A DNA stretch of 64,000 nucleotides, taken from the IMG/VR virus record IMGVR_UViG_3300005529_000026, positions 30,357 to 94,356 of that record; one strand, written 5' to 3'. The DNA comes from a virus. The notes under the pieces are model-generated. The model had not been told where the DNA came from. It saw only the letters and a program-made list of their open reading frames with translations, and searched no databases. Shown piece after piece: positions 1-64,000 of the stretch (positions are counted from its first letter, which is position 1; every line of letters begins with the position of its first letter). The position numbers and the translations under genes are program-made.

Positions 1-4
1 TCAG

Positions 5-3000
5 TTGCTGACGGAGTTTGCCAAGCCTACGGATGTTTTCACGCCGCAGGATACCGCTGAGGTTCCGCAGTACATTGAGCCGACTGGCGTTCTGGGCGCT
101 GCCCCGGATGATGTTCAGGCTCTAGAACTGGCTAGCTGGACTTCCACGCAACTTTCTTTCAACACCAACGTGGCTGCTCCATCTGGCGGCGGCTTCGAGG
201 TTCGTTGGACGGACGAATCGTGGGGCGCAGACGATGCTAAGAATCTGATTACGCGCACGTCTTCACAGACGTTCAACGTTCCGCGTGTCAGCCGTAATTC
301 CATTATCTTCGTCAAGGCTTATGACGTTCGCAATAATCTGCTGTGGTCAGAAGACCTGACACAGGCAGCGTGGACAAAGACCCAATGCAACGTCACGAAG
401 ACAACTGAAACAAACCCGGATGGCGATAAAGGCATAATCAGCACAGTTAACTTCAACGGCGGTAACGTTGTTGCGGTTGTGCAGCAGGCTACATCGGTTG
501 CGGCGAGCGGCAAGCAGTTTGCCTTCTCCGTAAGCATGAAAGGCGCTGCGGGCACATCTGTGACTGTCCGCGTTAGCAATGGAACGACGAACGTTGTGAA
601 CACCAGCGTCCCGATGACGGGTAACTGGATGCGCAAAACGTTTAGCGGCACATTCGGCGCGGTGTCGGGCAACATCACGGTACATCTTCAGTACCAAGGA
701 AGCCCGGCCTACAGCCTAAAAGTGACTAGGGCTTCCCTAGAGCTACGGCTAACCGAAACGGTTTACTGCAAAACCAATTCTGCGGTTTACGGCGCTAACT
801 CTCGTTTCGCAGCCGTCAGTCGCGTGCAGTTTCCGTTGCTTGCTCCCGTCGTCACTAGCGCGAGTGGCAAGATTCAGTCGCCCACGCAGGCGCTGTTTTC
901 GTTCACAATTCCCAGCACGGATTACCAAGACATTTATCGTCTCGTAATTCGTCGCCTAGACAACACCGGCACGAACGCGGTTGAAACCGTGTACGACCAG
1001 TTGTGGGATGGCTTTACGTTCAAGCAGGTGAATCTGGTTGGCGTTCCGGGCGACCCGAACGGTAACCCGTTCACACAAAATGAGTGGTTTGACATCTCTA
1101 CGGTGAACTTGCTGGGAGAGTTTGACACTCCGGTAAAGTTGCACTTGACTGTTGCAGCGCCGGTCGTAACGGCGATTGCGATTGACCAAGACAACAACCT
1201 GATTGAATGGGATTGGACGGGACAAGCTGACTCGTTTGATTTACAGATTGACTCAACCGGCACTGGCACTTTTACGACAAATGAGATTGACCTGACTGGG
1301 GCTAAAGGTCTGCTTGACCATACGCTCACGCTAGGTTCTAGACTTATTCGAGATGCGTTCGACATCCGCATTCGCGGAGTAAACGGCTTCGGAGTCGGTA
1401 ACTGGCTCTCGCTTCACAGCGATGGCGTAGTGCCACAAAATGTTCTGAGCGCTCAGGTATCACAAGAAGGTCTAAACGTAGACGGTCACTGGTACAGTGT
1501 TCTGAATTTTGTCTGGACTGTTCCAACGTCGGACACACAGTTTGCAGGTATCAACATCTACGTCCGGCAGACTGCGCCCGGCCCGAACGGTGCTGGACAG
1601 TTCACAAGTCAATGGAAGTCGTTCTTGACCAAGCGTAAGGACGTTACGCAGTGGCGTGAGCGCCTAGAAAAAACCGGAGAGACGGTTCAGTTCGCTTTCG
1701 TCAGCTATGACAATGAAGGCTTTGAAAAGCGTATTGCGGTATCGCCGCAAGTTGGTGGAATCGTTCTAGATGCTCTAGATACGCCCCCCGCTATTCCTGT
1801 GGCCCTGAACGGTCGCGGCGAGGCCAAGCGGCACTTCATTCAGTGGAACGAGAATACCGAGACTGACATCGCCGGTTATGAGTTGTGGTCAGCGCCTGAA
1901 ACTGAGGCGGCATTACCGCCCGGAGGCTCATGGACGCTCATCTACACAACGCAAGCTGCGCCTAAGACGACTTCAGGGTTGCAAACGTACATCAACTCTG
2001 CAAAGCCTGACGAAGGGAAAAAGTACGCTGTTCGTGCGTTCGATAAAGGGCAGAACTACTCCGGCTTTACGTCACCACTACTGATTCGAGCGCTGCTCGA
2101 CATCTCTGATGGCGACAACCTGCTAGCAAACGGTAATTTTCAGCAATGGGATAGAACAGATGGTTCTGTTTCCGTGGCGACGTTTTATACGTTTACCGGA
2201 ACCGGCACTGCTTCATTCCAAAGCAATGCTCACACTGGCGGCAAGTACGCACAGCAAATCGTCGCTGCGCCGGGGCAGACAGCGCGTATCACTTCATCTC
2301 TAGGAAAGATTAGCGCCGGGCAGATTTATATTGCTGGGCAGCTAATCTGGGACAGCATCGTTGACGTTACAGCCGTTTCAGAGTTTGGGTGGAACTTCTA
2401 TGATTACGCGGGAAACCTCGTAGCTACGTGTTCCACTGGCTTGAAGGGCACAGGATTCAACGGGCAAGCGCTCGGAGAGTATTACGTCTGGTTCATTGCG
2501 CCGCAAGCGAGTGATTCGGTTCTCAGCACGGCTACCGGTCAGTTCTCGATAAGCTGGTTGAGCGCCGTAACTCCTGTGTTCTGTTCGCTATATTCCGGCC
2601 TGAATAACGGCTCTGGAAGCACGTACACGCGGCAATATGGCAGGCTAGCTTTAGGGCAGGCTAAGAACGCAGCAACAAATGCTCCGTTCGGCACTCCTAT
2701 CTCATCCACGGTTATTTTCACTCCCAGCACAACCTCGGTTAGTTGGAGCAGTGGAACTGTGGTAATGGGAGGCTCTCAATCGAGCTTGCAGACATACAGC
2801 GTCAACTCTGGCTCGTTTAGCCCGCTGACACAAGCGACAACGTACATCGCGTATCTAGACTTCAAGACGTTACCAACGCCTACTGTGAAGTTCACCAGCA
2901 GCCTCAGCGGGCTGCAAGGCGATGCGAACGTTTTCCTAGGCGCGTTTACAACTGCTTTGACAACTCCTTCGGCCCCGACGTTGAACACGACGGCGCAAAC

Positions 3001-3364
3001 CAGCGCTCCGAGTGCAACGTATTCGGTGAAGGTGCAGACGTGCTATGCATTGACCCGCGATGCGGGTAGCGCATTGTCGGCTGCTGCCAGCGTTAACTGC
3101 TCTGCCGGGCAGACATTCATTGTGTCTCCTCCTTCCACAGGTGATGCTCTTTACACGCACTACGACGTGTATGTGGGTGGATTGCTGGTAACGCCTTCTC
3201 CGATTCCGAAATCAATGGCGTACACGCACAACGCTTTGCTCAGTTCGTCCAATGACGGGACAGTGGTAGCCCCGGTTGGCTCGGTTGGCGGCGGCGGCAG
3301 TACAGGGCTAGGAGACGGTACGACAAAGCAGACGGTGTTTAGAGCGCCGTCCGGTGGCATGTAA
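5..3364 (+). CDS. Tail fibre/tail tip protein with FN3-like and carbohydrate-binding-like modules (probably 5'-truncated by the window)
   Basis: 1119 aa, T/S/G-rich beta protein. FN3-like motifs (WNENTETDIAGYEL...YAVRAFDKGQNYS) and CBM-like NLL..S/NLLANGNF starts. Confidence 0.75.
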   Translation: MLTEFAKPTDVFTPQDTAEVPQYIEPTGVLGAAPDDVQALELASWTSTQLSFNTNVAAPSGGGFEVRWTDESWGADDAKNLITRTSSQTFNVPRVSRNSIIFVKAYDVRNNLLWSEDLTQAAWTKTQCNVTKTTETNPDGDKGIISTVNFNGGNVVAVVQQATSVAASGKQFAFSVSMKGAAGTSVTVRVSNGTTNVVNTSVPMTGNWMRKTFSGTFGAVSGNITVHLQYQGSPAYSLKVTRASLELRLTETVYCKTNSAVYGANSRFAAVSRVQFPLLAPVVTSASGKIQSPTQALFSFTIPSTDYQDIYRLVIRRLDNTGTNAVETVYDQLWDGFTFKQVNLVGVPGDPNGNPFTQNEWFDISTVNLLGEFDTPVKLHLTVAAPVVTAIAIDQDNNLIEWDWTGQADSFDLQIDSTGTGTFTTNEIDLTGAKGLLDHTLTLGSRLIRDAFDIRIRGVNGFGVGNWLSLHSDGVVPQNVLSAQVSQEGLNVDGHWYSVLNFVWTVPTSDTQFAGINIYVRQTAPGPNGAGQFTSQWKSFLTKRKDVTQWRERLEKTGETVQFAFVSYDNEGFEKRIAVSPQVGGIVLDALDTPPAIPVALNGRGEAKRHFIQWNENTETDIAGYELWSAPETEAALPPGGSWTLIYTTQAAPKTTSGLQTYINSAKPDEGKKYAVRAFDKGQNYSGFTSPLLIRALLDISDGDNLLANGNFQQWDRTDGSVSVATFYTFTGTGTASFQSNAHTGGKYAQQIVAAPGQTARITSSLGKISAGQIYIAGQLIWDSIVDVTAVSEFGWNFYDYAGNLVATCSTGLKGTGFNGQALGEYYVWFIAPQASDSVLSTATGQFSISWLSAVTPVFCSLYSGLNNGSGSTYTRQYGRLALGQAKNAATNAPFGTPISSTVIFTPSTTSVSWSSGTVVMGGSQSSLQTYSVNSGSFSPLTQATTYIAYLDFKTLPTPTVKFTSSLSGLQGDANVFLGAFTTALTTPSAPTLNTTAQTSAPSATYSVKVQTCYALTRDAGSALSAAASVNCSAGQTFIVSPPSTGDALYTHYDVYVGGLLVTPSPIPKSMAYTHNALLSSSNDGTVVAPVGSVGGGGSTGLGDGTTKQTVFRAPSGGM

Positions 3365-3423
3365 GAGATTCTTAGAAAGGGAGAGAGGGCGCTTAACAAT
3401 AGCGCCCTTTTTCTTTTTGGCCT

Positions 3424-3714
3424 ATGGCATACGAACTCGAACTGATTCAGCACACAATAGACGAAAAGACACATCATCATCACTTAATTGTGCAGCTTGT
3501 CGAGCTTGATGTGAACGGGAACGAAATAGGCCGTGGTGAGGTTTACCAGCGCAGTTTCAATCTCCCTAACGCCGAAGACGGCTTTGATTTTGACGGCGAA
3601 TTCACGGCTCTCAAGGCGCTCCTAGCTGAGCGCTACGGACGTGTCAAAAAGCATACCGACACCCTGCACAAGGCTTTCAAGAAACATTTCCGAAATAAGA
3701 AGGACAAGAATTAA
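3424..3714 (+). CDS. Hypothetical protein
   Basis: ATG start; tightly packed in the + strand operon. Confidence 0.6.
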   Translation: MAYELELIQHTIDEKTHHHHLIVQLVELDVNGNEIGRGEVYQRSFNLPNAEDGFDFDGEFTALKALLAERYGRVKKHTDTLHKAFKKHFRNKKDKN

Positions 3715-3715
3715 C

Positions 3716-4177
3716 ATGGCAAGGCTACCTTTCGTTGTAACTACCACTTCAGAAATCGCTACCGGCTCCGGCGCGGATAAGACTGTTCTACAGATTAACG
3801 CCCCGACAAATCAGCGTGTGGCGGTGAAGTCGGTTGAGATTACGTTCAAGGGCACCGACCCTAGCGCTACTCCCATTCTCGTCAAGCTCTGCCAACAGAC
3901 CGCCGCGACCGGCTCAGGTTCGTCTGCGTCGAATACCCCGGCCAAAGAAGACCCCGGCATTAGCACGAGCATCCAGACGACCGGAAAGCAGGGCTACACT
4001 TCAGAACCTACCGGCACGGTCATCGTGCGCCAATGGGAAGTTCACCCGCAGGCGGGTCTACTGTACTCGTTTCCTTTGGGAGATGAAGTTGTGGTTCCCG
4101 GCGGCGGTGCTCTGGGTATTGTTGTAAACGCTGCTGCATCAGTCAGTTGCGCTCCCTTATTCCGCTGCGAGGAGTAA
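3716..4177 (+). CDS. Virion structural protein (beta-rich)
   Basis: ATG 3716 directly after the upstream stop; T/S/G/A/V-rich; tail-module context. Confidence 0.6.
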   Translation: MARLPFVVTTTSEIATGSGADKTVLQINAPTNQRVAVKSVEITFKGTDPSATPILVKLCQQTAATGSGSSASNTPAKEDPGISTSIQTTGKQGYTSEPTGTVIVRQWEVHPQAGLLYSFPLGDEVVVPGGGALGIVVNAAASVSCAPLFRCEE

Positions 4178-4184
4178 TTTCTAG

Positions 4185-5099
4185 ATGGCTAGCAGTACAA
4201 AGACGGCCTCAACAGTATCGCAAACAAATCCGTCACCGTCATTTTCATTTGTGTCGTGGACTAACCTCACGAATGGGCGCGTCATCGGGGACAGTCAATA
4301 CGCCACAGCCGCTTTGAATTCTGCTGGTGGATTAGGGCCGAATCAATCCTATTATTACAACTGGGAGTCATTCGGTTTTTCTATTCCTTCCAACGCCACT
4401 ATCCAAGGTATAGAAGCCACAATAGTAGCCAAGAGAACCGCTGGATGTACTGGTTTTTACGGCAACGTGTGGCTAGAGACCTCTCCGTTGACGGGTACAC
4501 CTAAAGGCATTTTGCTTAGTGGCGGGAACATCACGACAACTGATACGACTTCGGTATTTGGTGGTTCGGCATATCTGTGGAGCACAACATGGACGCCGGG
4601 TGAAATCGGGGTGATTGCACTTCGATGCTCGGTCAATTGCGACACCGGCTCCGGCACGTTCTCCCTAGATGGTGCTAGCCTCACAGTTTATTACACACTG
4701 CCTCGCCCCGGACAACCGCCAAAGATTTTCAAGCAGACGCGGTACGCGGGAGACATGCGCAGTGGCGCTAGGGTAATTCGCGCCCAGTATTTAACTACAA
4801 CCGGCATTGACCAGAACAGAACTCGCACGGCGACTCGCGGGCCGCAATTCCCGCGTCTTGTGAAAGCGATTGGTGGAACGGTACAGAACTTCTTCAAGCT
4901 GAATGCGGTATTTACAGCGCCTACGAAGCAAATCTATTTGAAGTCCGTGGGCATTCTTACCGGCGGTACAACGCAGGTTTATTTCAAGAAGTTTGTAGCG
5001 GGCATGACGCAAATCTTTTACCGTACGTTAGGCGCTTCGACGGCTTACACTAGCCAGAGTTTCAGGCAAGTAAGGAAGCGCGTGTACGGCGGGCGCTAA
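4185..5099 (+). CDS. Putative tail/virion protein
   Basis: S/T/G-rich N-terminus with FGFSIPSNATIQGIE and FGGSAYLWSTTWT motifs typical of phage virion lectin-like domains. Confidence 0.6.
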   Translation: MASSTKTASTVSQTNPSPSFSFVSWTNLTNGRVIGDSQYATAALNSAGGLGPNQSYYYNWESFGFSIPSNATIQGIEATIVAKRTAGCTGFYGNVWLETSPLTGTPKGILLSGGNITTTDTTSVFGGSAYLWSTTWTPGEIGVIALRCSVNCDTGSGTFSLDGASLTVYYTLPRPGQPPKIFKQTRYAGDMRSGARVIRAQYLTTTGIDQNRTRTATRGPQFPRLVKAIGGTVQNFFKLNAVFTAPTKQIYLKSVGILTGGTTQVYFKKFVAGMTQIFYRTLGASTAYTSQSFRQVRKRVYGGR

Positions 5100-5112
5100 C
5101 AAGGATTAACAC

Positions 5113-5574
5113 ATGGCACAATTTGGCTTTTATCAGGACACATCGAGTGCGCCTGATTTCACAAAACCGATTAACGTTGGCACGCCGCTCACGCAGTCTA
5201 TTGACATTGACGCTGGCGGCGTGGTCACCCAGCGCATCTGGTTCGGCAGCGACCAGTCGAGCCAGCAGGTGCAAGACAATGCTAGCCCCGGTGTGGCACA
5301 AATCACGGTTTCTATCGTGGACGCCACAGCCGGAAACACCAACCCTACAACGCGCTTCAAGCTGTTTAAGGGCAACAGCCCGCCCGCTGATTGGAATACG
5401 GTCACGGCAGGCGCGTCAATCAATCTCGGCACATCGGTAGTAGGTGGTGCCGGGAACGCTGTATCCATTTGGGTGCAGTACACTGGGCCTGCCAATGAAA
5501 ATAGCGGCAGTCCCATTACCTACACCGACTTGTCGTTCCAAACCAATACTCTGCGGCAGGTAGCTTTCCCGTAA
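5113..5574 (+). CDS. Putative virion structural protein
   Basis: AAGGA RBS; beta-rich composition. Confidence 0.55.
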   Translation: MAQFGFYQDTSSAPDFTKPINVGTPLTQSIDIDAGGVVTQRIWFGSDQSSQQVQDNASPGVAQITVSIVDATAGNTNPTTRFKLFKGNSPPADWNTVTAGASINLGTSVVGGAGNAVSIWVQYTGPANENSGSPITYTDLSFQTNTLRQVAFP

Positions 5575-5593
5575 TATTTTGAAGTGAGGCAGC

Positions 5594-5923
5594 TTGCAAG
5601 TGGCTGACGCAACACCTTTTCTAGATAAAGTGACGAAGATAGGGTCGTTCGGTTCGTTCGTTCTGGCAGCCGCCCTCATGGTCAGTAGCTTCGTGGGCAA
5701 GAATGCCGTGAACGCGCAGACTGTGCAGACGAACACCCAAACGATTCAGGAATTAAGGCACCAACTTGACGTGCTGCAACAGCAAGTTTCTCAGCAGCAA
5801 GTCATTGCAAACGAGGTTAGAAACGTGAAAGAGCAGGTCGTGCAGACCAACAGCGGCTTGAACCGATTGTCTGACGAACTGCATGCGTGGCAGCGCGAGG
5901 AGCGCCGCCTGCATTCGCACTAA
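5594..5923 (+). CDS. Membrane protein with coiled coil (holin/lysis-associated candidate)
   Basis: One hydrophobic helix followed by a Q-rich coiled coil, at the end of the tail module. Confidence 0.5.
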   Translation: MQVADATPFLDKVTKIGSFGSFVLAAALMVSSFVGKNAVNAQTVQTNTQTIQELRHQLDVLQQQVSQQQVIANEVRNVKEQVVQTNSGLNRLSDELHAWQREERRLHSH

Positions 5924-5958
5924 TATCCTAGACATTCCTAGGATGCCAAGAATTGTGC

Positions 5959-5987
5959 TTGACATACAAGTAAGTTCGCGGTATACT
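5959..5987 (+). promoter_or_regulatory. Sigma70-type promoter
   Basis: TTGACA-17-TATACT upstream of the phosphoesterase gene. Confidence 0.75.
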
Positions 5988-6072
5988 AATCTCATAATCG
6001 AATAACGATTTGCCCTTCAGGGGCGTAGCCGACGTGTATATCGCTGCGCCCCTATTGTTTTCGGGAGACCCT

Positions 6073-7224
6073 TTGACCAAGCGCCTTTCGCAAGAAGAAA
6101 AGACCAACCGGCTTATTGAACGCCTGAAGCTGGATAATGAACAGCTTCGTGCTCTCAATAAGAAGCTCAGTCGCAACCGTGGGATGGCATTTGAACAGGT
6201 CGTTGACCAGTTTAAGGAAGTCCTTTCGGGAGACGGGTTTAAGAACTTCACGGTTAGGCCAGTTTACCTCCCCAAGCACAAGCCTCTTTCCAAGTCGGTG
6301 TTTGACGCCGACCACTCGGAAATTGCAACGCTCCTTTTGAGCGACCTGCATTTCGGTGAGGACATCCGGCCTGAAGAATCAAACGGCATCAACAAATACA
6401 ACTCTATCATCGGGGCAAACCGCCTCTGGCACGTTATAAGCAAATTCAAGCGTATCGTTCGTGGGCACCAGTCAATGTACCGCGTCGAGAAGATTTGGGT
6501 TCCTATCCTAGGTGACCTAATTAGCGGTTCACATATTCCTGAACTAGCGCTTACGAATGACTTGCTTGACGCTCCCAGCGCAGTGCTGGCTGCTCGTCTC
6601 CTCATCATCGCCATCATTGAGCTAAAGACATTAGGACTGCCCATCGAGATTGACTGCATTGTGGGCAACCACGGTCGCATGCTTCTGAAGATGCCTGCCA
6701 AGCGGCAGGCAGAGCAGAGCTTCGATTGGATGGTGTACTGCATGCTTGAGCAAGAGTTTGCGAACGATTCACAAGTGAAAGTCCGAATCCACACCGGCCA
6801 GTTTGGAGTCGTGGAGCAATTCGGTCATCGCATTGTCATCGAGCACGGCATCGCAGTAGCAAGCGGAAAAGAGCGCGAGCTTGAAAGCGCCATTCGAGAC
6901 ATCTTCGATAGCCCGATATATCGCAAGGCAACGAAGATGGAAGGAACATCCGTTGATTACGTCATCATTGGCAACATGCACCAAGCCAAGGATGGCGAGC
7001 GGTATATGGTCAATGGTTGTCTGCCCGGCTCGAACGAGTACGGCCTGTCCCTTCGACTAGACCCTATCGGCGCAATCCAGCAGATGTTCGGCATTAGCCG
7101 TAAGCGAATTCCTAGCTGGCATTACCCGCTCGATGTTTCGGATGTTCTTGACGGGGACGATGAAAACTCGATGGTGGAATTTGCAAAGCAGTTTATGGCG
7201 GTTCACGGTAGAGGCCGCCTCTAA
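6073..7224 (+). CDS. Calcineurin-like metallophosphoesterase
   Basis: SDLHFG, LGDLISG, VGNHGR, EHG and G.MH motifs. Likely TTG start after GGGAG. Confidence 0.8.
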   Translation: MTKRLSQEEKTNRLIERLKLDNEQLRALNKKLSRNRGMAFEQVVDQFKEVLSGDGFKNFTVRPVYLPKHKPLSKSVFDADHSEIATLLLSDLHFGEDIRPEESNGINKYNSIIGANRLWHVISKFKRIVRGHQSMYRVEKIWVPILGDLISGSHIPELALTNDLLDAPSAVLAARLLIIAIIELKTLGLPIEIDCIVGNHGRMLLKMPAKRQAEQSFDWMVYCMLEQEFANDSQVKVRIHTGQFGVVEQFGHRIVIEHGIAVASGKERELESAIRDIFDSPIYRKATKMEGTSVDYVIIGNMHQAKDGERYMVNGCLPGSNEYGLSLRLDPIGAIQQMFGISRKRIPSWHYPLDVSDVLDGDDENSMVEFAKQFMAVHGRGRL

Positions 7225-7248
7225 GTCGTAGACAAGCAATGGAGTGGC

Positions 7249-7923
7249 ATGAGTAATTTAGACCAGACAATCATCGTTGGCTTTGGCTACAAGGCACGGC
7301 GTGGCAAGGACACAGCTACGCAGGCGATTGTGGAGCGATTCAAAGGTGAATACGACGTTCGCCGGTACGCCTTCGCAGATGAGCTAAAGCGAGAAGTCAA
7401 CCAAGCGGCGGAAGCAGCCGGGGGTATGTGGCAACTGTACTGGAAGATGCGCGAAAGCGGTCAGCTTCCTAGCAGCGTTGCGTTTGATACCAATCCCGAC
7501 ATGACCGACCCGCTCTGCCCGTTGGGAAAGCAGAGACAGCTTTTGCAGTGGTGGGGAACGGAGTATCGCCGCGCCCAGTACAAGGACTACTGGGTATACC
7601 GCCTAGAACAGCGCCTAGAACTGGAACAGCCCAAGTTTGCCCTAATTTCGGACTTGCGCTTTCCTAACGAGTGGGCGTGGATAAAGAAAAACCTAGGTAA
7701 AACCGTTCGCCTCGACCGCGTTGGTTTCGATGACGCCGCGCACGGAACGAATGCAGGCCACATCTCTGAACACGCACTGGATGGCTTTGAGTTTGACTAC
7801 GCCCTCGCTGTGCCGGATGGAGATGTTGAAGAACTGAAGCGCCGTGCAATTACCACGTTTGAGGAAATTGTGGCGTGTTACCAGATGCCAACTTTCGAGT
7901 TGGAATTTGAAGTACAGGGCTAA
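7249..7923 (+). CDS. Deoxynucleoside monophosphate kinase
   Basis: GFGYKARRGKDT P-loop, AFADELK, RQLLQWWGTE, SDLRFPNE, HISE. Confidence 0.9.
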   Translation: MSNLDQTIIVGFGYKARRGKDTATQAIVERFKGEYDVRRYAFADELKREVNQAAEAAGGMWQLYWKMRESGQLPSSVAFDTNPDMTDPLCPLGKQRQLLQWWGTEYRRAQYKDYWVYRLEQRLELEQPKFALISDLRFPNEWAWIKKNLGKTVRLDRVGFDDAAHGTNAGHISEHALDGFEFDYALAVPDGDVEELKRRAITTFEEIVACYQMPTFELEFEVQG

Positions 7924-7929
7924 AGCAAC

Positions 7930-8112
7930 ATGGCAAAGCAGAAACCTCTTGCGGTTTATCACAGCGGCTCTTTTAAGCAGGACATGCGGGCATACGGATG
8001 CGACCGCATGAGCCGCGACCCAATTTATCGGGATGCAGTTCACCAAGCAATCAACGAGCGCCGGGCGGCTGAGCGAGCGGCAAGGGAGGCTGCGAAAGTT
8101 GCAGACCAGTAA
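7930..8112 (+). CDS. Hypothetical protein
   Basis: Fills the gap between adjacent genes. Confidence 0.5.
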   Translation: MAKQKPLAVYHSGSFKQDMRAYGCDRMSRDPIYRDAVHQAINERRAAERAAREAAKVADQ

Positions 8113-8739
8113 ATGCTACGCAGTCTGGGCCTCTTAGTAAGTCTTGCATTTTTAGCATCGGTGTTGCTGGTAGCGGCCACTAAGCCGTTACCAGCATTCA
8201 TCAAGGCAACACACAAATTAACTTTTCAAGATGGAGGAGTCTGCTCTGGCACGGCTGTAGGGCCACACGCAATTCTTACAGCCACTCACTGCGAGGTTAG
8301 TACAGGACAATCGCTGCTAATCGGCTCGACACGAGTGCAGATTGTTGGCGTCATGCGCGACGGTAGCGACCATACGCTCCTTCTTATCAAAGGAGCTAGC
8401 CTAACGGACGTAGTGACCGTTGAGCAAAGAACTCTGGCTGTTGGAGAGTCTATTCGCATGGTGGGAAACCCCGGAGGATTGGAACAGATGTTCCGCAGAG
8501 GGTACATCATGGGCGGGACAACCGACAGCGAGGGCGAGCGCTTGATAGTGCTAGACATTAACGGTTTCCCCGGCGACTCAGGCGCGGGCCTTATTGACGC
8601 GGCTGGGCATGTGGTGGGAGTCATAAGTCTAATTCACACTGAATGGCGAGATGACCCCTGCTCCTGCATGATGAAGACAATGGCAGCGTTCCCGCTAGCA
8701 TTCAGCCAGCAGCAGATTCAGAAGGCGAGAGTATTTTGA
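8113..8739 (+). CDS. Secreted trypsin-like serine protease
   Basis: Signal peptide; CSG...ILTATHC; D; GDSGAG catalytic motif. Confidence 0.85.
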   Translation: MLRSLGLLVSLAFLASVLLVAATKPLPAFIKATHKLTFQDGGVCSGTAVGPHAILTATHCEVSTGQSLLIGSTRVQIVGVMRDGSDHTLLLIKGASLTDVVTVEQRTLAVGESIRMVGNPGGLEQMFRRGYIMGGTTDSEGERLIVLDINGFPGDSGAGLIDAAGHVVGVISLIHTEWRDDPCSCMMKTMAAFPLAFSQQQIQKARVF

Positions 8740-9134
8740 GCAGCGTACCAAAAGTGGTATGTGTAGATTTTGACGGCACTCTTTGCGAGTTTGCTTACCC
8801 CGGTATCGGAGACCCGAAGCCCGGAGCTAAAGAAGCTCTACAGGCGTTCAGGGATATGGGATATCACGTCATCATCTACTCGTGCCGCACATGCAAGTGG
8901 TATCCAGAATTGTTTGCCGCCCCCGGCGAAGTGCTGGATATGAACCGGAAATGCATAACGGACATGATTGCGTGGCTGAAGAAGCACGATATTCCTTATG
9001 ACGAGATTGATGATGGCAGCAAAGGAAAGCCTATGGGAGACTATTACATAGACGACAAAGGCGTTCGCTTTGACAACAATTGGCCGGACATCCAGCGGTT
9101 TGTAGAAGAACGGAATAGACTTTATGGACGCTAG
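8736..9134 (+). CDS. HAD-family phosphatase
   Basis: VDFDGT motif I and KP.GDYYIDDK. Confidence 0.85.
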   Translation: MSSVPKVVCVDFDGTLCEFAYPGIGDPKPGAKEALQAFRDMGYHVIIYSCRTCKWYPELFAAPGEVLDMNRKCITDMIAWLKKHDIPYDEIDDGSKGKPMGDYYIDDKGVRFDNNWPDIQRFVEERNRLYGR

Positions 9135-9840
9135 CGACATCAAGAAAGACATCTCTGACGCGCTATCTGAAGGGCTTAGCAAGGCCCGCACGCAGACAGT
9201 GACGGTCAATTACCTGACCATTTTCGTGCTGTTCATTGCTATGGCGGCATCAATGGCCCTTACGCTGCACACTATGCACCGTATGGATGCCGCTGTAGCA
9301 AGGCAGCAGGCGCAGTTCGAGAAGTACAGCAGCGACCTGAAACAGATGCAAGAGCAGTGGCTTGCCCATGAGAAAGAGCGTGACGCCCTCTCTGCACAGC
9401 AAGCAGCCAAGGTTGAAATCATACACGTACGTGACAAGCAAACAGACAGCAAGATTGCTCAGGTCACCAGCCCTGACCGGCCCAGCCAGCAGGTCGTAGC
9501 TGATTTGAAAGAAGCGTACGGTTTTGACCCGCAAACGGTGGATGCTGCGGGGGCCACTTTTGCGTTCCCTCAGTTGCAAACATTCACTGCAACGAAGATT
9601 GACCGCGACAGGTTGTGGGCTGATTTAAGAAACACACAAGATGTACTAACACTTGAGACTCAGAAGGAGACTTCTTGCGAACAAGACCTAGCCGATTCTA
9701 AGAAGAAGCTAGAAGAAGGAAAAAAGGTCATGTCTGACCAGCAGAAGCTCTTGAAGAAATCTCGTTGGAAGAAGTTTGGGGAAGGCGCTTTAAAGGTGGG
9801 AATCTTTGTCGGCGGGGTTTTAGTCGGTAGAGGACTATGA
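9124..9840 (+). CDS. Membrane-anchored coiled-coil protein (spanin-like candidate)
   Basis: N-terminal TM helix, long coiled coil, C-terminal hydrophobic Gly-rich helix. Confidence 0.5.
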   Translation: MDASDIKKDISDALSEGLSKARTQTVTVNYLTIFVLFIAMAASMALTLHTMHRMDAAVARQQAQFEKYSSDLKQMQEQWLAHEKERDALSAQQAAKVEIIHVRDKQTDSKIAQVTSPDRPSQQVVADLKEAYGFDPQTVDAAGATFAFPQLQTFTATKIDRDRLWADLRNTQDVLTLETQKETSCEQDLADSKKKLEEGKKVMSDQQKLLKKSRWKKFGEGALKVGIFVGGVLVGRGL

Positions 9841-9999
9841 TGGGGCGTCTGTACTCCCGGCTGCGAAATGCTCGTAGTTCTGCACGTTTAGCGAGAGAGT
9901 TGGGTAGAGGACGGCTATTCTCGCTCTACGTTTTCGGCAGGTTTGCTTTTAGTGGGCGCTCCGGGCGTTTCAGGATTTTCAACTACCTTGGGAGGACGA

Positions 10000-10326
10000 G
10001 TGAAGCAACATGTAAAACGGTTCCTTCGCTACCTGCTAGAAACGCCTGACGTAAATTCCCGGTTCGTGTTCCTGATGCACAGCGCGGCGTTGTGCCTTTG
10101 CACAATCGCGCTGTGCATTGCTTTTATTGCGGCTAAGAACAAAGAACCGTATCCTACAATGGTGCTCGCGCTTAGCGGCGGCGGCACAGCGGCGGCTGCT
10201 CTGGGGCGCGGTATTACCAAAGCAGGCAACTGGATGAGCACGAATTCACAACCAGAGCCGCCCGTTGTAGATGCTCCCCCTGTTGATGGCGGTGTCACTA
10301 GCGAAGCGAAAGACAAGAAGATATAA
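10000..10326 (+). CDS. Two-TM membrane protein (holin candidate)
   Basis: GGAGG RBS plus GTG start; two hydrophobic segments; charged tail. Confidence 0.5.
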   Translation: MKQHVKRFLRYLLETPDVNSRFVFLMHSAALCLCTIALCIAFIAAKNKEPYPTMVLALSGGGTAAAALGRGITKAGNWMSTNSQPEPPVVDAPPVDGGVTSEAKDKKI

Positions 10327-10344
10327 TCACGCGCTTGAAAAAAC

Positions 10345-10383
10345 GAGGCCGGGCATTGAGAACAGCACCGGCCTCAGCTTTTG
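10345..10383. terminator. Probable bidirectional intrinsic terminator
   Basis: GAGGCCGG...CCGGCCTC stem flanked by A and T runs, between convergent genes. Confidence 0.6.
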
Positions 10384-10401
10384 CTCGGAGCAGAGCAAAA
10401 A

Positions 10402-10629
10402 TCAATTAGAGACGTAAATGTTCAGTAAGCGACCGGCAAGGCGCACGGCCTGCGGCTGAACATCAATTGCTTTGCTGACTTTACGTGCGTCCGGCCCGTA
10501 TTCCTGAATGGCAGCCCGGAGGTAAGCGAGTCGGCATTTTTCAAGAAAGTTGCCCGCGCTTATGCTCATACGGGCGTGCGAACGGGCGCTAGCTTCGAGC
10601 CAATCTGTCGGTGCCGTCGTTGGAGCCAT
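10402..10629 (-). CDS. Fis-like HTH protein
   Basis: AYLRAAIQEYGPDARKVSKAIDV resembles the Fis HTH; start uncertain. Confidence 0.45.
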   Translation of the reverse strand: MAPTTAPTDWLEASARSHARMSISAGNFLEKCRLAYLRAAIQEYGPDARKVSKAIDVQPQAVRLAGRLLNIYVSN

Positions 10630-10797
10630 GATGTTTTCGATGTCCTCGATATTGACGAAGTTGCCGATACTTTCGGCACAAACAGAATACGCCTTCTCTG
10701 GATTTGCGAGTCGTAAAGGGAACACCTGATTTTCACCGAGATTTTTACTTAGTACGAAATTTGATAGAGAACGACGCTGGTATATTGACGACCCTTT

Positions 10798-11340
10798 ATG
10801 TCTCTTTCCTCGCAAGCTGCGCAGAGATACTTGGCTGTTTGGGGTGAAATGTTCACCCGCCTAGCGTTCAGCAAGAACGCTGGTAAAATTTACGCCCTGC
10901 TTTATTTGCATGGCAAACCGATGTCAGCCGACGATATCGTTAAAAATCTTCAAATAGCTCGCTCAACTTTTTCCATAGCCATTAAAGAGTTGGACGGGGC
11001 TGGCTTCCTGAAAAAGACAAGCGAGTTAGGCGTACGGCATGACCTGTTTCATGTTCCTAACGACCCTTGGGAGTTTATTCGCAGCGTTCTGATTCTGAGG
11101 AAACGACGGGATATTGACCCCTTTATCCTAGAGGCTAGGGAAATCCTAGACGATTGCGGTGACAAAGCGTTGCTTGAGAAAATAACAGGGATGTTGGAGG
11201 TTCAGGAGAGCATCAGCGATTTTTATGCGGAGATTCTCAAGCTCAGCAAAGACCGGGGTAAACACCTTTCCAAGCTGTCCGTCGAGGAACTTGAGCACTC
11301 GATAGACCGGCACCTTAAGCGAAATTCTAAAACCAAATAA
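10798..11340 (+). CDS. GbsR/MarR-family transcriptional regulator
   Basis: WGEM...AGKIYALLYL...MSADDIV..LQIARS..S.AIKEL winged-HTH signature. Confidence 0.8.
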   Translation: MSLSSQAAQRYLAVWGEMFTRLAFSKNAGKIYALLYLHGKPMSADDIVKNLQIARSTFSIAIKELDGAGFLKKTSELGVRHDLFHVPNDPWEFIRSVLILRKRRDIDPFILEAREILDDCGDKALLEKITGMLEVQESISDFYAEILKLSKDRGKHLSKLSVEELEHSIDRHLKRNSKTK

Positions 11341-11389
11341 AAAAGCCGGAGCCAGCTTTCGCTGACCCCGGCTCCTGTTTCCCTGTCCC

Positions 11390-11644
11390 TTAAGCTGCCG
11401 TTTGACGGTCGGACGACCCGCCAGCAGACTTCCGGCGCTTCCACGCCTCTTTCATTGCCTGAGAACGGCGCTTACGCTCCGCTGCGCTGAGCGGTTTGCG
11501 TTTTCCTGCCGGTCTCCCTACTCTACGCGGCCCAGAAGGAGGAGTATTGAGTGGCAAGCCTTCCACAGCGTCCATCGCGTTAAGAATGCGATTGATGCGG
11601 TCACGCTCGGCAATCAACTCCGATTTCATGCGTGCAATGTCCAT
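11390..11644 (-). CDS. Small basic DNA-binding-like protein
   Basis: N-terminal coiled coil, RVGRP AT-hook-like motif, LSAAERKRRSQAMKEAWKRRK. Resembles small proteins common in Acidobacteria (from memory). Confidence 0.6.
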   Translation of the reverse strand: MDIARMKSELIAERDRINRILNAMDAVEGLPLNTPPSGPRRVGRPAGKRKPLSAAERKRRSQAMKEAWKRRKSAGGSSDRQTAA

Positions 11645-11716
11645 CGCTACAAACTCCTTTCCGATAACGCTACGACGAACACCTTAACAGAGTGTTCGCA
11701 TAGTGTGCAAGGATTT

Positions 11717-12234
11717 TTAGTAACGACCTACAAAATTCCTTCCCTTTAGAGGCTCGATGTTCTCGCTAGGAGCGTCGTAGCACCAGCAAATCCCGTTCAC
11801 ATAATGCTTCCACCAGCACCATCCGCCCTCGGTATGAAACCCCCAGCTACGCTTTTTGCGGCTAGTAAACACTAGCGTCCAAGCCGTTTTTCCTACAGGA
11901 AGACGAAGTTTATGGGCCACTCGTGCGTCTCTATTACGGATGATAGTGCCCGGCCCATGCCACGTTTCAAACTGAGAATTGATGCTCTGCCCCTAGTCTC
12001 GAAGTACCCGCCCTTCAATATGATAGACGAGTAGTCCCAAGGATGGTCGTGCAAATGCCTGTCCTTGTCTGAGCGCAGAATGTGATGCAGGTAGATGCGC
12101 GGTTTGTATTCTCCCGGCGTCAGTTTTCCATTCCAAAGAAAGAACCGGCGAAGATAGACCTCTCCGGTCTCGTCATCCGTAATCTCTTGATACGGAATGA
12201 CTTTCATTAAGAATCTTTCAAACAAGCCAATCAA
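11717..12234 (-). pseudogene. Cupin-like phage protein split by a 1-nt frameshift (or sequencing error)
   Basis: HILRSD..HLHDHPW..GGYFE continues as WHGPG...HKLRL...WTLVF..WGF in another frame. One extra G in the run at 11990-11993 restores a 172-aa ORF. Confidence 0.65.
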
Positions 12235-12602
12235 AACCTCATCCTCCCACGCTTAGCAGCGACTAGAGCCTGAGCGCAGCGCTCGATAAACAACTCCAAC
12301 GCTATGTGCTCCGGCGAGTCTTCTTTCTGCTTGAAGCCACTGTCAAAGCCGCTGGCTGGCAGATGAAGAAGCTCGTGAACGAGAGTCACTTCTAAGTCGG
12401 TCACTCCCAGCCAGTTAGAGGGAATGTCATCTGAATTGCGCAGCAAAATGCGGGCTACTCGATTACTGCTGCTAGCTGAAATGTCTGCAAAGCCCTCAAC
12501 CTTATCGGTCATTCGTGCAAAACGAGCGGACACGTCCCAATCCTCTAGACGAAGACGCTGCTGCCATTCCCGGCACAAATCCTGAAGCTCTTGGTCGTTC
12601 AT
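12231..12602 (-). CDS. HExxH metallopeptidase-like protein
   Basis: WQQRLRLEDW and LVHELLH. Confidence 0.6.
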   Translation of the reverse strand: MNDQELQDLCREWQQRLRLEDWDVSARFARMTDKVEGFADISASSSNRVARILLRNSDDIPSNWLGVTDLEVTLVHELLHLPASGFDSGFKQKEDSPEHIALELFIERCAQALVAAKRGRMRF

Positions 12603-13474
12603 CGCCCTAGTTTCTCCATCAGCTTGTCAAAATTGGGCCGTTCAGCGTCATTCACGTCAATGTCACAGGTTTTGAGAAAATTTAGCAGCCACATGGCTTC
12701 GCTGTTGCTCAGCTTTTTGGCCTTCAGAATGTGCTCCTCGAATGCGCCCCAGACCTTCGGGTAGCATCGCTGCACAATTTCCCCGATGATGTTTGCGTAC
12801 TCACGAATCTCCCACTGAGCGTTAGGAGCCATACGTAGACGCATGAAGTGCATGAGGTTGTGCAAGTCCATTTGCCACACCATCTTTGAGTAGGTGCTTA
12901 GCGGCAGGTCAATCCGTGCGACTTCTTTTGCGATACCGTTGTCAAGAGAGCGCTGGTATTCCTCAAACACGCCGTTGACGTTGCACTCGTGCATGTGAAG
13001 AAAAATGTCCTTGTGAAGCTCAGCCACTTCCCCAGAACTGCCCTGCTTGTTAACCTTATCCTGCCCCTTAATGCGCTCTCGTGTGGGCGTGTAGACCTCA
13101 TTCGGAAGCTGTGTGTAGCGTCCTGACATCTCGTTCAGCTTGGCTGTACGGTGCCGGTGCCACTCACGGAACACGAAGATGGGAGCCTTGACCTCAAACA
13201 CCAGCGCAATCTGCTCGAAAGGTGATGTGTGCCCGTTTTCCATTAAGAAATTGATGAGCCGCTCATTACGCTCTGGCTCATCGAACGCAAAGCCCTTGTC
13301 GAAACTAGTCCGGGCCGCAGCTACAACCGTTTCATCAACGCCCATGTAATCCACGAGCGCTACGAAACCCTTATCTAGAACGGGCTGCTCTACTCCTAGG
13401 AGGCGTTCTGCTCCTTTGTTCACGATTCTGTTGGTGAATCGGAATCTGTTGGTGCTGCGAGTTTTCAATACCAT
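12599..13474 (-). CDS. thyX: FAD-dependent thymidylate synthase
   Basis: GHTSPFE, REWHRHR...NEMSGRY, KEVAR..LP, AQWEIR. Confidence 0.95.
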   Translation of the reverse strand: MVLKTRSTNRFRFTNRIVNKGAERLLGVEQPVLDKGFVALVDYMGVDETVVAAARTSFDKGFAFDEPERNERLINFLMENGHTSPFEQIALVFEVKAPIFVFREWHRHRTAKLNEMSGRYTQLPNEVYTPTRERIKGQDKVNKQGSSGEVAELHKDIFLHMHECNVNGVFEEYQRSLDNGIAKEVARIDLPLSTYSKMVWQMDLHNLMHFMRLRMAPNAQWEIREYANIIGEIVQRCYPKVWGAFEEHILKAKKLSNSEAMWLLNFLKTCDIDVNDAERPNFDKLMEKLGR

Positions 13475-13478
13475 TTCT

Positions 13479-13862
13479 TTACATAATCCTCGGCGGGGTC
13501 TGTTCCTCTGCGCTCACTGTCATCAGCAGTGTTCCATCCATCTCTTGACGTATATTGAACTGCCGACGAACGGAGTACGCCTCCGCAAGTGCGTTCGGGT
13601 AAATCGCAAGCTGCCCTCCGCAATGGATGGTCACGGCAATCAACGCGACCAGCAGCCTGTCCAGCAAAGATTCGGGTGTGTCCAGTTTTGGTGTGGGGTT
13701 AGTTGGTGATTTTTCCGGTGCCGCCGCACTTCCAGCAGTCGGTGTAGACGGGGAAGCATCCGGGGTTTTTCTTTGTGCCGTTGAGTTGTGTGCGGCCTGA
13801 GCCTTCGCACACCCAGCAGGAGCGTTCTTCTTGCGTCGTGACTTCTTTGGTTTCTGTGTCAT
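13479..13862 (-). CDS. Hypothetical protein
   Basis: Overlapping start/stop with neighbours. Confidence 0.5.
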   Translation of the reverse strand: MTQKPKKSRRKKNAPAGCAKAQAAHNSTAQRKTPDASPSTPTAGSAAAPEKSPTNPTPKLDTPESLLDRLLVALIAVTIHCGGQLAIYPNALAEAYSVRRQFNIRQEMDGTLLMTVSAEEQTPPRIM

Positions 13863-14215
13863 TCATTTTTTGGTGTTACTTCTACCCATCCCCAACCCAA
13901 GCGTTTCGTTATGCCAATGGCCCTTGCAGCGCCTTCGCTAAGGTCTAGCTGAAACTTGTCGTTCCACGGCCCACGGTCGTTGATGAGCACGATTACCGAC
14001 TTCCCGGTACGGAGACACTTCACCAGCAGCCGCGTGCCTAGGGGATACTTGCGGCTTGCTGCCGTCATTTTTTCGGGGTCGAAAATCGAGCCGTCAGCCG
14101 TTCGTCGGCCTGCGAATTTGCTGCCGTAGAAACTTGCCCGAACTCGCTCTGCTGCTGCATGTAGAGGGGCTGCAACGAGCAGAGCGAGAAGGAGCAGGAT
14201 TCTAGCCAACCGCAC
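13859..14215 (-). CDS. RlpA-like (DPBB) lytic transglycosylase with signal peptide
   Basis: ASFYG..F.GRRTADG..FD...TAA, INDRGP, DLSEGAA. Probable GTG start at 14215. Confidence 0.88.
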   Translation of the reverse strand: MRLARILLLLALLVAAPLHAAAERVRASFYGSKFAGRRTADGSIFDPEKMTAASRKYPLGTRLLVKCLRTGKSVIVLINDRGPWNDKFQLDLSEGAARAIGITKRLGWGWVEVTPKNE

Positions 14216-14462
14216 TCGAATTGCCTTCGAGTTGAGAGACGAGCTTGGTGCTATAACGCTTGGTTGGGCTGGGTTTGTAATAGCCTTCGGGATTGCCGTA
14301 CAGATGAGCCGGGCACGGAGTTGAGAACTCCTGATACGCGGCCTGTTCCCCGCACTGCTCACACGTCACAGGCTGCTCTCGTTCTTCCTCAGCCTGCCGG
14401 AACGTTGGGAAAAATCGCTCCGTGATGTGCCCCTTGAGGCATTTGTATTCGTGGATTGGCAC
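14202..14462 (-). CDS. FmdB-family zinc-ribbon protein
   Basis: MPIHEYKC..GH...CEQCG. Confidence 0.75.
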   Translation of the reverse strand: MPIHEYKCLKGHITERFFPTFRQAEEEREQPVTCEQCGEQAAYQEFSTPCPAHLYGNPEGYYKPSPTKRYSTKLVSQLEGNSSAVG

Positions 14463-14465
14463 GGT

Positions 14466-14774
14466 TTAAGCTCCGTCGTGCTCGTGGTCGTTGTTGTCTT
14501 GCGGCCCCGGCTCTGGGGGAGCAGGCGGTACAGCAGCCTGCTGGTTGCCGCTGGGAGGATGGGGTGCGGGAACAAATGCGCCGCCATCCGGGGTGAAAAC
14601 GAAATCTCGGTCGGTAGGCAGCCCAACGTCCCTCTTAACGTACTGAAGAAAATCGTGGAATGCAGCGTTGGCTCGCTGAAACTCAGCAAAGGCAGCGTTG
14701 TTAGCGTCTGCTAGCTCTTTTAGTTTCTCCCGCGCTGCGGGCCTTATTTCGTATCGTTCTGTGGTGTTATCCAT
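14466..14774 (-). CDS. Hypothetical protein
   Basis: ATG at 14774; fits operon packing. Confidence 0.5.
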   Translation of the reverse strand: MDNTTERYEIRPAAREKLKELADANNAAFAEFQRANAAFHDFLQYVKRDVGLPTDRDFVFTPDGGAFVPAPHPPSGNQQAAVPPAPPEPGPQDNNDHEHDGA

Positions 14775-15484
14775 ATCTGGTCGCTTCTCTCGTTGCTGAT
14801 TTTTAATGACTGCTGTCGTCGCCTTTCTTCCTCGGCAATCCAAGATGAACTTGTGTTTGTACCGTGGATGACGTAGCAACAGGTGGGCTTGCAGCCATAG
14901 CGCTTCACCCGGAACTTACGCATCGTTTCGGCCATCACTTCGTCATCAGGCCAACCCGTTGCAGCAGCCTTCATGTCCTTGATGTACTGTTCGGCAAACA
15001 CGCGGTTGAACAGGATGGCGTCGGACATCGCTAGCGTCGGGTTCTGATTCATCTCCGTCATTCGAGCTTGATATTGAGCATCTTGCGGGATAATCAGAGC
15101 CTCGAAATATTTCTGCGCTACAACGTCAACATCGTCCGTCATCTCCTTCTCCAAGGACTCGATGTGTTCCTCGTAGAAGAAATCGTCGTGGTCGAACTTG
15201 GTGAACAGTTCACACCCCTGCTCGAACAGGATTTCTAGCGGGGGCAGGTGGAAGTCTGGGTGTTGAATCGGGCCGGGCGACAGTTTGCCAATCACGACCG
15301 TGCCCCGCTCGCGCAACTTAGGGATGATGTCTCTCACAGCCCATGTGCTGCTGTTCGGCTGGTTGTTCATGTGAATTGCTAAAACATCCGGTTTCCGGGT
15401 CTGGTTCGCTATCTGAAGCAAACACATGCGCAAAAACATTGGATTGTTGTGATTAGCAACGTACACGCCTAGCTTCTTCATCAT
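14744..15484 (-). CDS. GT2-like glycosyltransferase
   Basis: N-terminal GT-A strand, QTRKPD, DHDD (DxD), WPDD, YVIHGTN. Confidence 0.7.
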   Translation of the reverse strand: MMKKLGVYVANHNNPMFLRMCLLQIANQTRKPDVLAIHMNNQPNSSTWAVRDIIPKLRERGTVVIGKLSPGPIQHPDFHLPPLEILFEQGCELFTKFDHDDFFYEEHIESLEKEMTDDVDVVAQKYFEALIIPQDAQYQARMTEMNQNPTLAMSDAILFNRVFAEQYIKDMKAAATGWPDDEVMAETMRKFRVKRYGCKPTCCYVIHGTNTSSSWIAEEERRRQQSLKISNERSDQIWITPQNDTK

Positions 15485-16197
15485 CTTCCTGCTTCACGGC
15501 TGCGCAACACGCGCAGCGCCTTGGCTGTGAACTCGTCTCTCATACCTAAGTAATTCGGGATGGAGCCGAACATTGAAACGCCGTTCTCCTTCAAATCAAT
15601 CGGCAGTTCTTCCCCGCGTAATGGATAAATGATGGGGTGGTTGCACAGCCCAATCAGGATGTCCTCGCCGTCGTAGATATACTTCTTGTCGTCTAGACGA
15701 ACTGCCGGTTCGACCGCCAGCATGTTGACGATGCTTTGGAATGACAGAAACTGCATGCGCCCTATGAACGCATCAACAGGGGTAGGGCGTTCGACAACGT
15801 GCGGCCACACATCCGTGCCGCGAGAGAATGAATCTTCCCGCAGGTTAACCCCACGAAAAGCGGTACACATGCTAGGTGTGGCGTATCGTTCTAAGGCTTC
15901 CAATGTTTTCGGCCCCACGGTGATATCGTCATCGCAGAGCAGGTAATAATCAGCAGGCTCTAGCATGGCCGCGCCATATTTTGCACGCGACGTGAAATTG
16001 GTGTTGCTGTCCACCACGGACACATCTGGGTAATCTCTTAACATCCCGACCGTGAGAACGGCAGGGTTGTTGTTGAAGACGATAATCTTGTCCGGCTTGC
16101 GGCTCCCTGCCAGCAGGTCACTGACGATGCGACGAACGTTACCAGAACGCTCCGGGTAGTAGTGGATAACGACCGCAACAATCTTATTTCCCTGCAT
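15481..16197 (-). CDS. GT2-like glycosyltransferase
   Basis: IIVFNN, LLCDDD (DxD), GED motif. Confidence 0.75.
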   Translation of the reverse strand: MQGNKIVAVVIHYYPERSGNVRRIVSDLLAGSRKPDKIIVFNNNPAVLTVGMLRDYPDVSVVDSNTNFTSRAKYGAAMLEPADYYLLCDDDITVGPKTLEALERYATPSMCTAFRGVNLREDSFSRGTDVWPHVVERPTPVDAFIGRMQFLSFQSIVNMLAVEPAVRLDDKKYIYDGEDILIGLCNHPIIYPLRGEELPIDLKENGVSMFGSIPNYLGMRDEFTAKALRVLRSREAGR

Positions 16198-17026
16198 AGT
16201 ATGCAATCGTCTCCGCGATGCCTTTTTCCAGCGGAATAAACTTGAACTCGCCCAGCGGTGCCAGTGTTCTAGGGTCACCTAGGACTGTGGATTTAGGAGG
16301 CTCTCCTTGGCGCATCGGAACGTGCTTGATGCGGCCTTTGCCAACCTGACGGATAACTTCTTCGGCAATCTGCTGCACGGTAGTGACGCGCCCGGTGCCA
16401 GCCTCGAACACGCGGTGATAAATGCCGTGCTCTGTTAGCAGCGCACGAGTCAAAACCTCAGCAACATCACGGACGTGAATCATGTCCATAACCTGTGAAC
16501 CATCTCCGTAGATGGTGATTTCTTCGTTGCGCAGAGCCGGAAGAATGAGATTCGGCATAATCTTGCGAACCGGCTCTGACTTCTGCCCCGGCCCGTAGGC
16601 GTTCAGCGCACGCACGACAGCAATTTTGGTGCCGCGCTCGCGGTTGAACATGAACGCGAACCGCTCAGCCGTGGTCTTGGTAATGCTGTAGGTATTGTTC
16701 ATCCAATGGTTGCCCACTGCGATGTATACGGCTTTCTTGCCGTAATGCTCAACCGCCTTGAAAACATTCAGCCCACCAAGAATGTTTGTCTCGACAGCAG
16801 GCTGCGGCTCCTTGATGGTCTCGGAGGTTCCTAGAACCCCGGCTAGATGAATCACGCCTTCCGTGATGGCGACCGCTTCAGAAACTGCCGTGTAGTCCCG
16901 CGTGTCGCCTAGAAAGTCTGTGGGCATCCGATGGTCGAACGAAATCGGAATGTGGCCCTGTTGCCGGAGGTTTGCCATGACGTGCTGACCAATAAAGCCA
17001 GCGCCGCCCGTTACTAAAATTCTCAT
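16184..17026 (-). CDS. NAD-dependent epimerase/dehydratase (GalE-like SDR)
   Basis: VTGGAGFIG, HLAG, YSITK (YxxxK), NAYGPGQ, GDGSQ. Confidence 0.92.
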   Translation of the reverse strand: MRILVTGGAGFIGQHVMANLRQQGHIPISFDHRMPTDFLGDTRDYTAVSEAVAITEGVIHLAGVLGTSETIKEPQPAVETNILGGLNVFKAVEHYGKKAVYIAVGNHWMNNTYSITKTTAERFAFMFNRERGTKIAVVRALNAYGPGQKSEPVRKIMPNLILPALRNEEITIYGDGSQVMDMIHVRDVAEVLTRALLTEHGIYHRVFEAGTGRVTTVQQIAEEVIRQVGKGRIKHVPMRQGEPPKSTVLGDPRTLAPLGEFKFIPLEKGIAETIAYYAGK

Positions 17027-17310
17027 TCAGTAGTTTCCTGTTGCTCGGCTAACTCTTGCTCGTAGAAATCGAGATTGACTAGCTCTCTTGCGCTGTAAGA
17101 CGTTTTCAAGGCTTCGAGAGCACTCTTTAACAAACCTGCCGCATACCAGTTACGGGTTTTTGTGGCTAGCGTTAAAGAGCGCTCCCAACCGTTCATTAGT
17201 TCCATGAAGAACTCAGCGCGAGTAAGTCTTTCTTGCGGGTCGTGCAGTTGAAACAGCGGCTCACGGTTAGCCTCTCGCTCGGCTTTCGCAATGCGTTCTT
17301 CGTTGGTCAT
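17023..17310 (-). CDS. Hypothetical protein
   Basis: Translationally coupled (ATGA overlaps). Confidence 0.5.
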   Translation of the reverse strand: MTNEERIAKAEREANREPLFQLHDPQERLTRAEFFMELMNGWERSLTLATKTRNWYAAGLLKSALEALKTSYSARELVNLDFYEQELAEQQETTE

Positions 17311-17484
17311 TGCACCTTCATAACGGCGTTGACCTTTGCGACTGCCACGGCCTTGGGGTTGTCTTTCAGGTGCATGCGAACAAAGCGCGTGCCGACCGCC
17401 ATTACGATGTAAAGCAGGCCATCATCTAGACACTTAACTGTGTCTCCCGGCGCTGGCTTCAGTGCATGACGGTCTGCGTTTTGC

Positions 17485-17952
17485 TCAATAACTCTGACTC
17501 GAAAAGACATTGCCGTGTGCCCTGTAAATTTGCAGTACCTTCTCGGCTCGCTGCGGGTCTGTTGACCAATGCTTCGAGACTTCACGCACGAATTCCTCGC
17601 CCGATGTGGCGACGAGGGCTTCACCGTAGATGCTCGGAAGACGATTGAGCGTGTTCATGCGCTCACGAAAAGCTGTAAGCCAGTCGGGGTACTTCGGCCA
17701 CAGCGCGTTCTGCGTCACCCACTGACCATGCAGATATTCCTTGGTTGGCATGTTGATGAGCGGATACGGATTAGGCCCGCGTGTTGCCGCTTTCAACCCG
17801 AACAGGTTGTTGCAAAGAACGGCTAGCTTGGACGTTCCCCACGCCGATTCGAGGGCGGCTTCGCACGCCGCGTGAGCAGGGAAGATGTGCCCCGATGCTT
17901 GCGCTGCGGAAAAGGCTTTATTCAGAAAAGCATCTAGCTCTTGTCTGCTCAT
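17485..17952 (-). CDS. GH73 glucosaminidase (FlgJ-like cell wall hydrolase)
   Basis: AALESAWG.S, NNLFGLK, TKEY, WSTDP. Confidence 0.88.
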   Translation of the reverse strand: MSRQELDAFLNKAFSAAQASGHIFPAHAACEAALESAWGTSKLAVLCNNLFGLKAATRGPNPYPLINMPTKEYLHGQWVTQNALWPKYPDWLTAFRERMNTLNRLPSIYGEALVATSGEEFVREVSKHWSTDPQRAEKVLQIYRAHGNVFSSQSY

Positions 17953-18218
17953 TAGAAGTTGTAGGCTTCCCCGTTTTTGCCCTTCCACTCAAGGTGGTTC
18001 CAGCCAGCCGGAATGTAGTGACTGACGCCGTTCGCATCAATGATGCGGTGCGAATCTCCGTTAAGTTTGCGTTTTACGTTCAGCTTTAAGGGGTCGTAAA
18101 TCGTGACCGCGCTACCGTCGGGGAAGTGATAAGTGCGGTAAGATTCGTTGGAGATGTCGGCAAACTCCAACGCGATTGGATTGCCTTTATTGGTGGAAAC
18201 TTCTTTAGTTACGTCCAT
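17952..18218 (-). CDS. Hypothetical phage protein
   Basis: DIS.E.YR.Y.F...SHRI.D..G..HYIP.GW pattern seen in phage proteins. Confidence 0.6.
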   Translation of the reverse strand: MDVTKEVSTNKGNPIALEFADISNESYRTYHFPDGSAVTIYDPLKLNVKRKLNGDSHRIIDANGVSHYIPAGWNHLEWKGKNGEAYNF

Positions 18219-18227
18219 GTTCCTTCC

Positions 18228-18596
18228 TTACTTTTTCTGATTTTCTCTGTCCCTGCACACTGTGCAGAGATAACGCCGGTACAGAGGGTCAGGTTCAAAC
18301 GTCTCAATGTGTTCAGCAGCACGAGTGCATTTCCAATCGCACCCGGACTGGCACAGCAGTGATTCCCCAGCGCTGCTTAGCTTCGTTTTGTCCTCACCAG
18401 ACAAAGGCTCAATCACGAACTCTGCTTTTCGTGCCTTGATGCTCAGGAGCCGAACTTGAAACGCCAGCAGGCGTTCGTGCAGCGTGAGTCGGCGCTTCCT
18501 TAGCTCTGGCGTCTTCGTCTCGGCCACAGGCTGCGCAGCGGCTAGGTCTGTGGGCATAGAGTTGAGTGTTTCGTTGACGGCTGAAGTGATGTCCAT
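18228..18596 (-). CDS. Zinc-finger-containing protein
   Basis: C-terminal Cys cluster and CTVC. Confidence 0.5.
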   Translation of the reverse strand: MDITSAVNETLNSMPTDLAAAQPVAETKTPELRKRRLTLHERLLAFQVRLLSIKARKAEFVIEPLSGEDKTKLSSAGESLLCQSGCDWKCTRAAEHIETFEPDPLYRRYLCTVCRDRENQKK

Positions 18597-18841
18597 TAAA
18601 TCCTCATGCCCTGCCCCGGCATCGGGGGTGGCATTTCTCTGAGGTTGATTTTCGGCAGGTCTACAGGCCGATATCGCATGGTCTGAAGTTGTTCAGATGT
18701 TGCCCCGCCTAGAAGCTCGTCATCGCCGTAGGGAGATGGGGCACTCAGCGAGTACCCCATTTCCTCAAACGTAGGACGCTGCCCTAGATACCGCGCAGCG
18801 AAAGCGATGACAGCGGCGAGTAGCAGTACCGCTATCAGCAT
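18596..18841 (-). CDS. Small membrane-anchored protein
   Basis: N-terminal hydrophobic helix; GGAG RBS. Confidence 0.5.
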   Translation of the reverse strand: MLIAVLLLAAVIAFAARYLGQRPTFEEMGYSLSAPSPYGDDELLGGATSEQLQTMRYRPVDLPKINLREMPPPMPGQGMRI

Positions 18842-19029
18842 TTGTTCTCCTTAGCGGCCAGCCAGCGCGAGGAACACGAGCATCAGCACTGCTCCGATGG
18901 CGAGGCCGATGTACGTCCACTTGCTGCTTTTCTTGCCGCTGAAACGAACCGTGGGTTCGCTCTTTTCCTGTTCGCCCGTTACGGGCGGATTAGTATTCAC
19001 TTCCATACAATTTGTTCTCCTGTCTACAG

Positions 19030-20895
19030 CTATCGAATCGGGCAGACGCCGCCAGCGCACTCAGTGTCTTCTAGCATTTCGCCGTCACCGATTTCGTCCA
19101 TGTTGATGGGTTTGACCTTGGCCGACAATTTTTCGTATTGCTCGGCTGTGATGGCTTCTTTCGGAGCCTGCTTGAAACCGTGCTCGCTATGACACAAGAA
19201 GCTAATCGTCTTGATGTGCTGAAGATTATCCTCAAGCCACTCTTTCAGCTTGGCGATGTCTTCTTTCTTGTAGTACACCGTGACGCTCACGGACTGGTCT
19301 GCCCAATATCGCTGCGCCATTTTCAAAACGTCTAGCTGCTTCCAAGTGTCCCAATCTTCATCCGCGACCGGATAACCTTCAGGAGCCTTCACGTAGAAAT
19401 CAACGACAAGCGTTTGCGGGTCAATTGAGCCGTCGAATTTCAGAACCGGCTCGATGTGATGTCCGGCAGCCTTCAACAAAGGAATGAGCGGGTCGTTTGA
19501 TGCGAACCGCACACGCTGGATGAAGTGGCGGCTGTACGCGGCATGAATGCCCTCGTACCCGTCGCAGTCCAGCACCTTCGACATCGTGCCTGAAGGCTTC
19601 ACGACCGTAGTGCGAACGCTCCTAGGAACGCCTAGCTCTTTCGAGTACCTCTCATCCTCGTCCTGAATTGCTGCATACGCCTTGTCGAGCGACACAGGAT
19701 TGAAAAGGGGAGACGCTAGACAGCCTGTGATTCCCACACCAACACGCCGGTTGCGCTTAATGACCTCATCACTGACCTCGTGGTGATATTTCTCCATCGT
19801 CACACGCTTGCCATAACGAAACCATAGACGCGAGGATTCAATGAATTCAGCCTCGCTCTCCATGTTGCACAGAGCTTGTTCGAGAAGGTTGCACGGCTCG
19901 CCGTTTTCTAGTGTTGCCTCGGCACAAGGGTTCACACCGATGGCCGTATCCTTCTTGATTTCTCCCATGCGCCCGAACTTCTGGATGTTTGTGAGATTGA
20001 CGATGCCGAACGGCTCGCCCTGCTCGTACGTTTTCCAGAACAGCGGATGCAGGTCTTCCACGTCATCGCAGACGACGCTGTAATTAGCGCAGCTACGATG
20101 TGTCGGGATTGTGTCCAAATCCCAGCGCTTAGCTTTCAGGTATTCCTTGTCCCAGCAGTCACCAATGATGATGATGGCGCTGCGGCGGACGTTTCCAGCC
20201 ACAACCATTTCTCCTGTGGCTGTCAGAATGTCGGCTGCGTCAATCGGGCGTAATTGCTTTCCCGCTCGTGCTCCTAGAATTTTGCTAAGGTTCTCGATGA
20301 ACCGGATGAGCGGCAGCGGCCCTGAAGCCACACCGCCGAATCCCTTGATTGGCTCGCCGTAACCGCGCAAGCAAATCGTTGAGTAGCTGAAAGATTTGCC
20401 AGTGACAAAATAAGATTCCAACACTCGGCGGGTAAGTTCGCACCAACCCTCACGACTGTCAGGAACGATGAAGTCGGCATCCTTGGTCGCTTTGTGAACG
20501 ACCGTAACACCCTTCTTTACTCGCGGCAGTTGTCTGACGAACTCATGCTGCACACTCAAGCCAACGCCGCCGCCCAGCATCAGCAAATCCTGTGCAATTA
20601 CGAAGTGCTCCCACTCGGCAGCAGTCAAAAACCAACAGTTGCACAGAGCAGCGCCTCCGATTCGCTCATGCGCTGGTGCCCCGCTGAACCAGAAACCACG
20701 CCCAGCCGGGCCGGATTTGCGCTCTTTGGCGAACTTTAGAAGCGCCTTGACTTCTGCTTCGGGTACACTGTGGCCGCGCACGTTACCCCTCACGGCCCGT
20801 TCGACGGTAGCGTTCCAGTCTTCTAGAGCGCCTGTGTCTTTCCTTGCGTATGTTCGTCTGTGAATAATTGCAGCCAGATTAGACCAAGGTTTCAC
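19030..20895 (-). CDS. nrdJ: Class II (adenosylcobalamin-dependent) ribonucleotide reductase
   Basis: RRTYAR, PAGRG, NCW, GGGVG, VAGNVRRSA, NPCAE, TVVKPSGT, C-terminal CAGGVCPIR. Confidence 0.93.
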   Translation of the reverse strand: MKPWSNLAAIIHRRTYARKDTGALEDWNATVERAVRGNVRGHSVPEAEVKALLKFAKERKSGPAGRGFWFSGAPAHERIGGAALCNCWFLTAAEWEHFVIAQDLLMLGGGVGLSVQHEFVRQLPRVKKGVTVVHKATKDADFIVPDSREGWCELTRRVLESYFVTGKSFSYSTICLRGYGEPIKGFGGVASGPLPLIRFIENLSKILGARAGKQLRPIDAADILTATGEMVVAGNVRRSAIIIIGDCWDKEYLKAKRWDLDTIPTHRSCANYSVVCDDVEDLHPLFWKTYEQGEPFGIVNLTNIQKFGRMGEIKKDTAIGVNPCAEATLENGEPCNLLEQALCNMESEAEFIESSRLWFRYGKRVTMEKYHHEVSDEVIKRNRRVGVGITGCLASPLFNPVSLDKAYAAIQDEDERYSKELGVPRSVRTTVVKPSGTMSKVLDCDGYEGIHAAYSRHFIQRVRFASNDPLIPLLKAAGHHIEPVLKFDGSIDPQTLVVDFYVKAPEGYPVADEDWDTWKQLDVLKMAQRYWADQSVSVTVYYKKEDIAKLKEWLEDNLQHIKTISFLCHSEHGFKQAPKEAITAEQYEKLSAKVKPINMDEIGDGEMLEDTECAGGVCPIR

Positions 20896-21081
20896 TAGAA
20901 TCTAACCGGCTCCGGCTTATGGACTTTCTTGATGTTCTTCATTTCTGTGACTAGGCCGCAACCGGGGTCGGGAAGGATAAGTGTCATGTCCTTCGTTTTC
21001 CTGCTCACGATGCCATAGCCTGTGTTGCCTTTTTGGTCGGTGAACGAAACGCGGTCACCTTCCTTCAAAACTTCTAGCTGC

Positions 21082-22092
21082 TCAGCCACGCTTTGCCAGT
21101 ACCTCTTTCAGAATTTTCTGATAGAGAGCGGCATCCTCCAATGCTGCTGCTGCGTTAAGCCTGCCCTGCCCTAGGCGTTCGCCTTTGTAGCTGAACCAAG
21201 CGCCCGACTTCTCGACAATCTCATACTTCACTGCGTTGTCAATCAAGTCAGCCTTCGGCTCGAAGCCAAGACCAAACATCAGGTCAATCTCTGCTTCTTG
21301 AAACGGTGGGGAGACTTTGTTCTTCGCGCCCTTAACCTTCACGCGATTGCCCACAATCAGGTCGCCTTCCTTGACCTGCGCGATGCGGCGCACATCTAGA
21401 CGTACGCTGGAATAGAACCGCAGCGCTCGTCCCCCTGTGGTGGTTTCAGGGCTGCCAAACATTACGCCGATTTTTTCTCGAATCTGGTTGATGAAGATGA
21501 GACAGGTGTTGCTTTTCGCCACTACACCAGTCAGCTTGCGCATGGCCTGCGACATCAAGCGGGCTTGCAAGCCCACGTTGCTGTCGCCCATCTCACCCTC
21601 TAGCTCTGCTCTAGGCACCAGTGCGGCCACGGAGTCCACTACCAGCAACCCCACTGAACCGGAGCGCACGAGGATTTCAGCAATTTCAAGCGCCTGCTCG
21701 CCGCAGTCGGGCTGCGACACGAGGAGCTTGTTCATGTCTACGCCCAGTTTTGTGGCGTAGTTCGGGTCTAGCGCATGCTCCGCGTCAATGAACGCGGCCT
21801 GCTCGCCCGCAGACTGTGCAGAGGCGATGGTTTGTAGCGCCATCGTCGTCTTGCCGCCTGCCTCCGGCCCGTAGATTTCGTTGATGCGCCCCTTCGGAAA
21901 GCCGCCGATGCCCAGCACGTCATAATCAACGCTAAACACGCCGGTAGGGATGTGTGGCATCTGCACGCCGACACGCTTTCCCATGTTGAAGATGGCACCC
22001 TTGCCAAAGTCCTTGTCAATCTGCGCTAGGGCCATATCTAGCGCTTTTTCCTTGTCCTTCGGAAACGAAGGCGCTTCCTGCTCAATTGCCAT
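21082..22092 (-). CDS. recA: Recombinase RecA
   Basis: [37 protein letters not shown]. Confidence 0.97.
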
Positions 22093-22351
22093 TTACTTGT
22101 TCGTAGGTCTGCTCGAAAATGTCGGGCTTGCAGGGATAGAAATGCTTTCCGTCCGGCTCACCGATTACCCAATCTCCATCTGCTAGATAAGACCTCTGCT
22201 CGTGGATTGTGGTGACATACGGCCTCTCCGCCTCATCAAAGCGAATAGCGTACAGAAGCCACGGCGAACAGAAGCCATTCACGCGATATTGCTCAGCCGT
22301 TACGACAACCGGCTTCTTGCGGAACTGCCTAGCCATTCTGAGCCTGCTCAA
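22082..22351 (-). CDS. Conserved phage hypothetical protein
   Basis: FRKKPVVV.A...GDWVI...[11 protein letters not shown]. Confidence 0.7.
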
Positions 22352-22604
22352 CGGGCGTCAGGTCAATGTAGAAGAACTGGCCCTTCTTCAGCGTCTCAAT
22401 GACGGCGGGGTTATCCACGAACATCTTGAACTCGCCGCTCGGAGTGAACTGCGCGAAGCGCTGGTCTTCTGGAATGTTGGTGTCGTACATCGGACGGAGC
22501 ACGATGGTGCGCCCGGTCGGGTGCCAGCTATGCTCGGTGATTTCCTGAACCTGAAACTTTGCTCGTACCGTGTTAACCACGAAGTGCTCCCTCGTTGTCT
22601 GCAA
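22329..22604 (-). CDS. Conserved phage hypothetical protein
   Basis: VRAKF...F..FTPSG...DNP...FYID. Confidence 0.6.
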   Translation of the reverse strand: MQTTREHFVVNTVRAKFQVQEITEHSWHPTGRTIVLRPMYDTNIPEDQRFAQFTPSGEFKMFVDNPAVIETLKKGQFFYIDLTPVEQAQNG

Positions 22605-23004
22605 TCATCATTGCGTAGTTGCCTGCGTCTGCGCACAGGTCGCGGATTAGCTCGGCTGACATACCGGCCTCTAGCGCGTTGACAATCATTGCTGCCTTCT
22701 GCGTCAGCTTGCCAGCCAGAAAGAACTTGCCATCATGCTTCCAGCCATTCTTTCCGGGCTGTCCGTCTACCTCATCGAGCCTCGATTGCATTTCTAGCGC
22801 AAAAGCGAACACCGACTCATCAACTTCTTCGCTTTTATCTGCCTGTTCGTCGTTAACATTCACGTTGATATCCACCTGAACGCGCTGAGGCTGCGGCGGA
22901 AATATTGTGAAGCTATTAGCGAATCCACCCACCACATTCGTATTGGGGTCTGAGATTGGCGGCAAAGGAGGAATCAAGCCACTTTGGGTGTTGCTGTCTG
23001 ACAT
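22573..23004 (-). CDS. Hypothetical protein (MazG-like helical fold possible)
   Basis: FA.EM...GK.GW...ADAGNYAMMIAD. Confidence 0.5.
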   Translation of the reverse strand: MSDSNTQSGLIPPLPPISDPNTNVVGGFANSFTIFPPQPQRVQVDINVNVNDEQADKSEEVDESVFAFALEMQSRLDEVDGQPGKNGWKHDGKFFLAGKLTQKAAMIVNALEAGMSAELIRDLCADAGNYAMMIADNEGALRG

Positions 23005-23404
23005 TCCTGCTCCTTGATGTAAAGTTCTAGAAACTTGAGGTATTTACTGCCTTGAACTTTGCTCACGACTTCTCTCCCCATCGTTTCTAGGGCCGCTCTC
23101 GCGGTCGTGTAGCGTGCAACTTGCACCGTGAAGAACTTGAACCAGCACGCTTTGCAATTGCACTTCGGAACTCTCAACGCCTGATAACGGCTATACGAAC
23201 CGCACTGTTCTTGCATTACCGATAAACTCCGGTTAACGCGAACTCCATGTCGGCTACTTCACCGACAGGTGTTACGAAATCATCAGCCGCCATGCCCTTG
23301 GCTTTCTCGTAGGCATCTTCGATGGACTTTGCCATCATCTCGACGTAAATCGTTGCCTTTACTTCTGCTTGGATAAAGAACCTTTTCTGCTCTTGCTTTG
23401 CCAT

Positions 23405-23800
23405 TTATCGCGTGTCCTTCGCTTTCATGTACCGTGCAAACGGGTAAACGTGACGCTGAATGAGCAGACGGCCCATCTTCTCTCGCACCCGGTTATACAA
23501 GTCCACGAACTTGTCGTCTTTCAGTTCCTCTTGCGTGGGGTTGCGCCCGGTTGCAATGTCTGCAAAAAACGCGAACTCCGTTCCATTCAGCGCGACTTTC
23601 GCGCACACTTCCACATCCGCAAGGAAATCAACTAAAGTGGGTTTCACCACGCCAATTGCGTGACTTCCCCCTGTTCCTTCTAGCGCCCTCTCGTAGTTGA
23701 TGGCTTGGTGACTTCCCGCTGTCCAGCGAGCTTCAACATACGTTGCCATCACTTCATCGAAAACTGAGCGCCAATAGAAGCGCTTACTGCCCTTAAGCAT
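23405..23800 (-). CDS. Hypothetical protein
   Basis: Packed in the operon. Confidence 0.5.
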   Translation of the reverse strand: MLKGSKRFYWRSVFDEVMATYVEARWTAGSHQAINYERALEGTGGSHAIGVVKPTLVDFLADVEVCAKVALNGTEFAFFADIATGRNPTQEELKDDKFVDLYNRVREKMGRLLIQRHVYPFARYMKAKDTR

Positions 23801-24215
23801 TACGTGTTACTTTCGTTTCCCGTTTTTGAGGCTGCTTGGTGCCGTGTGGCCCATATCGCCTGTTTTTTGCTTTCCGTGTTACTCGTCCAACAACCCCGTA
23901 AACGTTCTCTCCCAAAGCCGCTGTCACCGTAGGATTTTCTAGGTAATCAGCCGCCCGTCGTAGCAACGCGGGGTTGTCTTTGAACGCTTCGAGCGCTCGG
24001 TTAATCTTCCAGTCAATGAAGCCGCGCACTAGCCCGGTCGCATGGTCATGGTCAACGACCAATCGCTTTGAGGGCTTTCCAGTTATGGCGCACACGCCTT
24101 TTTGGAACTTTAGAACTGCGTCATATTCCTCTGCTGTGATGTTGAACAGGAGCTTTAGACGCTGTGACCGCTTTCGCTCCGCTGCACTCTGCGAAGCCTT
24201 AGCCACTTTTGTCAA
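23793..24215 (-). CDS. Endonuclease VII-like nuclease
   Basis: Q.GVCAI, VDHDH.TG.VRG, LRRAADYL; some Zn ligands are substituted. Confidence 0.85.
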   Translation of the reverse strand: MTKVAKASQSAAERKRSQRLKLLFNITAEEYDAVLKFQKGVCAITGKPSKRLVVDHDHATGLVRGFIDWKINRALEAFKDNPALLRRAADYLENPTVTAALGENVYGVVGRVTRKAKNRRYGPHGTKQPQKRETKVTRNA

Positions 24216-24843
24216 CGATGAATGTCCACTACACGCCCTTGGTCGTCCAAGCGTAGGCCGTGCTTCGCTGCAAATTCTTCATCTGGTGCCCATCGCGCCA
24301 CACTGCCGTCCGCATAAATAGTGACTAGAATGGTTTTCTTACCAGCCGTGTCCTTAGCAACGACATGAACGCCTTCTGGTGTGTGGGTGTTCCTTTCCAG
24401 ATAAAGAAGAACTTCGTCAGTGTCCGGCAATACATCAACAAATCTCATGCTCATTCCGGTTCAACCTCTTTCAGAAAACCATCCACAACGAACACGGCGT
24501 ACTTGATTACACCGCCGTGCCATACTCCGAAAAGAACCGCAGGTACGCGCTTAGAGCGATAGTTCTTCTGCATGAACTCACGTAGCTCCTCAATGCCTTG
24601 CCGATGTTGTTCCCACACCGTTGCGCGGTTCTTCTCGCAAATTTCTACTCCGTCAATCACTTCTCCGAAGACACCTGTACGGATGCCTTGTTGGTCGGCC
24701 CATGATTTGCGCACACTTGTCCCTTGAAGGCCCGTCAGCAATGAGGGCGATTTGAAAGAAGGGGCGCTTCCGCCAAGAAAGCGCCCCGTTTTGGCAGGGG
24801 ACTACTGATGTCCCGCACTCATAGTCAGTTCAATCGTATCTTT

Positions 24844-24872
24844 ATAATACCAAAGAACTAACTGCTTGTCAA
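24844..24872 (-). promoter_or_regulatory. Sigma70-type promoter
   Basis: TTGACA-17-TATTAT on the minus strand. Confidence 0.7.
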
Positions 24873-24893
24873 GCACCGAGTCTGTCTACGCTT

Positions 24894-26807
24894 TTATACT
24901 TCTACAGTTTCGTTGCTTATGGCTGTGGTCGGCGGAATGGCTTTCTTGAGGGAAGCCAAGTCCTCCGGTGTGATTTCTCGTACTGTGCTGATGTTACCTT
25001 CCATCAACAACGTGCAGACGCCCCCCGGCGCGTATCTAGAAAGGTCTACGCGAACGAGCATCTGAGGTTCAAACGAGATTTCCTCGTCCATGAAGCCGTC
25101 GAAGTCGTTTTCTCGAATGTGTGCTTTGCGTTTTCTGTGCAAGCACACCATCGCATCGCAGTCTTTCTCAATCTGGCTGGCACCATCTGCATTGTGTGCA
25201 TCAACAATCTCGCCGTCACGAACCCGATTGGGCTGGACGATGCGGATGATGACGATTCCTAGCTCTACAGCTAGGGCTTTGAGCTTTTTGGAAATCTGCG
25301 ACAAGTGAACCGTGCGGTTGTGCTGGCTTCGCAGGGTCATGTCGGCCAAAAGCTGTAAGTTGTCGAACACTACGAACTTTACGCCGTACCGACGGACGGC
25401 CTGCCGGATGGTGTCGTAAACATCATCCGGGGTTTGAACACGAGTGAAGGCGAACAGCAGGTCAGCAGGTCGTGTGCGGGCAATTTCCTTGGCCTTGGCT
25501 ACGGCTGCCTTCATCTCGGCCAGCTTGCGAACCGCTTCTTCCGGGTCTTTGGCTGGCGAGTCGTCCGTCTTGGTCACGTAACTGGCCCATTTGCGGGCTA
25601 GACGTGCCGCCGTCATTTCTAGGCAGAACACCAGTGCAGGGTCTTGGTACTTGTCTACGATGTAGTCGGCCCAATTCAGCGCTAGCGTGGTTTTGCCGAT
25701 TTTGGCCTGAGCGATGATGTCAATGACATCGCCCGGCTCGGCCCCACCCAGCTTGCGGTTGAGAGCCGCCCACGGCGTGTCGTACTTTGGCTTCAACGAC
25801 TCCATGCCGTTCAACTCACGCTCAACCTCATCGAGCGCAGCAGGGGCGTTCATCACACCCTTAACGTCAAACGGCTTGGCCTGAGCCTTTAGGGTCTCGA
25901 ATTCTTCCCTCGTGTGACCGGCCTTGAACCACTCGTTGATGTCCTTGCCCGGCTTGCCGTCAGCCGTTGTGAATTCCGGTAACAGGATGTTGCGGGCTTT
26001 CTCGATGCCGATGCGGGAGGCCATCTCACGCGCCGCTTCCTGCCCAACCTTGTCACGGTCGTAGAGCAGGAAGATTTCTTTGGGCTGAGCGTTATCGAGC
26101 TTGTCAATCCACTCGGCTTTCTTATTGTTAGCGCCGGGGATGCCGCAGACGTTCTCGTAGCCGTAGCTAGCCAGTGTGAGGGCATCAATCTCACCCTCGG
26201 TGAAGATGATTTCATCCATGCCGGACGTGATGACCGCATCGTTGAATAGCGGCTGCTCACGCCCTGAGACGTTGCGAAATTCCTTCTTCGCTGGCGGGAT
26301 GGTACGGAACTTGGCGTAGATGAGGTTCCCGGCCCGGTTGTAGTAGGGGATGACAACCCACTTCTTGCCGCCGAATTCCTCTGAACCTAGCTTGAACTTT
26401 TCAATGACAGCCATTGACAGGCCGCGCTCGGCTACTAAGTAGTCTAGCGCTTCGCCATCGTCCATCAGCCTGCGATGGCATGCGTTCACGTCAGGTAGTG
26501 GCCCCGGTTGCTGGCCGTTTCCGGCCCAGCCCTGAACCGACATCACCGCTTCGGGCTTGTTATCGCCCAGCGCTTCCTTCAACTGCCACAGATTGCCGCT
26601 ACGTCCCTGCCCCTGATTGCAGATGAAGCAATGCCACAGCCCGTCTTCTTCGCCAGCGCCAACGTTGATGTAGAACTTGCCGCGCTCATCGCCGCATAGC
26701 GGGCACTTCTTCAGTACCGCCTTGTCTTTTCCACTCGGCTGAAATTCCCATGTCTTGAGCATGACATATTCCAGCGCTCTAGATGGCGACTGTTCTGTTT
26801 CTATCAA
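24894..26807 (-). CDS. Primase-helicase (Zn finger + TOPRIM + DnaB-like SF4 helicase)
   Basis: CPLC...CFIC, EGEID, YDRD..G, KDINE, AQAKIGKTT, FDNLQ, GASQIEKDCD. Confidence 0.93.
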   Translation of the reverse strand: MIETEQSPSRALEYVMLKTWEFQPSGKDKAVLKKCPLCGDERGKFYINVGAGEEDGLWHCFICNQGQGRSGNLWQLKEALGDNKPEAVMSVQGWAGNGQQPGPLPDVNACHRRLMDDGEALDYLVAERGLSMAVIEKFKLGSEEFGGKKWVVIPYYNRAGNLIYAKFRTIPPAKKEFRNVSGREQPLFNDAVITSGMDEIIFTEGEIDALTLASYGYENVCGIPGANNKKAEWIDKLDNAQPKEIFLLYDRDKVGQEAAREMASRIGIEKARNILLPEFTTADGKPGKDINEWFKAGHTREEFETLKAQAKPFDVKGVMNAPAALDEVERELNGMESLKPKYDTPWAALNRKLGGAEPGDVIDIIAQAKIGKTTLALNWADYIVDKYQDPALVFCLEMTAARLARKWASYVTKTDDSPAKDPEEAVRKLAEMKAAVAKAKEIARTRPADLLFAFTRVQTPDDVYDTIRQAVRRYGVKFVVFDNLQLLADMTLRSQHNRTVHLSQISKKLKALAVELGIVIIRIVQPNRVRDGEIVDAHNADGASQIEKDCDAMVCLHRKRKAHIRENDFDGFMDEEISFEPQMLVRVDLSRYAPGGVCTLLMEGNISTVREITPEDLASLKKAIPPTTAISNETVEV

Positions 26808-27250
26808 TCAAACCACTCCCTTGCCTTCATCGCCCCGATACGGAACGGACGCGAAATGTTAGTGTAGGATTAGCTCGACGCAAATTGTCGGCGTCTCTGT
26901 GTGCCTGAGCCTTGGTCATCAACTGTATCGGCTTCAGTACGACCCACTTGTTCTCGCCCTTGCGCGAGGCATAGACCGTGTAACTACGCTTGCTCACGCT
27001 TTTCACCCTTCTCTTTTGGGCTTGCGGCGGTCGGGTGGGCCGGTGTTTAGGTCGCGTTCGCATTCTCTGCACTCAATGCTCATATGGCCTCCTCCAAATT
27101 TTCAGCCGATGAACAAGCAGCGTTGGCACTGCTCGGTGTGGCTCCAAAACAGAGCCACGGTTTCCATTCTGTGCCCAACAAACGGGCAGACGAGTGTGCC
27201 ACAAACTACTGCTGCTAGTCGCTTCCACAAAGAGACATCCACAGGTAAAC

Positions 27251-27649
27251 TCACGCGACCTCTGTAAGCTCAAACTGCCCGAATGGAATGGCGACGGCTC
27301 CATACAAAGCGTCCTTCATCGCTGCCGCACCATCTGCATTCCACGAATGAATAACAACGTTTTCTCCGAGATAACGGCGTCCCGCCAAATACTTAGCCAC
27401 TTGAAAACCAGTTCCTTGAGGGCACGTCCCATCAGCATGAAGAACTCCTAGGTCGTGGTCTAGGAATACGATGTCAAACGGTTGAGGGGAACGTGCAATG
27501 ACCTCAATCGCTTCGTCGGCTGTTTGAACGAGTGTGAGATTGCTGACACGCTGCTTAAACCACGCAATGCGGTTGTCGCTGTCTTCCAGCAGGAGCACAC
27601 GAGCGCCGCGTGGAATTTTTATCTGCACGTTCAATTTCTTTCTCGACAT
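27251..27649 (-). CDS. Cyclic-phosphate-processing receiver-like domain protein
   Basis: LLLED...R...FLDHDLG...TG..VA...IHSWN..GA..M signature. Confidence 0.75.
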   Translation of the reverse strand: MSRKKLNVQIKIPRGARVLLLEDSDNRIAWFKQRVSNLTLVQTADEAIEVIARSPQPFDIVFLDHDLGVLHADGTCPQGTGFQVAKYLAGRRYLGENVVIHSWNADGAAAMKDALYGAVAIPFGQFELTEVA

Positions 27650-28008
27650 TACTCCTCCATTAGTGGCTTATGATTTGCGGTCGCGTCGTCCTTCTCTTTA
27701 CCGCACACTGTGCAGCGAACAAATGTTCGGTCATCAACGTTCTCTGCCCATTGCGGTTCGTGACACTCTTTGAAGTAGAGGAGGCCGCGAATGCGTAGCG
27801 CCGCTGCTTCTAGGCGTTCGGCGTCAGACAAAGTGAAGCGCTGCAAGTCATCTTCTGAAGGCTTGTACTCCTTCGCAATAACCGCTCGAACCATTCCTTC
27901 ACTACCGGCCCGCACAAGCTCCGGCTGATAGAACGTTGTCATCTTCTCGATGGCTTGCAGCGCGTCGTACCAATGAATCTTTGCGTCTACGTTTGCACTG
28001 CGCGACAC
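27649..28008 (-). CDS. Hypothetical protein with H/CxxC
   Basis: Coupled to neighbours. Confidence 0.5.
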   Translation of the reverse strand: MSRSANVDAKIHWYDALQAIEKMTTFYQPELVRAGSEGMVRAVIAKEYKPSEDDLQRFTLSDAERLEAAALRIRGLLYFKECHEPQWAENVDDRTFVRCTVCGKEKDDATANHKPLMEE

Positions 28009-29703
28009 TTACGCTCTCCTTCGGTTTGGTTGCTGCGCGAAGAAGCGATTCAACCGCGCAGTTACGTCGCCCTTCGACGCTCCGGGCGGGACGTTAATCT
28101 TCAGCCGCTTGCACAGGTTTAGCTGCGCTCTGCTAGGCACATCGTCTCGCCACGCCGCATCTCGGTTCGTCAGGTTGGCGTAGAACTTTCCGCCTAGCTG
28201 TCTCACCATTGCATCAGCGTTCGCAAACGCACTCTCTAGGTCATCTGCAATCAGATGAACCTGCGCACCACGCACCGTGCCGATGATGTGATACTTGTTC
28301 AGCAGGTCTTTGGTGATGACGAGTGTTTCGCCGCCGTGCATGTAGAGCACGTACCCCTCGTTATCTAGGGTAGGCACCCAACCGTTACTCGAATGCTTGA
28401 CGACCTCTGGCGAGTAGGTAACCCGGAATAGGTCAATTTCCTGCGCAAAAGTCTTGAGCTTCGTGATGTCGGTGAGTTGGTTGAAATCCGCATTCGGGTG
28501 CTGTTGCTGAGCCGCTTTTATTTCTTCTAAAGCAGCAACCGCAGACTTGCCCTTCAAGTCGAGCTTGGGGTTCATCCCCAGCAAGCCCGGCAGGGACACG
28601 AGGCTGTGCTTCATCGTGACATCCGCCACGTCGAGCACAATGCAATCCGTCTTAGCTAGAGGAACGCCTTTCTTTCTAGCTTCAACCAGATTGTCAATGC
28701 CTTCTGGAATGCGAGTGCCGCGCCCAATCTGCTGCGCGAACATCAACGGGCTTTTCGTCGGGCGAGCGGTGACAATGCAGGCAAGCTGCCAGTCATCGTA
28801 GCCTTCAGTGAGCACGTTGCAATTGCAGAGCACACGCAGCGTCTTCGCCTTGTGTGCCTTCAGCTTTTCCTCGCGGCTTGGGTCATCGCCCCAAACCGCC
28901 TGCGACGGAATACCGGCCCGCATAAACTCATCTGCTAAGTCCTTGGCGTGCTGAACATCCACGCAGAACACGACCGTTTGCCGGTCTTGCGCGTACTTCT
29001 GCCAGCCCTCAACAATCAGCCGATTGCGAGCAGGAGTATTGACCGTGCGGCCAAGGTCACCCGTCTCGAAGTCGCCAGCGCGGGTCTTAACACTGTCTAG
29101 GCTGGTATCCGTCGTGATGCGAATACCGCGTAGGTCAGAGAGCCAGCCCTGCTTAATCGCATCTAGAATGGACATCTGGTAAACGATTTCGTCGTAAACC
29201 AGATTAAGCCCAACTCCGTCACCACGATTCGGCGTTGCCGTGACACCAACAAGCAACTTCTTGTTGTTGTCGGCCAGCAGACCGAAGTGGTTGAAGATGC
29301 GGATGTAGCTGTCAGCCGTAGAATGGTGCGCTTCGTCGCAGATGATTGCGTCGAATTCTTCAGGCTTAAAGCGCTTGAGGCGCTCACTGCCCTCGCGTCC
29401 TAGAGTCGCAACGGACGCAACGATGACATTCGCGTTGGTGCTGGTCCACTGCTCGGCCTTCTCGATGTCAACATTGTAGCTTGGATTCCACTTGCGAATT
29501 TTGTCTACCGCTTGATTGACAAGCTCCTCGGTGTGAACCAGCACCATGATGCGCCCACGGAGACCGTGGTGATTCGGTAGGTTTGCGAACACGACCGTCT
29601 TTCCAGTGCCGGTCGGGAGAACGATAAGCTGCCTAGTGACACCTAGGGCATACTTGTTGTAGCTCTCCTTCAGCGCGGCGTTCTGATACGGTCGGTTAAG
29701 CAT
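28009..29703 (-). CDS. SF2 DEAH helicase (Irc3/ResIII-like)
   Basis: RPYQ, PTGTGKT, DEAHH, TATP, LTEGYD, QQIGRGTR. Confidence 0.93.
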   Translation of the reverse strand: MLNRPYQNAALKESYNKYALGVTRQLIVLPTGTGKTVVFANLPNHHGLRGRIMVLVHTEELVNQAVDKIRKWNPSYNVDIEKAEQWTSTNANVIVASVATLGREGSERLKRFKPEEFDAIICDEAHHSTADSYIRIFNHFGLLADNNKKLLVGVTATPNRGDGVGLNLVYDEIVYQMSILDAIKQGWLSDLRGIRITTDTSLDSVKTRAGDFETGDLGRTVNTPARNRLIVEGWQKYAQDRQTVVFCVDVQHAKDLADEFMRAGIPSQAVWGDDPSREEKLKAHKAKTLRVLCNCNVLTEGYDDWQLACIVTARPTKSPLMFAQQIGRGTRIPEGIDNLVEARKKGVPLAKTDCIVLDVADVTMKHSLVSLPGLLGMNPKLDLKGKSAVAALEEIKAAQQQHPNADFNQLTDITKLKTFAQEIDLFRVTYSPEVVKHSSNGWVPTLDNEGYVLYMHGGETLVITKDLLNKYHIIGTVRGAQVHLIADDLESAFANADAMVRQLGGKFYANLTNRDAAWRDDVPSRAQLNLCKRLKINVPPGASKGDVTARLNRFFAQQPNRRRA

Positions 29704-29707
29704 TTAG

Positions 29708-30025
29708 CTATCCTTGGAAGATGTTCGAGCGCCACACGCGGATAGGGCTTCGCGTGCGTGAGCCTTGGCCCAGACCGTCGCCGGTCGTGAACGACTCGGT
29801 AGCAGTAATCAAGCCTTCGCGGGCAATGCTATTAAGCACTGGGCCTACGGCGTGGTTATTCCTTGCTGTTGGGTGTGACCCGGAATCGAATTCTTGCCAC
29901 ACATCAATCGCGCTGAACATATTCTTCCGACGCGCAACTCGAAGCACGGCGTCACGGAATGCCGCCTTCCATTCAGGGTCAGCCGCCGCTTCTACGGCGT
30001 TCAAAATTGCTGCGGTAGTGCTCAT
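29708..30025 (-). CDS. Hypothetical protein
   Basis: Coupled ORF. Confidence 0.5.
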   Translation of the reverse strand: MSTTAAILNAVEAAADPEWKAAFRDAVLRVARRKNMFSAIDVWQEFDSGSHPTARNNHAVGPVLNSIAREGLITATESFTTGDGLGQGSRTRSPIRVWRSNIFQG

Positions 30026-30230
30026 ACTGTCTTCCCCACGGCCCAGTAGACCGAATCCCCAGACGGCATTGAGCGGTTGAGAATGCGAACCGGGCTAGAT
30101 GGGTCTAGATTGATTTCGCTCACTCGTGTTCTAAAGGCACTTCCGAATGTCGCGTGCAGATTGTTGCTTGAGAATTCCTGCCCGATGTGCTCCTTGAACA
30201 ATTCAAGGATTCGAGCTTTCTTCGTGAGCC

Positions 30231-30554
30231 TTACTGCCGTCTGTTGGGAAACCAGCCGTTGACAAATTCCCATTTCACTCCCTCGTCGGCGTTGATTTCT
30301 TGCCCGTCTCGTAACGGGCGAATGATGATGTAGCGGTCGTGCAGCGCTTGATGGCAGCGCTTGCACATCGTTATCATGTTGTAGCTGGCGTCATCCCCGC
30401 CTTGTGAGCGGAAGGTGATGTGATGAGCATTAAGCTGTTCGCGGGCTTTGCACCACGGCACTTTGCAGCGCCACCCATCCCGTTGATGAACCCTGTCACA
30501 CAGCTTCTTGTATTCTTTTTTCGGCAGCACTAAGCGGCTGCGCTTGGCCCTCAC
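30231..30554 (-). CDS. HNH endonuclease
   Basis: RDGWRC...C...HHI..RSQGG.D...N..T.C..CH...H. Confidence 0.88.
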   Translation of the reverse strand: MRAKRSRLVLPKKEYKKLCDRVHQRDGWRCKVPWCKAREQLNAHHITFRSQGGDDASYNMITMCKRCHQALHDRYIIIRPLRDGQEINADEGVKWEFVNGWFPNRRQ

Positions 30555-30556
30555 TG

Positions 30557-31222
30557 CTACTCCTTACCCTGATTCTCCGGGTAGTTGTTCGGGTCTTGCA
30601 GGTAAGCCACGCAGATTAGCTCGATGCACTTCGCATCGTTGATATCCATTAACTCTCCGGTCTCAGCATCGCGGGTGTTGCCGTACATGCGCCGGACTAG
30701 CTCAAACGCCGGGTCAACGGTTTCATCCTTTACTGAGCGCGGAATGCGCAAGTTCAGATACGTGAACGGCTCCATGCCGTCCTGCGCTCTAACTTCCTGC
30801 ACCTTGTTTTTAATGGTTTCTAGAGAATCACCTTGAATGGCCCCGGCGACTAACTGCTTCATCTGTTCGCCATGCTGTTCAGGGTTGAGCGTGAAGATTT
30901 CCTTCAGTTTGGAAATCTTTGTACCTTTCAAGTCGCCGCGTGACAGACCGAGCGTCCTAGCCTTCTTAGCAATGTTCGCTAGGTAGTAAGCCTGTCGAGC
31001 GCTCATGTCCAAGCCGCTCTGTTCTTCAACCCACGCGCCAAAGTCATAGCCCCAATTGCGGGCGTAGTCTTTCTCCTGCACTTCAAGAAGCAGGTCGCAC
31101 AAGTCGAAGAAGTTGTCTTCTAGCTGGCCCTTGATTTGGGTGATGCGTTCTTTTACGAACTGCGCTCGCGCCGCGACTTCAGGCGTGAACGATGTGACTT
31201 TCACTTCGATTTCAGTTGTCAT
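30557..31222 (-). CDS. Hypothetical protein
   Basis: 221-aa ORF in operon orientation. Confidence 0.6.
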   Translation of the reverse strand: MTTEIEVKVTSFTPEVAARAQFVKERITQIKGQLEDNFFDLCDLLLEVQEKDYARNWGYDFGAWVEEQSGLDMSARQAYYLANIAKKARTLGLSRGDLKGTKISKLKEIFTLNPEQHGEQMKQLVAGAIQGDSLETIKNKVQEVRAQDGMEPFTYLNLRIPRSVKDETVDPAFELVRRMYGNTRDAETGELMDINDAKCIELICVAYLQDPNNYPENQGKE

Positions 31223-31234
31223 CTAGGATTTTCT

Positions 31235-31301
31235 TGGGGTGACGGATGGGACTCGAACCCACTACTGGCTGAAGCCAAGTGTCTTCCATACTTCCGTCAC
31301 C
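31235..31301 (-). ncRNA. 67-nt tRNA-like RNA with tRNA-His-type acceptor (G-1:C73) and no 7-nt anticodon loop
   Basis: GGUGACGG/CCGUCACC+CCA; T arm GUGGG-UUCGAGU-CCCAU; central hairpin UUGGC-UUCA-GCCAG. Confidence 0.65.
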
Positions 31302-31306
31302 GTACT

Positions 31307-31396
31307 TGGTGGGGGCGGGAGGAATCGAACCTCCATTCCCCGTAGGGGAGGCGGTTTTACAGACCGCTGGACTTAGCCAGTTCGTCCATCACCCCC
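31307..31396 (-). tRNA. tRNA-Tyr(GUA)
   Basis: Cloverleaf; GCGGU-CUGUAAA-ACCGC; long variable arm; encoded CCA. Confidence 0.92.
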
Positions 31397-31405
31397 GGAA
31401 GGCAA

Positions 31406-31699
31406 TTACTCCGCGACCGGAGCTTCTTCTTGGTTGGCAGTTGCCTCTTTGAAGGCGTCGTAAAGCGTCTTCAAGAAGTTGTCGGCAGCCGCGAGCATGG
31501 GCTTGAATTGCTCAGCCGACATCGTGCTCACCGCGATGGCGACAAAGTTGATAGCGATGAGTTCGCGCATCTCACCAGACGAATACTGGTCAAGCACTTT
31601 CGTCAGTGCTTCGCTGTTCTGATTGCGCACATCTTCCGGCTGAATACCCAAGCCGGTAATTTCTTTTTCCAAGCCTTTTAAAGCGGTTTCAAATGACAC
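31406..31699 (-). CDS. Hypothetical protein
   Basis: GTG start after AGAGG. Confidence 0.5.
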   Translation of the reverse strand: MSFETALKGLEKEITGLGIQPEDVRNQNSEALTKVLDQYSSGEMRELIAINFVAIAVSTMSAEQFKPMLAAADNFLKTLYDAFKEATANQEEAPVAE

Positions 31700-31701
31700 A
31701 A

Positions 31702-31901
31702 TTATTTTCCTCTCTGAGAATTGTCCGTGACTTTCTTGCGAATGACCTTTACCGCTCGCTTGCACACTGTGCAGCGCCAGCCTCCTAGACCGCCAAATTC
31801 GGTGACCTGTGCTGTCTTCCAATCTTTACGCGCTTCTAGCGGTTTCTTTTTGCAGGCCCGCCGCAATCGGCGCAGTGATACGTAAACTTCGGTGACGCCA
31901 T
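31702..31901 (-). pseudogene. Small zinc-ribbon protein split by a 1-nt frameshift (or sequencing error)
   Basis: MASPKFTYHCADCGGPA and KKPLE...GWRCTVCK join in frame if the A5 run at 31847-31851 is A6. Confidence 0.55.
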
Positions 31902-31909
31902 TTCTTGCT

Positions 31910-32299
31910 TCACTCCAAGTAGCACGCGGACATGCCGTGCTCGTTTAGAAGAACTCCTCGTGCGCCCTTGACCGGCTCGCCGTCTAGAGTCCTAAATGTG
32001 CTCCCCTCGTAAGGGTTGTATTTGAGCTTCACTGGGAAGCCCTTCTTGTCGTTGTGGTCGGTGCCGAACGCACCTTTGCTTCCGGCTAGAAAACCTACGG
32101 CGAAAGCGTGTACGTTCTTACGCCGCTCGCGTAGAACTCGTTGCCGACCGGCCTCTCTAACGATGAACTGCACACCTGTCAGCAAGACGCGATGACGCCG
32201 GGCCATGACCCGTCCGTTGCGCATGATTGAGTACAGCGGGCGGGCTTTCTTGCCATGCTTGAGATTGCGGTAGACCCACACTCGCTTCGGTCTTGACAT
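31910..32299 (-). CDS. Conserved phage hypothetical protein
   Basis: VYRNL...F.VREAGRQRVLRE.RKNVHAF..G...YNPY. Confidence 0.7.
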   Translation of the reverse strand: MSRPKRVWVYRNLKHGKKARPLYSIMRNGRVMARRHRVLLTGVQFIVREAGRQRVLRERRKNVHAFAVGFLAGSKGAFGTDHNDKKGFPVKLKYNPYEGSTFRTLDGEPVKGARGVLLNEHGMSACYLE

Positions 32300-32413
32300 C
32301 GCCGCTCTACCAAAACTTGCGAATGAAATGCACAGCCGTGTAAATCACCCCGGCCCAGAATGTCAGCCAGAGAAGAACCGGCGTCAGCATCACGCCTAGT
32401 GCGAACAAGCCGC

Positions 32414-32926
32414 CTATAATGCTTCCTCGATTGTTGTTGCGCATAACTCCTCCATTGATTTGATGTACTGATACTTGCGCTTGTTAAACTGCTTTTGTGT
32501 TCGTCGTTCGTGACAGTTTGCGCAGCGTACTTCACATTTTGCTATCTCTGCTGTTATTGCCTCTAAGCCGCAAGCAGTCATGCCTGTAACATCGCGCTTC
32601 TTCTCGCCAGTAACGTGGTCGAACTCAAGCACCAACGGGTCAGCTTCGTCACAATCCACACATGGGTGTGTGGTCAGGTATTCCATCATGTAGGCGAATG
32701 CGCGGGAGCGGCGTTCTACGCTTTTAGCGCTGCGGTATTTCTTGCGGTCAATTTCCGGGTCTGCCTTTTTCCTAGAGGCGTGAATACCTTTGAAGCACTG
32801 CCTGCACTTTGACTGACGCCGCCCTTTCTCCCTGTTCTGGAAGGCAAAGTCATCATCAGGCTTGTTATGATTACAGCCGTTGCAGATTTTCAAAGAAATA
32901 GTTTGGCGGGCATTGCACCCCGCCAA
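32414..32926 (-). CDS. HNH endonuclease (homing-type) downstream of tmRNA
   Basis: CxxC...CxxC, PCVDC, LEFDH, KCEVRCANCH..RT; start uncertain. Confidence 0.85.
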   Translation of the reverse strand: MAGCNARQTISLKICNGCNHNKPDDDFAFQNREKGRRQSKCRQCFKGIHASRKKADPEIDRKKYRSAKSVERRSRAFAYMMEYLTTHPCVDCDEADPLVLEFDHVTGEKKRDVTGMTACGLEAITAEIAKCEVRCANCHERRTQKQFNKRKYQYIKSMEELCATTIEEAL

Positions 32927-33250
32927 GGGCGTTGAGGAACTGAGTCGCCGTCACTCAGTGCGTTAGCTGCTGATTAAGCAGCCGCCGCAGCCATAGCCAA
33001 AGGCTTGGCAGTTGTTTTTGTCCGCTGATTACGTCAGTCGGCTCACGGATTCGTCCATAGCACCTTCAACCAACCCGTCGAAACTTGGCACGCCCATCAA
33101 AGCCGCTCAGCCCATCTATCGCATGATGGCAGTCCCTAGAAGCACAGGTGCGCTTAACTGTCCGGGTCTGTTGTTCTGAGCGGCTATGGTGGACGTGGCG
33201 GGCATCGCAGCCCGCGTCCGAATCGGTAAAGCACTACTTCATACGAATCA
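32900..33250 (-). ncRNA. ssrA: Circularly permuted (two-piece) tmRNA; tag (A)AKPLAMAAAAA
   Basis: The 3' acceptor piece (GGAC-GCGGG..CCCGC-CACGUCC-ACCA, ending 33187) precedes the 5' piece (GGGCGUG..UUCGAC from 33095). G3:U70 is present, helix 2 pairs between the pieces, and the tag ORF is 33009-32974. Confidence 0.9.
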
Positions 33251-33262
33251 ATCTTGGTTGGT

Positions 33263-33454
33263 CTAGGTGTTGGCGTACATGATACCGCCGACGACCAACG
33301 TGATGACCGTGAACACGACAAGCCCAAAAACTCCGTCTGCATGCGGTCTCCAAGTACGTTTGAACGTCGCTAGGAGAGTAGCAATGAGAATGTTCACGAC
33401 ACCTACGACACCGAAAAACAGAAATGAATCCGCTAACATTCGCGGAATTGACAT
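33263..33454 (-). CDS. Small two-TM membrane protein
   Basis: GGAGG RBS; two hydrophobic helices. Confidence 0.6.
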   Translation of the reverse strand: MSIPRMLADSFLFFGVVGVVNILIATLLATFKRTWRPHADGVFGLVVFTVITLVVGGIMYANT

Positions 33455-33591
33455 AAGACTTCCTCCGACTAAAAAGGCGCGGCTTGGCTCAACCGAGACT
33501 TGCTATCGCTCTTTCGAGAACCAAGCCGTACTGCGCCTAGATTGGCTCTCGGCCCTGCACCTTCCGCGCTGTGATTTGCAGTGAACCCTCT

Positions 33592-33666
33592 AAGCGGTCA
33601 CTCAGGGAATCGAACCCTGTTCCACGTTTTCCGTGAAGTGTGTCTTACCAATAGACGAAGTAGTAG
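33592..33666 (-). ncRNA. Degenerate tRNA-like element
   Basis: Intact D arm (GUCU..AGAC) and T arm (CAGGG-UUCGAUU-CCCUG); anticodon arm and acceptor stem non-canonical. Confidence 0.5.
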
Positions 33667-33677
33667 AAGGTTGTTGT

Positions 33678-33756
33678 TGGTAGGCGAGGAAGGAGTTGAA
33701 CCTTCGACCTAGCGATTATCAATCGCTTGCTCTAAACCGGGCTGAGCTACTCGCCT
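33678..33756 (-). tRNA. tRNA-Ile(GAU)
   Basis: AGCGA-UUGAUAA-UCGCU; cloverleaf; CCA. Confidence 0.92.
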
Positions 33757-33850
33757 AAAAACTTGCGGGATTAACCAGCTTCAGGCCAATGCGCTAACGA
33801 CGCCTTGCACCAGTTGTTCCCGCGTCGGCCTGTGGGTGTTCCAAAACCAG

Positions 33851-34015
33851 TTAGCGCTCCGGCTCGGCGTATTCAGGCATATTCAGCCGCACCCTAACGT
33901 GGTCAAAACATTCAACAATCTCGACTCTTTCGTTTGGGTGCATTACCGTCTTGGGAACGATAAGCACCCCGTTATCGCCATACTGCTCAACGATTTGCGC
34001 CAAAATCTCGTTCAT
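33851..34015 (-). CDS. Small hypothetical protein (54 aa, not in ORF track)
   Basis: MNEILAQIVEQYGDNG...PER*, preceded by GAGG. Confidence 0.45.
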   Translation of the reverse strand: MNEILAQIVEQYGDNGVLIVPKTVMHPNERVEIVECFDHVRVRLNMPEYAEPER

Positions 34016-34104
34016 AGCCTGCCTCGCTGGTTTCGCTTTTCGTTCGCTAAGGCTATTCTGGCGCTCAGGTAGGTGTCAAGCACAAGATGTTGGGGGTATT
34101 TCTT

Positions 34105-34359
34105 CTAGCTATTTTCCCGACCGTCGGGGTATAGCTTGCGTTCGTCGCACTGCTCCAACAAGTTGGCGAGACTTATCATAGCTACTCGCGCTATGAAGTC
34201 GTTCGGATTAGCAAGCAGATTGCGAAGAAAGTAAGCGAACATAAAAGCGTCATCTCCGCGCACAAACGTGCCTGTCCAGTCAGTACCGAACCTCACTGGC
34301 CCGGTCTCGACACGCGGCGACTGCTCAGCCAACATGCGAACTTCAATTGGGTCGCTCAT
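34105..34359 (-). CDS. Hypothetical protein
   Basis: AGGAG RBS, ATG 34359; RVETGP..FG.DW.G.F.RGD.A. Confidence 0.6.
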   Translation of the reverse strand: MSDPIEVRMLAEQSPRVETGPVRFGTDWTGTFVRGDDAFMFAYFLRNLLANPNDFIARVAMISLANLLEQCDERKLYPDGRENS

Positions 34360-34379
34360 TGTCCGCTTCTCTCCTAGTT

Positions 34380-34464
34380 TGGTGCCGGATGAGGGACTCG
34401 AACCCCCACGCCTTGCGGCGGCAGATTCTAAGTCTGCTGTGTCTACCAATTTCACCAATCCGGC
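34380..34464 (-). tRNA. tRNA-Leu(UAG)
   Basis: GCAGA-CUUAGAA-UCUGC; long variable arm; CCA. Confidence 0.93.
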
Positions 34465-34739
34465 TAAATGTCTGCGCGTTTTGGGTTGACCGATTTCGCG
34501 CCCCACGGAATATGCTCGCCCCTTACGGACGGCTACCCCTTTCATGTTTTGCCCTAGGGTTGAATCACAACCCCCGCCTACTTACAGCTTATGCTCCGGG
34601 GCGTTTCATCCCGACCTTATAGCGCTGAAAGATTCACTGCTTTCGACTTTGCAGCTTACTTGGTTTCTCGTCTGCACATTCCTAGACGACTTTTTGCGGC
34701 TAGTCGCCCAACCGTTGCGTTGATTTTTTAGGGCAAACT

Positions 34740-34817
34740 TGGTTGCGGGCACCGGAGTCGAACCGGCTATCTTTGCGTTATGAGCGCAACATGGTTATCC
34801 GTGTCCACTCGCCCGCA
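34740..34817 (-). tRNA. tRNA with CAU anticodon (Met or Ile2)
   Basis: UUGCG-CUCAUAA-CGCAA; T arm; CCA; lacks the initiator GGG/CCC anticodon stem. Confidence 0.85.
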
Positions 34818-34921
34818 GCACTTAAAAGAATATATTTTTACGAAAGCACGTATGTAGGATAGGCGTGTTACTGACGCCTCGTTTTAAGTCTGCGCCGCAC
34901 AGTGTGCGGAGCCTTCTGGAT

Positions 34922-35048
34922 TGCTGCCCTTGGTGGGAGTCGAACCCACATTTCAGGCTGAGCAGGGTACAGGTGCTAATCCGCTTCAGGCGGGGATAGT
35001 CTGTAAAGCCCGCGACAGCCAGCGTCCTGCCAATTAGACGACAACGGC
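34922..35048 (-). ncRNA. tRNA-like RNA with a 59-nt structured segment replacing the anticodon loop
   Basis: Acceptor GCCGUUG/CAAGGGC; D arm GUCU..GGAC; T arm GUGGG-UUCGACU-CCCAC; 3' AGCA. Confidence 0.6.
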
Positions 35049-35487
35049 GTAGCGGACAACTAGCGAACCAACCCAGTTCTCCTACATCAGATTTGCCTAC
35101 CGTTCGTGTAGACCGTCGTGCGTCAACCGCGTCCTGACTCTCGTGGACTTCAGCGGCAATCTTCTCCGCTTCGTCAATCGCGGCGTGCAGAACCTGATTG
35201 GCAGTGCGTAGGGCCATCGCGGTGCCCTTCGCCCGCAGAACTTCTTCCTCGTGCAGCGCATGACGTGCGGCGGCAGAACCCTTAGCTTCGAGATTGGACA
35301 GCGTGCGCGGGAAATACTTCTTCATCACAAAAAACGCGATGACCGCGATAACTCCAAGTGCTAAAATCGTTGACATCCTCAATGTCTCCTAGAAAAGTTT
35401 AGGAGCCGGTAAGCCTCAGCCCGGCTCCCTTGATTTTTCGGGGGCGTTGCGGCCCCTCCACCAGAGGCTTGTGTGTGTGTCTACTTC

Positions 35488-36354
35488 TTAGACCTGCACA
35501 ACCGGGTCGGTTTCGCTTTGCGAGTTGCCGCTGCCGAATTGCGCTTCCATCTCCTGCTCCATCTGCTGCTCGTAGCGCCGCGCTTCGACACTGAGCACGT
35601 ACTGCTGATAAAGCGGGCCGAACTCTCCGGGGTTGGCGACACGCTTCACGCTGGGGAACGTGAGAACGTGGTAGCTGAAGCCGCCATTGCCTTGCGGCAC
35701 AAAGACCGGCTTGATGGTGAAGCTGTAATCCCAGAGATTGAGAACCTTGTGCTTGCTCTCCTCTGGCTTCTTGCCCTGCTGAATGTCCTGCATCAGCAGA
35801 GTCTTCTCCATCTGCATGTCCTCAGCCATCTGCGTCCACAGAGCTTTCAGGGGCGAGATGCTGGTGCCGCTAATGTTCATCATGCGAGGTAACATCGTCT
35901 CGCGCTGAATGAACATCAGGTTCCACTTGTCGGAACACTCCGGCTTCTGCTTGCCGTTCCACTTGGAGTAGAGACACTCCGCGCAGGTCTTTGCCTTCGG
36001 AAACTCAACGAAGGGGCTAGGAACGATGCCATCGTTCGAGCGACATTCGGGCTTCGCCTTCAAGCCCGCACCTTTGATGAACTTCGCCCGGCCTTTGCGC
36101 AAGCGCAGAGGAACGACACGGATTTCGCTGTAGATGCGCCCACTGCGCACATCGTACAGGTCACCGACCTTCAGTTCCCGGTCAACACCCTTCTCGACAT
36201 CAAAACCGCTGGCAACGCCGAGGCGGGTGCTGCTCTTGTGAATCAGTTCGATGAAGCTGGGCTTGATGAGGGTATCTTCAAACCCAACCCCGCCCTCGTT
36301 CACAGCGCGGGCAAGGGCTTGATTCGGGTCAATGCGAACCAAATCAGTGCTCAT
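35488..36354 (-). CDS. Putative ssDNA-binding/annealing protein with Cys cluster
   Basis: PEC.S.DG..P...CAEC..S.W....PEC pattern and acidic tail; function inferred. Confidence 0.55.
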   Translation of the reverse strand: MSTDLVRIDPNQALARAVNEGGVGFEDTLIKPSFIELIHKSSTRLGVASGFDVEKGVDRELKVGDLYDVRSGRIYSEIRVVPLRLRKGRAKFIKGAGLKAKPECRSNDGIVPSPFVEFPKAKTCAECLYSKWNGKQKPECSDKWNLMFIQRETMLPRMMNISGTSISPLKALWTQMAEDMQMEKTLLMQDIQQGKKPEESKHKVLNLWDYSFTIKPVFVPQGNGGFSYHVLTFPSVKRVANPGEFGPLYQQYVLSVEARRYEQQMEQEMEAQFGSGNSQSETDPVVQV

Positions 36355-36429
36355 GGTTAAACCTCCCTGCCCATGCTTTTGGGCAAAAACACTTCTCTCA
36401 TTCTCACCTTCATTTATGAGGGTACATAC

Positions 36430-36458
36430 ATCATACCACTCACCTTTTGGTGTGTCAA
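36430..36458 (-). promoter_or_regulatory. Sigma70-type promoter
   Basis: TTGACA-17-TATGAT. Confidence 0.7.
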
Positions 36459-36479
36459 GCGTTTTCTTTGTCTACGCTT

Positions 36480-37631
36480 TTACTGGTATTCGGTGACTTC
36501 TTTGCCGTCCTTGGCCTTGCGGAGCAGGTAGGCTTCGCTGACCGACTTCAGGATGACGCGGCCCAGCTTGGGGTCTTCCCTCTCGAACAGGGGTTTCACT
36601 ACAACCCCTTCCCGCAGGTTGACTCCACACCCAGATACCGTTTCTACGCCGTTTGTAGCCGTTTCTAGCGCCTCGCGGGTGAACTGGCCTAGGTAGACCT
36701 CTGGAACCAGTTCGAGGCCCGCAAATCGGCTCCAAAGCTGAAGTGGCCCGTAGCTGAGGAAGTGACCCTGCCCCGGCTTGCCAACGTAGATGTCAAACAC
36801 TCGGAAACCAAGGTCGGTCGCGTAGCCCAAGTCCTGAATACCGTTTCCGTAGACCTCACCGACCACGAAGATTGCCTCGATTGGAGCACTACCTTCTCCG
36901 TTGAACTCCTGCATTTTCGTGCAGAGCTTGCGGAGCTTGGATTCCAAATCGTGCTTTTTGGCAGCCCGGATGTAGGTATTCCCGGCGTTGGCCTCGTTGT
37001 TTTCGATGATGAACCCGCGTGCCCCTAGTCCCTTGCTAGAAACAGCAAACTGGTCAGTTGCAGGCCAGTACACCGCCTGCATGAGCGTGCCGTGAATCTT
37101 CTCGGTCATCACGACCGGCTCGCCTTCTTGGAAGACGCGCTTGTACGCCTTGATGTTCTCAATGTCGTACCGCAGCAGGTTGAAGTCGCCGCGAGGCCGC
37201 TGAATCTGTCCTGCAAAGTGTGCAGGGATGGGCGGCTCGTACTTCGTGACGCCCAAAACTGTTGCACAGTCTGCGCCTTCGCACAGACACAGAGTTGTGG
37301 CCCCGGCGCTTTCTCCTATCCGAGCAAGCACCTTGCTGTACGGGTAGAGCAAGCCCTGCGAAAGCGTCTTGCGCAGCTTGATGGCCTTGACGCGATTCTT
37401 GGCCGGGCCAGCCAGCTTGCCGGTCAGTCCCAGTTCTTCGAGGATGTCTACCGGCACGATAGAGCCTTCGGGGATGTAGATGGCCAAATCCCCGGAGTTG
37501 AAACTGCCTTTCTGGATGACGCACTTGTAATCCGCGACGTTCGCGGCTACGATAAAGTCTGCTCCTTCAATAGGTTGCACGTCATCCACGCGCACAACTG
37601 GGCATGCAAAATCAGCCATTCTAACCTCCAT
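36480..37631 (-). CDS. ATP-dependent RNA ligase, DRB0094/Rnl2-like family
   Basis: N-terminal OB fold (PIEGAD.I...LRKTLSQGL), EKIHGT, GEVYG.GIQ, FDI, REGVVVKP, LKSVS..YL. Confidence 0.92.
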   Translation of the reverse strand: MEVRMADFACPVVRVDDVQPIEGADFIVAANVADYKCVIQKGSFNSGDLAIYIPEGSIVPVDILEELGLTGKLAGPAKNRVKAIKLRKTLSQGLLYPYSKVLARIGESAGATTLCLCEGADCATVLGVTKYEPPIPAHFAGQIQRPRGDFNLLRYDIENIKAYKRVFQEGEPVVMTEKIHGTLMQAVYWPATDQFAVSSKGLGARGFIIENNEANAGNTYIRAAKKHDLESKLRKLCTKMQEFNGEGSAPIEAIFVVGEVYGNGIQDLGYATDLGFRVFDIYVGKPGQGHFLSYGPLQLWSRFAGLELVPEVYLGQFTREALETATNGVETVSGCGVNLREGVVVKPLFEREDPKLGRVILKSVSEAYLLRKAKDGKEVTEYQ

Positions 37632-37644
37632 GCAATTTTTCTTC

Positions 37645-37673
37645 TTGACAGTTAAGCGTTTTCATGGTAAACT
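37645..37673 (+). promoter_or_regulatory. Antisense-oriented sigma70-type promoter
   Basis: TTGACA-17-TAAACT on + within a minus-strand gene block. Confidence 0.55.
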
Positions 37674-37725
37674 AACACCGCTTGGCTGTCGGGCGAAGAC
37701 TTATAGTTTGTTTTGTGGTGGTTTT

Positions 37726-37881
37726 TTACAAACAGAGACGGTTCAGGAATGACAGAGTGGATAGCTGCTCTGCATCTTCGTAGATGATTTCTGTTTCTTC
37801 ATCTTCTTCAGGATACGGCAGTGATTCGTCTTCTTCGTCGTACAGCACATCGTCTTCAGGAAACGCTCCACTAACTGACAT
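37726..37881 (-). CDS. Highly acidic 51-aa protein (not in ORF track)
   Basis: MSVSGAFPEDDVLYDEEDESLPYPEEDEETEIIYEDAEQLSTLSFLNRLCL; ATG abuts the upstream stop; GGAGG RBS. Confidence 0.6.
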   Translation of the reverse strand: MSVSGAFPEDDVLYDEEDESLPYPEEDEETEIIYEDAEQLSTLSFLNRLCL

Positions 37882-38697
37882 CTAGCCCTCCGTAGGAATT
37901 GGTCGTTGGTTGATGGTGAACAGGTCGCCTATATTCTCGTCGTACTGCACAATCTCGATAGAAGTTGCAGGGTCGTAGTTGAAAGCATTGAGCGCCACAA
38001 CCCTAGGGCCGGACAATTGCACCACCCGGTGTTTGTGGTAGTGGCCGAAGAAATGGAACCGAGGCTCGCCGCTGCGGTGCAGGTAATTGAAGCCGGGGCA
38101 ACCGCTGGCTTCTTCGTCGGGGTCGAGTCCTAGAATCTTCTTTATTTTCTCTGGGCAGTCACCTTGCTTGGGTAATGGCTGCATGCCGAATGGAGCCTCA
38201 TGGGTAATGAGCACGTCGAACTTGCCCGCGTCCGCTAGTTTGTCAACAGCAGATTTACGCACATGCAGTGCGGCAGCATTAGCCCCCATCCGCTGCCCAC
38301 CATGATTCAGCAGACTCATACGGGCCATCAGAATGCGCCCCTTGTTTTCATAGCTCTTGGGGCTGTAGTTTCCCCAAACTGAGCCGACCTTGATTCCTAG
38401 AACATCTGTGATGCCCCCGTCAGGCAGAAGCGTCATGTTGATGACACGCTGCGGGTCTTGCATCCAAGCATCTAGAAGCCGGTAGCTTTCGTGGTTGCCG
38501 GGGTTAACGTACGTCGTAATAGGTGCTGGCAGATGGCGTGTCCAAAACAGATTGAATTGCCTGCTTCCCACTCCGAGGTCACCGACATGAAGCACGGCGT
38601 CGAATTTCATTCCTAGCCGGTCTTCTAGGTTGATGAGGTACTCGTACATGCTGAGAATCTCTCCGTGCGTGTCGCCAACCACAGCGATGTTTTTCAT
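37882..38697 (-). CDS. Calcineurin-like metallophosphoesterase
   Basis: GDTHG, VGDLG, GNHE, THEAP, FGHYH. Confidence 0.88.
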   Translation of the reverse strand: MKNIAVVGDTHGEILSMYEYLINLEDRLGMKFDAVLHVGDLGVGSRQFNLFWTRHLPAPITTYVNPGNHESYRLLDAWMQDPQRVINMTLLPDGGITDVLGIKVGSVWGNYSPKSYENKGRILMARMSLLNHGGQRMGANAAALHVRKSAVDKLADAGKFDVLITHEAPFGMQPLPKQGDCPEKIKKILGLDPDEEASGCPGFNYLHRSGEPRFHFFGHYHKHRVVQLSGPRVVALNAFNYDPATSIEIVQYDENIGDLFTINQRPIPTEG

Positions 38698-38953
38698 TGA
38701 GAAACTCCCATGTTGCGCTTGTAAATGTCCCGGTAAGCATCACGCGCCTTTCGCACCACTTCCGCGTATTCGCGTGAAGCTCGCTCTTGCTGTTCACGTT
38801 CGTCTTGAATGCACAGCATGCAACGGTATGTCGGGCTTCCAGCGAGTTGCGCAATGGATTCTTGCCAGTCCATTTCGCAGTCATGCACGGCACACCAGCC
38901 CATCTTTGCTAGCCGCCGCCTAGCCATGCCTGCGATAAGACGCTTAATTGAGT

Positions 38954-39220
38954 TCATTTGCCGAGAATCTCCTTCATATCCATACCTGTTCCATTGCACG
39001 GCTGGCAGACAGCCGTACTCCACAGCAGCACGAGCGGGTTAATGTCTAGAAACCAGATGCGGCCCTGTTTATCTACGGCGTTAGGATTGGGCCTAACCCA
39101 AGTCGGGTGCCCGCCCGTTGCGCCGTACTCGTCCGTCTCTCCGGTTTTGACAAAGCCGCCTGTGATTCCAGCCTCAACCTCGCCGCGCCCTTTGCACACA
39201 GGACAAATCGGCAACATCAT
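38954..39220 (-). CDS. DnaJ-type zinc-finger protein
   Basis: CPVCKGRG...CQPCNGTG. Confidence 0.6.
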   Translation of the reverse strand: MMLPICPVCKGRGEVEAGITGGFVKTGETDEYGATGGHPTWVRPNPNAVDKQGRIWFLDINPLVLLWSTAVCQPCNGTGMDMKEILGK

Positions 39221-40356
39221 TCGCCGTCTCTCCTGAAGGACTCGTCTTTTGTGCAGTTCGGTCTAATCATCTTCCAGATGGTCGCTGTGGGGTCGCCGCC
39301 GTCTAGCATTTGAAAGCAAATCGAGGCGTACTGCCGACTCTCTGGCTGGTTGAAGTGAAACGCACACGCCTTGCGGTGCAGCCGGGTGTCTCCGTTGTGT
39401 ACGGGTCGGTTGATGTAAACTTCGTGTGCCGTTTCTAGAATCCGGTGGTATTCGTGGTCGAGCTTGTCACGCCACTCCGTGAGCCAAGCACGGAAATGCT
39501 CTGGCATGGTCTCATCGTTAATCCAAACGCGAATCTGGTCGTCTTTGCCTTCGGACATCAACTCCCAAACCGCTCTAGGATTCACGCCCGTCACGATGCG
39601 GTGTAGTCGAACATAGTCCTCGAATTTCACCTTAACCTTGACGGGCGGGCATGACGAGCCACGCGAGTAGGTCAGCACATATCCTTCGCGCCCGGCTTCA
39701 TTTTCAGTGGCAACCTCAGACAATGATTTCGAGTAACGCTGAACGACACGGACACCATTTGCTTTGGCCCACTTCCACAGTTCTTCGTAACCCATTTCCG
39801 CCCCGGTTCGGATGTTCACCATTCCGGTCAGAATGCACGTCTCGAAGTCGTACTTGCACACGATGCGGTTTTCGTCGTAGATAATCTCGAACAGAGGCGT
39901 CCAGCCTTCAGGCCACACCATGAACGAAAATGGGATAGGTTCGCGCTTCGCACGCAGCCAGTTAGTCGCCCACTTCGCCTGCGGGGAAGTGAACGAGCCG
40001 CGAGTGGCTATGCCGACGTACTCGCCGTACTGGTAAAGAATTCCTAACGAGCCGTCTAGCTTTTCTAGAACCAAAGGCTGAACGTTAGGTAGATTCGCTT
40101 CCATCGTTTCGGGAATAGAAGCGGTGTTGAGGTTGTGGAATTTCTTGTACGGGCGTGCAATGACGTTCCCTTGCTTGTCTACAATTAGTCCACGGCAATA
40201 ATCAATTGTGCCGTCACCCCAAGTCCCATAAATCTGGGCGTAGGGCGTGTAGTTGTAGATTTCAAGAGGAAGTTCAGGATGCTGCTGAACGGAAATTAGC
40301 CCGTTATCAATGTGCTGCTTGAGAAGGTTAACATCGAGCAGTTGAGAGATGAGCAT
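39217..40356 (-). CDS. T4 Rnl1-type RNA ligase
   Basis: IYNYT, CRGLI, RPYKKFHN, EKLDGSL, TRGSF, FEII, REGYV, KVK..DY; likely start ATG 40356. Confidence 0.92.
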   Translation of the reverse strand: MLISQLLDVNLLKQHIDNGLISVQQHPELPLEIYNYTPYAQIYGTWGDGTIDYCRGLIVDKQGNVIARPYKKFHNLNTASIPETMEANLPNVQPLVLEKLDGSLGILYQYGEYVGIATRGSFTSPQAKWATNWLRAKREPIPFSFMVWPEGWTPLFEIIYDENRIVCKYDFETCILTGMVNIRTGAEMGYEELWKWAKANGVRVVQRYSKSLSEVATENEAGREGYVLTYSRGSSCPPVKVKVKFEDYVRLHRIVTGVNPRAVWELMSEGKDDQIRVWINDETMPEHFRAWLTEWRDKLDHEYHRILETAHEVYINRPVHNGDTRLHRKACAFHFNQPESRQYASICFQMLDGGDPTATIWKMIRPNCTKDESFRRDGE

Positions 40357-41210
40357 TTTGACCAATTCTCCGGCGCGGGCAGGGTCTTCTTGAGTTGAAG
40401 ACCTTCTTCCTTGGCACTGTCCATGTGCGCAATTTCTCTGACGGTATATTCCCGCCAGCACAGCGGGTGTCCGGTACGTGCAGGGCTTACAACTGAATCG
40501 AATTGCTTTGTCGTAAGGATGGTTTTCGCAACGAACGCAGCGGAGCCGTCTGACTGCGGGAATACTTCTCCCATTACTACGCCGTCGCGGTTGTGCCATG
40601 CCCAGCCACGCTCGCCGCAGTAGAGCAGGCGCATCGTCTCGCCCCCAACCGGGAAGCGGAATGCACGAGTACGCTGCTCTAGGCGTTTGTTCATGTGATT
40701 CGTGACGATGAACCTGATAAGTTGCATTTTGGCCCCCTAGCTCTGCCCAAATCCTTCCGCAGTCCACACCCAATGTAAAAGCTGGCGCGGTGTGCAGTTC
40801 AACGCTAAGCTATTGTCCACGGCAAGCGCCATGACGAAGCCGACAGGTAGAAGCACGGCTGCGATAGCGCGAAAGGGAAGACCGAGATAGCGACCGATGA
40901 TTTTGAGCACCTTCATTTCAGTTCCTCCAAGATGTGCCACACGAGACCATTTGCATCTTGCAATGTGGCAATGCAGTCGTAGGTTTTAGAGCTATCTCCG
41001 AACGGGACGCCGGTAAAGGCAACGATAATCACCCTAGGAACCGTTGGCTTGGCGTCGAAATCGTCTGGGTGAATCTCCCAAAGAATGAGATTGCCGCGCT
41101 GGATTTGAACGTCCAGCACGGCAGCCTTCGGGTGTAGTGGGAGAAGGTACGTTCCGACTTGAAACGGCAACTTGTGCTTGTGGATGACATTCTCAACGAT
41201 GCGCGACATT

Positions 41211-42161
41211 TTAGAAATTCCCTTCTGCAACTTGGTAGACCTTGACTCCATTTGCTCGCCACATATCAACAACACGTTGGCGGTCATCAATCACGAAGGC
41301 GATGCGCTCCTTCGGGAGTCGGTTTAGAATTTCTTGTTTCACCACGGTGTCGTCTCGCTTGTCGCCGCCCTTGCGCATGAAGATGTGGCGATATTTGACG
41401 CCGTACTTTTCTAGCCAAGTAGTTGTTTTGAACCCGGCCTTGTCCATCGGTCGTCCTGACACGATGACGACTTCGTATTCCTTGGACTCGCTTAGAGCTT
41501 TCACCCACTTCAGAACGGCTTCAATCGGTTCATCTTCGTTGCAGTGCTCGAAGAAAGCGTTCCAGTCTTTTTTTGCTCTGCCGGTGCCCCTGCAAGTAGG
41601 GCAGCGAGAATCTTGAGTGCCGCCGTTTCCGTTGCACGCTGTGCAAGGGCGTGACTCTACAAACTGTCTACGCGCCCGCACATCGGACAGGGTGCCATCC
41701 ATGTCCACCAAGACCAGTTGCTTGTCTACGGGAAAATGAAGCAGCCCATTGTCCAGCGCCATGCGCTCGATGACATGACGGCCCACCCGCGCTTTGCCTT
41801 CACGTTGCGCGTCCCGGCGAATCAGTTCCTCGATGCGAATATCTAGAAATGACGAGTCCATCACAAGAGGAACGCCGACACTCTGCGCTAGCTGATGCCA
41901 GCGCTCGCGGGTTCTGTGGTTCAGGTTGGTGTTGTCCACGACAACGCTCTTGCCAGCAGCTAGGGCTGACAATGCCCGGTCTTCAGCGATGCGGCGCACT
42001 TGCTTTTCGGTCTCGTGACTGAAACGATATTCAGGATTGAGTTCTAGCCGAATGTCGTCCCAATTGACGCGAACCCAACCCTCAGCTTCTAGATTCTTGG
42101 CTTCTGTTGATTTCCCTGATGCAGGAAGGCCGACAAGCAGCAACAGCACTTGCTTATTCAT
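41211..42161 (-). CDS. Polynucleotide kinase/3'-phosphatase (T4 PseT-like) with inserted Zn finger
   Basis: GLPASGKST kinase P-loop; DMDGT, SGR, K and DDR HAD motifs. Confidence 0.93.
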   Translation of the reverse strand: MNKQVLLLLVGLPASGKSTEAKNLEAEGWVRVNWDDIRLELNPEYRFSHETEKQVRRIAEDRALSALAAGKSVVVDNTNLNHRTRERWHQLAQSVGVPLVMDSSFLDIRIEELIRRDAQREGKARVGRHVIERMALDNGLLHFPVDKQLVLVDMDGTLSDVRARRQFVESRPCTACNGNGGTQDSRCPTCRGTGRAKKDWNAFFEHCNEDEPIEAVLKWVKALSESKEYEVVIVSGRPMDKAGFKTTTWLEKYGVKYRHIFMRKGGDKRDDTVVKQEILNRLPKERIAFVIDDRQRVVDMWRANGVKVYQVAEGNF

Positions 42162-43006
42162 TGTTGAAAGACTCCGCGAATGCCTGTGCGCGTTCCTTCA
42201 GATTAGGCGACTCGGCAAGGAACACAAGCTCGATTAACCATTCAAGACGTGCGGACAATTTCGGGTTACTCGGTCGCTCATAATCCGCCGACCGCCGTAG
42301 TCGCTGCATCACCTTAGCCAGTGCGGTGTTTGTGCTTTTCAACACGTTAGCCTCCTTGTTCTATTTGTTCTATTTGCTGTAGCCGCTGAATTGCCTCCGT
42401 CACCACGCGGCTATCTTCGTGCTGTCCCACAGAGCGGCATGTCATTTCAACTTTGAAAACCGCTTTGCATGACGAGTTATGGCACTCGGCCTGTGCGACT
42501 AGAGTGCCGATGGCACCTTCTCTCCAAGGTGCTCCTAGAACTAGGTCTTCGTTGCAGAACCAGCACTTCAATTTCTCGTCTCCTAGAAGGGTCAGTCGAG
42601 CAGAGTGATTGGGTAGTCGAGCTTGTACTTCATCGCAACGGCAAGCAATTCTTTCTTCCAATCCTCAACGGCGTACAGGTCATGCACACATTGAAGATTG
42701 TCTAAGAAACACCGCAGCGAATACTGTTCATCCAGCGTAAGATTGCTGCCATCCAGCCCTACGGCTTCCCATCCGAATCTCTGAATCAGTGCCGGAGCGG
42801 TGCATCCTTCCATATCGGGTTGATACTTGTCATCGGGGATAAGCGCACCGATGGCGCATTTCAGACCGCTATCGCTGCGATAGCGGCACTGCCCATCGGG
42901 GAGATTGGTGGTAACAGTCATTGACTTTTTCTGCTGCGAAAGCAGATGGTCGGTCACGCGATTAAACACTTGCTGTCGCAAATCGTAGAGAGTCAAAAAA
43001 GTCCTC

Positions 43007-44023
43007 CTAGGCTTCAACGGGAATCGGCGTGTAGCCGGTAGTGGGGATAATGACCTTCGGAACACGCGGTTTGTGCGGCTTTTTGCCGGATGCTTCTTCG
43101 GCTTTCAACTTAGCGGCCTTCTCAGCATCCTTCGCCGCCTTCTTTTCGAGTGTCAACTGCTTCATCCAGTTGAACGTCGCTAGAGCGCCTAGAAAGCCGG
43201 TGAAGTCAGCCTCAAACTCCTCGTGAGGCATGAACATCGTGTTGAACTTGCCGTCTTCCTTACCCATCTGAAGCAAGAGCCTCCCGTCATACTTCAGTTC
43301 GGGAAATTCCTCGCTCCGGGCATGTTGATACGCTGCAAGCTGTGCGCGGTATTCGTCATAAAGCGCCTTGCTAGATTTGAAGTCGCCCACGACAAACACG
43401 CGCTGCGTTCCAATGAACCAGCAGCTAGAGCACTCCGGGTCTCCGCAGCCGGTAAACCAGCCGTCCCAATCCATCGTTCCCGCGTAGTCATACATGCGGG
43501 AATAAACTTTGATTTCCGATGTCTTGGCGGTGAATTGATGCTTTTCCATCCAATCGAGCGCCGAGTTGATGCAGTTGACGGCCTTCTCGTTGTCAGGCAG
43601 CGCCGCCGTGAAGTGTTCGCCGCGAATTTGCGCGTGCAAACGGTCTTCTAGCCAACGATGCGCCATGTGTCCGATGTCTGTCGCTGTTTTGGAAATCTTG
43701 CGAAAGTTGAAGCGTGCTTCGTTGAACAGCGCTTCAAGCTGCTCTGCCGTGTAGGTTTCACCCGGCAGAATCTTCGTCCGCAGAAGGTTGCACGCCTCGT
43801 TCGCAGCCCACTGAGTCAACGGCCCGGATTTGTCAATCGTGGCCGTCACTGTGGTCGCGCCGGGGATAAGGATTCGGCCCTCTTTCGGGTCAACCCTGTA
43901 GTAGGCGTGCAACCTGTGGTCGTAATACAGAGTGACGGTGCCTTTGTAGAACGTCAGCACTTCGGCTTCGGAGTTGTCACCCTTCAGTAATTCGTCAAGG
44001 TCTAGAATTTCAGCCATGTCCAT
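43007..44023 (-). CDS. PD-(D/E)xK exonuclease (Cas4/RecB-like phage family)
   Basis: G..AH...E, YAGTMD, GDFKSS, QLAAY. Confidence 0.8.
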   Translation of the reverse strand: MDMAEILDLDELLKGDNSEAEVLTFYKGTVTLYYDHRLHAYYRVDPKEGRILIPGATTVTATIDKSGPLTQWAANEACNLLRTKILPGETYTAEQLEALFNEARFNFRKISKTATDIGHMAHRWLEDRLHAQIRGEHFTAALPDNEKAVNCINSALDWMEKHQFTAKTSEIKVYSRMYDYAGTMDWDGWFTGCGDPECSSCWFIGTQRVFVVGDFKSSKALYDEYRAQLAAYQHARSEEFPELKYDGRLLLQMGKEDGKFNTMFMPHEEFEADFTGFLGALATFNWMKQLTLEKKAAKDAEKAAKLKAEEASGKKPHKPRVPKVIIPTTGYTPIPVEA

Positions 44024-44427
44024 GTCCCCACTTCAGGGAGCGGTTAGTAATGCAGTCTGTGCAGCCGCAATTTTCGGGATGGCTGCAATTGGCTAGGTGC
44101 CTGTAGGCGAGGCGTGCGTGGCGCATCGCGTCTGAAAGACGCAGTTCGTCTTCGTCCAGCGCTTTCAAGAACGCTTCGCTATTTCCGCCGCTTTCCTCCA
44201 TGCGGTTGATGTCCTTGCGTAATTGCTCCCGCAGGGTAGTCAGGTCACCGATGACAAGCGCTAGCTTTTCTAGGTTTGTCACGCGGCTGCCGCCATTTGC
44301 ACGCAGTACGCGCTGCGTTGCAGGTGTTTGTGATGGCAGCCGTTGGAGAGGCAGTGATTGCGCCCGCAAAAGACGCAGAAGATGGTTTCTTCAACGTCAT
44401 AGCCACAGTTGTCACAGAGGTTGACTT

Positions 44428-45531
44428 CTACGCCTTGTTCCACCATTTTCCTCTCTCCTTTGCGGATGTTGGTTGCAGCGGAATTTCCGCTAATCTCTCG
44501 AAAACCGCCGATACTTCCGGCTTGATAAGCTCGCGTGTGAACCTGTATTCGCCTTTCTTGTAAGTCACCGCAACGATTTCGTTTGGCCCGGCTTGACCAG
44601 AAGAAGCTAGGCGAGCTAGAGGCTGAACAATCTTTCTCTCGATGACACGGTTCAGTTCTCGTCCGCCATATTCTGCGTTGTAACCCTCGTCCAGCAGGGC
44701 TTTCTTGGCTTCCTTCGAGAATGTGACAAGGAACCCTTTGCCAGATTTCAAAATCCGTTCCTGAACTTTCGCTAGTTCTAGTTCAAGGATTTGCTCGATA
44801 TCAGTCTTCGTCAGCGTGCGGAACACCACCATCTTGTCAATGCGATTCATAAACTCCGGCGAGAACTTGCGCTTCGCCGCAGCGATGGCGGTGCTTTCTA
44901 CTTGTGAGTGGTGGGCGTCGTCCGCAGCGAATGACTGCGTGCCGAAGCCAAACTGTGAGCCTTGCAGTTTCGCAATGTCACCAGCGCCGACATTGGAAGT
45001 CATAAAGATGAAGGTGCGGGAGAAGTCCACGCGACGGTTATCACCCATCGTGAGAGTGGCCTTGTCCATGATTCCCAACATCAACTTCCAAAGCGCATCG
45101 CTTGCTTTTTCGATTTCATCAAACAGCAGCAGAGAAACCTTCAAAGAATCGGTGTGCCAGCGGTCAAGCAGGTCTTGAGCTAACGCGGGGTGAGTCTCGC
45201 GGTGCCCTAGATAACCGGGCGGTGAGCCAATGAGCTTGCAGATTTCGTGGCTGTGCTGGAATTCTGAGCAATCAATTTTGAGCACTGCGCCGGGGTCGCC
45301 GTAGAAAGATTCCGCAACTGCTTCCACGAGGCGCGTCTTGCCGGTGCCGGTCGGCCCTAGGAACATCAAAGTTCCCAGCGGTCGGTTTGGCTTGTTCATC
45401 CCTGCCAAGTAGGTCTCGTACATCTCAACCATGCGAGTAACGGCTTCGTCTTGGCCGATAACCCGCGCATGCAGGTCGGCTTCTAGCTTCAGGGCTGACT
45501 CGCTGCGAATGTTGGGATTAAGAATTTCCAT
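44428..45531 (-). CDS. Stand-alone ClpA/ClpB D2-type AAA+ ATPase
   Basis: VIGQDEA, GPTGTGKT, LIGSPPGYLG, LLFDEIEKA, PEFMNRID, YGGREL; no N or D1 domain. Confidence 0.9.
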   Translation of the reverse strand: MEILNPNIRSESALKLEADLHARVIGQDEAVTRMVEMYETYLAGMNKPNRPLGTLMFLGPTGTGKTRLVEAVAESFYGDPGAVLKIDCSEFQHSHEICKLIGSPPGYLGHRETHPALAQDLLDRWHTDSLKVSLLLFDEIEKASDALWKLMLGIMDKATLTMGDNRRVDFSRTFIFMTSNVGAGDIAKLQGSQFGFGTQSFAADDAHHSQVESTAIAAAKRKFSPEFMNRIDKMVVFRTLTKTDIEQILELELAKVQERILKSGKGFLVTFSKEAKKALLDEGYNAEYGGRELNRVIERKIVQPLARLASSGQAGPNEIVAVTYKKGEYRFTRELIKPEVSAVFERLAEIPLQPTSAKERGKWWNKA

Positions 45532-45789
45532 GAGTCCGGGGTCTTTATCCTTTTGAAAAGAAATTGGGGGCGTGCTGTTACGCCAAAGTTCATCTCATGT
45601 AGAGAGGCGCTTCTTACTCGCCAGCGAATACGGTCAAGCCTTCCGCCACATCGGGACACCGATGCAGATATACGGTTGTAGCTGCGGCCTTGCGCGTGTT
45701 GGCTCCTCGTTCGCCTTATAGACCGTTCGCGGAACACTCATTAAAGATGGCTGCTTCTAAGCCCACTGCCCCCGTTTTTGCTGTTAGTG

Positions 45790-46197
45790 CTAGTGCTTCT
45801 TGGAGCGAGCCGCTGCACGCATAGCCTTCGCTTTGACGGTGCGCGTGCGCTTCGTCACGGCTGTTGCCCAGCGGCGAATGATGCGCGTGTAGTACCGGCT
45901 GAATTCCTGACAGCCGATGCTGAGCCTTCCTCTTTCCATGTAGCTGAAGTGACCTGTTTCCATGTAGCTGAAGTGACCGTACGTCTGAGGACGGATGCGG
46001 CTGTATACATACGTCACAGTCGCGTCTGCTCCGTTGGTGCGGAAGTTCTTGTTGTTGAGTAGCTTGCGAACGGCAGTACGAGTGATGTAGCGACGAGCAG
46101 AAGCGTCGTTTTTGCTGTACTGCATATCCGTGAGGCGGTTCTTGCTCAGAGCGAACTCGTCGCCGTTGGTGTTCTTGATTGTGGTTGACGATGCCAT
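45790..46197 (-). CDS. Basic hypothetical protein with a 24-bp internal tandem duplication
   Basis: GHFSYME repeated twice (45933-45978). Confidence 0.6.
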   Translation of the reverse strand: MASSTTIKNTNGDEFALSKNRLTDMQYSKNDASARRYITRTAVRKLLNNKNFRTNGADATVTYVYSRIRPQTYGHFSYMETGHFSYMERGRLSIGCQEFSRYYTRIIRRWATAVTKRTRTVKAKAMRAAARSKKH

Positions 46198-46461
46198 CGT
46201 CTTTGTTGTCTACCTCTTTTCTAGATTTGACTTTCGTTGGCCCCTAGTGCTTTTTGGTGCGAGCCGCTGCACGCATCACTTTTGTTTTGCGGCGTGTAAC
46301 TGTCTCTTTCTTCACGGCCTTCTTCATGGCCCACTTGCAAATAATTTCAGTGGTTGCCGGAGTAAACTGCTTGCACCCGATGTGGAGCTTCCTTCGCCAG
46401 ATGTAGCCACGGAACGTTGCTGCTCCGTTTGTGTGAACGGTGACTAGGATTACGGCTCCGT

Positions 46462-46950
46462 CTTGGCTTCTCGCTGGGCAAGCTCATTCAGCGAGCGATA
46501 GAGGATGAAGAAATGACTGGCGAAGCAGCGCAGCAGCTTGCCTCGCCAGTCGTGGCGTGATGTCGGTTGTCAACGAGCGGTCTTGCTGGCCGCCTGAGCA
46601 GCCGAAAAACATTTATTTGCGGCGTCCATCAACTGCTAGGACGTGCTCGAAAGCTGAGATGAATTCGGCATCCGGTCGCGCAATGCGCAAGCAGATGCGG
46701 AGAACCTGAGACTGGGAAGCAAAGTGGCCGCGAGCCGCTAGCGCCCGGCGTAGTCTGTCGAGACGCTGCAAGTCCTCATCGTGCAGCCAGCAGTTGATTG
46801 GCTTACCGCGCTTCGGCGTCTTGTCGGATGTCCGTTTCGCCTTCACTGAATTGCCTCCTGCACAGTCTGCGCAGACTGACTGTAACGGAGAATGCGGCCC
46901 ACAGTTGCCGGATACCAGCGCGGCCCTTGCCGGGGCTTGCGCCCCTTGGC
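46462..46950. mobile_element. Small insertion flanked by GCCAAG direct repeats
   Basis: CTTGGC at 46462-46467 and 46945-46950; hairpins near both ends; carries one small ORF. Confidence 0.6.
46613..46846 (-). CDS. Ribbon-helix-helix-like DNA-binding protein inside the insertion
   Basis: GGAGG RBS plus GTG; KPINCWL.DED...LD.L...SQSQVLR..L. Confidence 0.55.
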   Translation of the reverse strand: MKAKRTSDKTPKRGKPINCWLHDEDLQRLDRLRRALAARGHFASQSQVLRICLRIARPDAEFISAFEHVLAVDGRRK

Positions 46951-47109
46951 GCTTGCGGTCGAAGATTCGCCTGACTTCGGAGCGAGTGATGTACCGATGA
47001 AAGATGCCTCCTATGTCAGTCAAGCGATGCTTGCTGAGACGATACTTGGCTCCCCATTGGTCTTTGATTGTGATGAGTGACGAACGTGCCATTTTTCGTT
47101 GCCTTCCTT

Positions 47110-47793
47110 CTAAGCTGTGGTTTGCGTTTCTTGGCCCACTTGCTCCGCGATGATGGTGCTAGTAGTAGGCACTTCATCTTTCTGCTCGCGGTACTGCGCC
47201 CATCGCTGTTTCTGCGCTTCGCTGATTGCTCGATGGCCTTCTTCTGACATCTCATGTGCGGCTAGTGCGTCGTCAACTTCGTCTTCAAACGCCTCGGACA
47301 GGTGAAAACCAAGGTCGCTGCTGCGCTCGTCGCGCTCTAGCTGACTGCTCTCTCCGGCTGCCAATTCATACGCTTCATTTGGAGCGGCCAACTGATTCAA
47401 CCGGGCAACGGCCCGTTCCATTTCGCGGTCGCCATCTAGGTATGAAATTTCGATGATGCCTTCTTTCGTCGCTTGGTCGAAGCGTCGTATGCGCGGAACG
47501 TCGCCAGCAGCTTCTAGGCACGGCACACATTCGGTCGCGCTTGGCATTGCTTGAAGTCGTTTTTCAGGGATTTGCTTTCCGCAGATTGTGCAGAGTTTAT
47601 GGGGTGTGCTACCGGCGTTATTTCCACCGGCAGCACTCCCGGTTGAGTCGCCTCGTGAAGCTAACAAGTTACGTCTCGCTGATTTGGATTGAACACCAAG
47701 GCTGCCTGTGTGGTGGTTCCCACAGCCGTGTTCCCGGCAACCTACCCGAAACACAACCGTGCCCCCGCGTTCGTCCGAACTACTTATTCCCAA
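47110..47793 (-). CDS. TraR/DksA C4 zinc-finger protein
   Basis: CTICGKQIPEKRLQAMPSATECVPC; start uncertain. Confidence 0.75.
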   Translation of the reverse strand: MGISSSDERGGTVVFRVGCREHGCGNHHTGSLGVQSKSARRNLLASRGDSTGSAAGGNNAGSTPHKLCTICGKQIPEKRLQAMPSATECVPCLEAAGDVPRIRRFDQATKEGIIEISYLDGDREMERAVARLNQLAAPNEAYELAAGESSQLERDERSSDLGFHLSEAFEDEVDDALAAHEMSEEGHRAISEAQKQRWAQYREQKDEVPTTSTIIAEQVGQETQTTA

Positions 47794-48890
47794 CGCAGCA
47801 AAACGCTAGAAACACCGGGTTGGGACTAACTGATGAGGCAGTTAACCTATGCAGATGCAGGTGCGAATGGCTGGTGAATGTCATGCAGGCTTATCCTCAG
47901 TTTTCGGAGGAAGAAAATTTCGGCCCGCCTCTATCCCATAATGCAGAGGGTGTTACAGGAGTCTCTCACTGAGCGGTGTTCTCCATCATCATGCTCAGTA
48001 ATGAGCTTACAGTGAAGACAATACAATTACCCGGCATCGCGTGTCAAGCAATTTTATTGCTTGTGTTCTGAGGAGGTTACGAGGGTTTTTGCTGGCGTTT
48101 GGCTTTTTTCTTGGATTGGTATTTCAGGAACTCGTACGGAGCGCCAGCGAGGAAACTAGGCACGTTAGAAGGAGTCTGCAAAGAGCCGGTGACTTGCACC
48201 CAACTCGCTTGCATGGAAATCTTGGTGCCTTTTACGTACATGCGGATTCCTTCGGCGCTGAATTCTGCGATGACCGGCGCATCTACGCCGTACACGCGAA
48301 TCTCTCGCTTCAGGACTTGGTTCTCTTTGAACTTAGTCGCCATTTTCAACCTTTTCAAAAAACAGGCCAGAGAATTCTTGATGCCCTTCTTGTGTCATCA
48401 CCACTACCCATTGCGGATGCCCAGTTGAAGCTAGGTGGTCATATTGATTTTCGTTGTGAACTTGGGAAACACAGTTTTGTGCGACACAAAACACCCCGTC
48501 TTAGATATTTCTCTCCAACTCACTTTCGAGCCGCTGAACCTGTGCGGTCACCGGGAGAAGGACTTCGTTCGCTAGAATGCTGAGCACCTTGCCGACAGCG
48601 CTTAATGGTGCTGTAAGAATTTGCAGCAGTGCTGCGCCCAGAATGGCAAGGATGCGCAGCCCGATTGAGACAGGCTTAATCATGTGAATTTTCCTCGGTT
48701 GTAAAAGTTGAGAATTACTGCGGCTGGTAGTCTTGGTACAGTGCTAAGTGGTCAGCACACAAGGCATTGCCGGAATAAATGGTGATGGAGTCCGGTGCTT
48801 TCTCAAAAGCTAGCTCCCAAGTATTCGCGTCAACATAGCCCATGCGCCGCTTGGCTTCACGTAGCGTTTTTTGTAGGCAGAATGCGCACT

Positions 48891-49316
48891 TCATCGGTCT
48901 CCTCGCATAAACACAATGAACAGGTCGGCTAACCCACACTGCGCCTTAGGATGCAAATAGGTTTCGGGAAAGCGCACGTAAGGGCGCTTGTTCATCGTGG
49001 CGGCTTTCGCCAGCATGATTATCATGCCGACGATATGCCGGTAACCCAGCCCTTCGCCCTTCAGCGTGGCCGGAGGTTGGATGTCGGGAAACACGCAATT
49101 CCACGCTTTTTGAAAGACCGGAATTGTCTTGAGCAGCGCCCATTCCGGCTCGCTCAGATTATCGGCAGTCGCTACGGTCTCCGTGGGAGTGATTTCTAGA
49201 ACGTCTTCAGAGAGTGGCTTGAGGTTTACGTCGCCGGAATGACAGATGACGGTGATAGGTTTGGTTTCAACCTCGTGCTCGGTTTCGTTTGCCTTGATGC
49301 GCAGTGTGTTCGGCAT
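48891..49316 (-). CDS. Miniature degenerate ABC-ATPase-like protein
   Basis: KPITVI, G.GY..IV.MII, PETYLHPKAQ..LADL. Confidence 0.55.
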   Translation of the reverse strand: MPNTLRIKANETEHEVETKPITVICHSGDVNLKPLSEDVLEITPTETVATADNLSEPEWALLKTIPVFQKAWNCVFPDIQPPATLKGEGLGYRHIVGMIIMLAKAATMNKRPYVRFPETYLHPKAQCGLADLFIVFMRGDR

Positions 49317-50058
49317 TGGAGTTTCCTTTCAGAATCGTGACACCCCGGTGTTCTTCCAACATCACTTTTAGGTCTGCAACGGAATCATCGGGGTACATCT
49401 CCGGGCGAAACGGGTGCATGTACTCGGCTAGCGTGATGTCTTCGCCCATCATCCAACGGGTCACCGCTTTGTAGCCGTCAGAACAAATTTTGTAGTTGAT
49501 TGGCGTAATGCTAGGGTCAATCAGCTTCATGCCGATGTCCCGCGCCTTCTCCCAGTCAAAGATTGATGCCCGCGTGATTGCGCTAGGCGGAATGAGGCCG
49601 TAGTGACAGCACGTTCCCATGTGGTTCACGGAATGCTGCCACAGGTCGCCGCCGAACCACCAGATGTGCTCGCGGAACCAGATGGTGCGCTCTTTCATCA
49701 GGTTCCCCTTGCCTTTGAGCTTCTTTTCGATGGCAGCTAGGGGTCGCTGAATTCTGGGGTTGTCCCAGTGCTGACCTCGGCTAACCTGCTCTAGAAAGTC
49801 TTCATCAGGAAGCAACAACTGCTGGTCGAGCAGGTCAGTGTCAATTTCCAAGACTCCTAGCTCAGTGCTGTTGTCGTCTTTCGTCGCACAGTGTGCGAAG
49901 TAACCGGCGTAGCAACTGGTTAGATACACGCAATTTGGGTTGCTTTCGACGGTGTGTTTCCAATTGCCATTCTTGTTGGTCAGCCCGGCTCGCGGTTTCA
50001 GCCCTTCTTTCAAAGCTAGGCGGGCCACTTCAGCGCTCGTGCCGTGGTAGAGCTTCAT
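49267..50058 (-). CDS. ADP-ribosyltransferase-fold protein
   Basis: LYHGTS...GLKP...VYLT...A..FA...LEID, IPP..I. Confidence 0.6.
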   Translation of the reverse strand: MKLYHGTSAEVARLALKEGLKPRAGLTNKNGNWKHTVESNPNCVYLTSCYAGYFAHCATKDDNSTELGVLEIDTDLLDQQLLLPDEDFLEQVSRGQHWDNPRIQRPLAAIEKKLKGKGNLMKERTIWFREHIWWFGGDLWQHSVNHMGTCCHYGLIPPSAITRASIFDWEKARDIGMKLIDPSITPINYKICSDGYKAVTRWMMGEDITLAEYMHPFRPEMYPDDSVADLKVMLEEHRGVTILKGNSNAEHTAHQGKRNRARG

Positions 50059-50273
50059 GGAGTGTGTAATTCTCCCTTCTGAGGCTCGCTAGCCTCTCGC
50101 TTTAGTGCTGCGCGTAACTGCCGTGTGAGATAGCGCACAGTGGAGGCGGGAACGCGGCCTTGGTGCATCCCGGCGGCTCCCAACATCTCAAACTCCCGAA
50201 CAATGCGCTCAACTGAGCCGGTGGGCGCTGCTTCGACATATTCCTTCGCCGCTTGTTTTCGAGAATTCATTTT

Positions 50274-50588
50274 CTAGGAAACCTCCTTCCCCGGTCGGCA
50301 AATAATGACATCACCTACGATTACATCGTATTGGCGATGCAAGTACAGCTTGGTCGCTGTTTCATTGAACGGAAGACGCTTGCGCTTGCCGTCTTCGTTG
50401 ACGAACATCACATCTCCGGGTTGGATGTCATCATCTCCACCTAGATGTGCGAATCTGCCGGGCTGAATCGCATACACGGCCTCGATGTACTCGCCCACGA
50501 ACCCCTGCAATTCTTCTAGCGTGAACTCCATACCGTTCTTAGGAGTCACGCGCTGCACATCACCGTTTGTTTTGATGAGCACGGCCAT
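50274..50588 (-). CDS. DUF3846-like protein
   Basis: FTLEELQ.FVG.YIE...VNEDG...LP.N..AT...IVGDV. Confidence 0.75.
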   Translation of the reverse strand: MAVLIKTNGDVQRVTPKNGMEFTLEELQGFVGEYIEAVYAIQPGRFAHLGGDDDIQPGDVMFVNEDGKRKRLPFNETATKLYLHRQYDVIVGDVIICRPGKEVS

Positions 50589-51024
50589 TTGTGAAATCCT
50601 CCACGGAAGTATAGCGCCAGTTATGGAAAGGCGTGCGCCACATACTCTCTGGCAACTGCTGTAGACGTGTCATTTGCCCGTTCTCGTAAAATGGTTCAAA
50701 CACCGTGATGTGGAAGTGGCCTTCATAGCAACGTACAGCGTAGATGAAGACAACTTCCTGCTCTAGCGGCGTAGAAGCATCCTCGATGAATGCTGTAAAC
50801 ATCGAAGACGAAGTTTTACCGTATTTTGCGACGTACCGTGTTGCCACAGCAGTCGTCTGCCTAGTGGGAGCCATGTTCTTTAGGCGCTCAGCCACACCTA
50901 ATCTCGTAGCGGCGCTTGTCGGAAAGCCGTTATGTGAGCAGTATACCCGCGCCGTTGGGATGTCGTCATCCGCCTCATAAAATTCTATGTAGGCGTTTGT
51001 TGGGAAGCGCTCGCGGTTTGCCAT
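50560..51024 (-). CDS. Hypothetical phage early protein
   Basis: GGAG RBS; YCSHNGFP motif. Confidence 0.5.
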   Translation of the reverse strand: MANRERFPTNAYIEFYEADDDIPTARVYCSHNGFPTSAATRLGVAERLKNMAPTRQTTAVATRYVAKYGKTSSSMFTAFIEDASTPLEQEVVFIYAVRCYEGHFHITVFEPFYENGQMTRLQQLPESMWRTPFHNWRYTSVEDFTNGRAHQNKR

Positions 51025-51130
51025 ATCGTTTCTCTCCGGCTTATATCCGGCTTATAGGAGTGTGCGAATGCCCAGCCTTAGAGCACACGTCTCTAGGGCT
51101 GAGGAACCGCACACGCGGTTCCGTCTAGCT

Positions 51131-51595
51131 TTACGCCTGTCCCGGCGTCGGGCGCTGGAGCTTCATAATCCGCTCCAACTCCTCGATGTCCTTTCGGTCG
51201 CCTTCGCTGAGATTCTCGCCTTCGCTCAGCGCTGGCATGGCTTCCTGCTCCATCTTCGCCGCGACCGCATCCACCTGCTGCTGAAGCTGCTCGTACGGGA
51301 TACCCATGACTTCAGCAATGACTCTCAGCTTCTTCTCGCGTTCGGCCTTCCGGCGCGACTCCGGGTAAAACGTTGCCACCTGACCAACGTTGTAGCTGCC
51401 GATGAACTTGAACTCTTTGAAGCCCTTCGACATCTCCGCGAATTCAACGGCACACTCGGTCTCATCGTCCGGGCAAACCGTCACAAGCGCGACTTCTCCG
51501 TTGGACAGCGTTGCCAGATAGAGGTTGTGTTTGTGGTTGTCGTCCTGCTGCGAAGCGCCATTGCTCGCGCCGGGGTTGTTGTTCGGCTCTGACAT
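51131..51595 (-). CDS. Hypothetical protein
   Basis: AGGAG RBS. Confidence 0.55.
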   Translation of the reverse strand: MSEPNNNPGASNGASQQDDNHKHNLYLATLSNGEVALVTVCPDDETECAVEFAEMSKGFKEFKFIGSYNVGQVATFYPESRRKAEREKKLRVIAEVMGIPYEQLQQQVDAVAAKMEQEAMPALSEGENLSEGDRKDIEELERIMKLQRPTPGQA

Positions 51596-52451
51596 AGAAC
51601 TCTCTCCTAGATGTTTGTTTTTGGGATTTGTGGAACTGGCGGGAAATTGGCGGGCCTAGAAGCTCAGGGTGCGGACGCGAATCGTGCGCCAGCGGTTCAT
51701 GCGGTGCGACCAAACGAGGTATTCACGGACTGCCTCATTCGAGATAGTGGGAATGACGGGCATGGTCATGCGGCTACGCATTCTTTGTCTCCCTTCTCTG
51801 GGTCTAGAATCGGATTGACGTTCTCGCGGGTCAGCACAATGGTGAAACTCGTGTCATCAGGAAACCGGGCTTGAATCTTGGTGCGAGCCTCGGCTTCGCT
51901 AGAGGCGCGTACGAAGTACATGGGTGTGCGCTCCTCGTGTGGGACTTCAGTGTTTGGACGGCCTTGCGTCCAACGGTTGTCGCGGGTGCAGCCATATTCG
52001 TTCAGCATCTAGAGCCTCCTAGTTAACGCTCCTCACCATCAGGATGGCGTTGATGACTTGCTCATCAGACATTTCAAGGTTGGACAGCATTGAGTGTCCG
52101 TCATACTCGTAGCGCCAGAACCCGTTATGGAATCGGCGCGTGACGGTCTCTTTTTGTGGAAACAGGCGGTGCAGTAGCGCTCTAAAGAAGTGCATCACGC
52201 TCTCCCATAGAGTCTGCGGTTGACGCCCGATGTAGGCTTTCCCGACACCACAGCCCACTGCGTTGGGTGCTGCTTCATCCAATGCAGCAGTGAGTGCAGG
52301 TCTGCATGCTGTGCAACCAGCGCTTCCATTTGGTTAGCGTCGAGGACGGCAATCTTGCTGCCGCTGCGTGCCTCGAACTGGTTATCTAGCCGTTCGCGTA
52401 TTTCCAGCATAGCTCCTCCCACTTATGGATTTACTTGCCTGTCTACGGCTT

Positions 52452-52778
52452 TTAAGCAGTTGCTCCAATGCCTTGCGGTTTCAGTCCGTACTTGCGCATG
52501 ATGCGCTCGATGAGGAACCACGTTGAACGCAAACCTAGCGAGCTAGAGCCGAACGCTTTCACCTGTGCAAGCTCTTTCCGATAGGATTCGTACATGGCTT
52601 CCAAGTCATAGCCTTCTGTGCGGGCGTACTCGATGGCTTCATCGTACAGACCAAACTGAATTGCTTTGTGAACACTCAGCAACACTTTGGCTGCATGCTT
52701 ATGTCCGGGTGCAGGCGAGCCGTCTTCTTGCAAGTGCGCTTTGCGAATGTTGCGGACGAACGAGGTTGTGACTCTCAT
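52452..52778 (-). CDS. Hypothetical protein
   Basis: Coupled to the upstream gene. Confidence 0.5.
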   Translation of the reverse strand: MRVTTSFVRNIRKAHLQEDGSPAPGHKHAAKVLLSVHKAIQFGLYDEAIEYARTEGYDLEAMYESYRKELAQVKAFGSSSLGLRSTWFLIERIMRKYGLKPQGIGATA

Positions 52779-53689
52779 ACTGCCGCTCCTTCAGAGATTG
52801 GGACGCCTTGCTCCGTGAGTTGCTTCAGTATCCACGCCTTTGCGCTTTCGGGTGTGTCCCACTGCGATTGTCCCCACATTGCCCCGGCTAGGTAAATGTC
52901 CCCTTGCTCGTGCTCCTCAATTTCCTCAACGGAGCCGTAGCCGGGCGTGAACGGCATCACTTCCTTGATGCCTTCCTGCACCGAGAACATCAGCCGACGC
53001 AGCATGGACGGGTGCGCCATACCGAAGATGACGCGGCCCAAGTCTAGAGGTTGGTCGGCATTCTTGACGCGGATGTGAGCTTCGTAGATGTAACGCTTCT
53101 TCTGTTTGTGAAACCCAGAAGTATCTACGATGTCGAGAATCACGGCGCGGCCAGCGGCCTCAAACAAATCCACCAGCGCTGCCACTGCTGCGCCGCGATT
53201 GATGAGCACTCCGCTAGACACGCCACCCGAAGCACTGACATTGAAAACGATGTGGATGAACTTCTTCCCGCCGGAGCCTTCTTCTTCGTGCGTCTCCGTA
53301 TACATCCAGCACTCTGGTACACCTTGATTCACCAGAGCGATATCGTAATCGTTGCCAGTAACGTCAAACAGCACTTCAGGTTTTTCGATTACCTGACTCA
53401 GACGGTTGTAGAGAGAGGCAGTGAAGTTCTTAGCTTTGTCTAGACCTTCCTGCCAGCCTTCAGTTGCGAGCTTCACGGCTTCTTCAAATGTTTTGGTCTC
53501 CGCGAACTTTTCGGCTTCTCTGCCAGTAGCACGGCTCTGCGCCTGTTGATGGTAATAGTTGTCGTAATTGATGCGCTCTGTGCGGTTGATTGCGAAGTTG
53601 AGAAACTCGCCCCAGTGTTCAAACTTGATTTTGAGGCGGGTGTTTTCGTTTTCGTCTACGTTCTCTAACAGGTTGTATTCGGCTGCCAC
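52775..53689 (-). CDS. vWA-like partner of MoxR AAA (paralogue 1)
   Basis: FDVTG.DYDI.LVNQGVPECW, N.S.SGGVS, RGAAV, QPLD..R..F..AHPS..RRL. Confidence 0.7.
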   Translation of the reverse strand: MAAEYNLLENVDENENTRLKIKFEHWGEFLNFAINRTERINYDNYYHQQAQSRATGREAEKFAETKTFEEAVKLATEGWQEGLDKAKNFTASLYNRLSQVIEKPEVLFDVTGNDYDIALVNQGVPECWMYTETHEEEGSGGKKFIHIVFNVSASGGVSSGVLINRGAAVAALVDLFEAAGRAVILDIVDTSGFHKQKKRYIYEAHIRVKNADQPLDLGRVIFGMAHPSMLRRLMFSVQEGIKEVMPFTPGYGSVEEIEEHEQGDIYLAGAMWGQSQWDTPESAKAWILKQLTEQGVPISEGAAV

Positions 53690-53712
53690 GTCACACCCCC
53701 CATTTATGGGAA

Positions 53713-54258
53713 TTACATGCTGTCAACCAAATCCTTTGCTTCCTTGAGTCCCAGCGATGTCACTTCGCGGATGCGCTTGATTGCTTCTAGCTTGCGTCCG
53801 TGGTAGACCAGTTCTTTTGCTTCTGCATACACAAGCGGAGGCAGACTAGTTGCCGCATGTCCGGTGCGATGAATTGCACGCTTTGCAATTTCGTCTACTA
53901 CCGCCTTTGACTCTGCGAGTCCCAGACCAGCAGTGTCGCGCACTTGCTTGATGCATTGAATTCGGACGCCAACCTGAGCGTTGGCTTCGTCATCACTCAG
54001 AGTGCCGTAGATGGTGTCATACAGCGAGCGCGGTATGCGCCAGCCCGCTACGGTCACCACTGCGGCGTGCTCATGCTGAAAGCCACCAATGAGCGCAGCG
54101 TTAATCTGCTCGCCTAATTCAGCTAGCTCGGAGCGACTCATGTTCGCAGCTACGTTGATGCCTTCCTGCTCACCAATGTGCAGGATGAATGACTCACCAC
54201 TTTTCACAATGAGAGATTGCATAACGGTGTCTCCAACTATGGTGTCAAACCGTCCCAT
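53713..54258 (-). CDS. Protein with two ribosomal bL12 (L7/L12) C-terminal-like domains
   Basis: RIQCIKQVRDTAGLGLAESKAVVD and KLEAIKRIREVTSLGLKEAKDLVD. Confidence 0.8.
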   Translation of the reverse strand: MGRFDTIVGDTVMQSLIVKSGESFILHIGEQEGINVAANMSRSELAELGEQINAALIGGFQHEHAAVVTVAGWRIPRSLYDTIYGTLSDDEANAQVGVRIQCIKQVRDTAGLGLAESKAVVDEIAKRAIHRTGHAATSLPPLVYAEAKELVYHGRKLEAIKRIREVTSLGLKEAKDLVDSM

Positions 54259-54369
54259 TCGCCTCTCTCACGCGCACTCCCGTCCTAGCTTGCTACACGG
54301 TTTCACGAGTGAAAAAGGCGAACGCGCCGGTTAGCGCGTTAGACCTGCACAGTGTGCAGTTCTAGAGTT

Positions 54370-54666
54370 CTAGGCGATTGCTGCTGTGGTCTGCTCGGCG
54401 GGCGTTTCTTCCACTGCGGGTTTCGGATTATCCCACAGTTCTGCGGCCAGTGCCTTCCAGCCGGGCACGGCATTCAAGCGCTGCATTGCGTCTTTCGCAT
54501 CTTTCCCCTTGACGCAGACATACGTGCGGCCAGCACCAGTGTGCTGAGCGCTCACCCGGAAGAATGGAAGCGCGTTGCACGGTTCGCAGAAAAGCATCTG
54601 CTCGTTCACTTTCGCGGTTGCCGGAGCGTTGCCGCACAGAATGCACATTTCTTTTTCGAGCGCCAT
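54370..54666 (-). CDS. Zn-finger protein
   Basis: CILC...CEPC. Confidence 0.55.
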   Translation of the reverse strand: MALEKEMCILCGNAPATAKVNEQMLFCEPCNALPFFRVSAQHTGAGRTYVCVKGKDAKDAMQRLNAVPGWKALAAELWDNPKPAVEETPAEQTTAAIA

Positions 54667-54667
54667 G

Positions 54668-55021
54668 TTACTTGCTCCCTTCTGTTTTGGAATTTGCAGC
54701 AGAGTCCAAGCCTTGCTCGCCCATTGCTTGAATGAACGTCAAAGCCGCGTAGAGAAAAAATCCGTTCCACGCGAGAAACAGCATGCCTGCGATGTCCGTA
54801 CCCAGACGGAAAGCCGCTGGTACAGGATGGTTGGCGAAACACTTCTGTTTCTTTTCGAGGGAGGAAAACTGCGCGAGCATGGTGCAGATGAATAGGAACC
54901 ATGCGAGAAACTTGAAAAGATTCAGAGCGCCCGCGTTGTGTCCGTGAATCCCTGCCCACGCAGCGAACCAGTAACCCCCGGTGCAGATTGCCCAGCCTAG
55001 TGCGCGATTGAATTGCTTCAT
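54668..55021 (-). CDS. Membrane protein
   Basis: Three to four hydrophobic segments. Confidence 0.55.
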   Translation of the reverse strand: MKQFNRALGWAICTGGYWFAAWAGIHGHNAGALNLFKFLAWFLFICTMLAQFSSLEKKQKCFANHPVPAAFRLGTDIAGMLFLAWNGFFLYAALTFIQAMGEQGLDSAANSKTEGSK

Positions 55022-55027
55022 AGCTCT

Positions 55028-55693
55028 CTAGTTGCTCCCTTCTCCGCTAGACGCAGCGGAAGACTTCTTCAGCAGTTGCAGCACAGCTTCGGCGGTATCC
55101 GCATCCACGCTGGACAATTTGATTTCCACGGAGTTGCCGCTTGTCACAAGGACATCGCAGTAGCAGGTAAAGCCATCACTGCGCGGATAGGCGCGTATCT
55201 CGCCGCGCCCCTTCTCCGGCGCTTGCACGCCTAGGATACGCGCTAGACGTTCGGCGGTGTGATGCTGCTGTATTTCGTGTTCTTCGTTGCGGGCGTGCCT
55301 TTCACGCGCTACCGCCAGCAGTTCCAAATAGCTGGGGAGAAAGCGCCGCGTGATTTCCTTTGCGATGGTTTCGCCGCCGCGCTCATGGGCAATCGTGATT
55401 TCCGGTCGAGTCGCGCCATATGGTAGATTGGAGTATCCGCCCGGATAATTCCCGCTGATGCTCACGCGAGTGCGGTCATTCCAGCAGAAGGTAATGTCAA
55501 TCGAGGCATCACCTTTGAAAATGACACGCCCGGTAGAGTTTGGGTGCTGGCGCGGTGCTACTTGCCAGCCGTCACCTAGCGCTTTTGCGATTGCTGGCGC
55601 TAGCTTGTCCATTGTTACGCGCTTCCAGTCTTCCTGCTCCTGAGAGCGCATCGAATTCCATTGCATAGTGTCCATTGTGGCTAAGCCTCCCAA
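55028..55693 (-). CDS. Hypothetical protein
   Basis: Long ORF in operon orientation; true start probably slightly downstream. Confidence 0.55.
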   Translation of the reverse strand: MGGLATMDTMQWNSMRSQEQEDWKRVTMDKLAPAIAKALGDGWQVAPRQHPNSTGRVIFKGDASIDITFCWNDRTRVSISGNYPGGYSNLPYGATRPEITIAHERGGETIAKEITRRFLPSYLELLAVARERHARNEEHEIQQHHTAERLARILGVQAPEKGRGEIRAYPRSDGFTCYCDVLVTSGNSVEIKLSSVDADTAEAVLQLLKKSSAASSGEGSN

Positions 55694-56177
55694 TGATGGT
55701 TTGATGGTTTTCTAGAAAACTGTCCCGTTTTCCCCTCGCCTCTCCGGGCTGCTACCACGGCAGCATTCGGAGCGGGTGGTAGAGGGGAAGACGCGGCCTT
55801 TTTCTAGGTTGGAAAAATCCGGCCCTAGGTGAGCGCCTAGAGCCGGGCTTCGAGGAGCGCCGATTTTTACTCGGCAGTGAACCCTATTGCGCGGGGTTTC
55901 GGCAGCATGAGAACATCAACCCCGCGCTCCGCGAGTTCCATTGCTTCGCGTTTCGGGATTGGCTGCGAGCCGAAAATGTCCGGTGCGATGAATTGCACGC
56001 GATTGCCCAGCACTTCGGAAAACATGGCGATACCTTCCGGTGTCAACGAACGCGCAAACTGCGGCATAGAACACTCTCCTGTTATGGTTTTGTGTTTCTA
56101 GGGCTTGCTTGCTGGCGAATTGCGGGAGGAAAAAATAGGCCGGGCGATATTCTGCCCGGCCTTCGGTTTGGCGAGTA

Positions 56178-57056
56178 TTACTCGCTAATTTTTACGCCTT
56201 GGGCCTTGAGTTGGTCAATGACCCAGCGCTGCGCCGCTTCCTCAGAAGCCCACTGCGGTTCCGAGTAGAGAGACCCGGCGATGTAGATGTCGCCCTGCAT
56301 TGACTTGGGGACTTCCATTACACGCCCGTAGCTCGAGCTATGTTGCTTCATAAAAGCGTCGTATTCCTCGAAAAGCGAGAAGTGAAGACGGCGGAAGCTA
56401 GCGGGGTGAGCTAGCGCGAACATCAGACGGTCAATATCAAGAGGTTGGTCAGCCGTCTTGATTGTGGTCTGCCAGAGCCAATGCGCGTTAGCGCACGCTA
56501 GGATTACTTCGACGTGATGCCCCGCCAGTTCCAGCAGTTCCACGACAGCGCCGACCGCCGCGCCCTTGCGGGCCATCACGTTCGCAGAGACGCCGCCCGA
56601 TGTGCAGTTATTGAATACGAGCCGGATGAACTTTCCCGGCCCATCTTCCAGTTTTTCCTCAGAGTAGTACCAGCATTCTGGTACACCCTGATTGACTAGG
56701 CCGATGTCGTAATCCTGCCCGGTCACATCAAACTGAATCTCAGCTTTCGCCATGATGCTGCCGATTTTCTCGCGCACCACAGCGGACAGCTTCGCGGCTG
56801 CGCTGCTACCTTCCGGCCATCCTTCGCGGGCCATGCGCAGCGCATCTTCCCAGCTAGCTTTTCCGTACCAGCCGCCGCTTTCGTTTTTGCGGCTTGATAG
56901 CTGGGTTGCGAAGCTGGATTGTGGACGATTAGCAGCGCGTTCCACCATTTCGCCCCAGCTATCAAACTTGATAACTTTCCAGCCGTCTGCCGTTTCGTGA
57001 ATCTCGTTCTTCAGCTTGCGGCATTCTTCGATGGTGCTGCCGTATTTGCGTGCCAT
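56178..57056 (-). CDS. vWA-like partner of MoxR AAA (paralogue 2)
   Basis: Clear paralogue of 52775..53689; directly downstream of the AAA gene. Confidence 0.7.
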   Translation of the reverse strand: MARKYGSTIEECRKLKNEIHETADGWKVIKFDSWGEMVERAANRPQSSFATQLSSRKNESGGWYGKASWEDALRMAREGWPEGSSAAAKLSAVVREKIGSIMAKAEIQFDVTGQDYDIGLVNQGVPECWYYSEEKLEDGPGKFIRLVFNNCTSGGVSANVMARKGAAVGAVVELLELAGHHVEVILACANAHWLWQTTIKTADQPLDIDRLMFALAHPASFRRLHFSLFEEYDAFMKQHSSSYGRVMEVPKSMQGDIYIAGSLYSEPQWASEEAAQRWVIDQLKAQGVKISE

Positions 57057-57136
57057 TTGATTGCCTCGCTTTTTCCAGTTACGGGGTTAGCGTTTCTTGC
57101 TGCCCAACTAGGCGGCTGCTGCTCTTTGAGCAGCCG

Positions 57137-57182
57137 ACTAGCAGAGCAGCAAACGGGTTGCGCTACATTGCAACCCGTTTGC
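57137..57182 (-). terminator. Hairpin after the AAA gene
   Basis: GCAAACGGGTTGC...GCAACCCGTTTGC perfect 13-bp stem. Confidence 0.55.
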
Positions 57183-57193
57183 GTGTCTACTAC

Positions 57194-58549
57194 TTAGGCG
57201 GCTTGCGTTTCAGCCGCTTCCGTCTTGGGCTGCGGCTTGGGTTTCTGCACGGTCTGCACCTTGGGCATCGGGTTGCCCGCGAGGATTTTCGCCTTTGTAT
57301 CAGCGTCAATCCCTTTGAACAGAACCATGTCGGCCACTTTCGACGGCGTAAACTTGCCATCGCGCAGCAGCCGCGCACCTTGGATGCTGGAACGCGGGGA
57401 AGCTACAACCTTGAGATCGAGCCGCTTCACCGTTTCCCGCACAGTCTGCACCCAGTTAATCCAAGGTGCAGCATTGGGGTTTTCCGCCAGAGCCGCCGCC
57501 CGTTCCAATTCCGCATCGTACTCCCACTCGATGAAAACGAAACGTTCGCGGGCTGCGAAGTCTGCACGGTTCCGGCTGCTGTATTGGTCGGATGCACCCA
57601 GCATCGCGGTATTGCCTGCCGCGACACAGATTGCATCTTTGTGGCGCGGGAAGATGCCATGCGGGAAGCTGCACGAACCATTCGTCAGCGCGGTGTTGAG
57701 AGAGGTTTGAAAATTCCCATTCGCGTTATCGTACTCATCGAACAGGAAAACCCCGCCTTGTGTGTACCACTTGAAGAAATCAGTTTCGACGTACTCGCCC
57801 GCCGCGTTCCTGTAGCCCATTACCAGCGAGGGTTGAGACTGATTGTTGAGGGAGATGTGGTAAAATGGCATCTCACGGTTGAGTGCCTTGCTGAGGAGCT
57901 TTGCAAGCTGCGCACAGGCAAACGTTTTGCCGCCGCCTGCACTCCCCATCAAGTAGGGGTTGATTTCCGGGTGAGACTCGCGCAACCCGGCGCGTACGGT
58001 CTCAAAAAGTTCCTCAAGCTGGCGGTGTGTCAATTCCGCCAGTTCTTCTCGTTCGCCCGTTTCGCGGCTTTCCAAAACAATCGTTTTGGTGTGGTCGCGC
58101 AGCGCGGCTTTAACCGCGTCTTCAATGTCTCCCTTGACATTGGACAAATCCACTTTCGCGGAAATCATCCGTTCGATGTGAGGAGCAAGCGCTTGCGCCA
58201 TTACCGCGAACGCATCGCCGCCGTTCTGCTGCTGGGTTGTCGGCTGCTGCTGGGATTCAGACAGAATGCCGCCGCCGCTGCTCTGCTGCTGCGCGGATTC
58301 AGTAGGAATCTGCTGCTGCCCGCTACTGCCGTTCGCATCGGGTGAGCCGTTCCAAACCCGCCCGCTGTGGTAGCTGGCATTCGGGTACTTGTCCGGCTGC
58401 CCGTAGCACTCAAAATGCCGCGAGCTTCCCTTGATTGACGGTGCCCACTTTGTTTTATGGACGCCAGCGAGAATGACTTTCCCGCAAACCTTGCATGCTG
58501 AGTTATACCGTGCCAAACCGTCTGCCATTGTCTTATTCTCCATTGTCAA
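57194..58549 (-). CDS. MoxR/CbbQ-like AAA+ ATPase with N-terminal Zn finger and Q-rich linker
   Basis: GSAGGGKT, FLFDE, AAGNT, D.A.RERF, SPR. Confidence 0.88.
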   Translation of the reverse strand: MTMENKTMADGLARYNSACKVCGKVILAGVHKTKWAPSIKGSSRHFECYGQPDKYPNASYHSGRVWNGSPDANGSSGQQQIPTESAQQQSSGGGILSESQQQPTTQQQNGGDAFAVMAQALAPHIERMISAKVDLSNVKGDIEDAVKAALRDHTKTIVLESRETGEREELAELTHRQLEELFETVRAGLRESHPEINPYLMGSAGGGKTFACAQLAKLLSKALNREMPFYHISLNNQSQPSLVMGYRNAAGEYVETDFFKWYTQGGVFLFDEYDNANGNFQTSLNTALTNGSCSFPHGIFPRHKDAICVAAGNTAMLGASDQYSSRNRADFAARERFVFIEWEYDAELERAAALAENPNAAPWINWVQTVRETVKRLDLKVVASPRSSIQGARLLRDGKFTPSKVADMVLFKGIDADTKAKILAGNPMPKVQTVQKPKPQPKTEAAETQAA

Positions 58550-59435
58550 AGTAAGTGGCTTACTTGTCTACCACTTCCGCGTGCTACACAAACCCGCGTT
58601 TGTGCGGCATGCGCAAGCGGTAAGAATGGGGTTGGCTGCACAGTATGCGAACCAACCCCACCCCAAAACTGTATGATTGCTGATAGGTCATTTATTCTCT
58701 GCTGTAGCTTCGCGGCTTTACGCAAACCCCGGAGCAGCACATTCCCCGGAACCATAGTCGCATGCAACGTTTATTGTTTCGGGTTGCTCATCTTCCCGCG
58801 TATACTTGCGACCGTTTCAAGCCTCAGCTACTATCTGCACGGTTTTCGGATGGCGTGCCGCCTTTTAAGGCAGGCAATCGGGCGATGGCGTTTTCTCTCG
58901 CCATGCCTTGCGCGAATCCATACTTCCCGCGTTTTAGCAGAACGTCCGGCGCTACCTGTTAGCGCCGCGCTCTAGGGCACACTCACTAAAGCGATTCTCA
59001 GCGGGTTGGACAACCCCGCGACTAGCAGCAGTAAAACTTTGCCCGCATCGTTCTCCCTGCCGTTTCGTTTGCCCGGCTTTACTGGCTGCTCCAAGGTGCC
59101 AACCCCTGAAGTCTCACGCCTATAGGGATACCGCGCCATTCTTGCGCCTAGGTTTGGGACTCGCACACCGCGATTAAGCGGCTGCTCTGCTGTTAGGCTT
59201 TTCCGTTTCGGCAGCCCATACCATCTGCCGTTTCCAACTAGTGCCATGCGCCATGTCGCATGCCAGCGGGGTTGAGAATGGTAGTTTGCGCGTTTCGCGC
59301 CAGCACCTAAAGACTCAAGGTGTCCATTCGCCGCACTAGAGATTGTTAAGTTACTGCCCGCGTCCCGGTAGGATGTCCGGCTATTGCCGTGTTGCCCTGC
59401 CGTCGTTTTCGTTCAATCGCTTGCGCGATGGTGGA

Positions 59436-59464
59436 AAGATACAGGTGAGCGACTTGCATTGCAA
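59436..59464 (-). promoter_or_regulatory. Probable early leftward promoter with AT-rich upstream region
   Basis: TTGCAA-17-TATCTT. Confidence 0.5.
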
Positions 59465-59639
59465 GCAAAAAGTTTGATGTGTATGAAAACAAAGAAAATA
59501 TAGTTGTTTTTATGTATCAAGTAGTAAACAGAAATCCAAAACTGTGGAAAACTCCAACCCCTGCACAGTGTGCAGCCCACCCCAACCCCTGTCACATATA
59601 GGTTAGGTGCGCTGCTCTGGTAGGGTTGTAGGCTCTGGA

Positions 59640-59835
59640 TTGACTGCTCTGCTGCTGGCCTAGCTTGCTGGGCTGCTCGCCATGCATCGGTCGGCTGCTG
59701 GGCTTTGCTCCGGCTCTGCTCTGCTCGCCACCCCTCACGCCAATAACTCAGCTACAGCATTGCCCATGCATGGCAAACGCTAGGCTAGAAGCTAGGCTAG
59801 AACCTAGCTAAACGCCTGATTCGGCTAGGCTTAGC
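59640..59835. repeat. Low-complexity CTGCT repeats and GCTAGGCTAGAA tandem repeat
   Basis: GCTAGGCTAGAA x2 at 59779-59802 plus further CTAG copies. Confidence 0.7.
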
Positions 59836-60781
59836 TGGGTTTGTACGGGGTTGGAATGATGGTAGGGGACAAAGCTAGGGGTGGGTCTCGCGTCGGTTGC
59901 GTGGAAGTTTTCTGCCTAATTTGAAACGTGTCTACGAATTATGTGTAGACCACGTAACTAATTGCATTACAGGTATATATGTTGTGTTGTTCAAGCAAGG
60001 CATACACGTAATTGTGGTGGGAATACTGGGAGGAAGTATTGTCCTTACCGGCTATATCCCTAGGAACAGGGGTTTAGATACACTTAGAAGCAGTAATTGG
60101 GTGGGTAGGGGGATTTCTAGAAAATGCTAAAAGGCTTGTTTTTATATATTTTTGGGTGTTGGCGGGGGTTTGTCTACGAATTTGGGAGGGTCGCGTAAAG
60201 GCGGATGGTGGGGAGGTTACCGGGAGGGCTTCCGTTGCGTATTCAGGAAGAAAAACGTAGTTCCGGGGAAATGGGGTCTAGTAGACCAGCAGAAGGAGCA
60301 GACCGAATCCCAGCAGAGAGATGAAAACGAGGGTGAACACGACCAGAAAGGCCCACAAAGGGTCTATGGGAGAGGTTCTCTGCACAGTGGGCAGGTCTTT
60401 GGTATCTGCGTATGCGGTCGCGGCAGCCAGCCAGCTTAAGTCGTCCATTGCACACTACTCCTCAAGCGCGTTGATTTGGTCTTCGGTCAGTCGTTTTCTT
60501 AGCCGGAGCCAGCCGGAGAACGTGAGTAGAGGGTCATCAGGGGTCGGCTTGTGGGCCAGCCCGTAGGCGTCATACTCCGCGTAGAGCGCCTCAAGAGTCA
60601 ATTTAGGCTTGCGATTCCACCCTGCTTCACATCTCCGTCATAACAGTATACTGCCTCATCCCGTTCGGCGGTTCTAGGATGCATTTGCACGTTCGGCAGA
60701 TGAAAGTCACAAGGCCGTACTGGGTGTGCGAATGAACCTCTGTAGTGAAGTTCTTGCACTTGGGGCAAACAATGCCGACAA

Positions 60782-61096
60782 TCATGTTCCCGTACACTCC
60801 TCGTGGTGGTCTTTCCAGCATTGCGAGCACAGCTTAGAAATGCAGGCGTAGCAGGTGCGATAGCCGCGTTTGTCGTATTCATCTCCGGTAGAGCACTCAT
60901 CTGGCCTAATAAGTTCCTTTTTGCACACTCTGCACTCGAACCGGGCTTTCGTGTCGTCTTCGTACCAGAAATAGCTGTGCGGACATGAAGCGTAACAGCA
61001 GCGTATACGGCCATCCGGCTGCTTTTCTTGAACAACCTTCAGTTCGACAAAATCTTCCAACCCTCTAGGTTTCATTGGTAGTTGTTTTGTGCCCAC
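60782..61096 (-). CDS. Cys-rich zinc-finger protein
   Basis: Multiple CxxC motifs; one of several small Zn-finger genes at 60.6-61.7 kb. Confidence 0.55.
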   Translation of the reverse strand: MGTKQLPMKPRGLEDFVELKVVQEKQPDGRIRCCYASCPHSYFWYEDDTKARFECRVCKKELIRPDECSTGDEYDKRGYRTCYACISKLCSQCWKDHHEECTGT

Positions 61097-61712
61097 ATCG
61101 CAGACACGTCAGGTACTCGACGGTGCGCGTGTTGCCCTCCGCGTCCCACTCCCATTTAAGCTGATAGAGCATGTAGCCACGGTCACATTCAGGGCAACGA
61201 CGGACAAGGTTATTCGGGGTCATAAAACATGACTTTTCTCCCGTCTCTCATCTCAAGGCCGATATAAAAAGGGGTTTTGAATTTACCTCTGCCAAAAGTA
61301 CGGGTAGGATGGGGCACCAGCTTCACCGCCTTTGATTTACAAGGCACGCACACTTTGTGGTCAGCTACCCACGAGCCTTTCATGGCCTCTGTCTCCCTGA
61401 AACAAACGCGGCACAGAACCTTTAACCACAGGTTATTCCACTCCGGCGAACCCGCAATTCTAGACATTCAGACCTCTCTCCGGCTCATTGCGGTACGTAG
61501 CGCGTGACTTTCAGCTTTTTCCAATTGAATGTCTGCACGAGCAGATTGTCGTTAAACAGCTTGGTCTGCTTTAATCGTCTCATACCGTTTACAAAGCAAT
61601 TGGAACACACCTGCCATGCATCGCAGGCAGAGCCGACCGATACGACGCTTGCCTTGTCGCAGAAAAAACAAAACAATTTGTACGAACTTCCTATTTTTTT
61701 GGTCGCCATATA

Positions 61713-61787
61713 TGGAGCCGCTGAAGGGATTTGAACCCCTAACCTGTCGCTTACAAGGCGACTGCTCTACCGTTGAGCTACAGCGGC
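61713..61787 (-). tRNA. tRNA-Thr(UGU)
   Basis: GUCGC-CUUGUAA-GCGAC; canonical cloverleaf; CCA. Confidence 0.93.
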
Positions 61788-62697
61788 CTCTCTTTCCGGG
61801 GCATATAACCTTTTTTTTTCGTTCACAAATCCCATTCTCGCAGCGCGTGCCAGCGAGCTTGCACCGCGCACCGCGTACGTAGGAACTCCGCTAGGAAATA
61901 ATCGGTGTACTCGTTTTCAAGCCCAAATTCCTTAGCTCGCTCTAGGCCCACCAAGAACACAGAGGCATCGTTGTCAATGTCCGACGGTGCCATCATCCGT
62001 TCTTCCTTTTCTGCATCGCAATTACGCCTAGGCAATCGGTGTCGTGATATTCCGGGTTCCATTCATCGCCGTGTGCATCCATTGGCCGGTCGCGTCGGCA
62101 CCACAAACAAGAATCGTCGCCCTGCACGGTGTGAGAAAACGGGTTGATGCTAGAAAGAGCGAACCGCAAAGCATTGGCTTCGCTATTCCTCTGCTCCCCG
62201 GCGTCCAGACACGCCTTTATCGCTTTGAACGCTATCTCGGTTGTAGTAATCTCTACCGCTTCATCAGGGTCTCCGGTCAGCCACACAGCAGCGTCACGGC
62301 CCATGCGAAGAACCTGTTGCTCAAGAGATTCATCTTTCGGCTGATTAGCGATGTTCGTAGCAGCCCCAGAGAAGCGCCCACTGCCACATCCGAACTTGTC
62401 TACCATTTTGTTAGCTCGCGGGAAACCCCTCACGTCAGTACGGCGCTTCCACGCTGACAATAATTTCGTTAGTAGTCGGGTCTTCAATTACGGTCACCGA
62501 CATTTTCTTACTTTCAGTCGTCAGAGGAGGCCGCTTGATGCGCAGCACAAGGTGCGATTGCTGCTTGTTCAATTCTCCTTTTTGCAGAACTACCTCTGCC
62601 AGAAGCTCTAGCAATGCCAAATACTGCATGCTCTGAAAATAGTCGCCGCAATCCTGCCAACCCATCGTTACCCCGCCACACTCACCATTACAAAATC

Positions 62698-62726
62698 ACT
62701 ATACAACAGGTTGGCTTGCATGTCAA
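62698..62726 (-). promoter_or_regulatory. Sigma70-type promoter
   Basis: TTGACA-17-TATAGT. Confidence 0.7.
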
Positions 62727-62764
62727 GACAAAAATGTAGGGCTAGCACCGGCTAGCCCCTGTTT

Positions 62765-63682
62765 TTAGAGATTTTTCAGCGGGCTGACACGCTCCAACTC
62801 CTCCTGTTGGTATTTGGTGCTGATATGCAGATAACCCTTCAACACATCGAGAGATTTGTGGCCGGTCATGGATTGCAGCTTACCGATGTCGCCGCCGTTT
62901 TCTAGGTAGAGAGTGCAGCAAGCGTGACGCAGAGTGTGCGGGCTGAGAGTTTTGATGCCGAGACGACGGCGCACAGCCGCGAACGCATGGTCGAACATGA
63001 ATACTGTGGCTGGTTCGCCGGACTGGTTGACGAAAACACGGTCACTCTTGGCGAAATGCTCTCGCCTACGTAGCCAGCCTTTCATAAGGCGCACCATGTC
63101 CTTTGTGATTCCCACAAGACGCATGTTCGTTTTTCCCTCCTCCGGCACGATGATGGTCTGTTCATCGAGCTTTAGGTGTTCCAACTTCAAATGACAAAGC
63201 TCTCCGACACGCATTCCGGTTTCAAGCATGAGAGAAAACGCAACATAATTGCGGTAACCGGAGCGCTTGTTCACGTTGAAAGCAGCTTTGAAAGCCTTCA
63301 TGTCCTTGCGCTCAGGAATCACCTTCCGACTGGGGGTTTTAGGTATAGGCGGGAGCAGCTTGTACCACGGCTTCAGTCCATCCTCTTGGCAGTCTTCACT
63401 TTTTTCAACCCAGCGAAAAAGCGCCCGCACCGACCGAAGGATTTTGTAGCGCGTGGCGTCACTGATGTTCTTGTTGTCCTGAATCGAATCTAGGAAATCG
63501 AGCACGTCAGGACGCTTCATGGCTTCGTACGTGATGATTCCGCGCTCGCGCATGAACTCGAAGAACCACTTCAAGTCCCAGCGGTAGCTCTCAAGCGTGC
63601 GCGGGCGTGCGAACTTTCTTGCCCCTTCCCGGCCCCTCTCCCGCGACCTCAGAAACAGCCTTTCAAGCTCCTCGAAGCTCAT
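62765..63682 (-). CDS. Tyrosine recombinase/integrase
   Basis: SAM-like N-terminus, TGMRVGEL, K, HTLRH, GH, Y. Confidence 0.93.
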   Translation of the reverse strand: MSFEELERLFLRSRERGREGARKFARPRTLESYRWDLKWFFEFMRERGIITYEAMKRPDVLDFLDSIQDNKNISDATRYKILRSVRALFRWVEKSEDCQEDGLKPWYKLLPPIPKTPSRKVIPERKDMKAFKAAFNVNKRSGYRNYVAFSLMLETGMRVGELCHLKLEHLKLDEQTIIVPEEGKTNMRLVGITKDMVRLMKGWLRRREHFAKSDRVFVNQSGEPATVFMFDHAFAAVRRRLGIKTLSPHTLRHACCTLYLENGGDIGKLQSMTGHKSLDVLKGYLHISTKYQQEELERVSPLKNL

Positions 63683-63878
63683 TTTTTGCCTCCCGAATCA
63701 ACTGACTTTGACCTTTTTTCTGCTAAATCATTGCATCTACAAGCATTATACTTGCACTACAAGTCATTCAATGCGGCAGGCTAACTGCTTGACCGTATTG
63801 AATAAACCCTTCGTATCCTACAAATTGCAATGTTTTTGCAGAGTATCACAAGCAATCGCGTTGCGTCAATCGCAAGCA

Positions 63879-63921
63879 ATTGATTAAGAGTCAGTTGCTC
63901 TGCCAGTTGAGCTACGCGCCC
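63879..63921 (-). pseudogene. 5' half of tRNA-Lys(CUU); probable att site
   Basis: GGGCGCG-UA-GCUC..GAGC-A-ACUGA-CUCUUAA-UCA, then no T arm or acceptor 3' strand; about 200 bp from the integrase start. Confidence 0.8.
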
Positions 63922-64000
63922 ACGTTATGGGGAAGCAAATCAGGAAGGCGGAAAAATTATAACATCCGCCTCCTGCAGGCGTCATTCGGCCCGCGTCGTC

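Follow-up and report, generated by a model that had tools for sequence, protein, structure and literature searches.

Clustered RNA ligases, end-healing enzymes, tRNAs and a permuted tmRNA in a temperate phage of a soil acidobacterium

Introduction

Why would a phage carry two RNA ligases, several RNA-end-healing enzymes, tRNAs and a two-piece tmRNA within about 15 kb? This question is raised by a 94-kb prophage, the whole of virus record IMGVR_UViG_3300005529_000026, of which we analyzed a window of 64,000 nucleotides (positions 30,357 to 94,356 of the record). A first-pass annotation, made from the sequence alone, had read positions 27251–42161 of the window as a layered counter-defense in which RNA repair, replacement tRNAs, possible decoys and ribosome rescue act together. 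Here, we present an analysis of the parts of this locus, of their co-occurrence in other phages and metagenomes, and of the explanations that compete for them.

Results

The prophage is flanked at both ends by 43-bp repeats that lie within a tRNA-Lys gene, and this repeat-bearing tRNA-Lys has an identical copy in Acidobacteriota. The phage is temperate, and its host is a soil acidobacterium. The segment at 27251–42161 sits inside a replication and nucleotide-metabolism block and includes two HNH genes; every protein and RNA element listed for it is on the minus strand, at or near the position given in the first-pass annotation (Table 1). All five predicted RNA-end-processing genes of the phage genome fall in 16% of its length, for which a uniform-placement estimate gives a chance of about 0.003, a null that is too lenient because phage genomes are modular. 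The backbone has the conserved order exo, 288-aa gene, variable slot, 221-aa gene, HNH gene, helicase, an Rnl5 slot, and primase; the contents of the variable slots differ among four relatives (L023, G056, G074, and G064). The helicase is kept in the last three. In L023, a homologue of the 288-aa protein immediately precedes the permuted tmRNA, and homologues are also found in G056 and G064; the Atlas matches of the 221-aa protein are viral hypothetical proteins only.

Table 1. Features of the locus, with positions in the window
Feature	Position	Strand	Evidence
cREC (cyclic-phosphate-processing receiver-like) protein, 132 aa	27251..27649	-	Pfam PF20274 (cREC_REC) 50.9 bits, cut-off 27
ResIII/DEAD-type SF2 helicase (RadD-like), replication backbone	28009..29703	-	Pfam ResIII 105 bits, Helicase_C; PHROG 16
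221-aa protein, downstream border of RNA island	30557..31222	-	homologues flank tmRNA/tRNA slot in L023, G056, G064
TL1, 64-nt mini tRNA-like RNA	31238..31301	-	weak tRNA-Sec match 27.9 bits; T-arm scan; fold z -4.3
tRNA-Tyr(GUA)	31307..31396	-	ARAGORN; Rfam 29.4 bits; clean cloverleaf, fold z -3.2
Circularly permuted (two-piece) tmRNA gene	32974..33249	-	RF04321 83.4 bits, cut-off 47
TL2, tRNA-like remnant	33596..33664	-	ARAGORN at relaxed threshold only; T-arm scan; fold z -0.5
tRNA-Ile(GAU)	33678..33756	-	ARAGORN; Rfam 68.6 bits
tRNA-Leu(UAG)	34380..34464	-	ARAGORN; Rfam 57.8 bits
196-nt spacer between tRNA-Met and tRNA-Leu, status uncertain	34545..34740	-	sequence reading; fold z -1.9
tRNA with CAU anticodon (Met or Ile2), CCA encoded	34740..34818	-	ARAGORN; Rfam 29.9 bits
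TL3, tRNA scaffold	34925..35048	-	Rfam tRNA 39.4 bits, cut-off 29, 58-nt insert
288-aa protein (Pam3 gp34-like), upstream border of RNA island	35488..36354	-	Atlas matches
Candidate sigma-70-like promoter TTGACA-17-TGnTATGAT, between Rnl5 and RNA island	36430..36458	-	consensus scan, 11/12 matches
Rnl5-type (DRB0094/NgrRnl) ATP-dependent RNA ligase, 383 aa	36480..37631	-	PF21189 57.9 bits and PF09414 67.8 bits
Calcineurin-like metallophosphoesterase, 271 aa, weakly Dbr1-like	37882..38697	-	PF00149 37.2 bits; phrog_1649
88-aa protein, CxxCxGxG zinc-ribbon-like motif	38954..39220	-	sub-threshold DnaJ_CXXCXGXG match
Rnl1-like RNA ligase, 379 aa	39217..40356	-	PF09511 52 bits; aligned to T4 Rnl1 structure 2C5U
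DUF7352 protein	40913..41290	-	PF24043 41 bits
T4-type Pnkp (polynucleotide 5'-kinase/3'-phosphatase), 316 aa	41211..42161	-	HAD_PNKP 110 bits and AAA_33 80.6 bits
ClpB/ClpA-D2-like single AAA+ ATPase, beyond 27251–42161	44428..45531	-	AAA_2 and ClpB_D2-small

The three end-healing enzymes that had been claimed, namely Pnkp, a metallophosphoesterase and a cyclic-phosphate receiver-like protein, are all present. Pnkp has the T4-type domains, aligns to the T4 Pnkp structure 1LTQ and contains the P-loop GLPASGKST and the motif DMDGT; it also has a zinc-ribbon insert (residues 161–199), whose match to the DnaJ-type CxxCxGxG zinc finger scored 23.3 bits, below the cut-off of 32.7, and DnaJ matches were weak. 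For the metallophosphoesterase, the closest solved structure is Dbr1 (E 4e-5), and the motifs GDTHG, GDLG, GNHE, and GHYH are present. The cREC protein keeps the family-invariant DHD, TG, and HSxN residues, which are common to seven phage homologues, and lies 9–12 kb from both ligases with the helicase and HNH genes in between. With catalytic motifs intact, Pnkp, the ligases and the phosphoesterases make up a plausible heal-and-seal set.

Both ligases of the first-pass annotation were found, and they belong to different families; the description "unrelated" did not hold, since the two families share one nucleotidyltransferase superfamily. In the Rnl1-like ligase, K99, D101, G102, E224-G225, K240, and K242 are invariant across 26 homologues. 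Relative to T4 Rnl1, it represents a divergent clade (TIGR02308 64.9 bits; cut-off 242). A 518-aa open reading frame was rejected as its gene because lengths of about 360–415 aa are shared by the database gene call and every homologue; the longer frame is over-extended, and the real gene has 379 aa. The second ligase, described as "DRB0094/Rnl2-type," consists of a PHA02142 OB domain and an RNA_ligase domain, passes the DRB0094 equivalog model TIGR02306 (210.9 bits; cut-off 151), and has EKIHGT as motif I, aligned to K170 of NgrRnl. It is of the DRB0094 type, and its N-terminal OB fold makes it an Rnl5 rather than an Rnl2 ligase. DraRnl (Deinococcus DRB0094) and NgrRnl (Naegleria; PDB 5COT), which seal duplex nicks with RNA as the 3'-OH strand, have the same layout of an N-terminal OB domain followed by the nucleotidyltransferase domain; the phage enzyme differs from them in that its motif I is the Rnl2-like KIHG and not KLDG, in being phage-borne, and in being partnered by an Rnl1.

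As claimed, ARAGORN found four canonical tRNAs (Tyr, Ile, Leu, and Met), of which tRNA-CAU is also retained in the L023 module. Compared with host-clade loci, the phage is enriched in the codons CUA (4.9-fold), ACA (2.0-fold), and AUU (1.5-fold), and for tRNA-Leu(UAG) and tRNA-Thr(UGU), at least, codon usage can be a sufficient explanation. The suggestion that the tRNAs replace those cut by anticodon nucleases gained nothing from these data, codon compensation fitting Leu-UAG and Thr-UGU equally well. The permuted tmRNA was borne out by its Rfam score. Its gene is ordered as an acceptor piece ending in ...GUCCACCA, an intervening segment of ~88 nt, and a coding piece with the tag AKPLAMAAAAA-UAA; the same tag was obtained with ARAGORN at a relaxed threshold. 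The alanine identity elements G3:U70, A73, and CCA could be read directly from the sequence. Homologous permuted tmRNAs occur in L023, G056, G074, and G063, and the tags of related phages include ANSNELAMAA and ATPKAKAFAAAA. Acidobacteriota genomes have a one-piece tmRNA. The candidate promoter, a consensus match only, would give the RNA island a separate transcription start.

Three anticodon-remodeled tRNA-like RNAs had been described, and all three have canonical T-arms; TL1 and TL3 are convincing and TL2 is weak. TL1 has an acceptor helix of 8–9 bp, a loop of 3–4 nt in place of the anticodon loop, and CCA after it. TL2 has a D-arm and a 5-nt "anticodon" loop, its acceptor stem is broken, and its fold is as stable as that of shuffled sequences; it is probably a decayed tRNA. 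The minimum-energy fold of TL3 is a cloverleaf (z -2.4), the anticodon stem of which runs into an irregular hairpin of ~59 nt, so that there is no 7-nt anticodon loop. ARAGORN -i reads TL3 as Arg(CCU) with a 50-nt intron, and a 186-aa open reading frame (34822–35382) reads straight through it. Homologues of TL1 to TL3 were found in none of the fetched relatives, and the proposals that these RNAs serve as decoys or that RNAs of the phage itself are substrates of the ligases found neither comparative nor structural support. The 196-nt spacer is closed by a 9-bp stem and has a hairpin resembling a T-arm, with no Rfam match and no homologue in the fetched relatives.

In metagenome contigs, Pnkp-(Rnl5)-Rnl1 is a recurrent tight cassette. 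In 14 of 22 loci, Pnkp is located upstream of Rnl1 at a distance of 1.6–3.6 kb, and Pnkp-Rnl5-Rnl1 was seen at four loci whose samples have similar names; three of these have identical spacing and therefore perhaps represent one lineage. Genes for tRNA or tmRNA are absent from the surroundings of many Pnkp-Rnl1 cassettes. Among 49 Rnl1-bearing viral records, 21 have cREC, 12 HAD_PNKP, and 13 the Rnl5 OB domain; 25 have a tmRNA, an enrichment for which genome size and shared descent act as confounders, all seven tmRNA-bearing records that are at least 90% complete being 200 kb or larger. By comparison, tmRNA is encoded by 2.3% of phage genomes (PMC9004378). Homologues of the AAA+ ATPase are recurrent neighbors, lying <10 kb from Rnl1 in 17 of 80 viral loci.

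A near-identical set is found within 21 kb in an unrelated lineage (L043, L068, and L093), comprising tRNAs, cREC, metallophosphoesterase, Rnl5, Rnl1, GOLLD RNA, tmRNA, and a Clp-like AAA+ protein. In the phage's own family, Rnl5 is present in 5/5 other records with a permuted tmRNA and permuted tmRNA in 0/17 Rnl5-negative records, an association that may stem from shared descent. The distance between Rnl5 and the tmRNA is 2.7–6.5 kb in this phage, G063, and L023, which represent three lineages; G056 and G074 have the tmRNA 27–32 kb from the ligases and their tRNA islands elsewhere in the genome. The parts recur together, with a physical linkage that varies from 3 to 32 kb.

Discussion

The identities of the parts, their intact motifs and their recurrent co-occurrence are best explained, with a probability that we put at roughly 0.6, by a heal-and-seal cassette and an RNA-gene island that jointly sustain translation in lytic growth. 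These would be two accessory modules joined in variable slots of the replication-gene block. In the cassette, Pnkp would phosphorylate 5'-OH ends and take off 2',3'-cyclic or 3'-phosphates, with the metallophosphoesterase and the distal cREC as additional end-healing phosphoesterases; the Rnl1-like ligase would seal single-stranded loop breaks, e.g., in tRNA anticodon loops, and the Rnl5 ligase nicks within RNA helices. The island, with its own putative promoter, would supply four tRNAs, the two-piece tmRNA, which would depend on SmpB and proteases of the host, and two or three tRNA-like RNAs of non-canonical form. In combination, the modules may keep translation going while host nucleases cut tRNA, rRNA or mRNA: the enzymes would restore cut RNAs, the tRNAs would provide isoacceptors scarce in or destroyed by the host, and the tmRNA would release ribosomes stalled on truncated mRNA. 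We infer the enzyme substrates, the host nucleases and the cooperation of the modules. From the layered counter-defense first suggested, the plausible repair set and the recurrent cassettes can be kept, and the recurrence in the unrelated lineage and the tmRNA/Rnl5 association inside the family fit it too; a single integrated system is not supported, as island and ligases are no longer linked in some relatives (G056 and G074) and a separate promoter is predicted for the island. The general idea is not new, phage tRNA provisioning and heal-and-seal repair having been published already (Iyer et al. 2021, PMC7824862).

Alternatively, independent accessory genes could share a hot spot: mobile cargo would gather, without functional coupling, in slots of the replication block, namely between the genes of the 288-aa and 221-aa proteins and in the surroundings of helicase and primase. 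The tRNAs would then serve codon compensation, the tmRNA would manipulate proteolysis or ribosome pools of the host, and RNA repair would be the task of the ligase cassette. The conserved backbone with varying slot contents in L023, G056, G074, and G064, the two HNH genes, the separate predicted promoter, the three enriched codons, and the distant tmRNAs of G056 and G074 all fit such a hot spot; nevertheless, we regard it as doubtful, because the near-identical combination is found again in an unrelated lineage, the tmRNA/Rnl5 association inside the family is perfect, and Rnl5 and tmRNA stay <7 kb apart in three lineages despite rearrangement.

It is also conceivable that Rnl5, perhaps with Pnkp and the phosphoesterase, serves replication or DNA repair rather than RNA repair, acting on nicks with RNA as the 3'-OH strand at primer or ribonucleotide junctions. 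Rnl5 lies between helicase and primase/helicase in G056 and G074 and adjoins primase in L023, the segment is wholly within the replication and nucleotide-metabolism block, NgrRnl and DraRnl are generally known to seal such nicks, and T4 Pnkp is active on DNA ends too. However, Rnl5 is repeatedly partnered by the loop-specific ligase Rnl1, cREC, and tRNA/tmRNA islands, and nothing indicates that ordinary primer removal is missing from these phages, which makes this role improbable. We give very little credence to the idea that the cassette matures unusual RNAs of the phage, for instance a TL3 pre-tRNA from which a protein endonuclease excises the 59-nt hairpin before Pnkp and ligase join the halves. 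TL3 does retain the acceptor, D, and T arms, a group I intron would need a longer insert, and the predicted arm has, by eye, opposed 3-nt bulges around a 5-bp helix. Yet no splicing endonuclease was found, and cutting out the insert never leaves an ordinary anticodon loop of 7 nt with U33 and a purine at 37. Relatives that retain the ligases have no homologue of TL3, a two-piece tmRNA requires cutting and not joining, and the cassettes are widespread without any such RNAs.

The proposed joint support of translation resembles several known systems. In phage T4, Pnkp and Rnl1 reportedly reverse PrrC cleavage of tRNA-Lys, a finding attributed to Amitsur et al. in 1987. The acidobacterial phage likewise encodes a T4-type, bifunctional Pnkp, which contains the P-loop and DxDGT motifs and aligns to 1LTQ, and a ligase with the Rnl1 motif I, IV, and V residues. 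It differs from T4 in the zinc-ribbon insert of Pnkp, in its second ligase (Rnl5; Rnl2 in T4), in the additional metallophosphoesterase and cREC, and in its acidobacterial host, and, unlike for T4 with PrrC, we know of no cognate anticodon nuclease. In jumbo phages, tRNAs have been described together with several ATP-dependent RNA ligases that were considered non-redundant, a kinase-phosphatase of the PNK-HAD type, calcineurin-like phosphoesterases, and an association of cREC with RNA ligases; the text has 0 occurrences of tmRNA (Iyer, Anantharaman, Krishnan, Burroughs, and Aravind 2021, Viruses 13:63; PMC7824862). Logic and parts list match; the acidobacterial phage, by contrast, is 94 kb and temperate, and RtcB, Ro/TROVE, RlaP, and a CCA-adding enzyme were not found in it. 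Similar in layout are the tRNA arms of large cultured Streptomyces phages. That of Enygma (PP358745; Karimacvirus) combines, within 25 kb, numerous tRNAs, a tmRNA and a non-canonical "tRNA-OTHER" with genes for a polynucleotide kinase, a phosphoesterase, and an Rnl1-type RNA ligase; its tmRNA is one-piece, its tRNAs are far more numerous, no Rnl5 is annotated in those 25 kb, and it belongs to another phage lineage and host phylum, with a ligase identity of only about 35%. A heal-and-seal kit next to phage tRNAs and tmRNA is a package type already described for large phages; here, it is carried by a prophage of 94 kb whose host is a soil acidobacterium.

Phage-borne permuted tmRNAs that mismatch the host type are also found in the OM43 phage Melnitz and pelagimyophages; 50 of 53 two-piece phage tmRNAs are aquatic (Buchholz et al. 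2022, PMC9004378). Those phages are marine, whereas the tmRNA described here belongs to a soil-type acidobacterial prophage family and adjoins RNA ligases, and no riboswitch was found. Bacterial rsr-yrlA-rtcBA operons combine Ro60 and a tRNA-like Y RNA with a neighboring RNA ligase and so resemble the phage locus in that tRNA-like non-coding RNAs adjoin RNA repair enzymes; Ro/TROVE and RtcB are among the proteins that the phage was found to lack, and its sequence has no Rfam match to Y-RNA/YrlA. Unlike YrlA, TL1 is without a Ro-binding stem and ends in CCA like a chargeable minihelix.

The repair proteins encoded at 27251-42161 form a real and recurrent heal-and-seal module, and the tRNAs, tmRNA and tRNA-like RNAs lying among them (the RNA island) constitute another recurrent module. 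The modules tend to be found together in genomes, frequently though not always as neighbours. Every gene of the set is on the minus strand, within a long replication and nucleotide-metabolism block (thymidylate synthase, ribonucleotide reductase, UvsX-like recombinase, primase/helicase, exonuclease and Clp-like AAA+ ATPase). Using profile searches, we found cREC (a cyclic-phosphate-processing receiver-like protein), an SF2 helicase, two HNH endonucleases, an L5 gp82-like protein, a DRB0094-type RNA ligase (Rnl5), a calcineurin-like metallophosphoesterase, an Rnl1-like ligase, a DUF7352 protein and a T4-type Pnkp (5'-kinase/3'-phosphatase). Together with ARAGORN and Rfam matches to the RNA genes, these hits confirm the enzymes and RNAs listed in the first-pass annotation; its description of the two ligases as unrelated is incorrect, both belonging to one superfamily.

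The record, rated 100% complete by CheckV (94,356 bp, with the window covering 30357-94356), is an integrated prophage: its two ends share a perfect direct repeat corresponding to the 5' half of a tRNA-Lys(CUU) gene, and a tyrosine integrase gene adjoins one of them. More than 120 genomes of Acidobacteriota (Terriglobia) contain an identical copy of the complete tRNA-Lys, indicating that the host is likely a member of the Acidobacteriota. A megablast search of the whole window against cultured phages gave no match.

Coordinates of features in the window, unless a locus (L, viral loci around Rnl1 homologues) or a fetched viral relative (G) is named
Feature	Position	Strand	Remark
cREC	27251-27649	minus	
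221-aa gene	30557-31222		bounds RNA island
TL1, tRNA-like RNA	31238-31301		compact acceptor/T-arm minihelix, perfectly paired; CCA follows; fold z -4.3
TL2, tRNA-like RNA	33596-33664		good D and T arms; fold z -0.5, no better than shuffles
196-nt spacer	34545-34740	minus	between tRNA-Met and tRNA-Leu; 9-bp closing stem UUUGCCCUA/UAGGGCAAA
TL3, tRNA-like RNA	34925-35048		tRNA model 39 bits; cloverleaf fold, z -2.4
288-aa gene	35488-36354		bounds RNA island
Rnl5	36480-37631	minus	
Metallophosphoesterase	37882-38697	minus	
88-aa ORF	38954-39220		between Rnl1 and phosphoesterase genes
Rnl1-like ligase	39217-40356	minus	
Pnkp	41211-42161	minus	
AAA+ ATPase	44428-45531		single-module, ClpB/ClpA-D2-like; PHROGs label 'ATP-dependent protease'
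tRNA-Phe(GAA)	59783-60464	minus	585-nt intron (ARAGORN, introns allowed); probably spurious, less probably a group I intron
Tyrosine integrase	62765-63682		adjoins one record end
43-bp direct repeat	genome 78-120 and 94237-94279 (window 63881-63923)		record ends
GOLLD RNA	L043:14288-14694, L068:14391-14802, L093:14005-14412		313-327 bits
Permuted tmRNA	L008:14940-15233, L011:14912-15206		alpha-type, 84-90 bits; records 280-308 kb
Interrupted Rnl5 homologue	L009, L010 10001-11667		residues 5-181 and 179-373, ~570 bp gap
Rnl1 homologue	G072:C1:24567-25700		one in-frame TGA; relative 98% complete
tRNA-like elements of relatives	G074:57596-57690; G070:105075-105165 and 106330-106420; G064:58850-58990		canonical T arm; uncalled by ARAGORN

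The repair enzymes

In Pnkp, the kinase motifs GLPASGKST and NWDD align with GCPGSGKST and NRDD of the T4 enzyme (AAA_33, 80.6 bits), and the phosphatase motif DMDGT aligns with T4 DVDGT (HAD_PNKP, 110 bits; cut-off 27.6). A CxxCxGxG zinc-ribbon insert (residues 161-199) directly follows the DxDGT motif; the 88-aa ORF encodes a motif resembling it. The Rnl1-like ligase has 379 residues according to the database gene call and its homologues all have 355-444, while the 139 extra N-terminal residues of a 518-aa ORF match no family and are absent from every homologue. Its motifs I, IV and V (EKLDGSL, EGYVL and KVKVK) align with T4 K99, E227 and K240/K242, and its catalytic residues (Lys, Asp, Gly, Glu and Lys) do not vary among 26 homologues. 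Because the protein passes the Pfam model RNA_lig_T4_1 (52.1 bits; cut-off 28.3) but falls below the threshold of TIGR02308, the T4 RnlA equivalog model (64.9 bits; cut-off 242.25), we assign it to an Rnl1-like clade and not to the T4 RnlA equivalogs. The alignment to 2C5U extends to T4 residue 309 of 375, leaving the distal C-terminus unaligned; the C-terminal helical domain of Rnl1 confers tRNA anticodon-loop specificity.

Rnl5 has an OB fold (PF21189, residues 12-97) followed by a nucleotidyltransferase domain (PF09414, residues 171-363 of 383) and, as expected of the Rnl5 type, no further C-terminal domain. It can be aligned to residues 13-178 of NgrRnl (5COT), with the lysine of EKIHGT corresponding to NgrRnl K170, and passes the equivalog model TIGR02306 (210.9 bits; cut-off 151.15). 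All five metal-binding motifs of the metallophosphoesterase (GDTHG, VGDLG, GNHES, THEAP and GHYHKH) are present in an alignment to Dbr1 (PF00149, 37.2 bits; cut-off 21.5), and its closest solved structures are Dbr1 debranching enzymes (E 4e-5). cREC matches PF20274 (50.9 bits; cut-off 27), and its residues D64-H65-D66, T80-G81 and H101-S102-x-N104 are invariant in 8/8 sequences. The role predicted for the cREC family derives from its location in operons with RNA ligases or NAD/ADPr enzymes; in the window, 8.8 kb that include helicase and HNH genes separate cREC from Rnl5. A candidate sigma-70-like promoter with a strong consensus match separates Rnl5 from the 288-aa gene at the head of the RNA island, suggesting that the enzymes and the RNAs may form separate transcription units. 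For the proteins of 288 and 221 aa that flank the island, the ESM Atlas returned only viral hypothetical proteins and no RNA-related lead.

The RNA island

The tmRNA is permuted, matching RF04321 over the full model (1-213) with 83.4 bits (cut-off 47); its gene order is 3' acceptor piece, intervening segment, 5' acceptor and tag. It has the alanine identity elements G3:U70, A73 and an encoded CCA (GGGCGUG pairs with CACGUCC, followed by ACCA), and the tag frame GCC AAG CCU UUG GCU AUG GCU GCG GCG GCU GCU UAA gives AKPLAMAAAAA by direct reading and by ARAGORN. The phage genome encodes no SmpB, and the tmRNA would therefore have to use that of the host. A standard one-piece tmRNA is present in 5/5 Terriglobia genomes sharing the tRNA-Lys (152-183 bits), and in none of these five did a permuted form score above the cut-off; thus, the two-piece tmRNA differs from the host-clade form and is no copy of it. 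The idea that the Clp-like AAA+ protein is an unfoldase dedicated to the phage tag was set aside, the phage genome having no ClpP.

ARAGORN and Rfam identify tRNA-Tyr(GUA), tRNA-Ile(GAU), tRNA-Leu(UAG) and one CAU tRNA. The codons CUA and ACA, which match tRNA-Leu(UAG) and tRNA-Thr(UGU), are 4.9-fold and 2.0-fold more common, respectively, in the phage than in host-clade loci. A T-arm motif scan found exactly three tRNA-like elements beyond the called RNAs (TL1, TL2 and TL3), none of which combines a 7-nt anticodon loop on a 5-bp stem with a 7-bp acceptor stem, as a canonical tRNA does. TL1 has a loop of 3-4 nt in the anticodon-loop position. TL2 has a 5-nt loop and lacks a proper acceptor stem (4/7 pairs), and is probably a decayed tRNA; its identification as a Y-RNA partner of Ro was rejected on the grounds that there is no Ro and no Rfam Y-RNA or YrlA match and that it folds poorly. 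Neither TROVE (Ro, PF05731) nor RtcB (PF01139) had a match at E <= 1 in the whole 94-kb genome. In TL3, the anticodon stem is prolonged into an irregular 59-nt hairpin, and there is no anticodon loop. A 186-aa ORF extends across the whole of TL3, which is therefore a candidate for a separate RNA on the basis of its covariance score and fold. The 196-nt spacer has a T-arm-like hairpin directly before the 3' strand of its closing stem (fold z -1.9) and no match in Rfam.

Co-occurrence of repair enzymes and RNA genes

Pnkp is encoded upstream of Rnl1, at a distance of 1.6-3.6 kb, in 14 of the 22 metagenome contigs (loci) that carry the closest Rnl1 homologues. The order Pnkp-Rnl5-Rnl1 is found in four metagenome loci, three of which may represent one lineage because their spacing is identical. 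Within 10 kb of these metagenome cassettes there is no tmRNA, and no more than a single tRNA. Among 49 Rnl1-bearing IMG/VR records, cREC is present in 21 (adjacent to Rnl1 or within 4 kb of it in 10/21), HAD_PNKP in 12 and the Rnl5 OB domain in 13. A standard tmRNA occurs in 20/49 of these records and a permuted one in 5/49, compared with any tmRNA in 2.3% of phage genomes (PMC9004378); however, all seven tmRNA carriers among the records that are at least 90% complete are 200 kb or larger, and genome size therefore confounds this enrichment. The co-occurrence samples were picked by similarity to proteins of the window phage and are phylogenetically non-independent.

An unrelated lineage (L043, L068 and L093) carries within 21 kb eight tRNAs, cREC, a calcineurin-like phosphoesterase, Rnl5, Rnl1, a GOLLD RNA, a tmRNA and a Clp-like AAA+ ATPase, a parts list that nearly equals that of the window. 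The GOLLD RNA is located ~3.3 kb downstream of an adjacent Rnl5-Rnl1 pair; a tRNA adjoins it, as does a tmRNA in L068 and L093. A search of one literature library for a connection of GOLLD RNA with RNA ligases gave none. The AAA+ ATPase also recurs beside Rnl1, being near it in 17/80 viral loci and often ~2 kb upstream (L028-L030, L047, L048, L063, L064, L071, L072, L075, L088 and L092). In L008 and L011, an Rnl5 ligase gene lies no more than 5 kb from a permuted tmRNA and three tRNAs and is on the strand opposite to them. The gap in the Rnl5 homologue of L009 and L010, judged from the matched residues, suggests an intron, intein or other insertion just past motif I.

IMG/VR single-protein searches with Rnl1 and with the primase/helicase found no relatives; a search with ribonucleotide reductase recovered the phage family (60-79% identity; contigs of 88-127 kb). 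The family backbone consists of exonuclease, 288-aa gene, a variable slot, 221-aa gene, HNH, helicase, a slot that may hold Rnl5, and primase/helicase. The ligases and RNA genes fill variable slots, and their order differs between members. Among 24 family records, a permuted tmRNA scores above the cut-off in G055/G056, G063, G006 and G074. Every one of these has the Rnl5 OB domain, while none of the 17 Rnl5-negative records has a permuted tmRNA (Fisher's exact p ~5e-4, a hand count that includes the window phage, leaves out the near-duplicate G055 and ignores shared descent). Rnl5 and the tmRNA are 3.2 kb apart in the window phage, 2.7 kb in G063 and 6.5 kb in G006/L023. The first-pass annotation had proposed co-occurrence across related phages as a check: the parts do recur together in genomes, but the distance between Rnl5 and the tmRNA is inconstant, reaching ~27 kb in G056 and ~32 kb in G074. 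The in-frame TGA in the Rnl1 homologue of G072 may stem from a sequencing error, mark a pseudogene or indicate recoding.

Possible functions and relation to known systems

Based on established enzymology, a division of labour is likely. Pnkp and the two extra phosphoesterases would convert 2',3'-cyclic-phosphate/5'-OH ends to 3'-OH/5'-phosphate ends, the Rnl1-type ligase would seal breaks in tRNA loops, the Rnl5-type ligase would seal nicks in duplex RNA, and the tmRNA with host SmpB would rescue ribosomes stalled on cut mRNA.

Alternatively, the repair cassette and the odd RNAs could be one device, a reading that we consider very improbable. TL3 would then be a pre-tRNA with a hairpin insert that is cut by a protein nuclease, the halves being rejoined by Pnkp and Rnl1/Rnl5, and TL1, as a minihelix that can be charged but has no anticodon, would titrate an anticodon nuclease or a synthetase. 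If true, the processing of TL3 would mean that a bacterial virus has a pathway for splicing tRNA without a ribozyme. However, no excision of the TL3 insert yields a normal anticodon loop, a two-piece tmRNA requires cleavage and no ligation, and the related proposal that the ligases act on the phage's own RNAs is unsupported. TL1, TL2, TL3 and the 196-nt spacer have no homologues in any fetched locus, including those of relatives that keep the ligases, and the idea that the tRNA-like RNAs are decoys finds no support. A lesser version is that Rnl5 would be functionally coupled to the two-piece tmRNA in the family of the window phage. The suggestion of replacement tRNAs is also weakened, as at least two of the tRNAs, those for Leu(UAG) and Thr(UGU), have an ordinary explanation in codon usage.

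The pairing of phage tRNA genes with RNA-repair enzymes is already known. Iyer et al. 2021 (PMC7824862) described phage tRNAs and RNA repair as counters to host attacks on translation, with several non-redundant RNA ligases, PNK-HAD kinase-phosphatases, calcineurin-like phosphoesterases and cREC among the parts; tmRNA is absent from their text. The window matches this concept. The cultured Streptomyces phage Enygma has a similar set (tRNAs, tmRNA, an odd tRNA, RNA ligase, polynucleotide kinase and phosphoesterase) within 25 kb, and the marine phage Melnitz has a tmRNA form mismatched to that of its host (PMC9004378), comparable to the mismatch described here. Our analysis extends the kit to a family of ~90-110-kb soil phages whose hosts are likely Acidobacteriota. 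What is modestly new is the two-piece tmRNA in an acidobacterial prophage family whose host clade has the one-piece form and, compared with the published survey, the recurrent Rnl1/Rnl5 pairing and the Rnl5/tmRNA association. If these pairings hold when genome size and phylogeny are controlled, ribosome rescue would be a third arm of the phage defence of the translation apparatus, beside tRNA repair and tRNA supply.

Additional tRNA-like elements in relatives

The tRNA islands of relatives also hold tRNA-like elements. The G074 element combines a Pro-like UGG loop with an aberrant D region and a long variable region. Unusual tRNA-like genes seem common in the family of the window phage.

Follow-up and report, generated by a model that had tools for sequence, protein, structure and literature searches.

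We found that a complete phage genome from soil carries a gene for a two-piece, circularly permuted tmRNA. Judged by its sequence, the gene has the look of a working one, and we infer from its parts that it would be processed, charged and used for tagging. Two-piece tmRNAs as a kind are already known from phages (PMC9004378), and the gene described here looks like a diverged member of that known pool, not a new invention. It belongs to a family shared with the cultured Tunturiibacter phage Tunturi_4 and seven uncultured relatives. We consider, with a probability of roughly 0.6, that this family descends from alphaproteobacterial-type permuted tmRNA genes circulating among phages.

The carrier phage and its likely host

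The window, that is, the whole 64,000-nucleotide stretch of DNA that was analyzed, spans bases 30357-94356 of an IMG/VR virus record, which is 94,356 bp long and complete according to CheckV. The genome encodes the phage proteins terminase, portal and major head protein, together with a family-A DNA polymerase, a ribonucleotide reductase, a primase-helicase, a helicase and two RNA ligases. The portal protein was 52.8% identical to that of Tunturi_4, and no other cultured phage had a close portal. Tunturi_4, a siphovirus with a genome of 88 kb, comes from Finnish tundra and infects Acidobacteriota (PMC11924767). The carrier thus appears to be a soil siphophage whose host is most likely a member of the Acidobacteriota, the host being deduced from this one cultured relative with its 53% portal identity. 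Fifteen portal relatives in IMG/VR were fragments and contained no tmRNA, and BLASTN with the gene and the 20 kb around it against the INPHARED phages gave no match.

Organization of the two-piece tmRNA gene

The permuted gene could be read directly from the sequence at positions 33249-32904 of the window, on the minus strand. Its elements and its downstream neighbor are as follows, in minus-strand order.

33187-33249, minus strand: acceptor piece, 63 nt (from the sequence, RF04321 alignment, cofold and family comparison)
33249-33220, minus strand: helix-2 3' strands of the acceptor piece, followed by GGAC
33215-33198, minus strand: T-arm GCGGG/CCCGC, with an intact 5-bp stem and the 8-nt loop CUGCGAUG
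33197-33191, minus strand: acceptor 3' strand CACGUCC, followed by A73
33189-33187, minus strand: encoded CCA; the acceptor piece ends at 33187
33096-33186, minus strand: spacer (intervening segment), 91 nt (from the sequence, cofold and precursor fold)
33048-33095, minus strand: 5' end of the coding piece (from the sequence with RF04321 alignment, cofold and family comparison)
33095-33089, minus strand: acceptor 5' strand GGGCGUG, the start of the coding piece, which yields G3:U70
within 33048-33095, minus strand: D-loop analogue CCAAGU-UUCGAC
33076-33048, minus strand: helix-2 5' strands
33022-33047, minus strand: predicted pseudoknot-1 region CGUGAG/CCGA/CUGACG...CGG, then the A-rich leader ACAAAAACAACU (by eye)
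32974-33009, minus strand: tag frame from GCC to UAA, AKPLAMAAAAA; the RF04321 alignment stops at the UAA
32966-32982, minus strand: helix 5, GCUGC-UUAAUCA-GCAGC, with the stop codon in its loop (from the sequence)
32939-32960, minus strand: 3' hairpin CACUGAGU-GACGGCG-ACUCAGU (from the sequence and comparison with relative L167)
32903-32926, minus strand: terminal hairpin, a near-copy of the T-arm, terminator-like and probably the 3' end of the transcript; abuts the HNH gene
32414-32926, minus strand: HNH endonuclease ORF (PHROG 2255, E 9e-29), directly downstream

The initial annotation, made from the letters alone, had already called a permuted tmRNA here, and its positions for all elements proved exact to the base. 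This includes an acceptor piece ending at 33187, a coding piece starting at 33095, and between them a spacer of about 90 nt closed by a perfect 10-bp stem. That stem pairs AGCCGCUCAG (33185-33176) with CUGAGCGGCU (33110-33101), starting 1 nt past the CCA and ending 5 nt (UUGAU) ahead of G1. No ORF was present in the 91-nt spacer (33096-33186), which would be lost during maturation. The acceptor stem, GGGCGUG/CACGUCC-A-CCA, combines G3:U70 with A73, so that the alanine identity that had been claimed is in the sequence itself. The T-loop CUGCGAUG is of 8 nt and has G at position 55, where tRNAs have U. Its UGCGA core goes with an AG D-loop, a pattern shared with Brevundimonas and Caulobacter phages, and the extra loop base occurs only in our gene. 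Translation of the tag would resume at the GCC codon at 33009, and the stop codon UAA (32976-32974) lies inside the loop of helix 5. The same frame had been proposed earlier, and the end of the RF04321 alignment at the UAA agrees with it. The tag ends in AAAAA; tmRNA tags usually end in LAA or VAA.

Model scores and folding

Searching with Rfam models, as the initial annotation had proposed, gave a match to RF04321 (tmRNA_permuted) over 33249-32974 with 83.4 bits (cut-off 47, E 1.8e-14). The alignment passed the gathering threshold and spanned the full model, positions 1-213. In a standard one-piece tmRNA (RF00023) the acceptor 5' strand precedes the tag, and the T-arm and CCA close the 3' end of a single RNA; in our gene this order is reversed. 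Cofolding of the two pieces produced 7 acceptor pairs, the T-arm and a helix 2 that runs almost without a break (19+7 = 26 pairs), in line with the previously noticed pairing of helix-2 segments between the pieces. The precursor folded at -101.8 kcal/mol (z = -5.17), and 0/200 shuffles were as good.

ARAGORN called five tRNAs in the window and did not call the permuted tmRNA, probably because the T-loop is 8 nt long with G in the place of U55 of tRNAs. An exact-pattern scan of IMG/VR for the T-arm plus acceptor returned 0 matches, no sigma-70-like promoter was found in 32300-35200, and the Rfam model search detected no riboswitch.

A family of permuted tmRNAs in Tunturi_4-like phages

A homologue was present in Tunturi_4 (RF04321 79.2 bits; PP885687.1 43532-43941, minus strand). 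The homologue occupies a gap in the annotation immediately downstream of gp53, which is an RF-1-domain (ArfB-like) protein, and ARAGORN identified the homologue as a permuted tmRNA whose tag has 33 residues and ends in YAVAA. The Tunturi phage paper never mentions tmRNA (PMC11924767). Permuted homologues were also found in seven related uncultured contigs, which were located via the helicase gene, giving a family of nine members including ours. The RF04321 scores were 102.6 bits for L165, 92.8 bits for L166, 69.7 bits for L167, and 49-58 bits for the metagenome loci L227, L234, L235 and L237. The relatives thus range from 49 to 103 bits, with our gene in the middle of the range. The metagenome loci were screened with ARAGORN and our own pairing-based finder, and some members may have been missed in this count. 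In 6/9 members the tmRNA gene and the helicase gene are on the same strand, with the tmRNA gene 2.4-4.5 kb upstream.

Comparison of the nine members revealed compensatory changes in the predicted helices. G1-C72, G2-C71 and G3-U70 were invariant (9/9), acceptor pairs 4-6 and T-stem pairs 1-2 were altered on both sides, and the outer helix-2 pairing was kept despite sequence changes (GCACGU/ACGUGC, GCAUGU/ACAUGC, GAGUGU/ACACUU and GAUUCGU/ACGAAUC). Stem 1 of pseudoknot 1, predicted by eye, was likewise changed on both sides and yet paired in comparison with L167 (AAGUAG/CUACUU). At the same position in 8/9 members, the spacer is closed by a stem of 8-15 bp with unrelated sequences. Such a stem was considered as a hallmark of the family and rejected, since stems, though shorter, also occur in the alpha- and betaproteobacterial genes. 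These comparisons constitute good comparative evidence that the RNA is under selection in Tunturi_4-like phages.

The tags range from 11 to 33 residues and share the motif (K/L)(A/T)M(A/G)(A/V)AA, with C-terminal examples PKAMAVAA, LKAMGAAAGA, MKAMGAAAGR and PLTMAAHA beside PLAMAAAAA in ours. Apart from those of ours and L235, the tags are as called by ARAGORN. Relatives' tags that end in AGR, AGA or AHA do not carry classical ClpX degrons, and the tags of acidobacterial tmRNAs are of the kind ANQNLAYAA. An Ala resume codon after an A-rich leader, followed by an open tag frame, was seen in 8/9 members; the ninth, L227, had no tag frame that we could see, and its RF04321 match covers only model positions 3-131. 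L235 has the same acceptor stem as ours and the most similar tag, the homologous ANSKPLTMAAHA. L167 is closest to ours in the block from pseudoknot 1 to the resume codon (27/31 identical), and GCACUGAG(U)GACGGCG of the 3' hairpin is common to both, with our gene being shorter by about 45 nt of 3' domain. An extra 'standard tmRNA' call by ARAGORN in L167 was spurious, as it fell inside an ORF.

A second copy of the T-arm beside an HNH gene

The terminal hairpin contains a 20-nt copy (32923-32904) that matches the gene's own T-arm at 18/20 positions, including the odd 8-nt loop. The T-arm and this copy are the only two occurrences in the genome (2 matches versus 0.00 expected). Their similarity does not reach into the flanks, and the copy is followed by AAACUAU with no acceptor strand. 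The adjoining HNH ORF probably starts at a TTG at 32893 and is a neighbor, not a part of the tmRNA. At the same position L235 has an ordinary GC hairpin and no HNH gene. Because the derived 8-nt loop was copied along and the copy is missing from L235 and the other members, the copy is a recent local duplication in our lineage and not a relic of the permutation. It may have come about when the HNH gene arrived. The homologues of the HNH gene in IMG/VR were uninformative.

Origin of the permutation

Two-piece tmRNA has arisen in alphaproteobacteria, in a betaproteobacterial group and in cyanobacteria (PMC3968760). The initial annotation had suggested that the phage gene might be an independent permutation. 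This would be a fourth event, in which a one-piece tmRNA was permuted within the phage lineage by tandem duplication and loss. We regard such an event as unlikely: the family shared with Tunturi_4 and the seven contigs shows alpha-lineage characters, and the premise of novelty fell as well, with phage two-piece tmRNAs published (PMC9004378) and present in cultured Caulobacter phages. A standard tmRNA captured from an acidobacterial host is one example of the source that an independent permutation could have had.

The likely host phylum speaks for an independent event. Standard tmRNA was found in 114/121 sampled Acidobacteriota genomes (112/119 without the unpublished genomes G077 and G102, from which no sequence was used), and a genuine permuted gene in 0/151 Acidobacteriota genomes. 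RF04321 matches of 52-58 bits in four Acidobacteriota genomes were rejected as evidence of permuted genes; three of them overlap the genome's standard tmRNA, and the fourth genome is outside the 121-genome sample.

The scores of the lineage-specific models also seem to favor a separate origin. They reached at most 60 bits in the family, compared with 219-305 bits (alpha) and 281-299 bits (beta) for bacterial genes. The best values were 60 bits for L165 (alpha, cut-off 50), 47.8 for L227 (alpha), 48.1 for L167 (beta) and 53.5 for ours (beta RF01850, under its cut-off of 84). The alpha model RF01849 (cut-off 50) was never the best clan match for our gene. However, Caulobacter-phage tmRNAs that bear the alpha motif score equally low. 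Four large phage contigs with our RNA ligase all carry permuted tmRNAs, two of them being the phages CcrPW and CcrColossus, for which the alpha model gave 66.8 and 53.5 bits and RF04321 gave 84-90 bits. Since these two score in the same range as the family, low lineage-model scores reflect phage divergence, not a new origin.

The T-loops point to kinship with the alpha lineage. Non-UUCRA T-loops occurred in 0/30 standard and 0/22 beta genes, in 11/11 alpha genes, in 2/3 large-phage genes (CcrPW and CcrColossus) and in 4/9 family members. All 30 standard and all 22 beta genes have a GG D-loop with a UUCRA T-loop. Most of the 11 alpha genes have GGCRGUA, and Brevundimonas has UGCGAUU, which is also the T-loop of CcrPW and CcrColossus, with an AG D-loop. 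Within the family, the non-canonical loops are UGCGA with AG (ours), UGCGAAU with AG (L165), UGCAAGU (L235) and GCAGAA with AG (L227). A non-canonical T-loop together with an encoded CCA is thus an alpha-type combination that our gene has, and both features, like the score of 53.5 bits, set it apart from the beta genes, which end in ACCC or ACCU.

A 3' motif gives the same direction. CAACAGAA was present in 11/11 alpha and 0/52 standard and beta genes, and also in CcrPW, CcrColossus and L167. The composite GGGGYUCG-(8-25 nt)-CAACAGAA occurred in 9/11 alpha genes and elsewhere in L167 only, where it reads GGGGYUCG...GCAACAGAAG. A motif search showed it to be absent from our gene. If the permutation were independent, the alpha-like T-loops and the motif in L167 would have to be convergent or acquired by recombination, which we consider improbable.

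Other similarities point to standard tmRNAs and were weighed against this. The best clan matches of Tunturi_4 are two halves of the standard model, those of L166 are likewise fragments of it, and the T-loops of both are canonical. The first 22 nt of the L166 coding piece and its acceptor stem are identical to those of acidobacterial tmRNAs, as an independent origin would have it. But the first 21 nt of Tunturi_4 are identical to a Marinobacter tmRNA, so that 5'-end identity is not diagnostic, and the L166 match was rejected as a lineage marker. The second T-arm copy lies at the 3' end of our gene, just where a relic of tandem duplication would be expected; against this, it is recent and missing from L235 and all other members. 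Among 80 related metagenome loci that were screened, none showed an unpermuted intermediate.

Identities of the tRNA-like domain and an IQ-TREE maximum-likelihood tree of 66 sequences left the phage sequences scattered on long branches, with support of at most 82, and even the Caulobacter-phage sequences were no closer to the alpha genes. Our gene showed slightly higher identity to beta genes, which is not evidence of kinship because the beta set is biased towards our sequence, having been drawn largely with the pattern TTTCGACNGGNNGGNNNAAGGTG in species genomes. This pattern retrieved mostly Rhodocyclales beta tmRNAs, plus chance matches in coding DNA. Taken together, we judged the points against an independent permutation to be heavier than those in its favor, and it is not supported. 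Descent from alpha-type genes carried among phages is the reading that we prefer.

Comparison with known two-piece tmRNAs

The closest known systems are those of CcrPW (MH588545) and CcrColossus (JX100810), which are phage-borne with the acceptor piece ahead of the coding piece, as in ours. They share with our gene a UGCGA-type T-loop, an AG D-loop, an encoded CCA and similar RF04321 scores (84-90 versus 83.4 bits), and they too lie among tRNA genes, a few kb from the homologous RNA ligase. The spacer is 81 nt in the Caulobacter phages versus 91 nt in ours, each with a stem of about 10-11 bp and ...UGAU just before G1. By contrast, their tags VNDNDAPVMEQRLAA resemble that of the host, and they keep the alpha motif CAACAGAA that is absent from ours. 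Their hosts have a two-piece tmRNA, whereas the likely host phylum of our phage has a one-piece form.

A precedent for such a mismatch is the OM43 phage Melnitz, which was argued to have an alpha-type two-piece ssrA in a host outside that tmRNA lineage; in the same study, 53 of the 133 unique phage tmRNAs were of the two-piece form (Buchholz et al. 2022, PMC9004378). A tmRNA database holds 79 phage sequences and 11,946 permuted ones, and its Table S2 has five 'Permuted (beta)' entries under Acidobacteriota (PMC11915505). Compared by description, Melnitz and the pelagimyophages are marine T4-like myophages with a glutamine riboswitch before ssrA, whereas ours is a soil siphophage.

Among bacterial genes, the alpha type (RF01849) has the same gene order, encoded CCA, hairpin spacer and non-canonical T-loop types as ours, and differs in its spacers of 22-82 nt (91 nt in ours), its scores of 219-305 bits and the presence of CAACAGAA. 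The beta genes of Rhodocyclales (RF01850) are about 68% similar to ours over 100 nt of the tRNA-like 5' region, but the last A of CCA is missing from the beta genes, and their T-loop is UUCGA in 22/22 cases. Tunturi_4 and our phage are alike in phage group, in architecture and in the position of the gene upstream of the helicase gene. Tunturi_4 differs by a 154-nt spacer, a canonical T-loop, a 33-residue tag and an RF-1-domain gene directly upstream, which ours does not have.

Proposed function and alternatives

From these features, we propose that one precursor would be transcribed, in which the acceptor stem and the stem-closed spacer would stack like a pre-tRNA. RNase P would cut before G33095, and 3' trimming would halt at the encoded CCA (33187), leaving two mature pieces that remain paired through the acceptor stem and helix 2. 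Charging by host AlaRS would rely on G3:U70 and A73. Host SmpB and EF-Tu would bring it to stalled ribosomes, where translation would resume at GCC and append AKPLAMAAAAA. The need for host SmpB, anticipated in the initial annotation from the window, follows from the absence of an SmpB domain anywhere in the 94,356-bp genome. The phage genome has no gene with an RF-1/ArfB domain either. An AAA+ protein encoded at 44428-45531 was considered as ClpX and rejected, as it has a ClpB/ClpA D2-type module. No ClpP is present in the phage, and a link between this protein and the tag was dropped because the protein is of the ClpB/ClpA type, has no ClpP partner in the genome and is missing from four relatives. 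The benefit to the phage may be an added capacity to rescue ribosomes, alongside its genes for tRNAs and RNA repair.

Alternatively, the RNA could be a decoy that mainly sequesters host SmpB, AlaRS or ribosomes and so dampens trans-translation in the host, or it could tag proteins for a fate other than degradation. L227, which retains the tRNA-like domain and helix 2 with no tag frame seen, would fit this. So would the wide variation of the tags (11-33 residues, with C-termini AGR, AHA, AGA and AAA) and the aberrant T-loop of our gene. A precedent is mycobacteriophage DS6A, which has a tmRNA consisting of the tRNA-like domain only; a similar molecule inhibits tmRNA (PMC4131195, PMC11915505). 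Nevertheless, 8/9 members have the Ala resume codon, A-rich leader and open tag, our stop codon sits in the helix 5 loop, and divergent members have retained the amino acid motif of the tag. Moreover, an AG D-loop occurs together with a UGCRA T-loop, a combination also seen in Brevundimonas and the Caulobacter phages and consistent with upkeep of the tRNA-like fold. We therefore hold the decoy role to be rather doubtful.

A further possibility is that the family is functional while our own copy is drifting, with its T-loop insertion, shortened tag and lost 3' domain. No other family member has an 8-nt T-loop, and L167 has about 45 nt of 3' domain that are missing from our gene. In addition, ARAGORN fails on the gene, and both an HNH gene and a duplicated hairpin are found at its 3' end. 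In contrast, every pairing element is intact, with 7/7 acceptor pairs, the T stem, all 26 pairs of helix 2 and the perfect 10-bp spacer stem. The score of 83.4 bits is mid-range for the family, and the open tag frame ends at a proper stop codon. Decay of our copy appears the least probable of these accounts, and a working two-piece tmRNA remains our preferred reading.

Implications for phage tmRNAs

Two cautions for the search of such genes arise from this work. ARAGORN can miss permuted tmRNA genes, and low scores on the alpha, beta and cyanobacterial Rfam models are no sign of a new lineage, as phage copies of known ancestry score equally low. The comparison with those copies provides a new benchmark of the lineage models. 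The present results also add a soil clade of phages, with Acidobacteriota as the inferred host, to the carriers of two-piece tmRNA, and they reveal a previously unannotated two-piece tmRNA in the cultured phage Tunturi_4. Because Tunturi_4 is cultured and has the gene, it would be testable at the bench in Tunturiibacter whether the RNA is processed, whether host SmpB serves it across phyla and what becomes of the unusual tags.

The 3′ end of the tmRNA and its genomic neighborhood

A near-copy of the tmRNA's own T-arm (18 of 20 positions), carrying the same odd 8-nt loop, was observed at window 32903-32926. This element forms the end of the tmRNA gene and adjoins an HNH endonuclease ORF; it was missing in all eight relatives carrying a homologous permuted tmRNA. 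Two different RNA ligase genes were located amid tRNA genes, 3-7 kb upstream of the tmRNA:

Window 36480-37631, RNA ligase gene, PHROG 968
Window 39217-40773, RNA ligase gene, PHROG 562

Homologues of the PHROG 968 ligase, 35-45% identical, likewise lie a few kb from the tmRNA of the Caulobacter phages CcrPW and CcrColossus. Two Rfam tRNA matches were obtained without an ARAGORN call. The match at window 34925-35048 (39.4 bits) extends over 124 nt and thus represents a tRNA carrying a large insertion; the match at 63853-63921 (30.7 bits) is marginal. The window also encodes a stand-alone AAA+ protein of 367 residues (44428-45531; domains AAA_2 and ClpB_D2-small), whose best match was the second ring of ClpB/ClpA. 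This protein was missing in four related phages, and no ClpP was found in the genome of the window's phage.

Permuted tmRNAs of related phages

The permuted tmRNA of Tunturi_4, the nearest cultured relative, is unannotated; immediately upstream of it lies a gene (L160:3447-3794; PP885687.1 43946-44293) whose product of 116 residues, an "RF-1 domain peptide chain release factor", is an ArfB-like rescue factor. Thus, two ribosome-rescue functions are adjacent in Tunturi_4. No RF-1 domain gene was found in the window's phage.

The tmRNA of the relative L234 has a 119-nt spacer (L234:13051-13169) with tRNA-like elements inside:

Within L234:13051-13169, T-arm, GGCGG-UUCAAUC-CCGCC
Within L234:13051-13169, D-arm-like element, GUAGCUCAGUAGACAGAGC

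Judged from the sequence, these elements are placed as if the excised segment held a tRNA-shaped module. In the relative L227 (L227:2731-2971), the acceptor piece, spacer stem, tRNA-like domain, and helix 2 were all kept; no tag frame was seen in this tmRNA, and a terminator-like hairpin directly follows, and then the next gene. L227 may possess a tag-less two-piece tmRNA.

Beta-type permuted tmRNAs in other genomes

A full beta-type permuted tmRNA was detected in Pseudomonas indica NBRC 103045 (NZ_BDAC01000014.1, 63-391; 280.6 bits on RF01850, the Rfam betaproteobacterial two-piece model), a gammaproteobacterium; this form would be expected in Rhodocyclales. Two IMG/VR viral contigs, L144 and L147, also carry permuted tmRNAs of typical beta type, with RF01850 scores of 298 bits. 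Some phage-borne tmRNA copies are still undiverged from their bacterial lineage.

Follow-up and report, generated by a model that had tools for sequence, protein, structure and literature searches.

The locus described here raises the question of what becomes of a phage tRNA gene when its anticodon loop gives way to a long hairpin: does it specify an RNA that no longer decodes, a tRNA that is restored by splicing, a signal for RNA processing, or nothing of use at all? The locus lies in a 64,000-nt stretch of DNA (hereafter, the window), which is part of a 94,356-bp virus record in IMG/VR, and centres on a tRNA-shaped gene on the minus strand (Table 1). We tentatively favour the view that this element encodes a non-decoding, tRNA-scaffolded RNA, which would be processed as a tRNA and in which the hairpin, or rod, would be the working or binding part. 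The element is a lead, not a result.

The tRNA core of the element, i.e. acceptor stem, D arm, T arm and the bases making tertiary contacts, is intact. The Rfam tRNA model (RF00005) matches the element globally (model positions 1-71) with 39.4 bits and an E-value of 8e-5 over the whole window, which passes the gathering score of 29 for a cloverleaf and, the insert notwithstanding, exceeds the scores of the phage's own tRNA-Met (29.9 bits) and tRNA-Tyr (29.4 bits). The alignment leaves a single unaligned block of 58 nt, located in the anticodon loop, and ARAGORN reports the element only when introns are allowed, missing it in default mode. The original prediction of canonical D and T arms is borne out by both the RF00005 match and the sequence itself (D arm, GUCU-AAUUGGCA-GGAC; T arm, GUGGG-UUCGACU-CCCAC), and the acceptor stem (GCCGUUG/CAAGGGC) forms six of its seven pairs, as predicted, with G4.G69 as the exception. 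The elbow and core bases U8, A14, A15, G18, G19, A21, G26, U48, G53, U54, U55, C56, A58 and C61 are all present. The anticodon stem (CUGGC/GCCUG) carries a U.U mismatch (U28.U42) and is extended by two further pairs (U-A and G-C). Its strands indeed enclose 59 nt in place of a 7-nt loop with U33 and a purine at position 37. The 3' end likewise reads AGCA, as had been noted, and resolves into the discriminator A followed by GCA. All six regular tRNAs of the genome (Lys, Tyr, Ile, Leu, Met, Thr) encode CCA, as does a 64-nt tRNA-like RNA of the same cluster; the element does not, its GCA being one substitution away from CCA. Given that a contig from a second study (DNA run X2) is identical to the window over positions 34906-35099, the sequence of the element is no assembly artefact.

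Table 1. Features at and around the tRNA-shaped gene, in order of descending position in the window.
Feature	Position	Strand	Basis or remark
Pnkp	41211-42161	-	same strand as the element, upstream of it
Rnl1-type ligase	39217-40773	-	same strand as the element, upstream of it
Metallophosphoesterase	37882-38697	-	same strand as the element, upstream of it
Rnl2/Rnl5-type ligase, PHA02142 OB domain	36480-37631	-	same strand as the element, upstream of it
Promoter-like site, TTGACA-17-TATGAT	36430-36458	-	upstream of the 288-aa ORF; 11/12 hexamer matches, consensus scan only
288-aa protein, Pam3 gp34-like	35488-36354	-	same strand as the element, upstream of it
Small ORF, N-terminal membrane helix and helical Ala/Glu-rich part	34822-35376	-	open frame through the element
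tRNA-shaped gene (acceptor stem, D arm, extended anticodon arm, T arm, discriminator A)	34925-35048	-	Rfam; ARAGORN with introns
Rod: anticodon stem prolonged as 22-bp irregular hairpin	34954-35022	-	minimum-energy (MFE) fold
59-nt insert in place of 7-nt anticodon loop (element positions 32-90)	34959-35017	-	unaligned Rfam block
GCA in place of CCA	34922-34924	-	sequence; other 3' ends of the genome compared
Hairpin/palindrome	34892-34912		13 nt downstream of the element; one GCACA(C/G)TGTGC copy
tRNA-Met(CAU)	34740-34817	-	next gene downstream of the element
Circularly permuted (two-piece) tmRNA	32974-33249	-	RF04321, 83.4 bits
64-nt tRNA-like RNA	31238-31301	-	5 nt after tRNA-Tyr; tRNA-Sec model 27.9 bits, E 0.017

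Folding of the arm alone joins the anticodon stem and the insert into one hairpin with helices of 5, 5, 5, 3 and 4 bp, internal loops of 2x1, 3x1, 1x3 and 3x2 nt, and the apical loop CUGAA. The minimum free energy of this fold is -27.8 kcal/mol (z = -3.79; as stable in 0 of 200 shuffles), a single structure accounts for 58% of the ensemble, and near-optimal alternative folds preserve the same rod. The whole element folds as a cloverleaf with this rod as its anticodon arm, albeit with a z-score of only -1.76. According to these computed folds, the insert is clearly non-random and forms a single well-defined rod. The original prediction had set against itself a simple decayed tRNA with a random insert; decay is a serious rival, as discussed below, whereas 'random' does not describe an insert with this z-score. 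Of the hairpins predicted earlier, CCGC/GCGG is used at the apex of the rod and AGCA/UGCU is unused, while the proposed pairing of GCGGG with CCCGC is replaced in the minimum-energy fold by pairing of GCGGG with CCUGC. We found no strand asymmetry: the plus strand folds equally well (z = -3.53) and the rod, a quasi-palindrome at the DNA level, has only one G.U pair, so that the fold alone indicates neither the strand nor the level (RNA or DNA) that matters. No other copy of the insert exists in the 94-kb genome, and we therefore rejected a repeated mobile element. An antisense role towards a phage target was dropped because the longest perfect complement to the insert within the phage measures only 11 nt.

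Sequence sharing and layout suggest a Gln-like ancestry. The 16-nt D arm of the element is exactly common to 93 IMG/VR loci, nearly all of them tRNA-Gln and a few tRNA-Glu. In these loci, nucleotide 26 is G, the anticodon stem has 5 bp and the variable loop, often AAAU, has 4 nt, and the element, when read in the Rfam register, has the same G26, 5-bp stem and AAAU variable loop as phage tRNA-Gln genes. Given this match in layout, we consider the canonical register ancestral and the old loop wholly replaced within it. The acceptor stem of the element (G1-C72, with A73) is un-Gln-like.

The virus record appears to be a soil prophage in its integrated state, since a tRNA-Lys(CUU) gene, a 41-nt att copy and a tyrosine integrase are found at its ends. 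The complete tRNA-Lys(CUU) is situated at the left end (genome positions 43-118), 41 nt of its 5' part, up to and including the anticodon loop, recur unchanged at the right end (window positions 63921-63881), and the integrase ORF (62765-63682, minus strand; PF00589, 115.6 bits) adjoins this copy. A weak Rfam 'tRNA' match at 63853-63921 (minus strand) corresponds to the att copy and was rejected as a gene. Closer to the element, the 288-aa neighbour was considered as a nuclease and rejected: it has no PDB or Pfam match, Atlas groups it with Pam3 gp34-like proteins of unknown function, and a protein search found no viral relative. A transcript that spans the small ORF, the element and the tRNAs after it probably begins at the strong promoter-like site upstream of its ORF. 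Past this site, the minus strand has a single terminator-like hairpin (35347-35335), which falls into the first codons of the small ORF, and none was detected from there to the element. Together with the promoter-like site, this makes co-transcription plausible.

Downstream of the element, the same strand carries tRNA-Met, tRNA-Leu, tRNA-Ile, the permuted tmRNA, an HNH endonuclease, tRNA-Tyr and the 64-nt tRNA-like RNA. Caulobacter phages CcrColossus and CcrPW also carry a permuted tmRNA. A tRNA-like remnant (33600-33672, minus strand) immediately follows tRNA-Ile. It has a D arm (GUCU-AUUGGUA-AGAC), a T arm (CAGGG-UUCGAUU-CCCUG) and a stem whose loop reads GAAAA; its acceptor stem is poor, and Rfam gives no match at E up to 1. 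The 64-nt RNA has a perfect 8-bp acceptor helix, followed by CCA; its T arm is canonical, and in place of an anticodon arm it has a stem (CU(U)GGC/GCCAG) closed by a UUCA tetraloop. The palindrome next to the element, GCACA(C/G)TGTGC, occurs seven times in the window (positions 18255, 27703, 31762, 34897, 49886, 54347 and 59563), compared to 0.06 expected from shuffling.

How might a tRNA gene of this kind give rise to a scaffold RNA? In the reading we tentatively prefer, the anticodon loop of a tRNA-derived gene would have been replaced by 59 nt that extend the stem coaxially into a long irregular hairpin. The element would be transcribed jointly with the upstream ORFs and the downstream tRNAs, and RNase P and the 3' trimming enzymes would excise it, its upper half being tRNA-like. 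The L-shaped product, about 124 nt long and with an 'anticodon' arm of excessive length, would persist and could not read a codon. Rather, the tRNA body would provide processing and stability, and the rod would act as the working part or as a protein-binding site, as in the laboratory 'tRNA scaffold'. In this engineered design, reportedly described by Ponchon and Dardel in 2007, a structured RNA is said to replace the anticodon stem-loop of a tRNA, which the cell then processes and stabilises as a tRNA. Similar to the engineered scaffold, the acceptor stem, D arm and T arm of the element are intact and its anticodon stem runs into a foreign hairpin. In contrast, the element is natural and phage-encoded.

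Several observations are consistent with a non-decoding scaffold RNA. The tRNA match is global and all conserved tertiary bases are present. The internal loops of the rod are asymmetric, whereas symmetric loops would be expected of a perfect palindrome decayed by point mutation, which favours a scaffold. The same cluster also encodes a second anticodon-less tRNA-like RNA, as the 64-nt RNA appears to be another tRNA mimic of this sort. The original prediction had already raised a tRNA-scaffolded non-coding RNA or decoy; the anatomy, an intact core with one well-defined rod, would fit this proposal, against which stands that none of the searches described below found a homologue. Provided that the RNA is produced and stable, the 'tRNA scaffold' design would have a natural counterpart here, with a tRNA body carrying a foreign hairpin, and the short list of phage tRNA-like RNAs without a decoding role would grow by one. 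Positioned beside a full RNA-repair set and a phage tmRNA, the element offers a test case for whether phages of this kind employ tRNA mimics or ligase-dependent splicing against host tRNA-cutting defences.

The rival that survives best is a dying tRNA gene, which we regard as possible, if less probable than a scaffold: a Gln-like ancestor would have been inactivated by a hairpin-forming insertion into its anticodon loop and would now be drifting, with any transcript being a functionless by-product. The two stem mismatches (G4.G69 and U28.U42) and the GCA found where the six regular tRNAs and the 64-nt RNA have CCA look like relaxed constraint and speak for decay rather than for a scaffold, as does the missing anticodon. 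Selection on the minus strand at the RNA level is unsupported, given that the rod folds as well on the plus strand, with a single G.U pair; a DNA-level quasi-palindrome that folds on both strands alike would suit a relic. The z-score of the whole element and the presence of the weak tRNA-like remnant in the cluster also count against a scaffold, and the stop codon missing from the adjacent small ORF, whether lost or never present, suggests sloppy upkeep of the stretch. However, a decaying gene does not readily account for tertiary-contact bases and arms that are all intact, for an insert that is exactly coaxial with the stem and has left no trace of the old loop, or for asymmetric internal loops and one dominant fold, which are unlike a random or decayed insert; nor is the insert a mobile sequence repeated in the genome. 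Should the element prove to be a relic, it would show a manner in which phage tRNA genes die.

A relic would also be in keeping with the orphan status of the element in all collections searched. We obtained no blastn match to positions 34600-35500 among 50,697 phage records. Protein searches with the 186-aa small ORF returned only the ORF itself, and those with its first 95 aa returned nothing. Loci with related RNA ligases in IMG/VR and metagenomes are only 27-45% identical, and none of them has an interrupted tRNA. Exact 17-18-mers of the insert gave either no matches or chance matches within coding regions; a 17-mer from the tRNA-Met arm matched 36 loci, none of them close. A gapped pattern running from the D arm to the T-loop produced one chance match in 185,579 prokaryote genomes, and a covariance model of the element (R1) retrieved nothing but ordinary tRNAs from four related phage genomes.

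A tRNA with an intron, as put forward in the original prediction, is unlikely. In this scenario, the insert would be cut out by an endonuclease of host or phage origin, such as an anticodon nuclease or an RNase that is specific for double strands and acts on the rod, Pnkp would heal the ends, the Rnl1-type ligase would seal them, and the product would decode. The phage ligases on which the prediction relied are present: Pnkp and the Rnl1-type and Rnl2/Rnl5-type ligases cluster with the metallophosphoesterase 1.4-7 kb upstream, on the strand of the element. Repair enzymes of this type are known to mend tRNAs cut by host anticodon nucleases (review, PMC7824862), and given this role, Pnkp and the ligases do not require the element to account for their presence. 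Searches of the 94-kb phage genome for the splicing proteins EndA (PF01974) and RtcB (PF01139) were negative, and both controls gave matches.

ARAGORN, when run with introns as the original prediction had advised, does call a tRNA-Arg(CCU) with a 50-nt intron after position 33. However, this call depends on a stem shifted by four bases, which is enabled by a GCUG-GCUG repeat and comprises four Watson-Crick pairs and one G.U, whereas the 7-bp stem with which it competes has six Watson-Crick pairs; in addition, the call leaves the tRNA without nucleotide 26 and with a 7-nt variable region. Among the Arg codons of the phage, AGG, which such a tRNA would decode, is the least used (0.33% of codons), and CCA is not encoded. 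The same program setting also yields an evidently false tRNA-Phe(GAA) with a 585-nt intron in this genome (59783-60464, minus strand), which has a poor acceptor stem and no Rfam tRNA or group I match and calls for caution with ARAGORN intron calls. We also enumerated every single excision in the canonical and shifted registers. In the canonical register, none of them leaves a loop with U33 and a purine at position 37, the loops with U33 giving solely the anticodon GCU with C37. The shifted register permits the anticodons CCU, GCU, GUU or GUC and hence no unique anticodon, although one of its products, the Asp-like loop CUGUCGC, would place the insert at the canonical 37/38 site.

The architecture of the insert argues against known splicing routes. 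A bulge-helix-bulge has a 4-bp helix with a 3-nt bulge on the 3' side of either strand. In the rod, the 3x1 and 1x3 loops flank a helix of 5 bp and have their 3-nt sides 5' of the strands, i.e. the wrong handedness, and we rejected this motif. Group I introns are built around a catalytic core (P3-P8) and require about 200 nt or more; at 59 nt, the insert is too short, as the original prediction had stated, and tRNA is the only Rfam family matched at E up to 1. While bacterial group I introns in tRNA-Leu(UAA) and tRNA-Arg(CCU) share with the insert the anticodon-loop position in a bacterial-type tRNA, they differ from it by their length and by their group I match. We also rejected a tRNA-shaped insert: there is no second tRNA match inside it, no UUCRA T-loop, no acceptor-like end and no CCA, and removal by RNase P and RNase Z would not be applicable.

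Non-group-I introns are on record in phage tRNAs. The tRNAs of Lak megaphages contain 'enigmatic' introns, and inserts in phage tRNAs have been described as tRNA-shaped and removable by tRNA end-processing enzymes (Devoto et al. 2019, PMC6784885). Similar to these, the element has a short, non-self-splicing insert in the anticodon region of a phage tRNA, and an RNA ligase is encoded in the genome. However, the enigmatic introns are described as tRNA-shaped or possible tRNAs themselves and leave a normal anticodon loop, whereas the insert studied here is a plain rod with neither T-loop nor CCA and leaves no canonical loop in the canonical register. The searches above found no relative of the phage, with or without the insert, that would fix the junction. 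A protein-dependent bacterial-virus tRNA intron of a new kind, in which the rod would be the recognition element of an endonuclease and Pnkp and the Rnl1-type ligase would rejoin the halves, seems more doubtful still. If true, RNA repair would double as splicing, Pnkp and Rnl1 being so far known only as repair enzymes.

Comparison with other RNAs offers partial parallels. The stable RNAs rnaC and rnaD of phage T4 (species 1 and 2), a precedent for a scaffold RNA, are produced from the end of its tRNA cluster, measure 119-139 nt and have unknown function. Like the element, they are small RNAs encoded among phage tRNAs, and a T arm together with an acceptor-like stem is found in rnaC; however, rnaC scores only 17.5 bits on a tRNA-type model, compared to 39.4 bits on the tRNA model and a full cloverleaf for the element. 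Model R1 gave no match in T4 positions 69000-76000 at E up to 1, and by this comparison the location in a tRNA cluster is the only shared trait. YrlA and other bacterial Y RNAs contain a tRNA-like module and a long stem that binds Ro, and are often found near RNA-repair genes. The element resembles YrlA in joining a tRNA-like elbow to a long helix, but YrlA is permuted, ends in the long stem and has a loop-closed acceptor, whereas the element is linear and ends at the acceptor. No TROVE/Ro domain was detected in the phage genome. The tRNA-like domain of tmRNA lacks a D stem, has a G3.U70 pair for alanine identity and is combined with a tag reading frame. We rejected the element as such a domain: it has a full D stem, its pair 3-70 is C-G, it matches no tmRNA model, and the tmRNA of the phage is a separate gene.

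A further reading, that the element acts solely as a processing signal, concerns the small ORF. In line with the original prediction, the frame of this upstream membrane-protein ORF does read through the element, being open from 35382/35376 (ATG at 35376) to the stop codon at 34822-34824. Its codon log-odds are positive to about 35110-35090 and then near zero or negative, leaving the frame open for about 85 codons past the end of the coding signal, and stop codons in the other frames are clustered at 35100-35075. The open frame could hence stem from a recent loss of the stop codon or from a 1-nt error in the source assembly; the contig from the second study covers 34906-35099 alone. With a genuinely open frame and RNase P cleavage at 35048/35049, the mRNA would be left without a stop codon and become a substrate for tmRNA, which we put forward as an idea and not as a finding. 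The tRNA-like body would then be an RNase P and 3'-end signal separating the upstream mRNA from the tRNA genes, and tmRNA, including the permuted one of the phage, would handle the ribosomes, keeping the membrane protein low. That the coding signal ends some 40-60 nt ahead of the element while the frame stays open down to 34822, that a permuted tmRNA lies 1.7 kb downstream, and that ORF, element and tRNAs share one strand with no terminator from the first codons of the ORF to the element would all agree with such a device, but it is pure inference, a stop loss or assembly error would explain the open frame, and the well-formed rod is left unexplained; we consider it very unlikely.

A survey of 1.22 Mb of phage tRNA loci with ARAGORN, introns being allowed, produced 15 'intron' calls among 1,099 tRNAs, only one of which is comparable to the element (L069:697-806, minus strand; IMGVR_UViG_3300022745_000032). 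It has the same 16-nt D arm, a G1-C72 acceptor stem and a Y-shaped insert of 43 nt with two hairpins. A search for the Rnl1 family in its 67.8-kb genome gave no match, nor did the control of this search. Another locus with the same D arm, L054, was rejected as a counterpart, its enlarged anticodon region being an 18-nt loop; there, too, neither the search for the Rnl1 family nor its control matched anything. Between tRNA-Cys and tRNA-Leu of a further virus lies an 80-nt tRNA-like sequence that ARAGORN does not call (L151:1413-1492; IMGVR_UViG_3300045136_000054); its 7-bp acceptor stem is perfect and its T arm canonical, but its D region is odd. Finally, an uncultured phage of 189 kb carries a GOLLD RNA (L006:6358-6744; 214 bits) within a large array of tRNAs, and one tRNA of this locus has 25 nt in common with the T arm and acceptor strand of the element.
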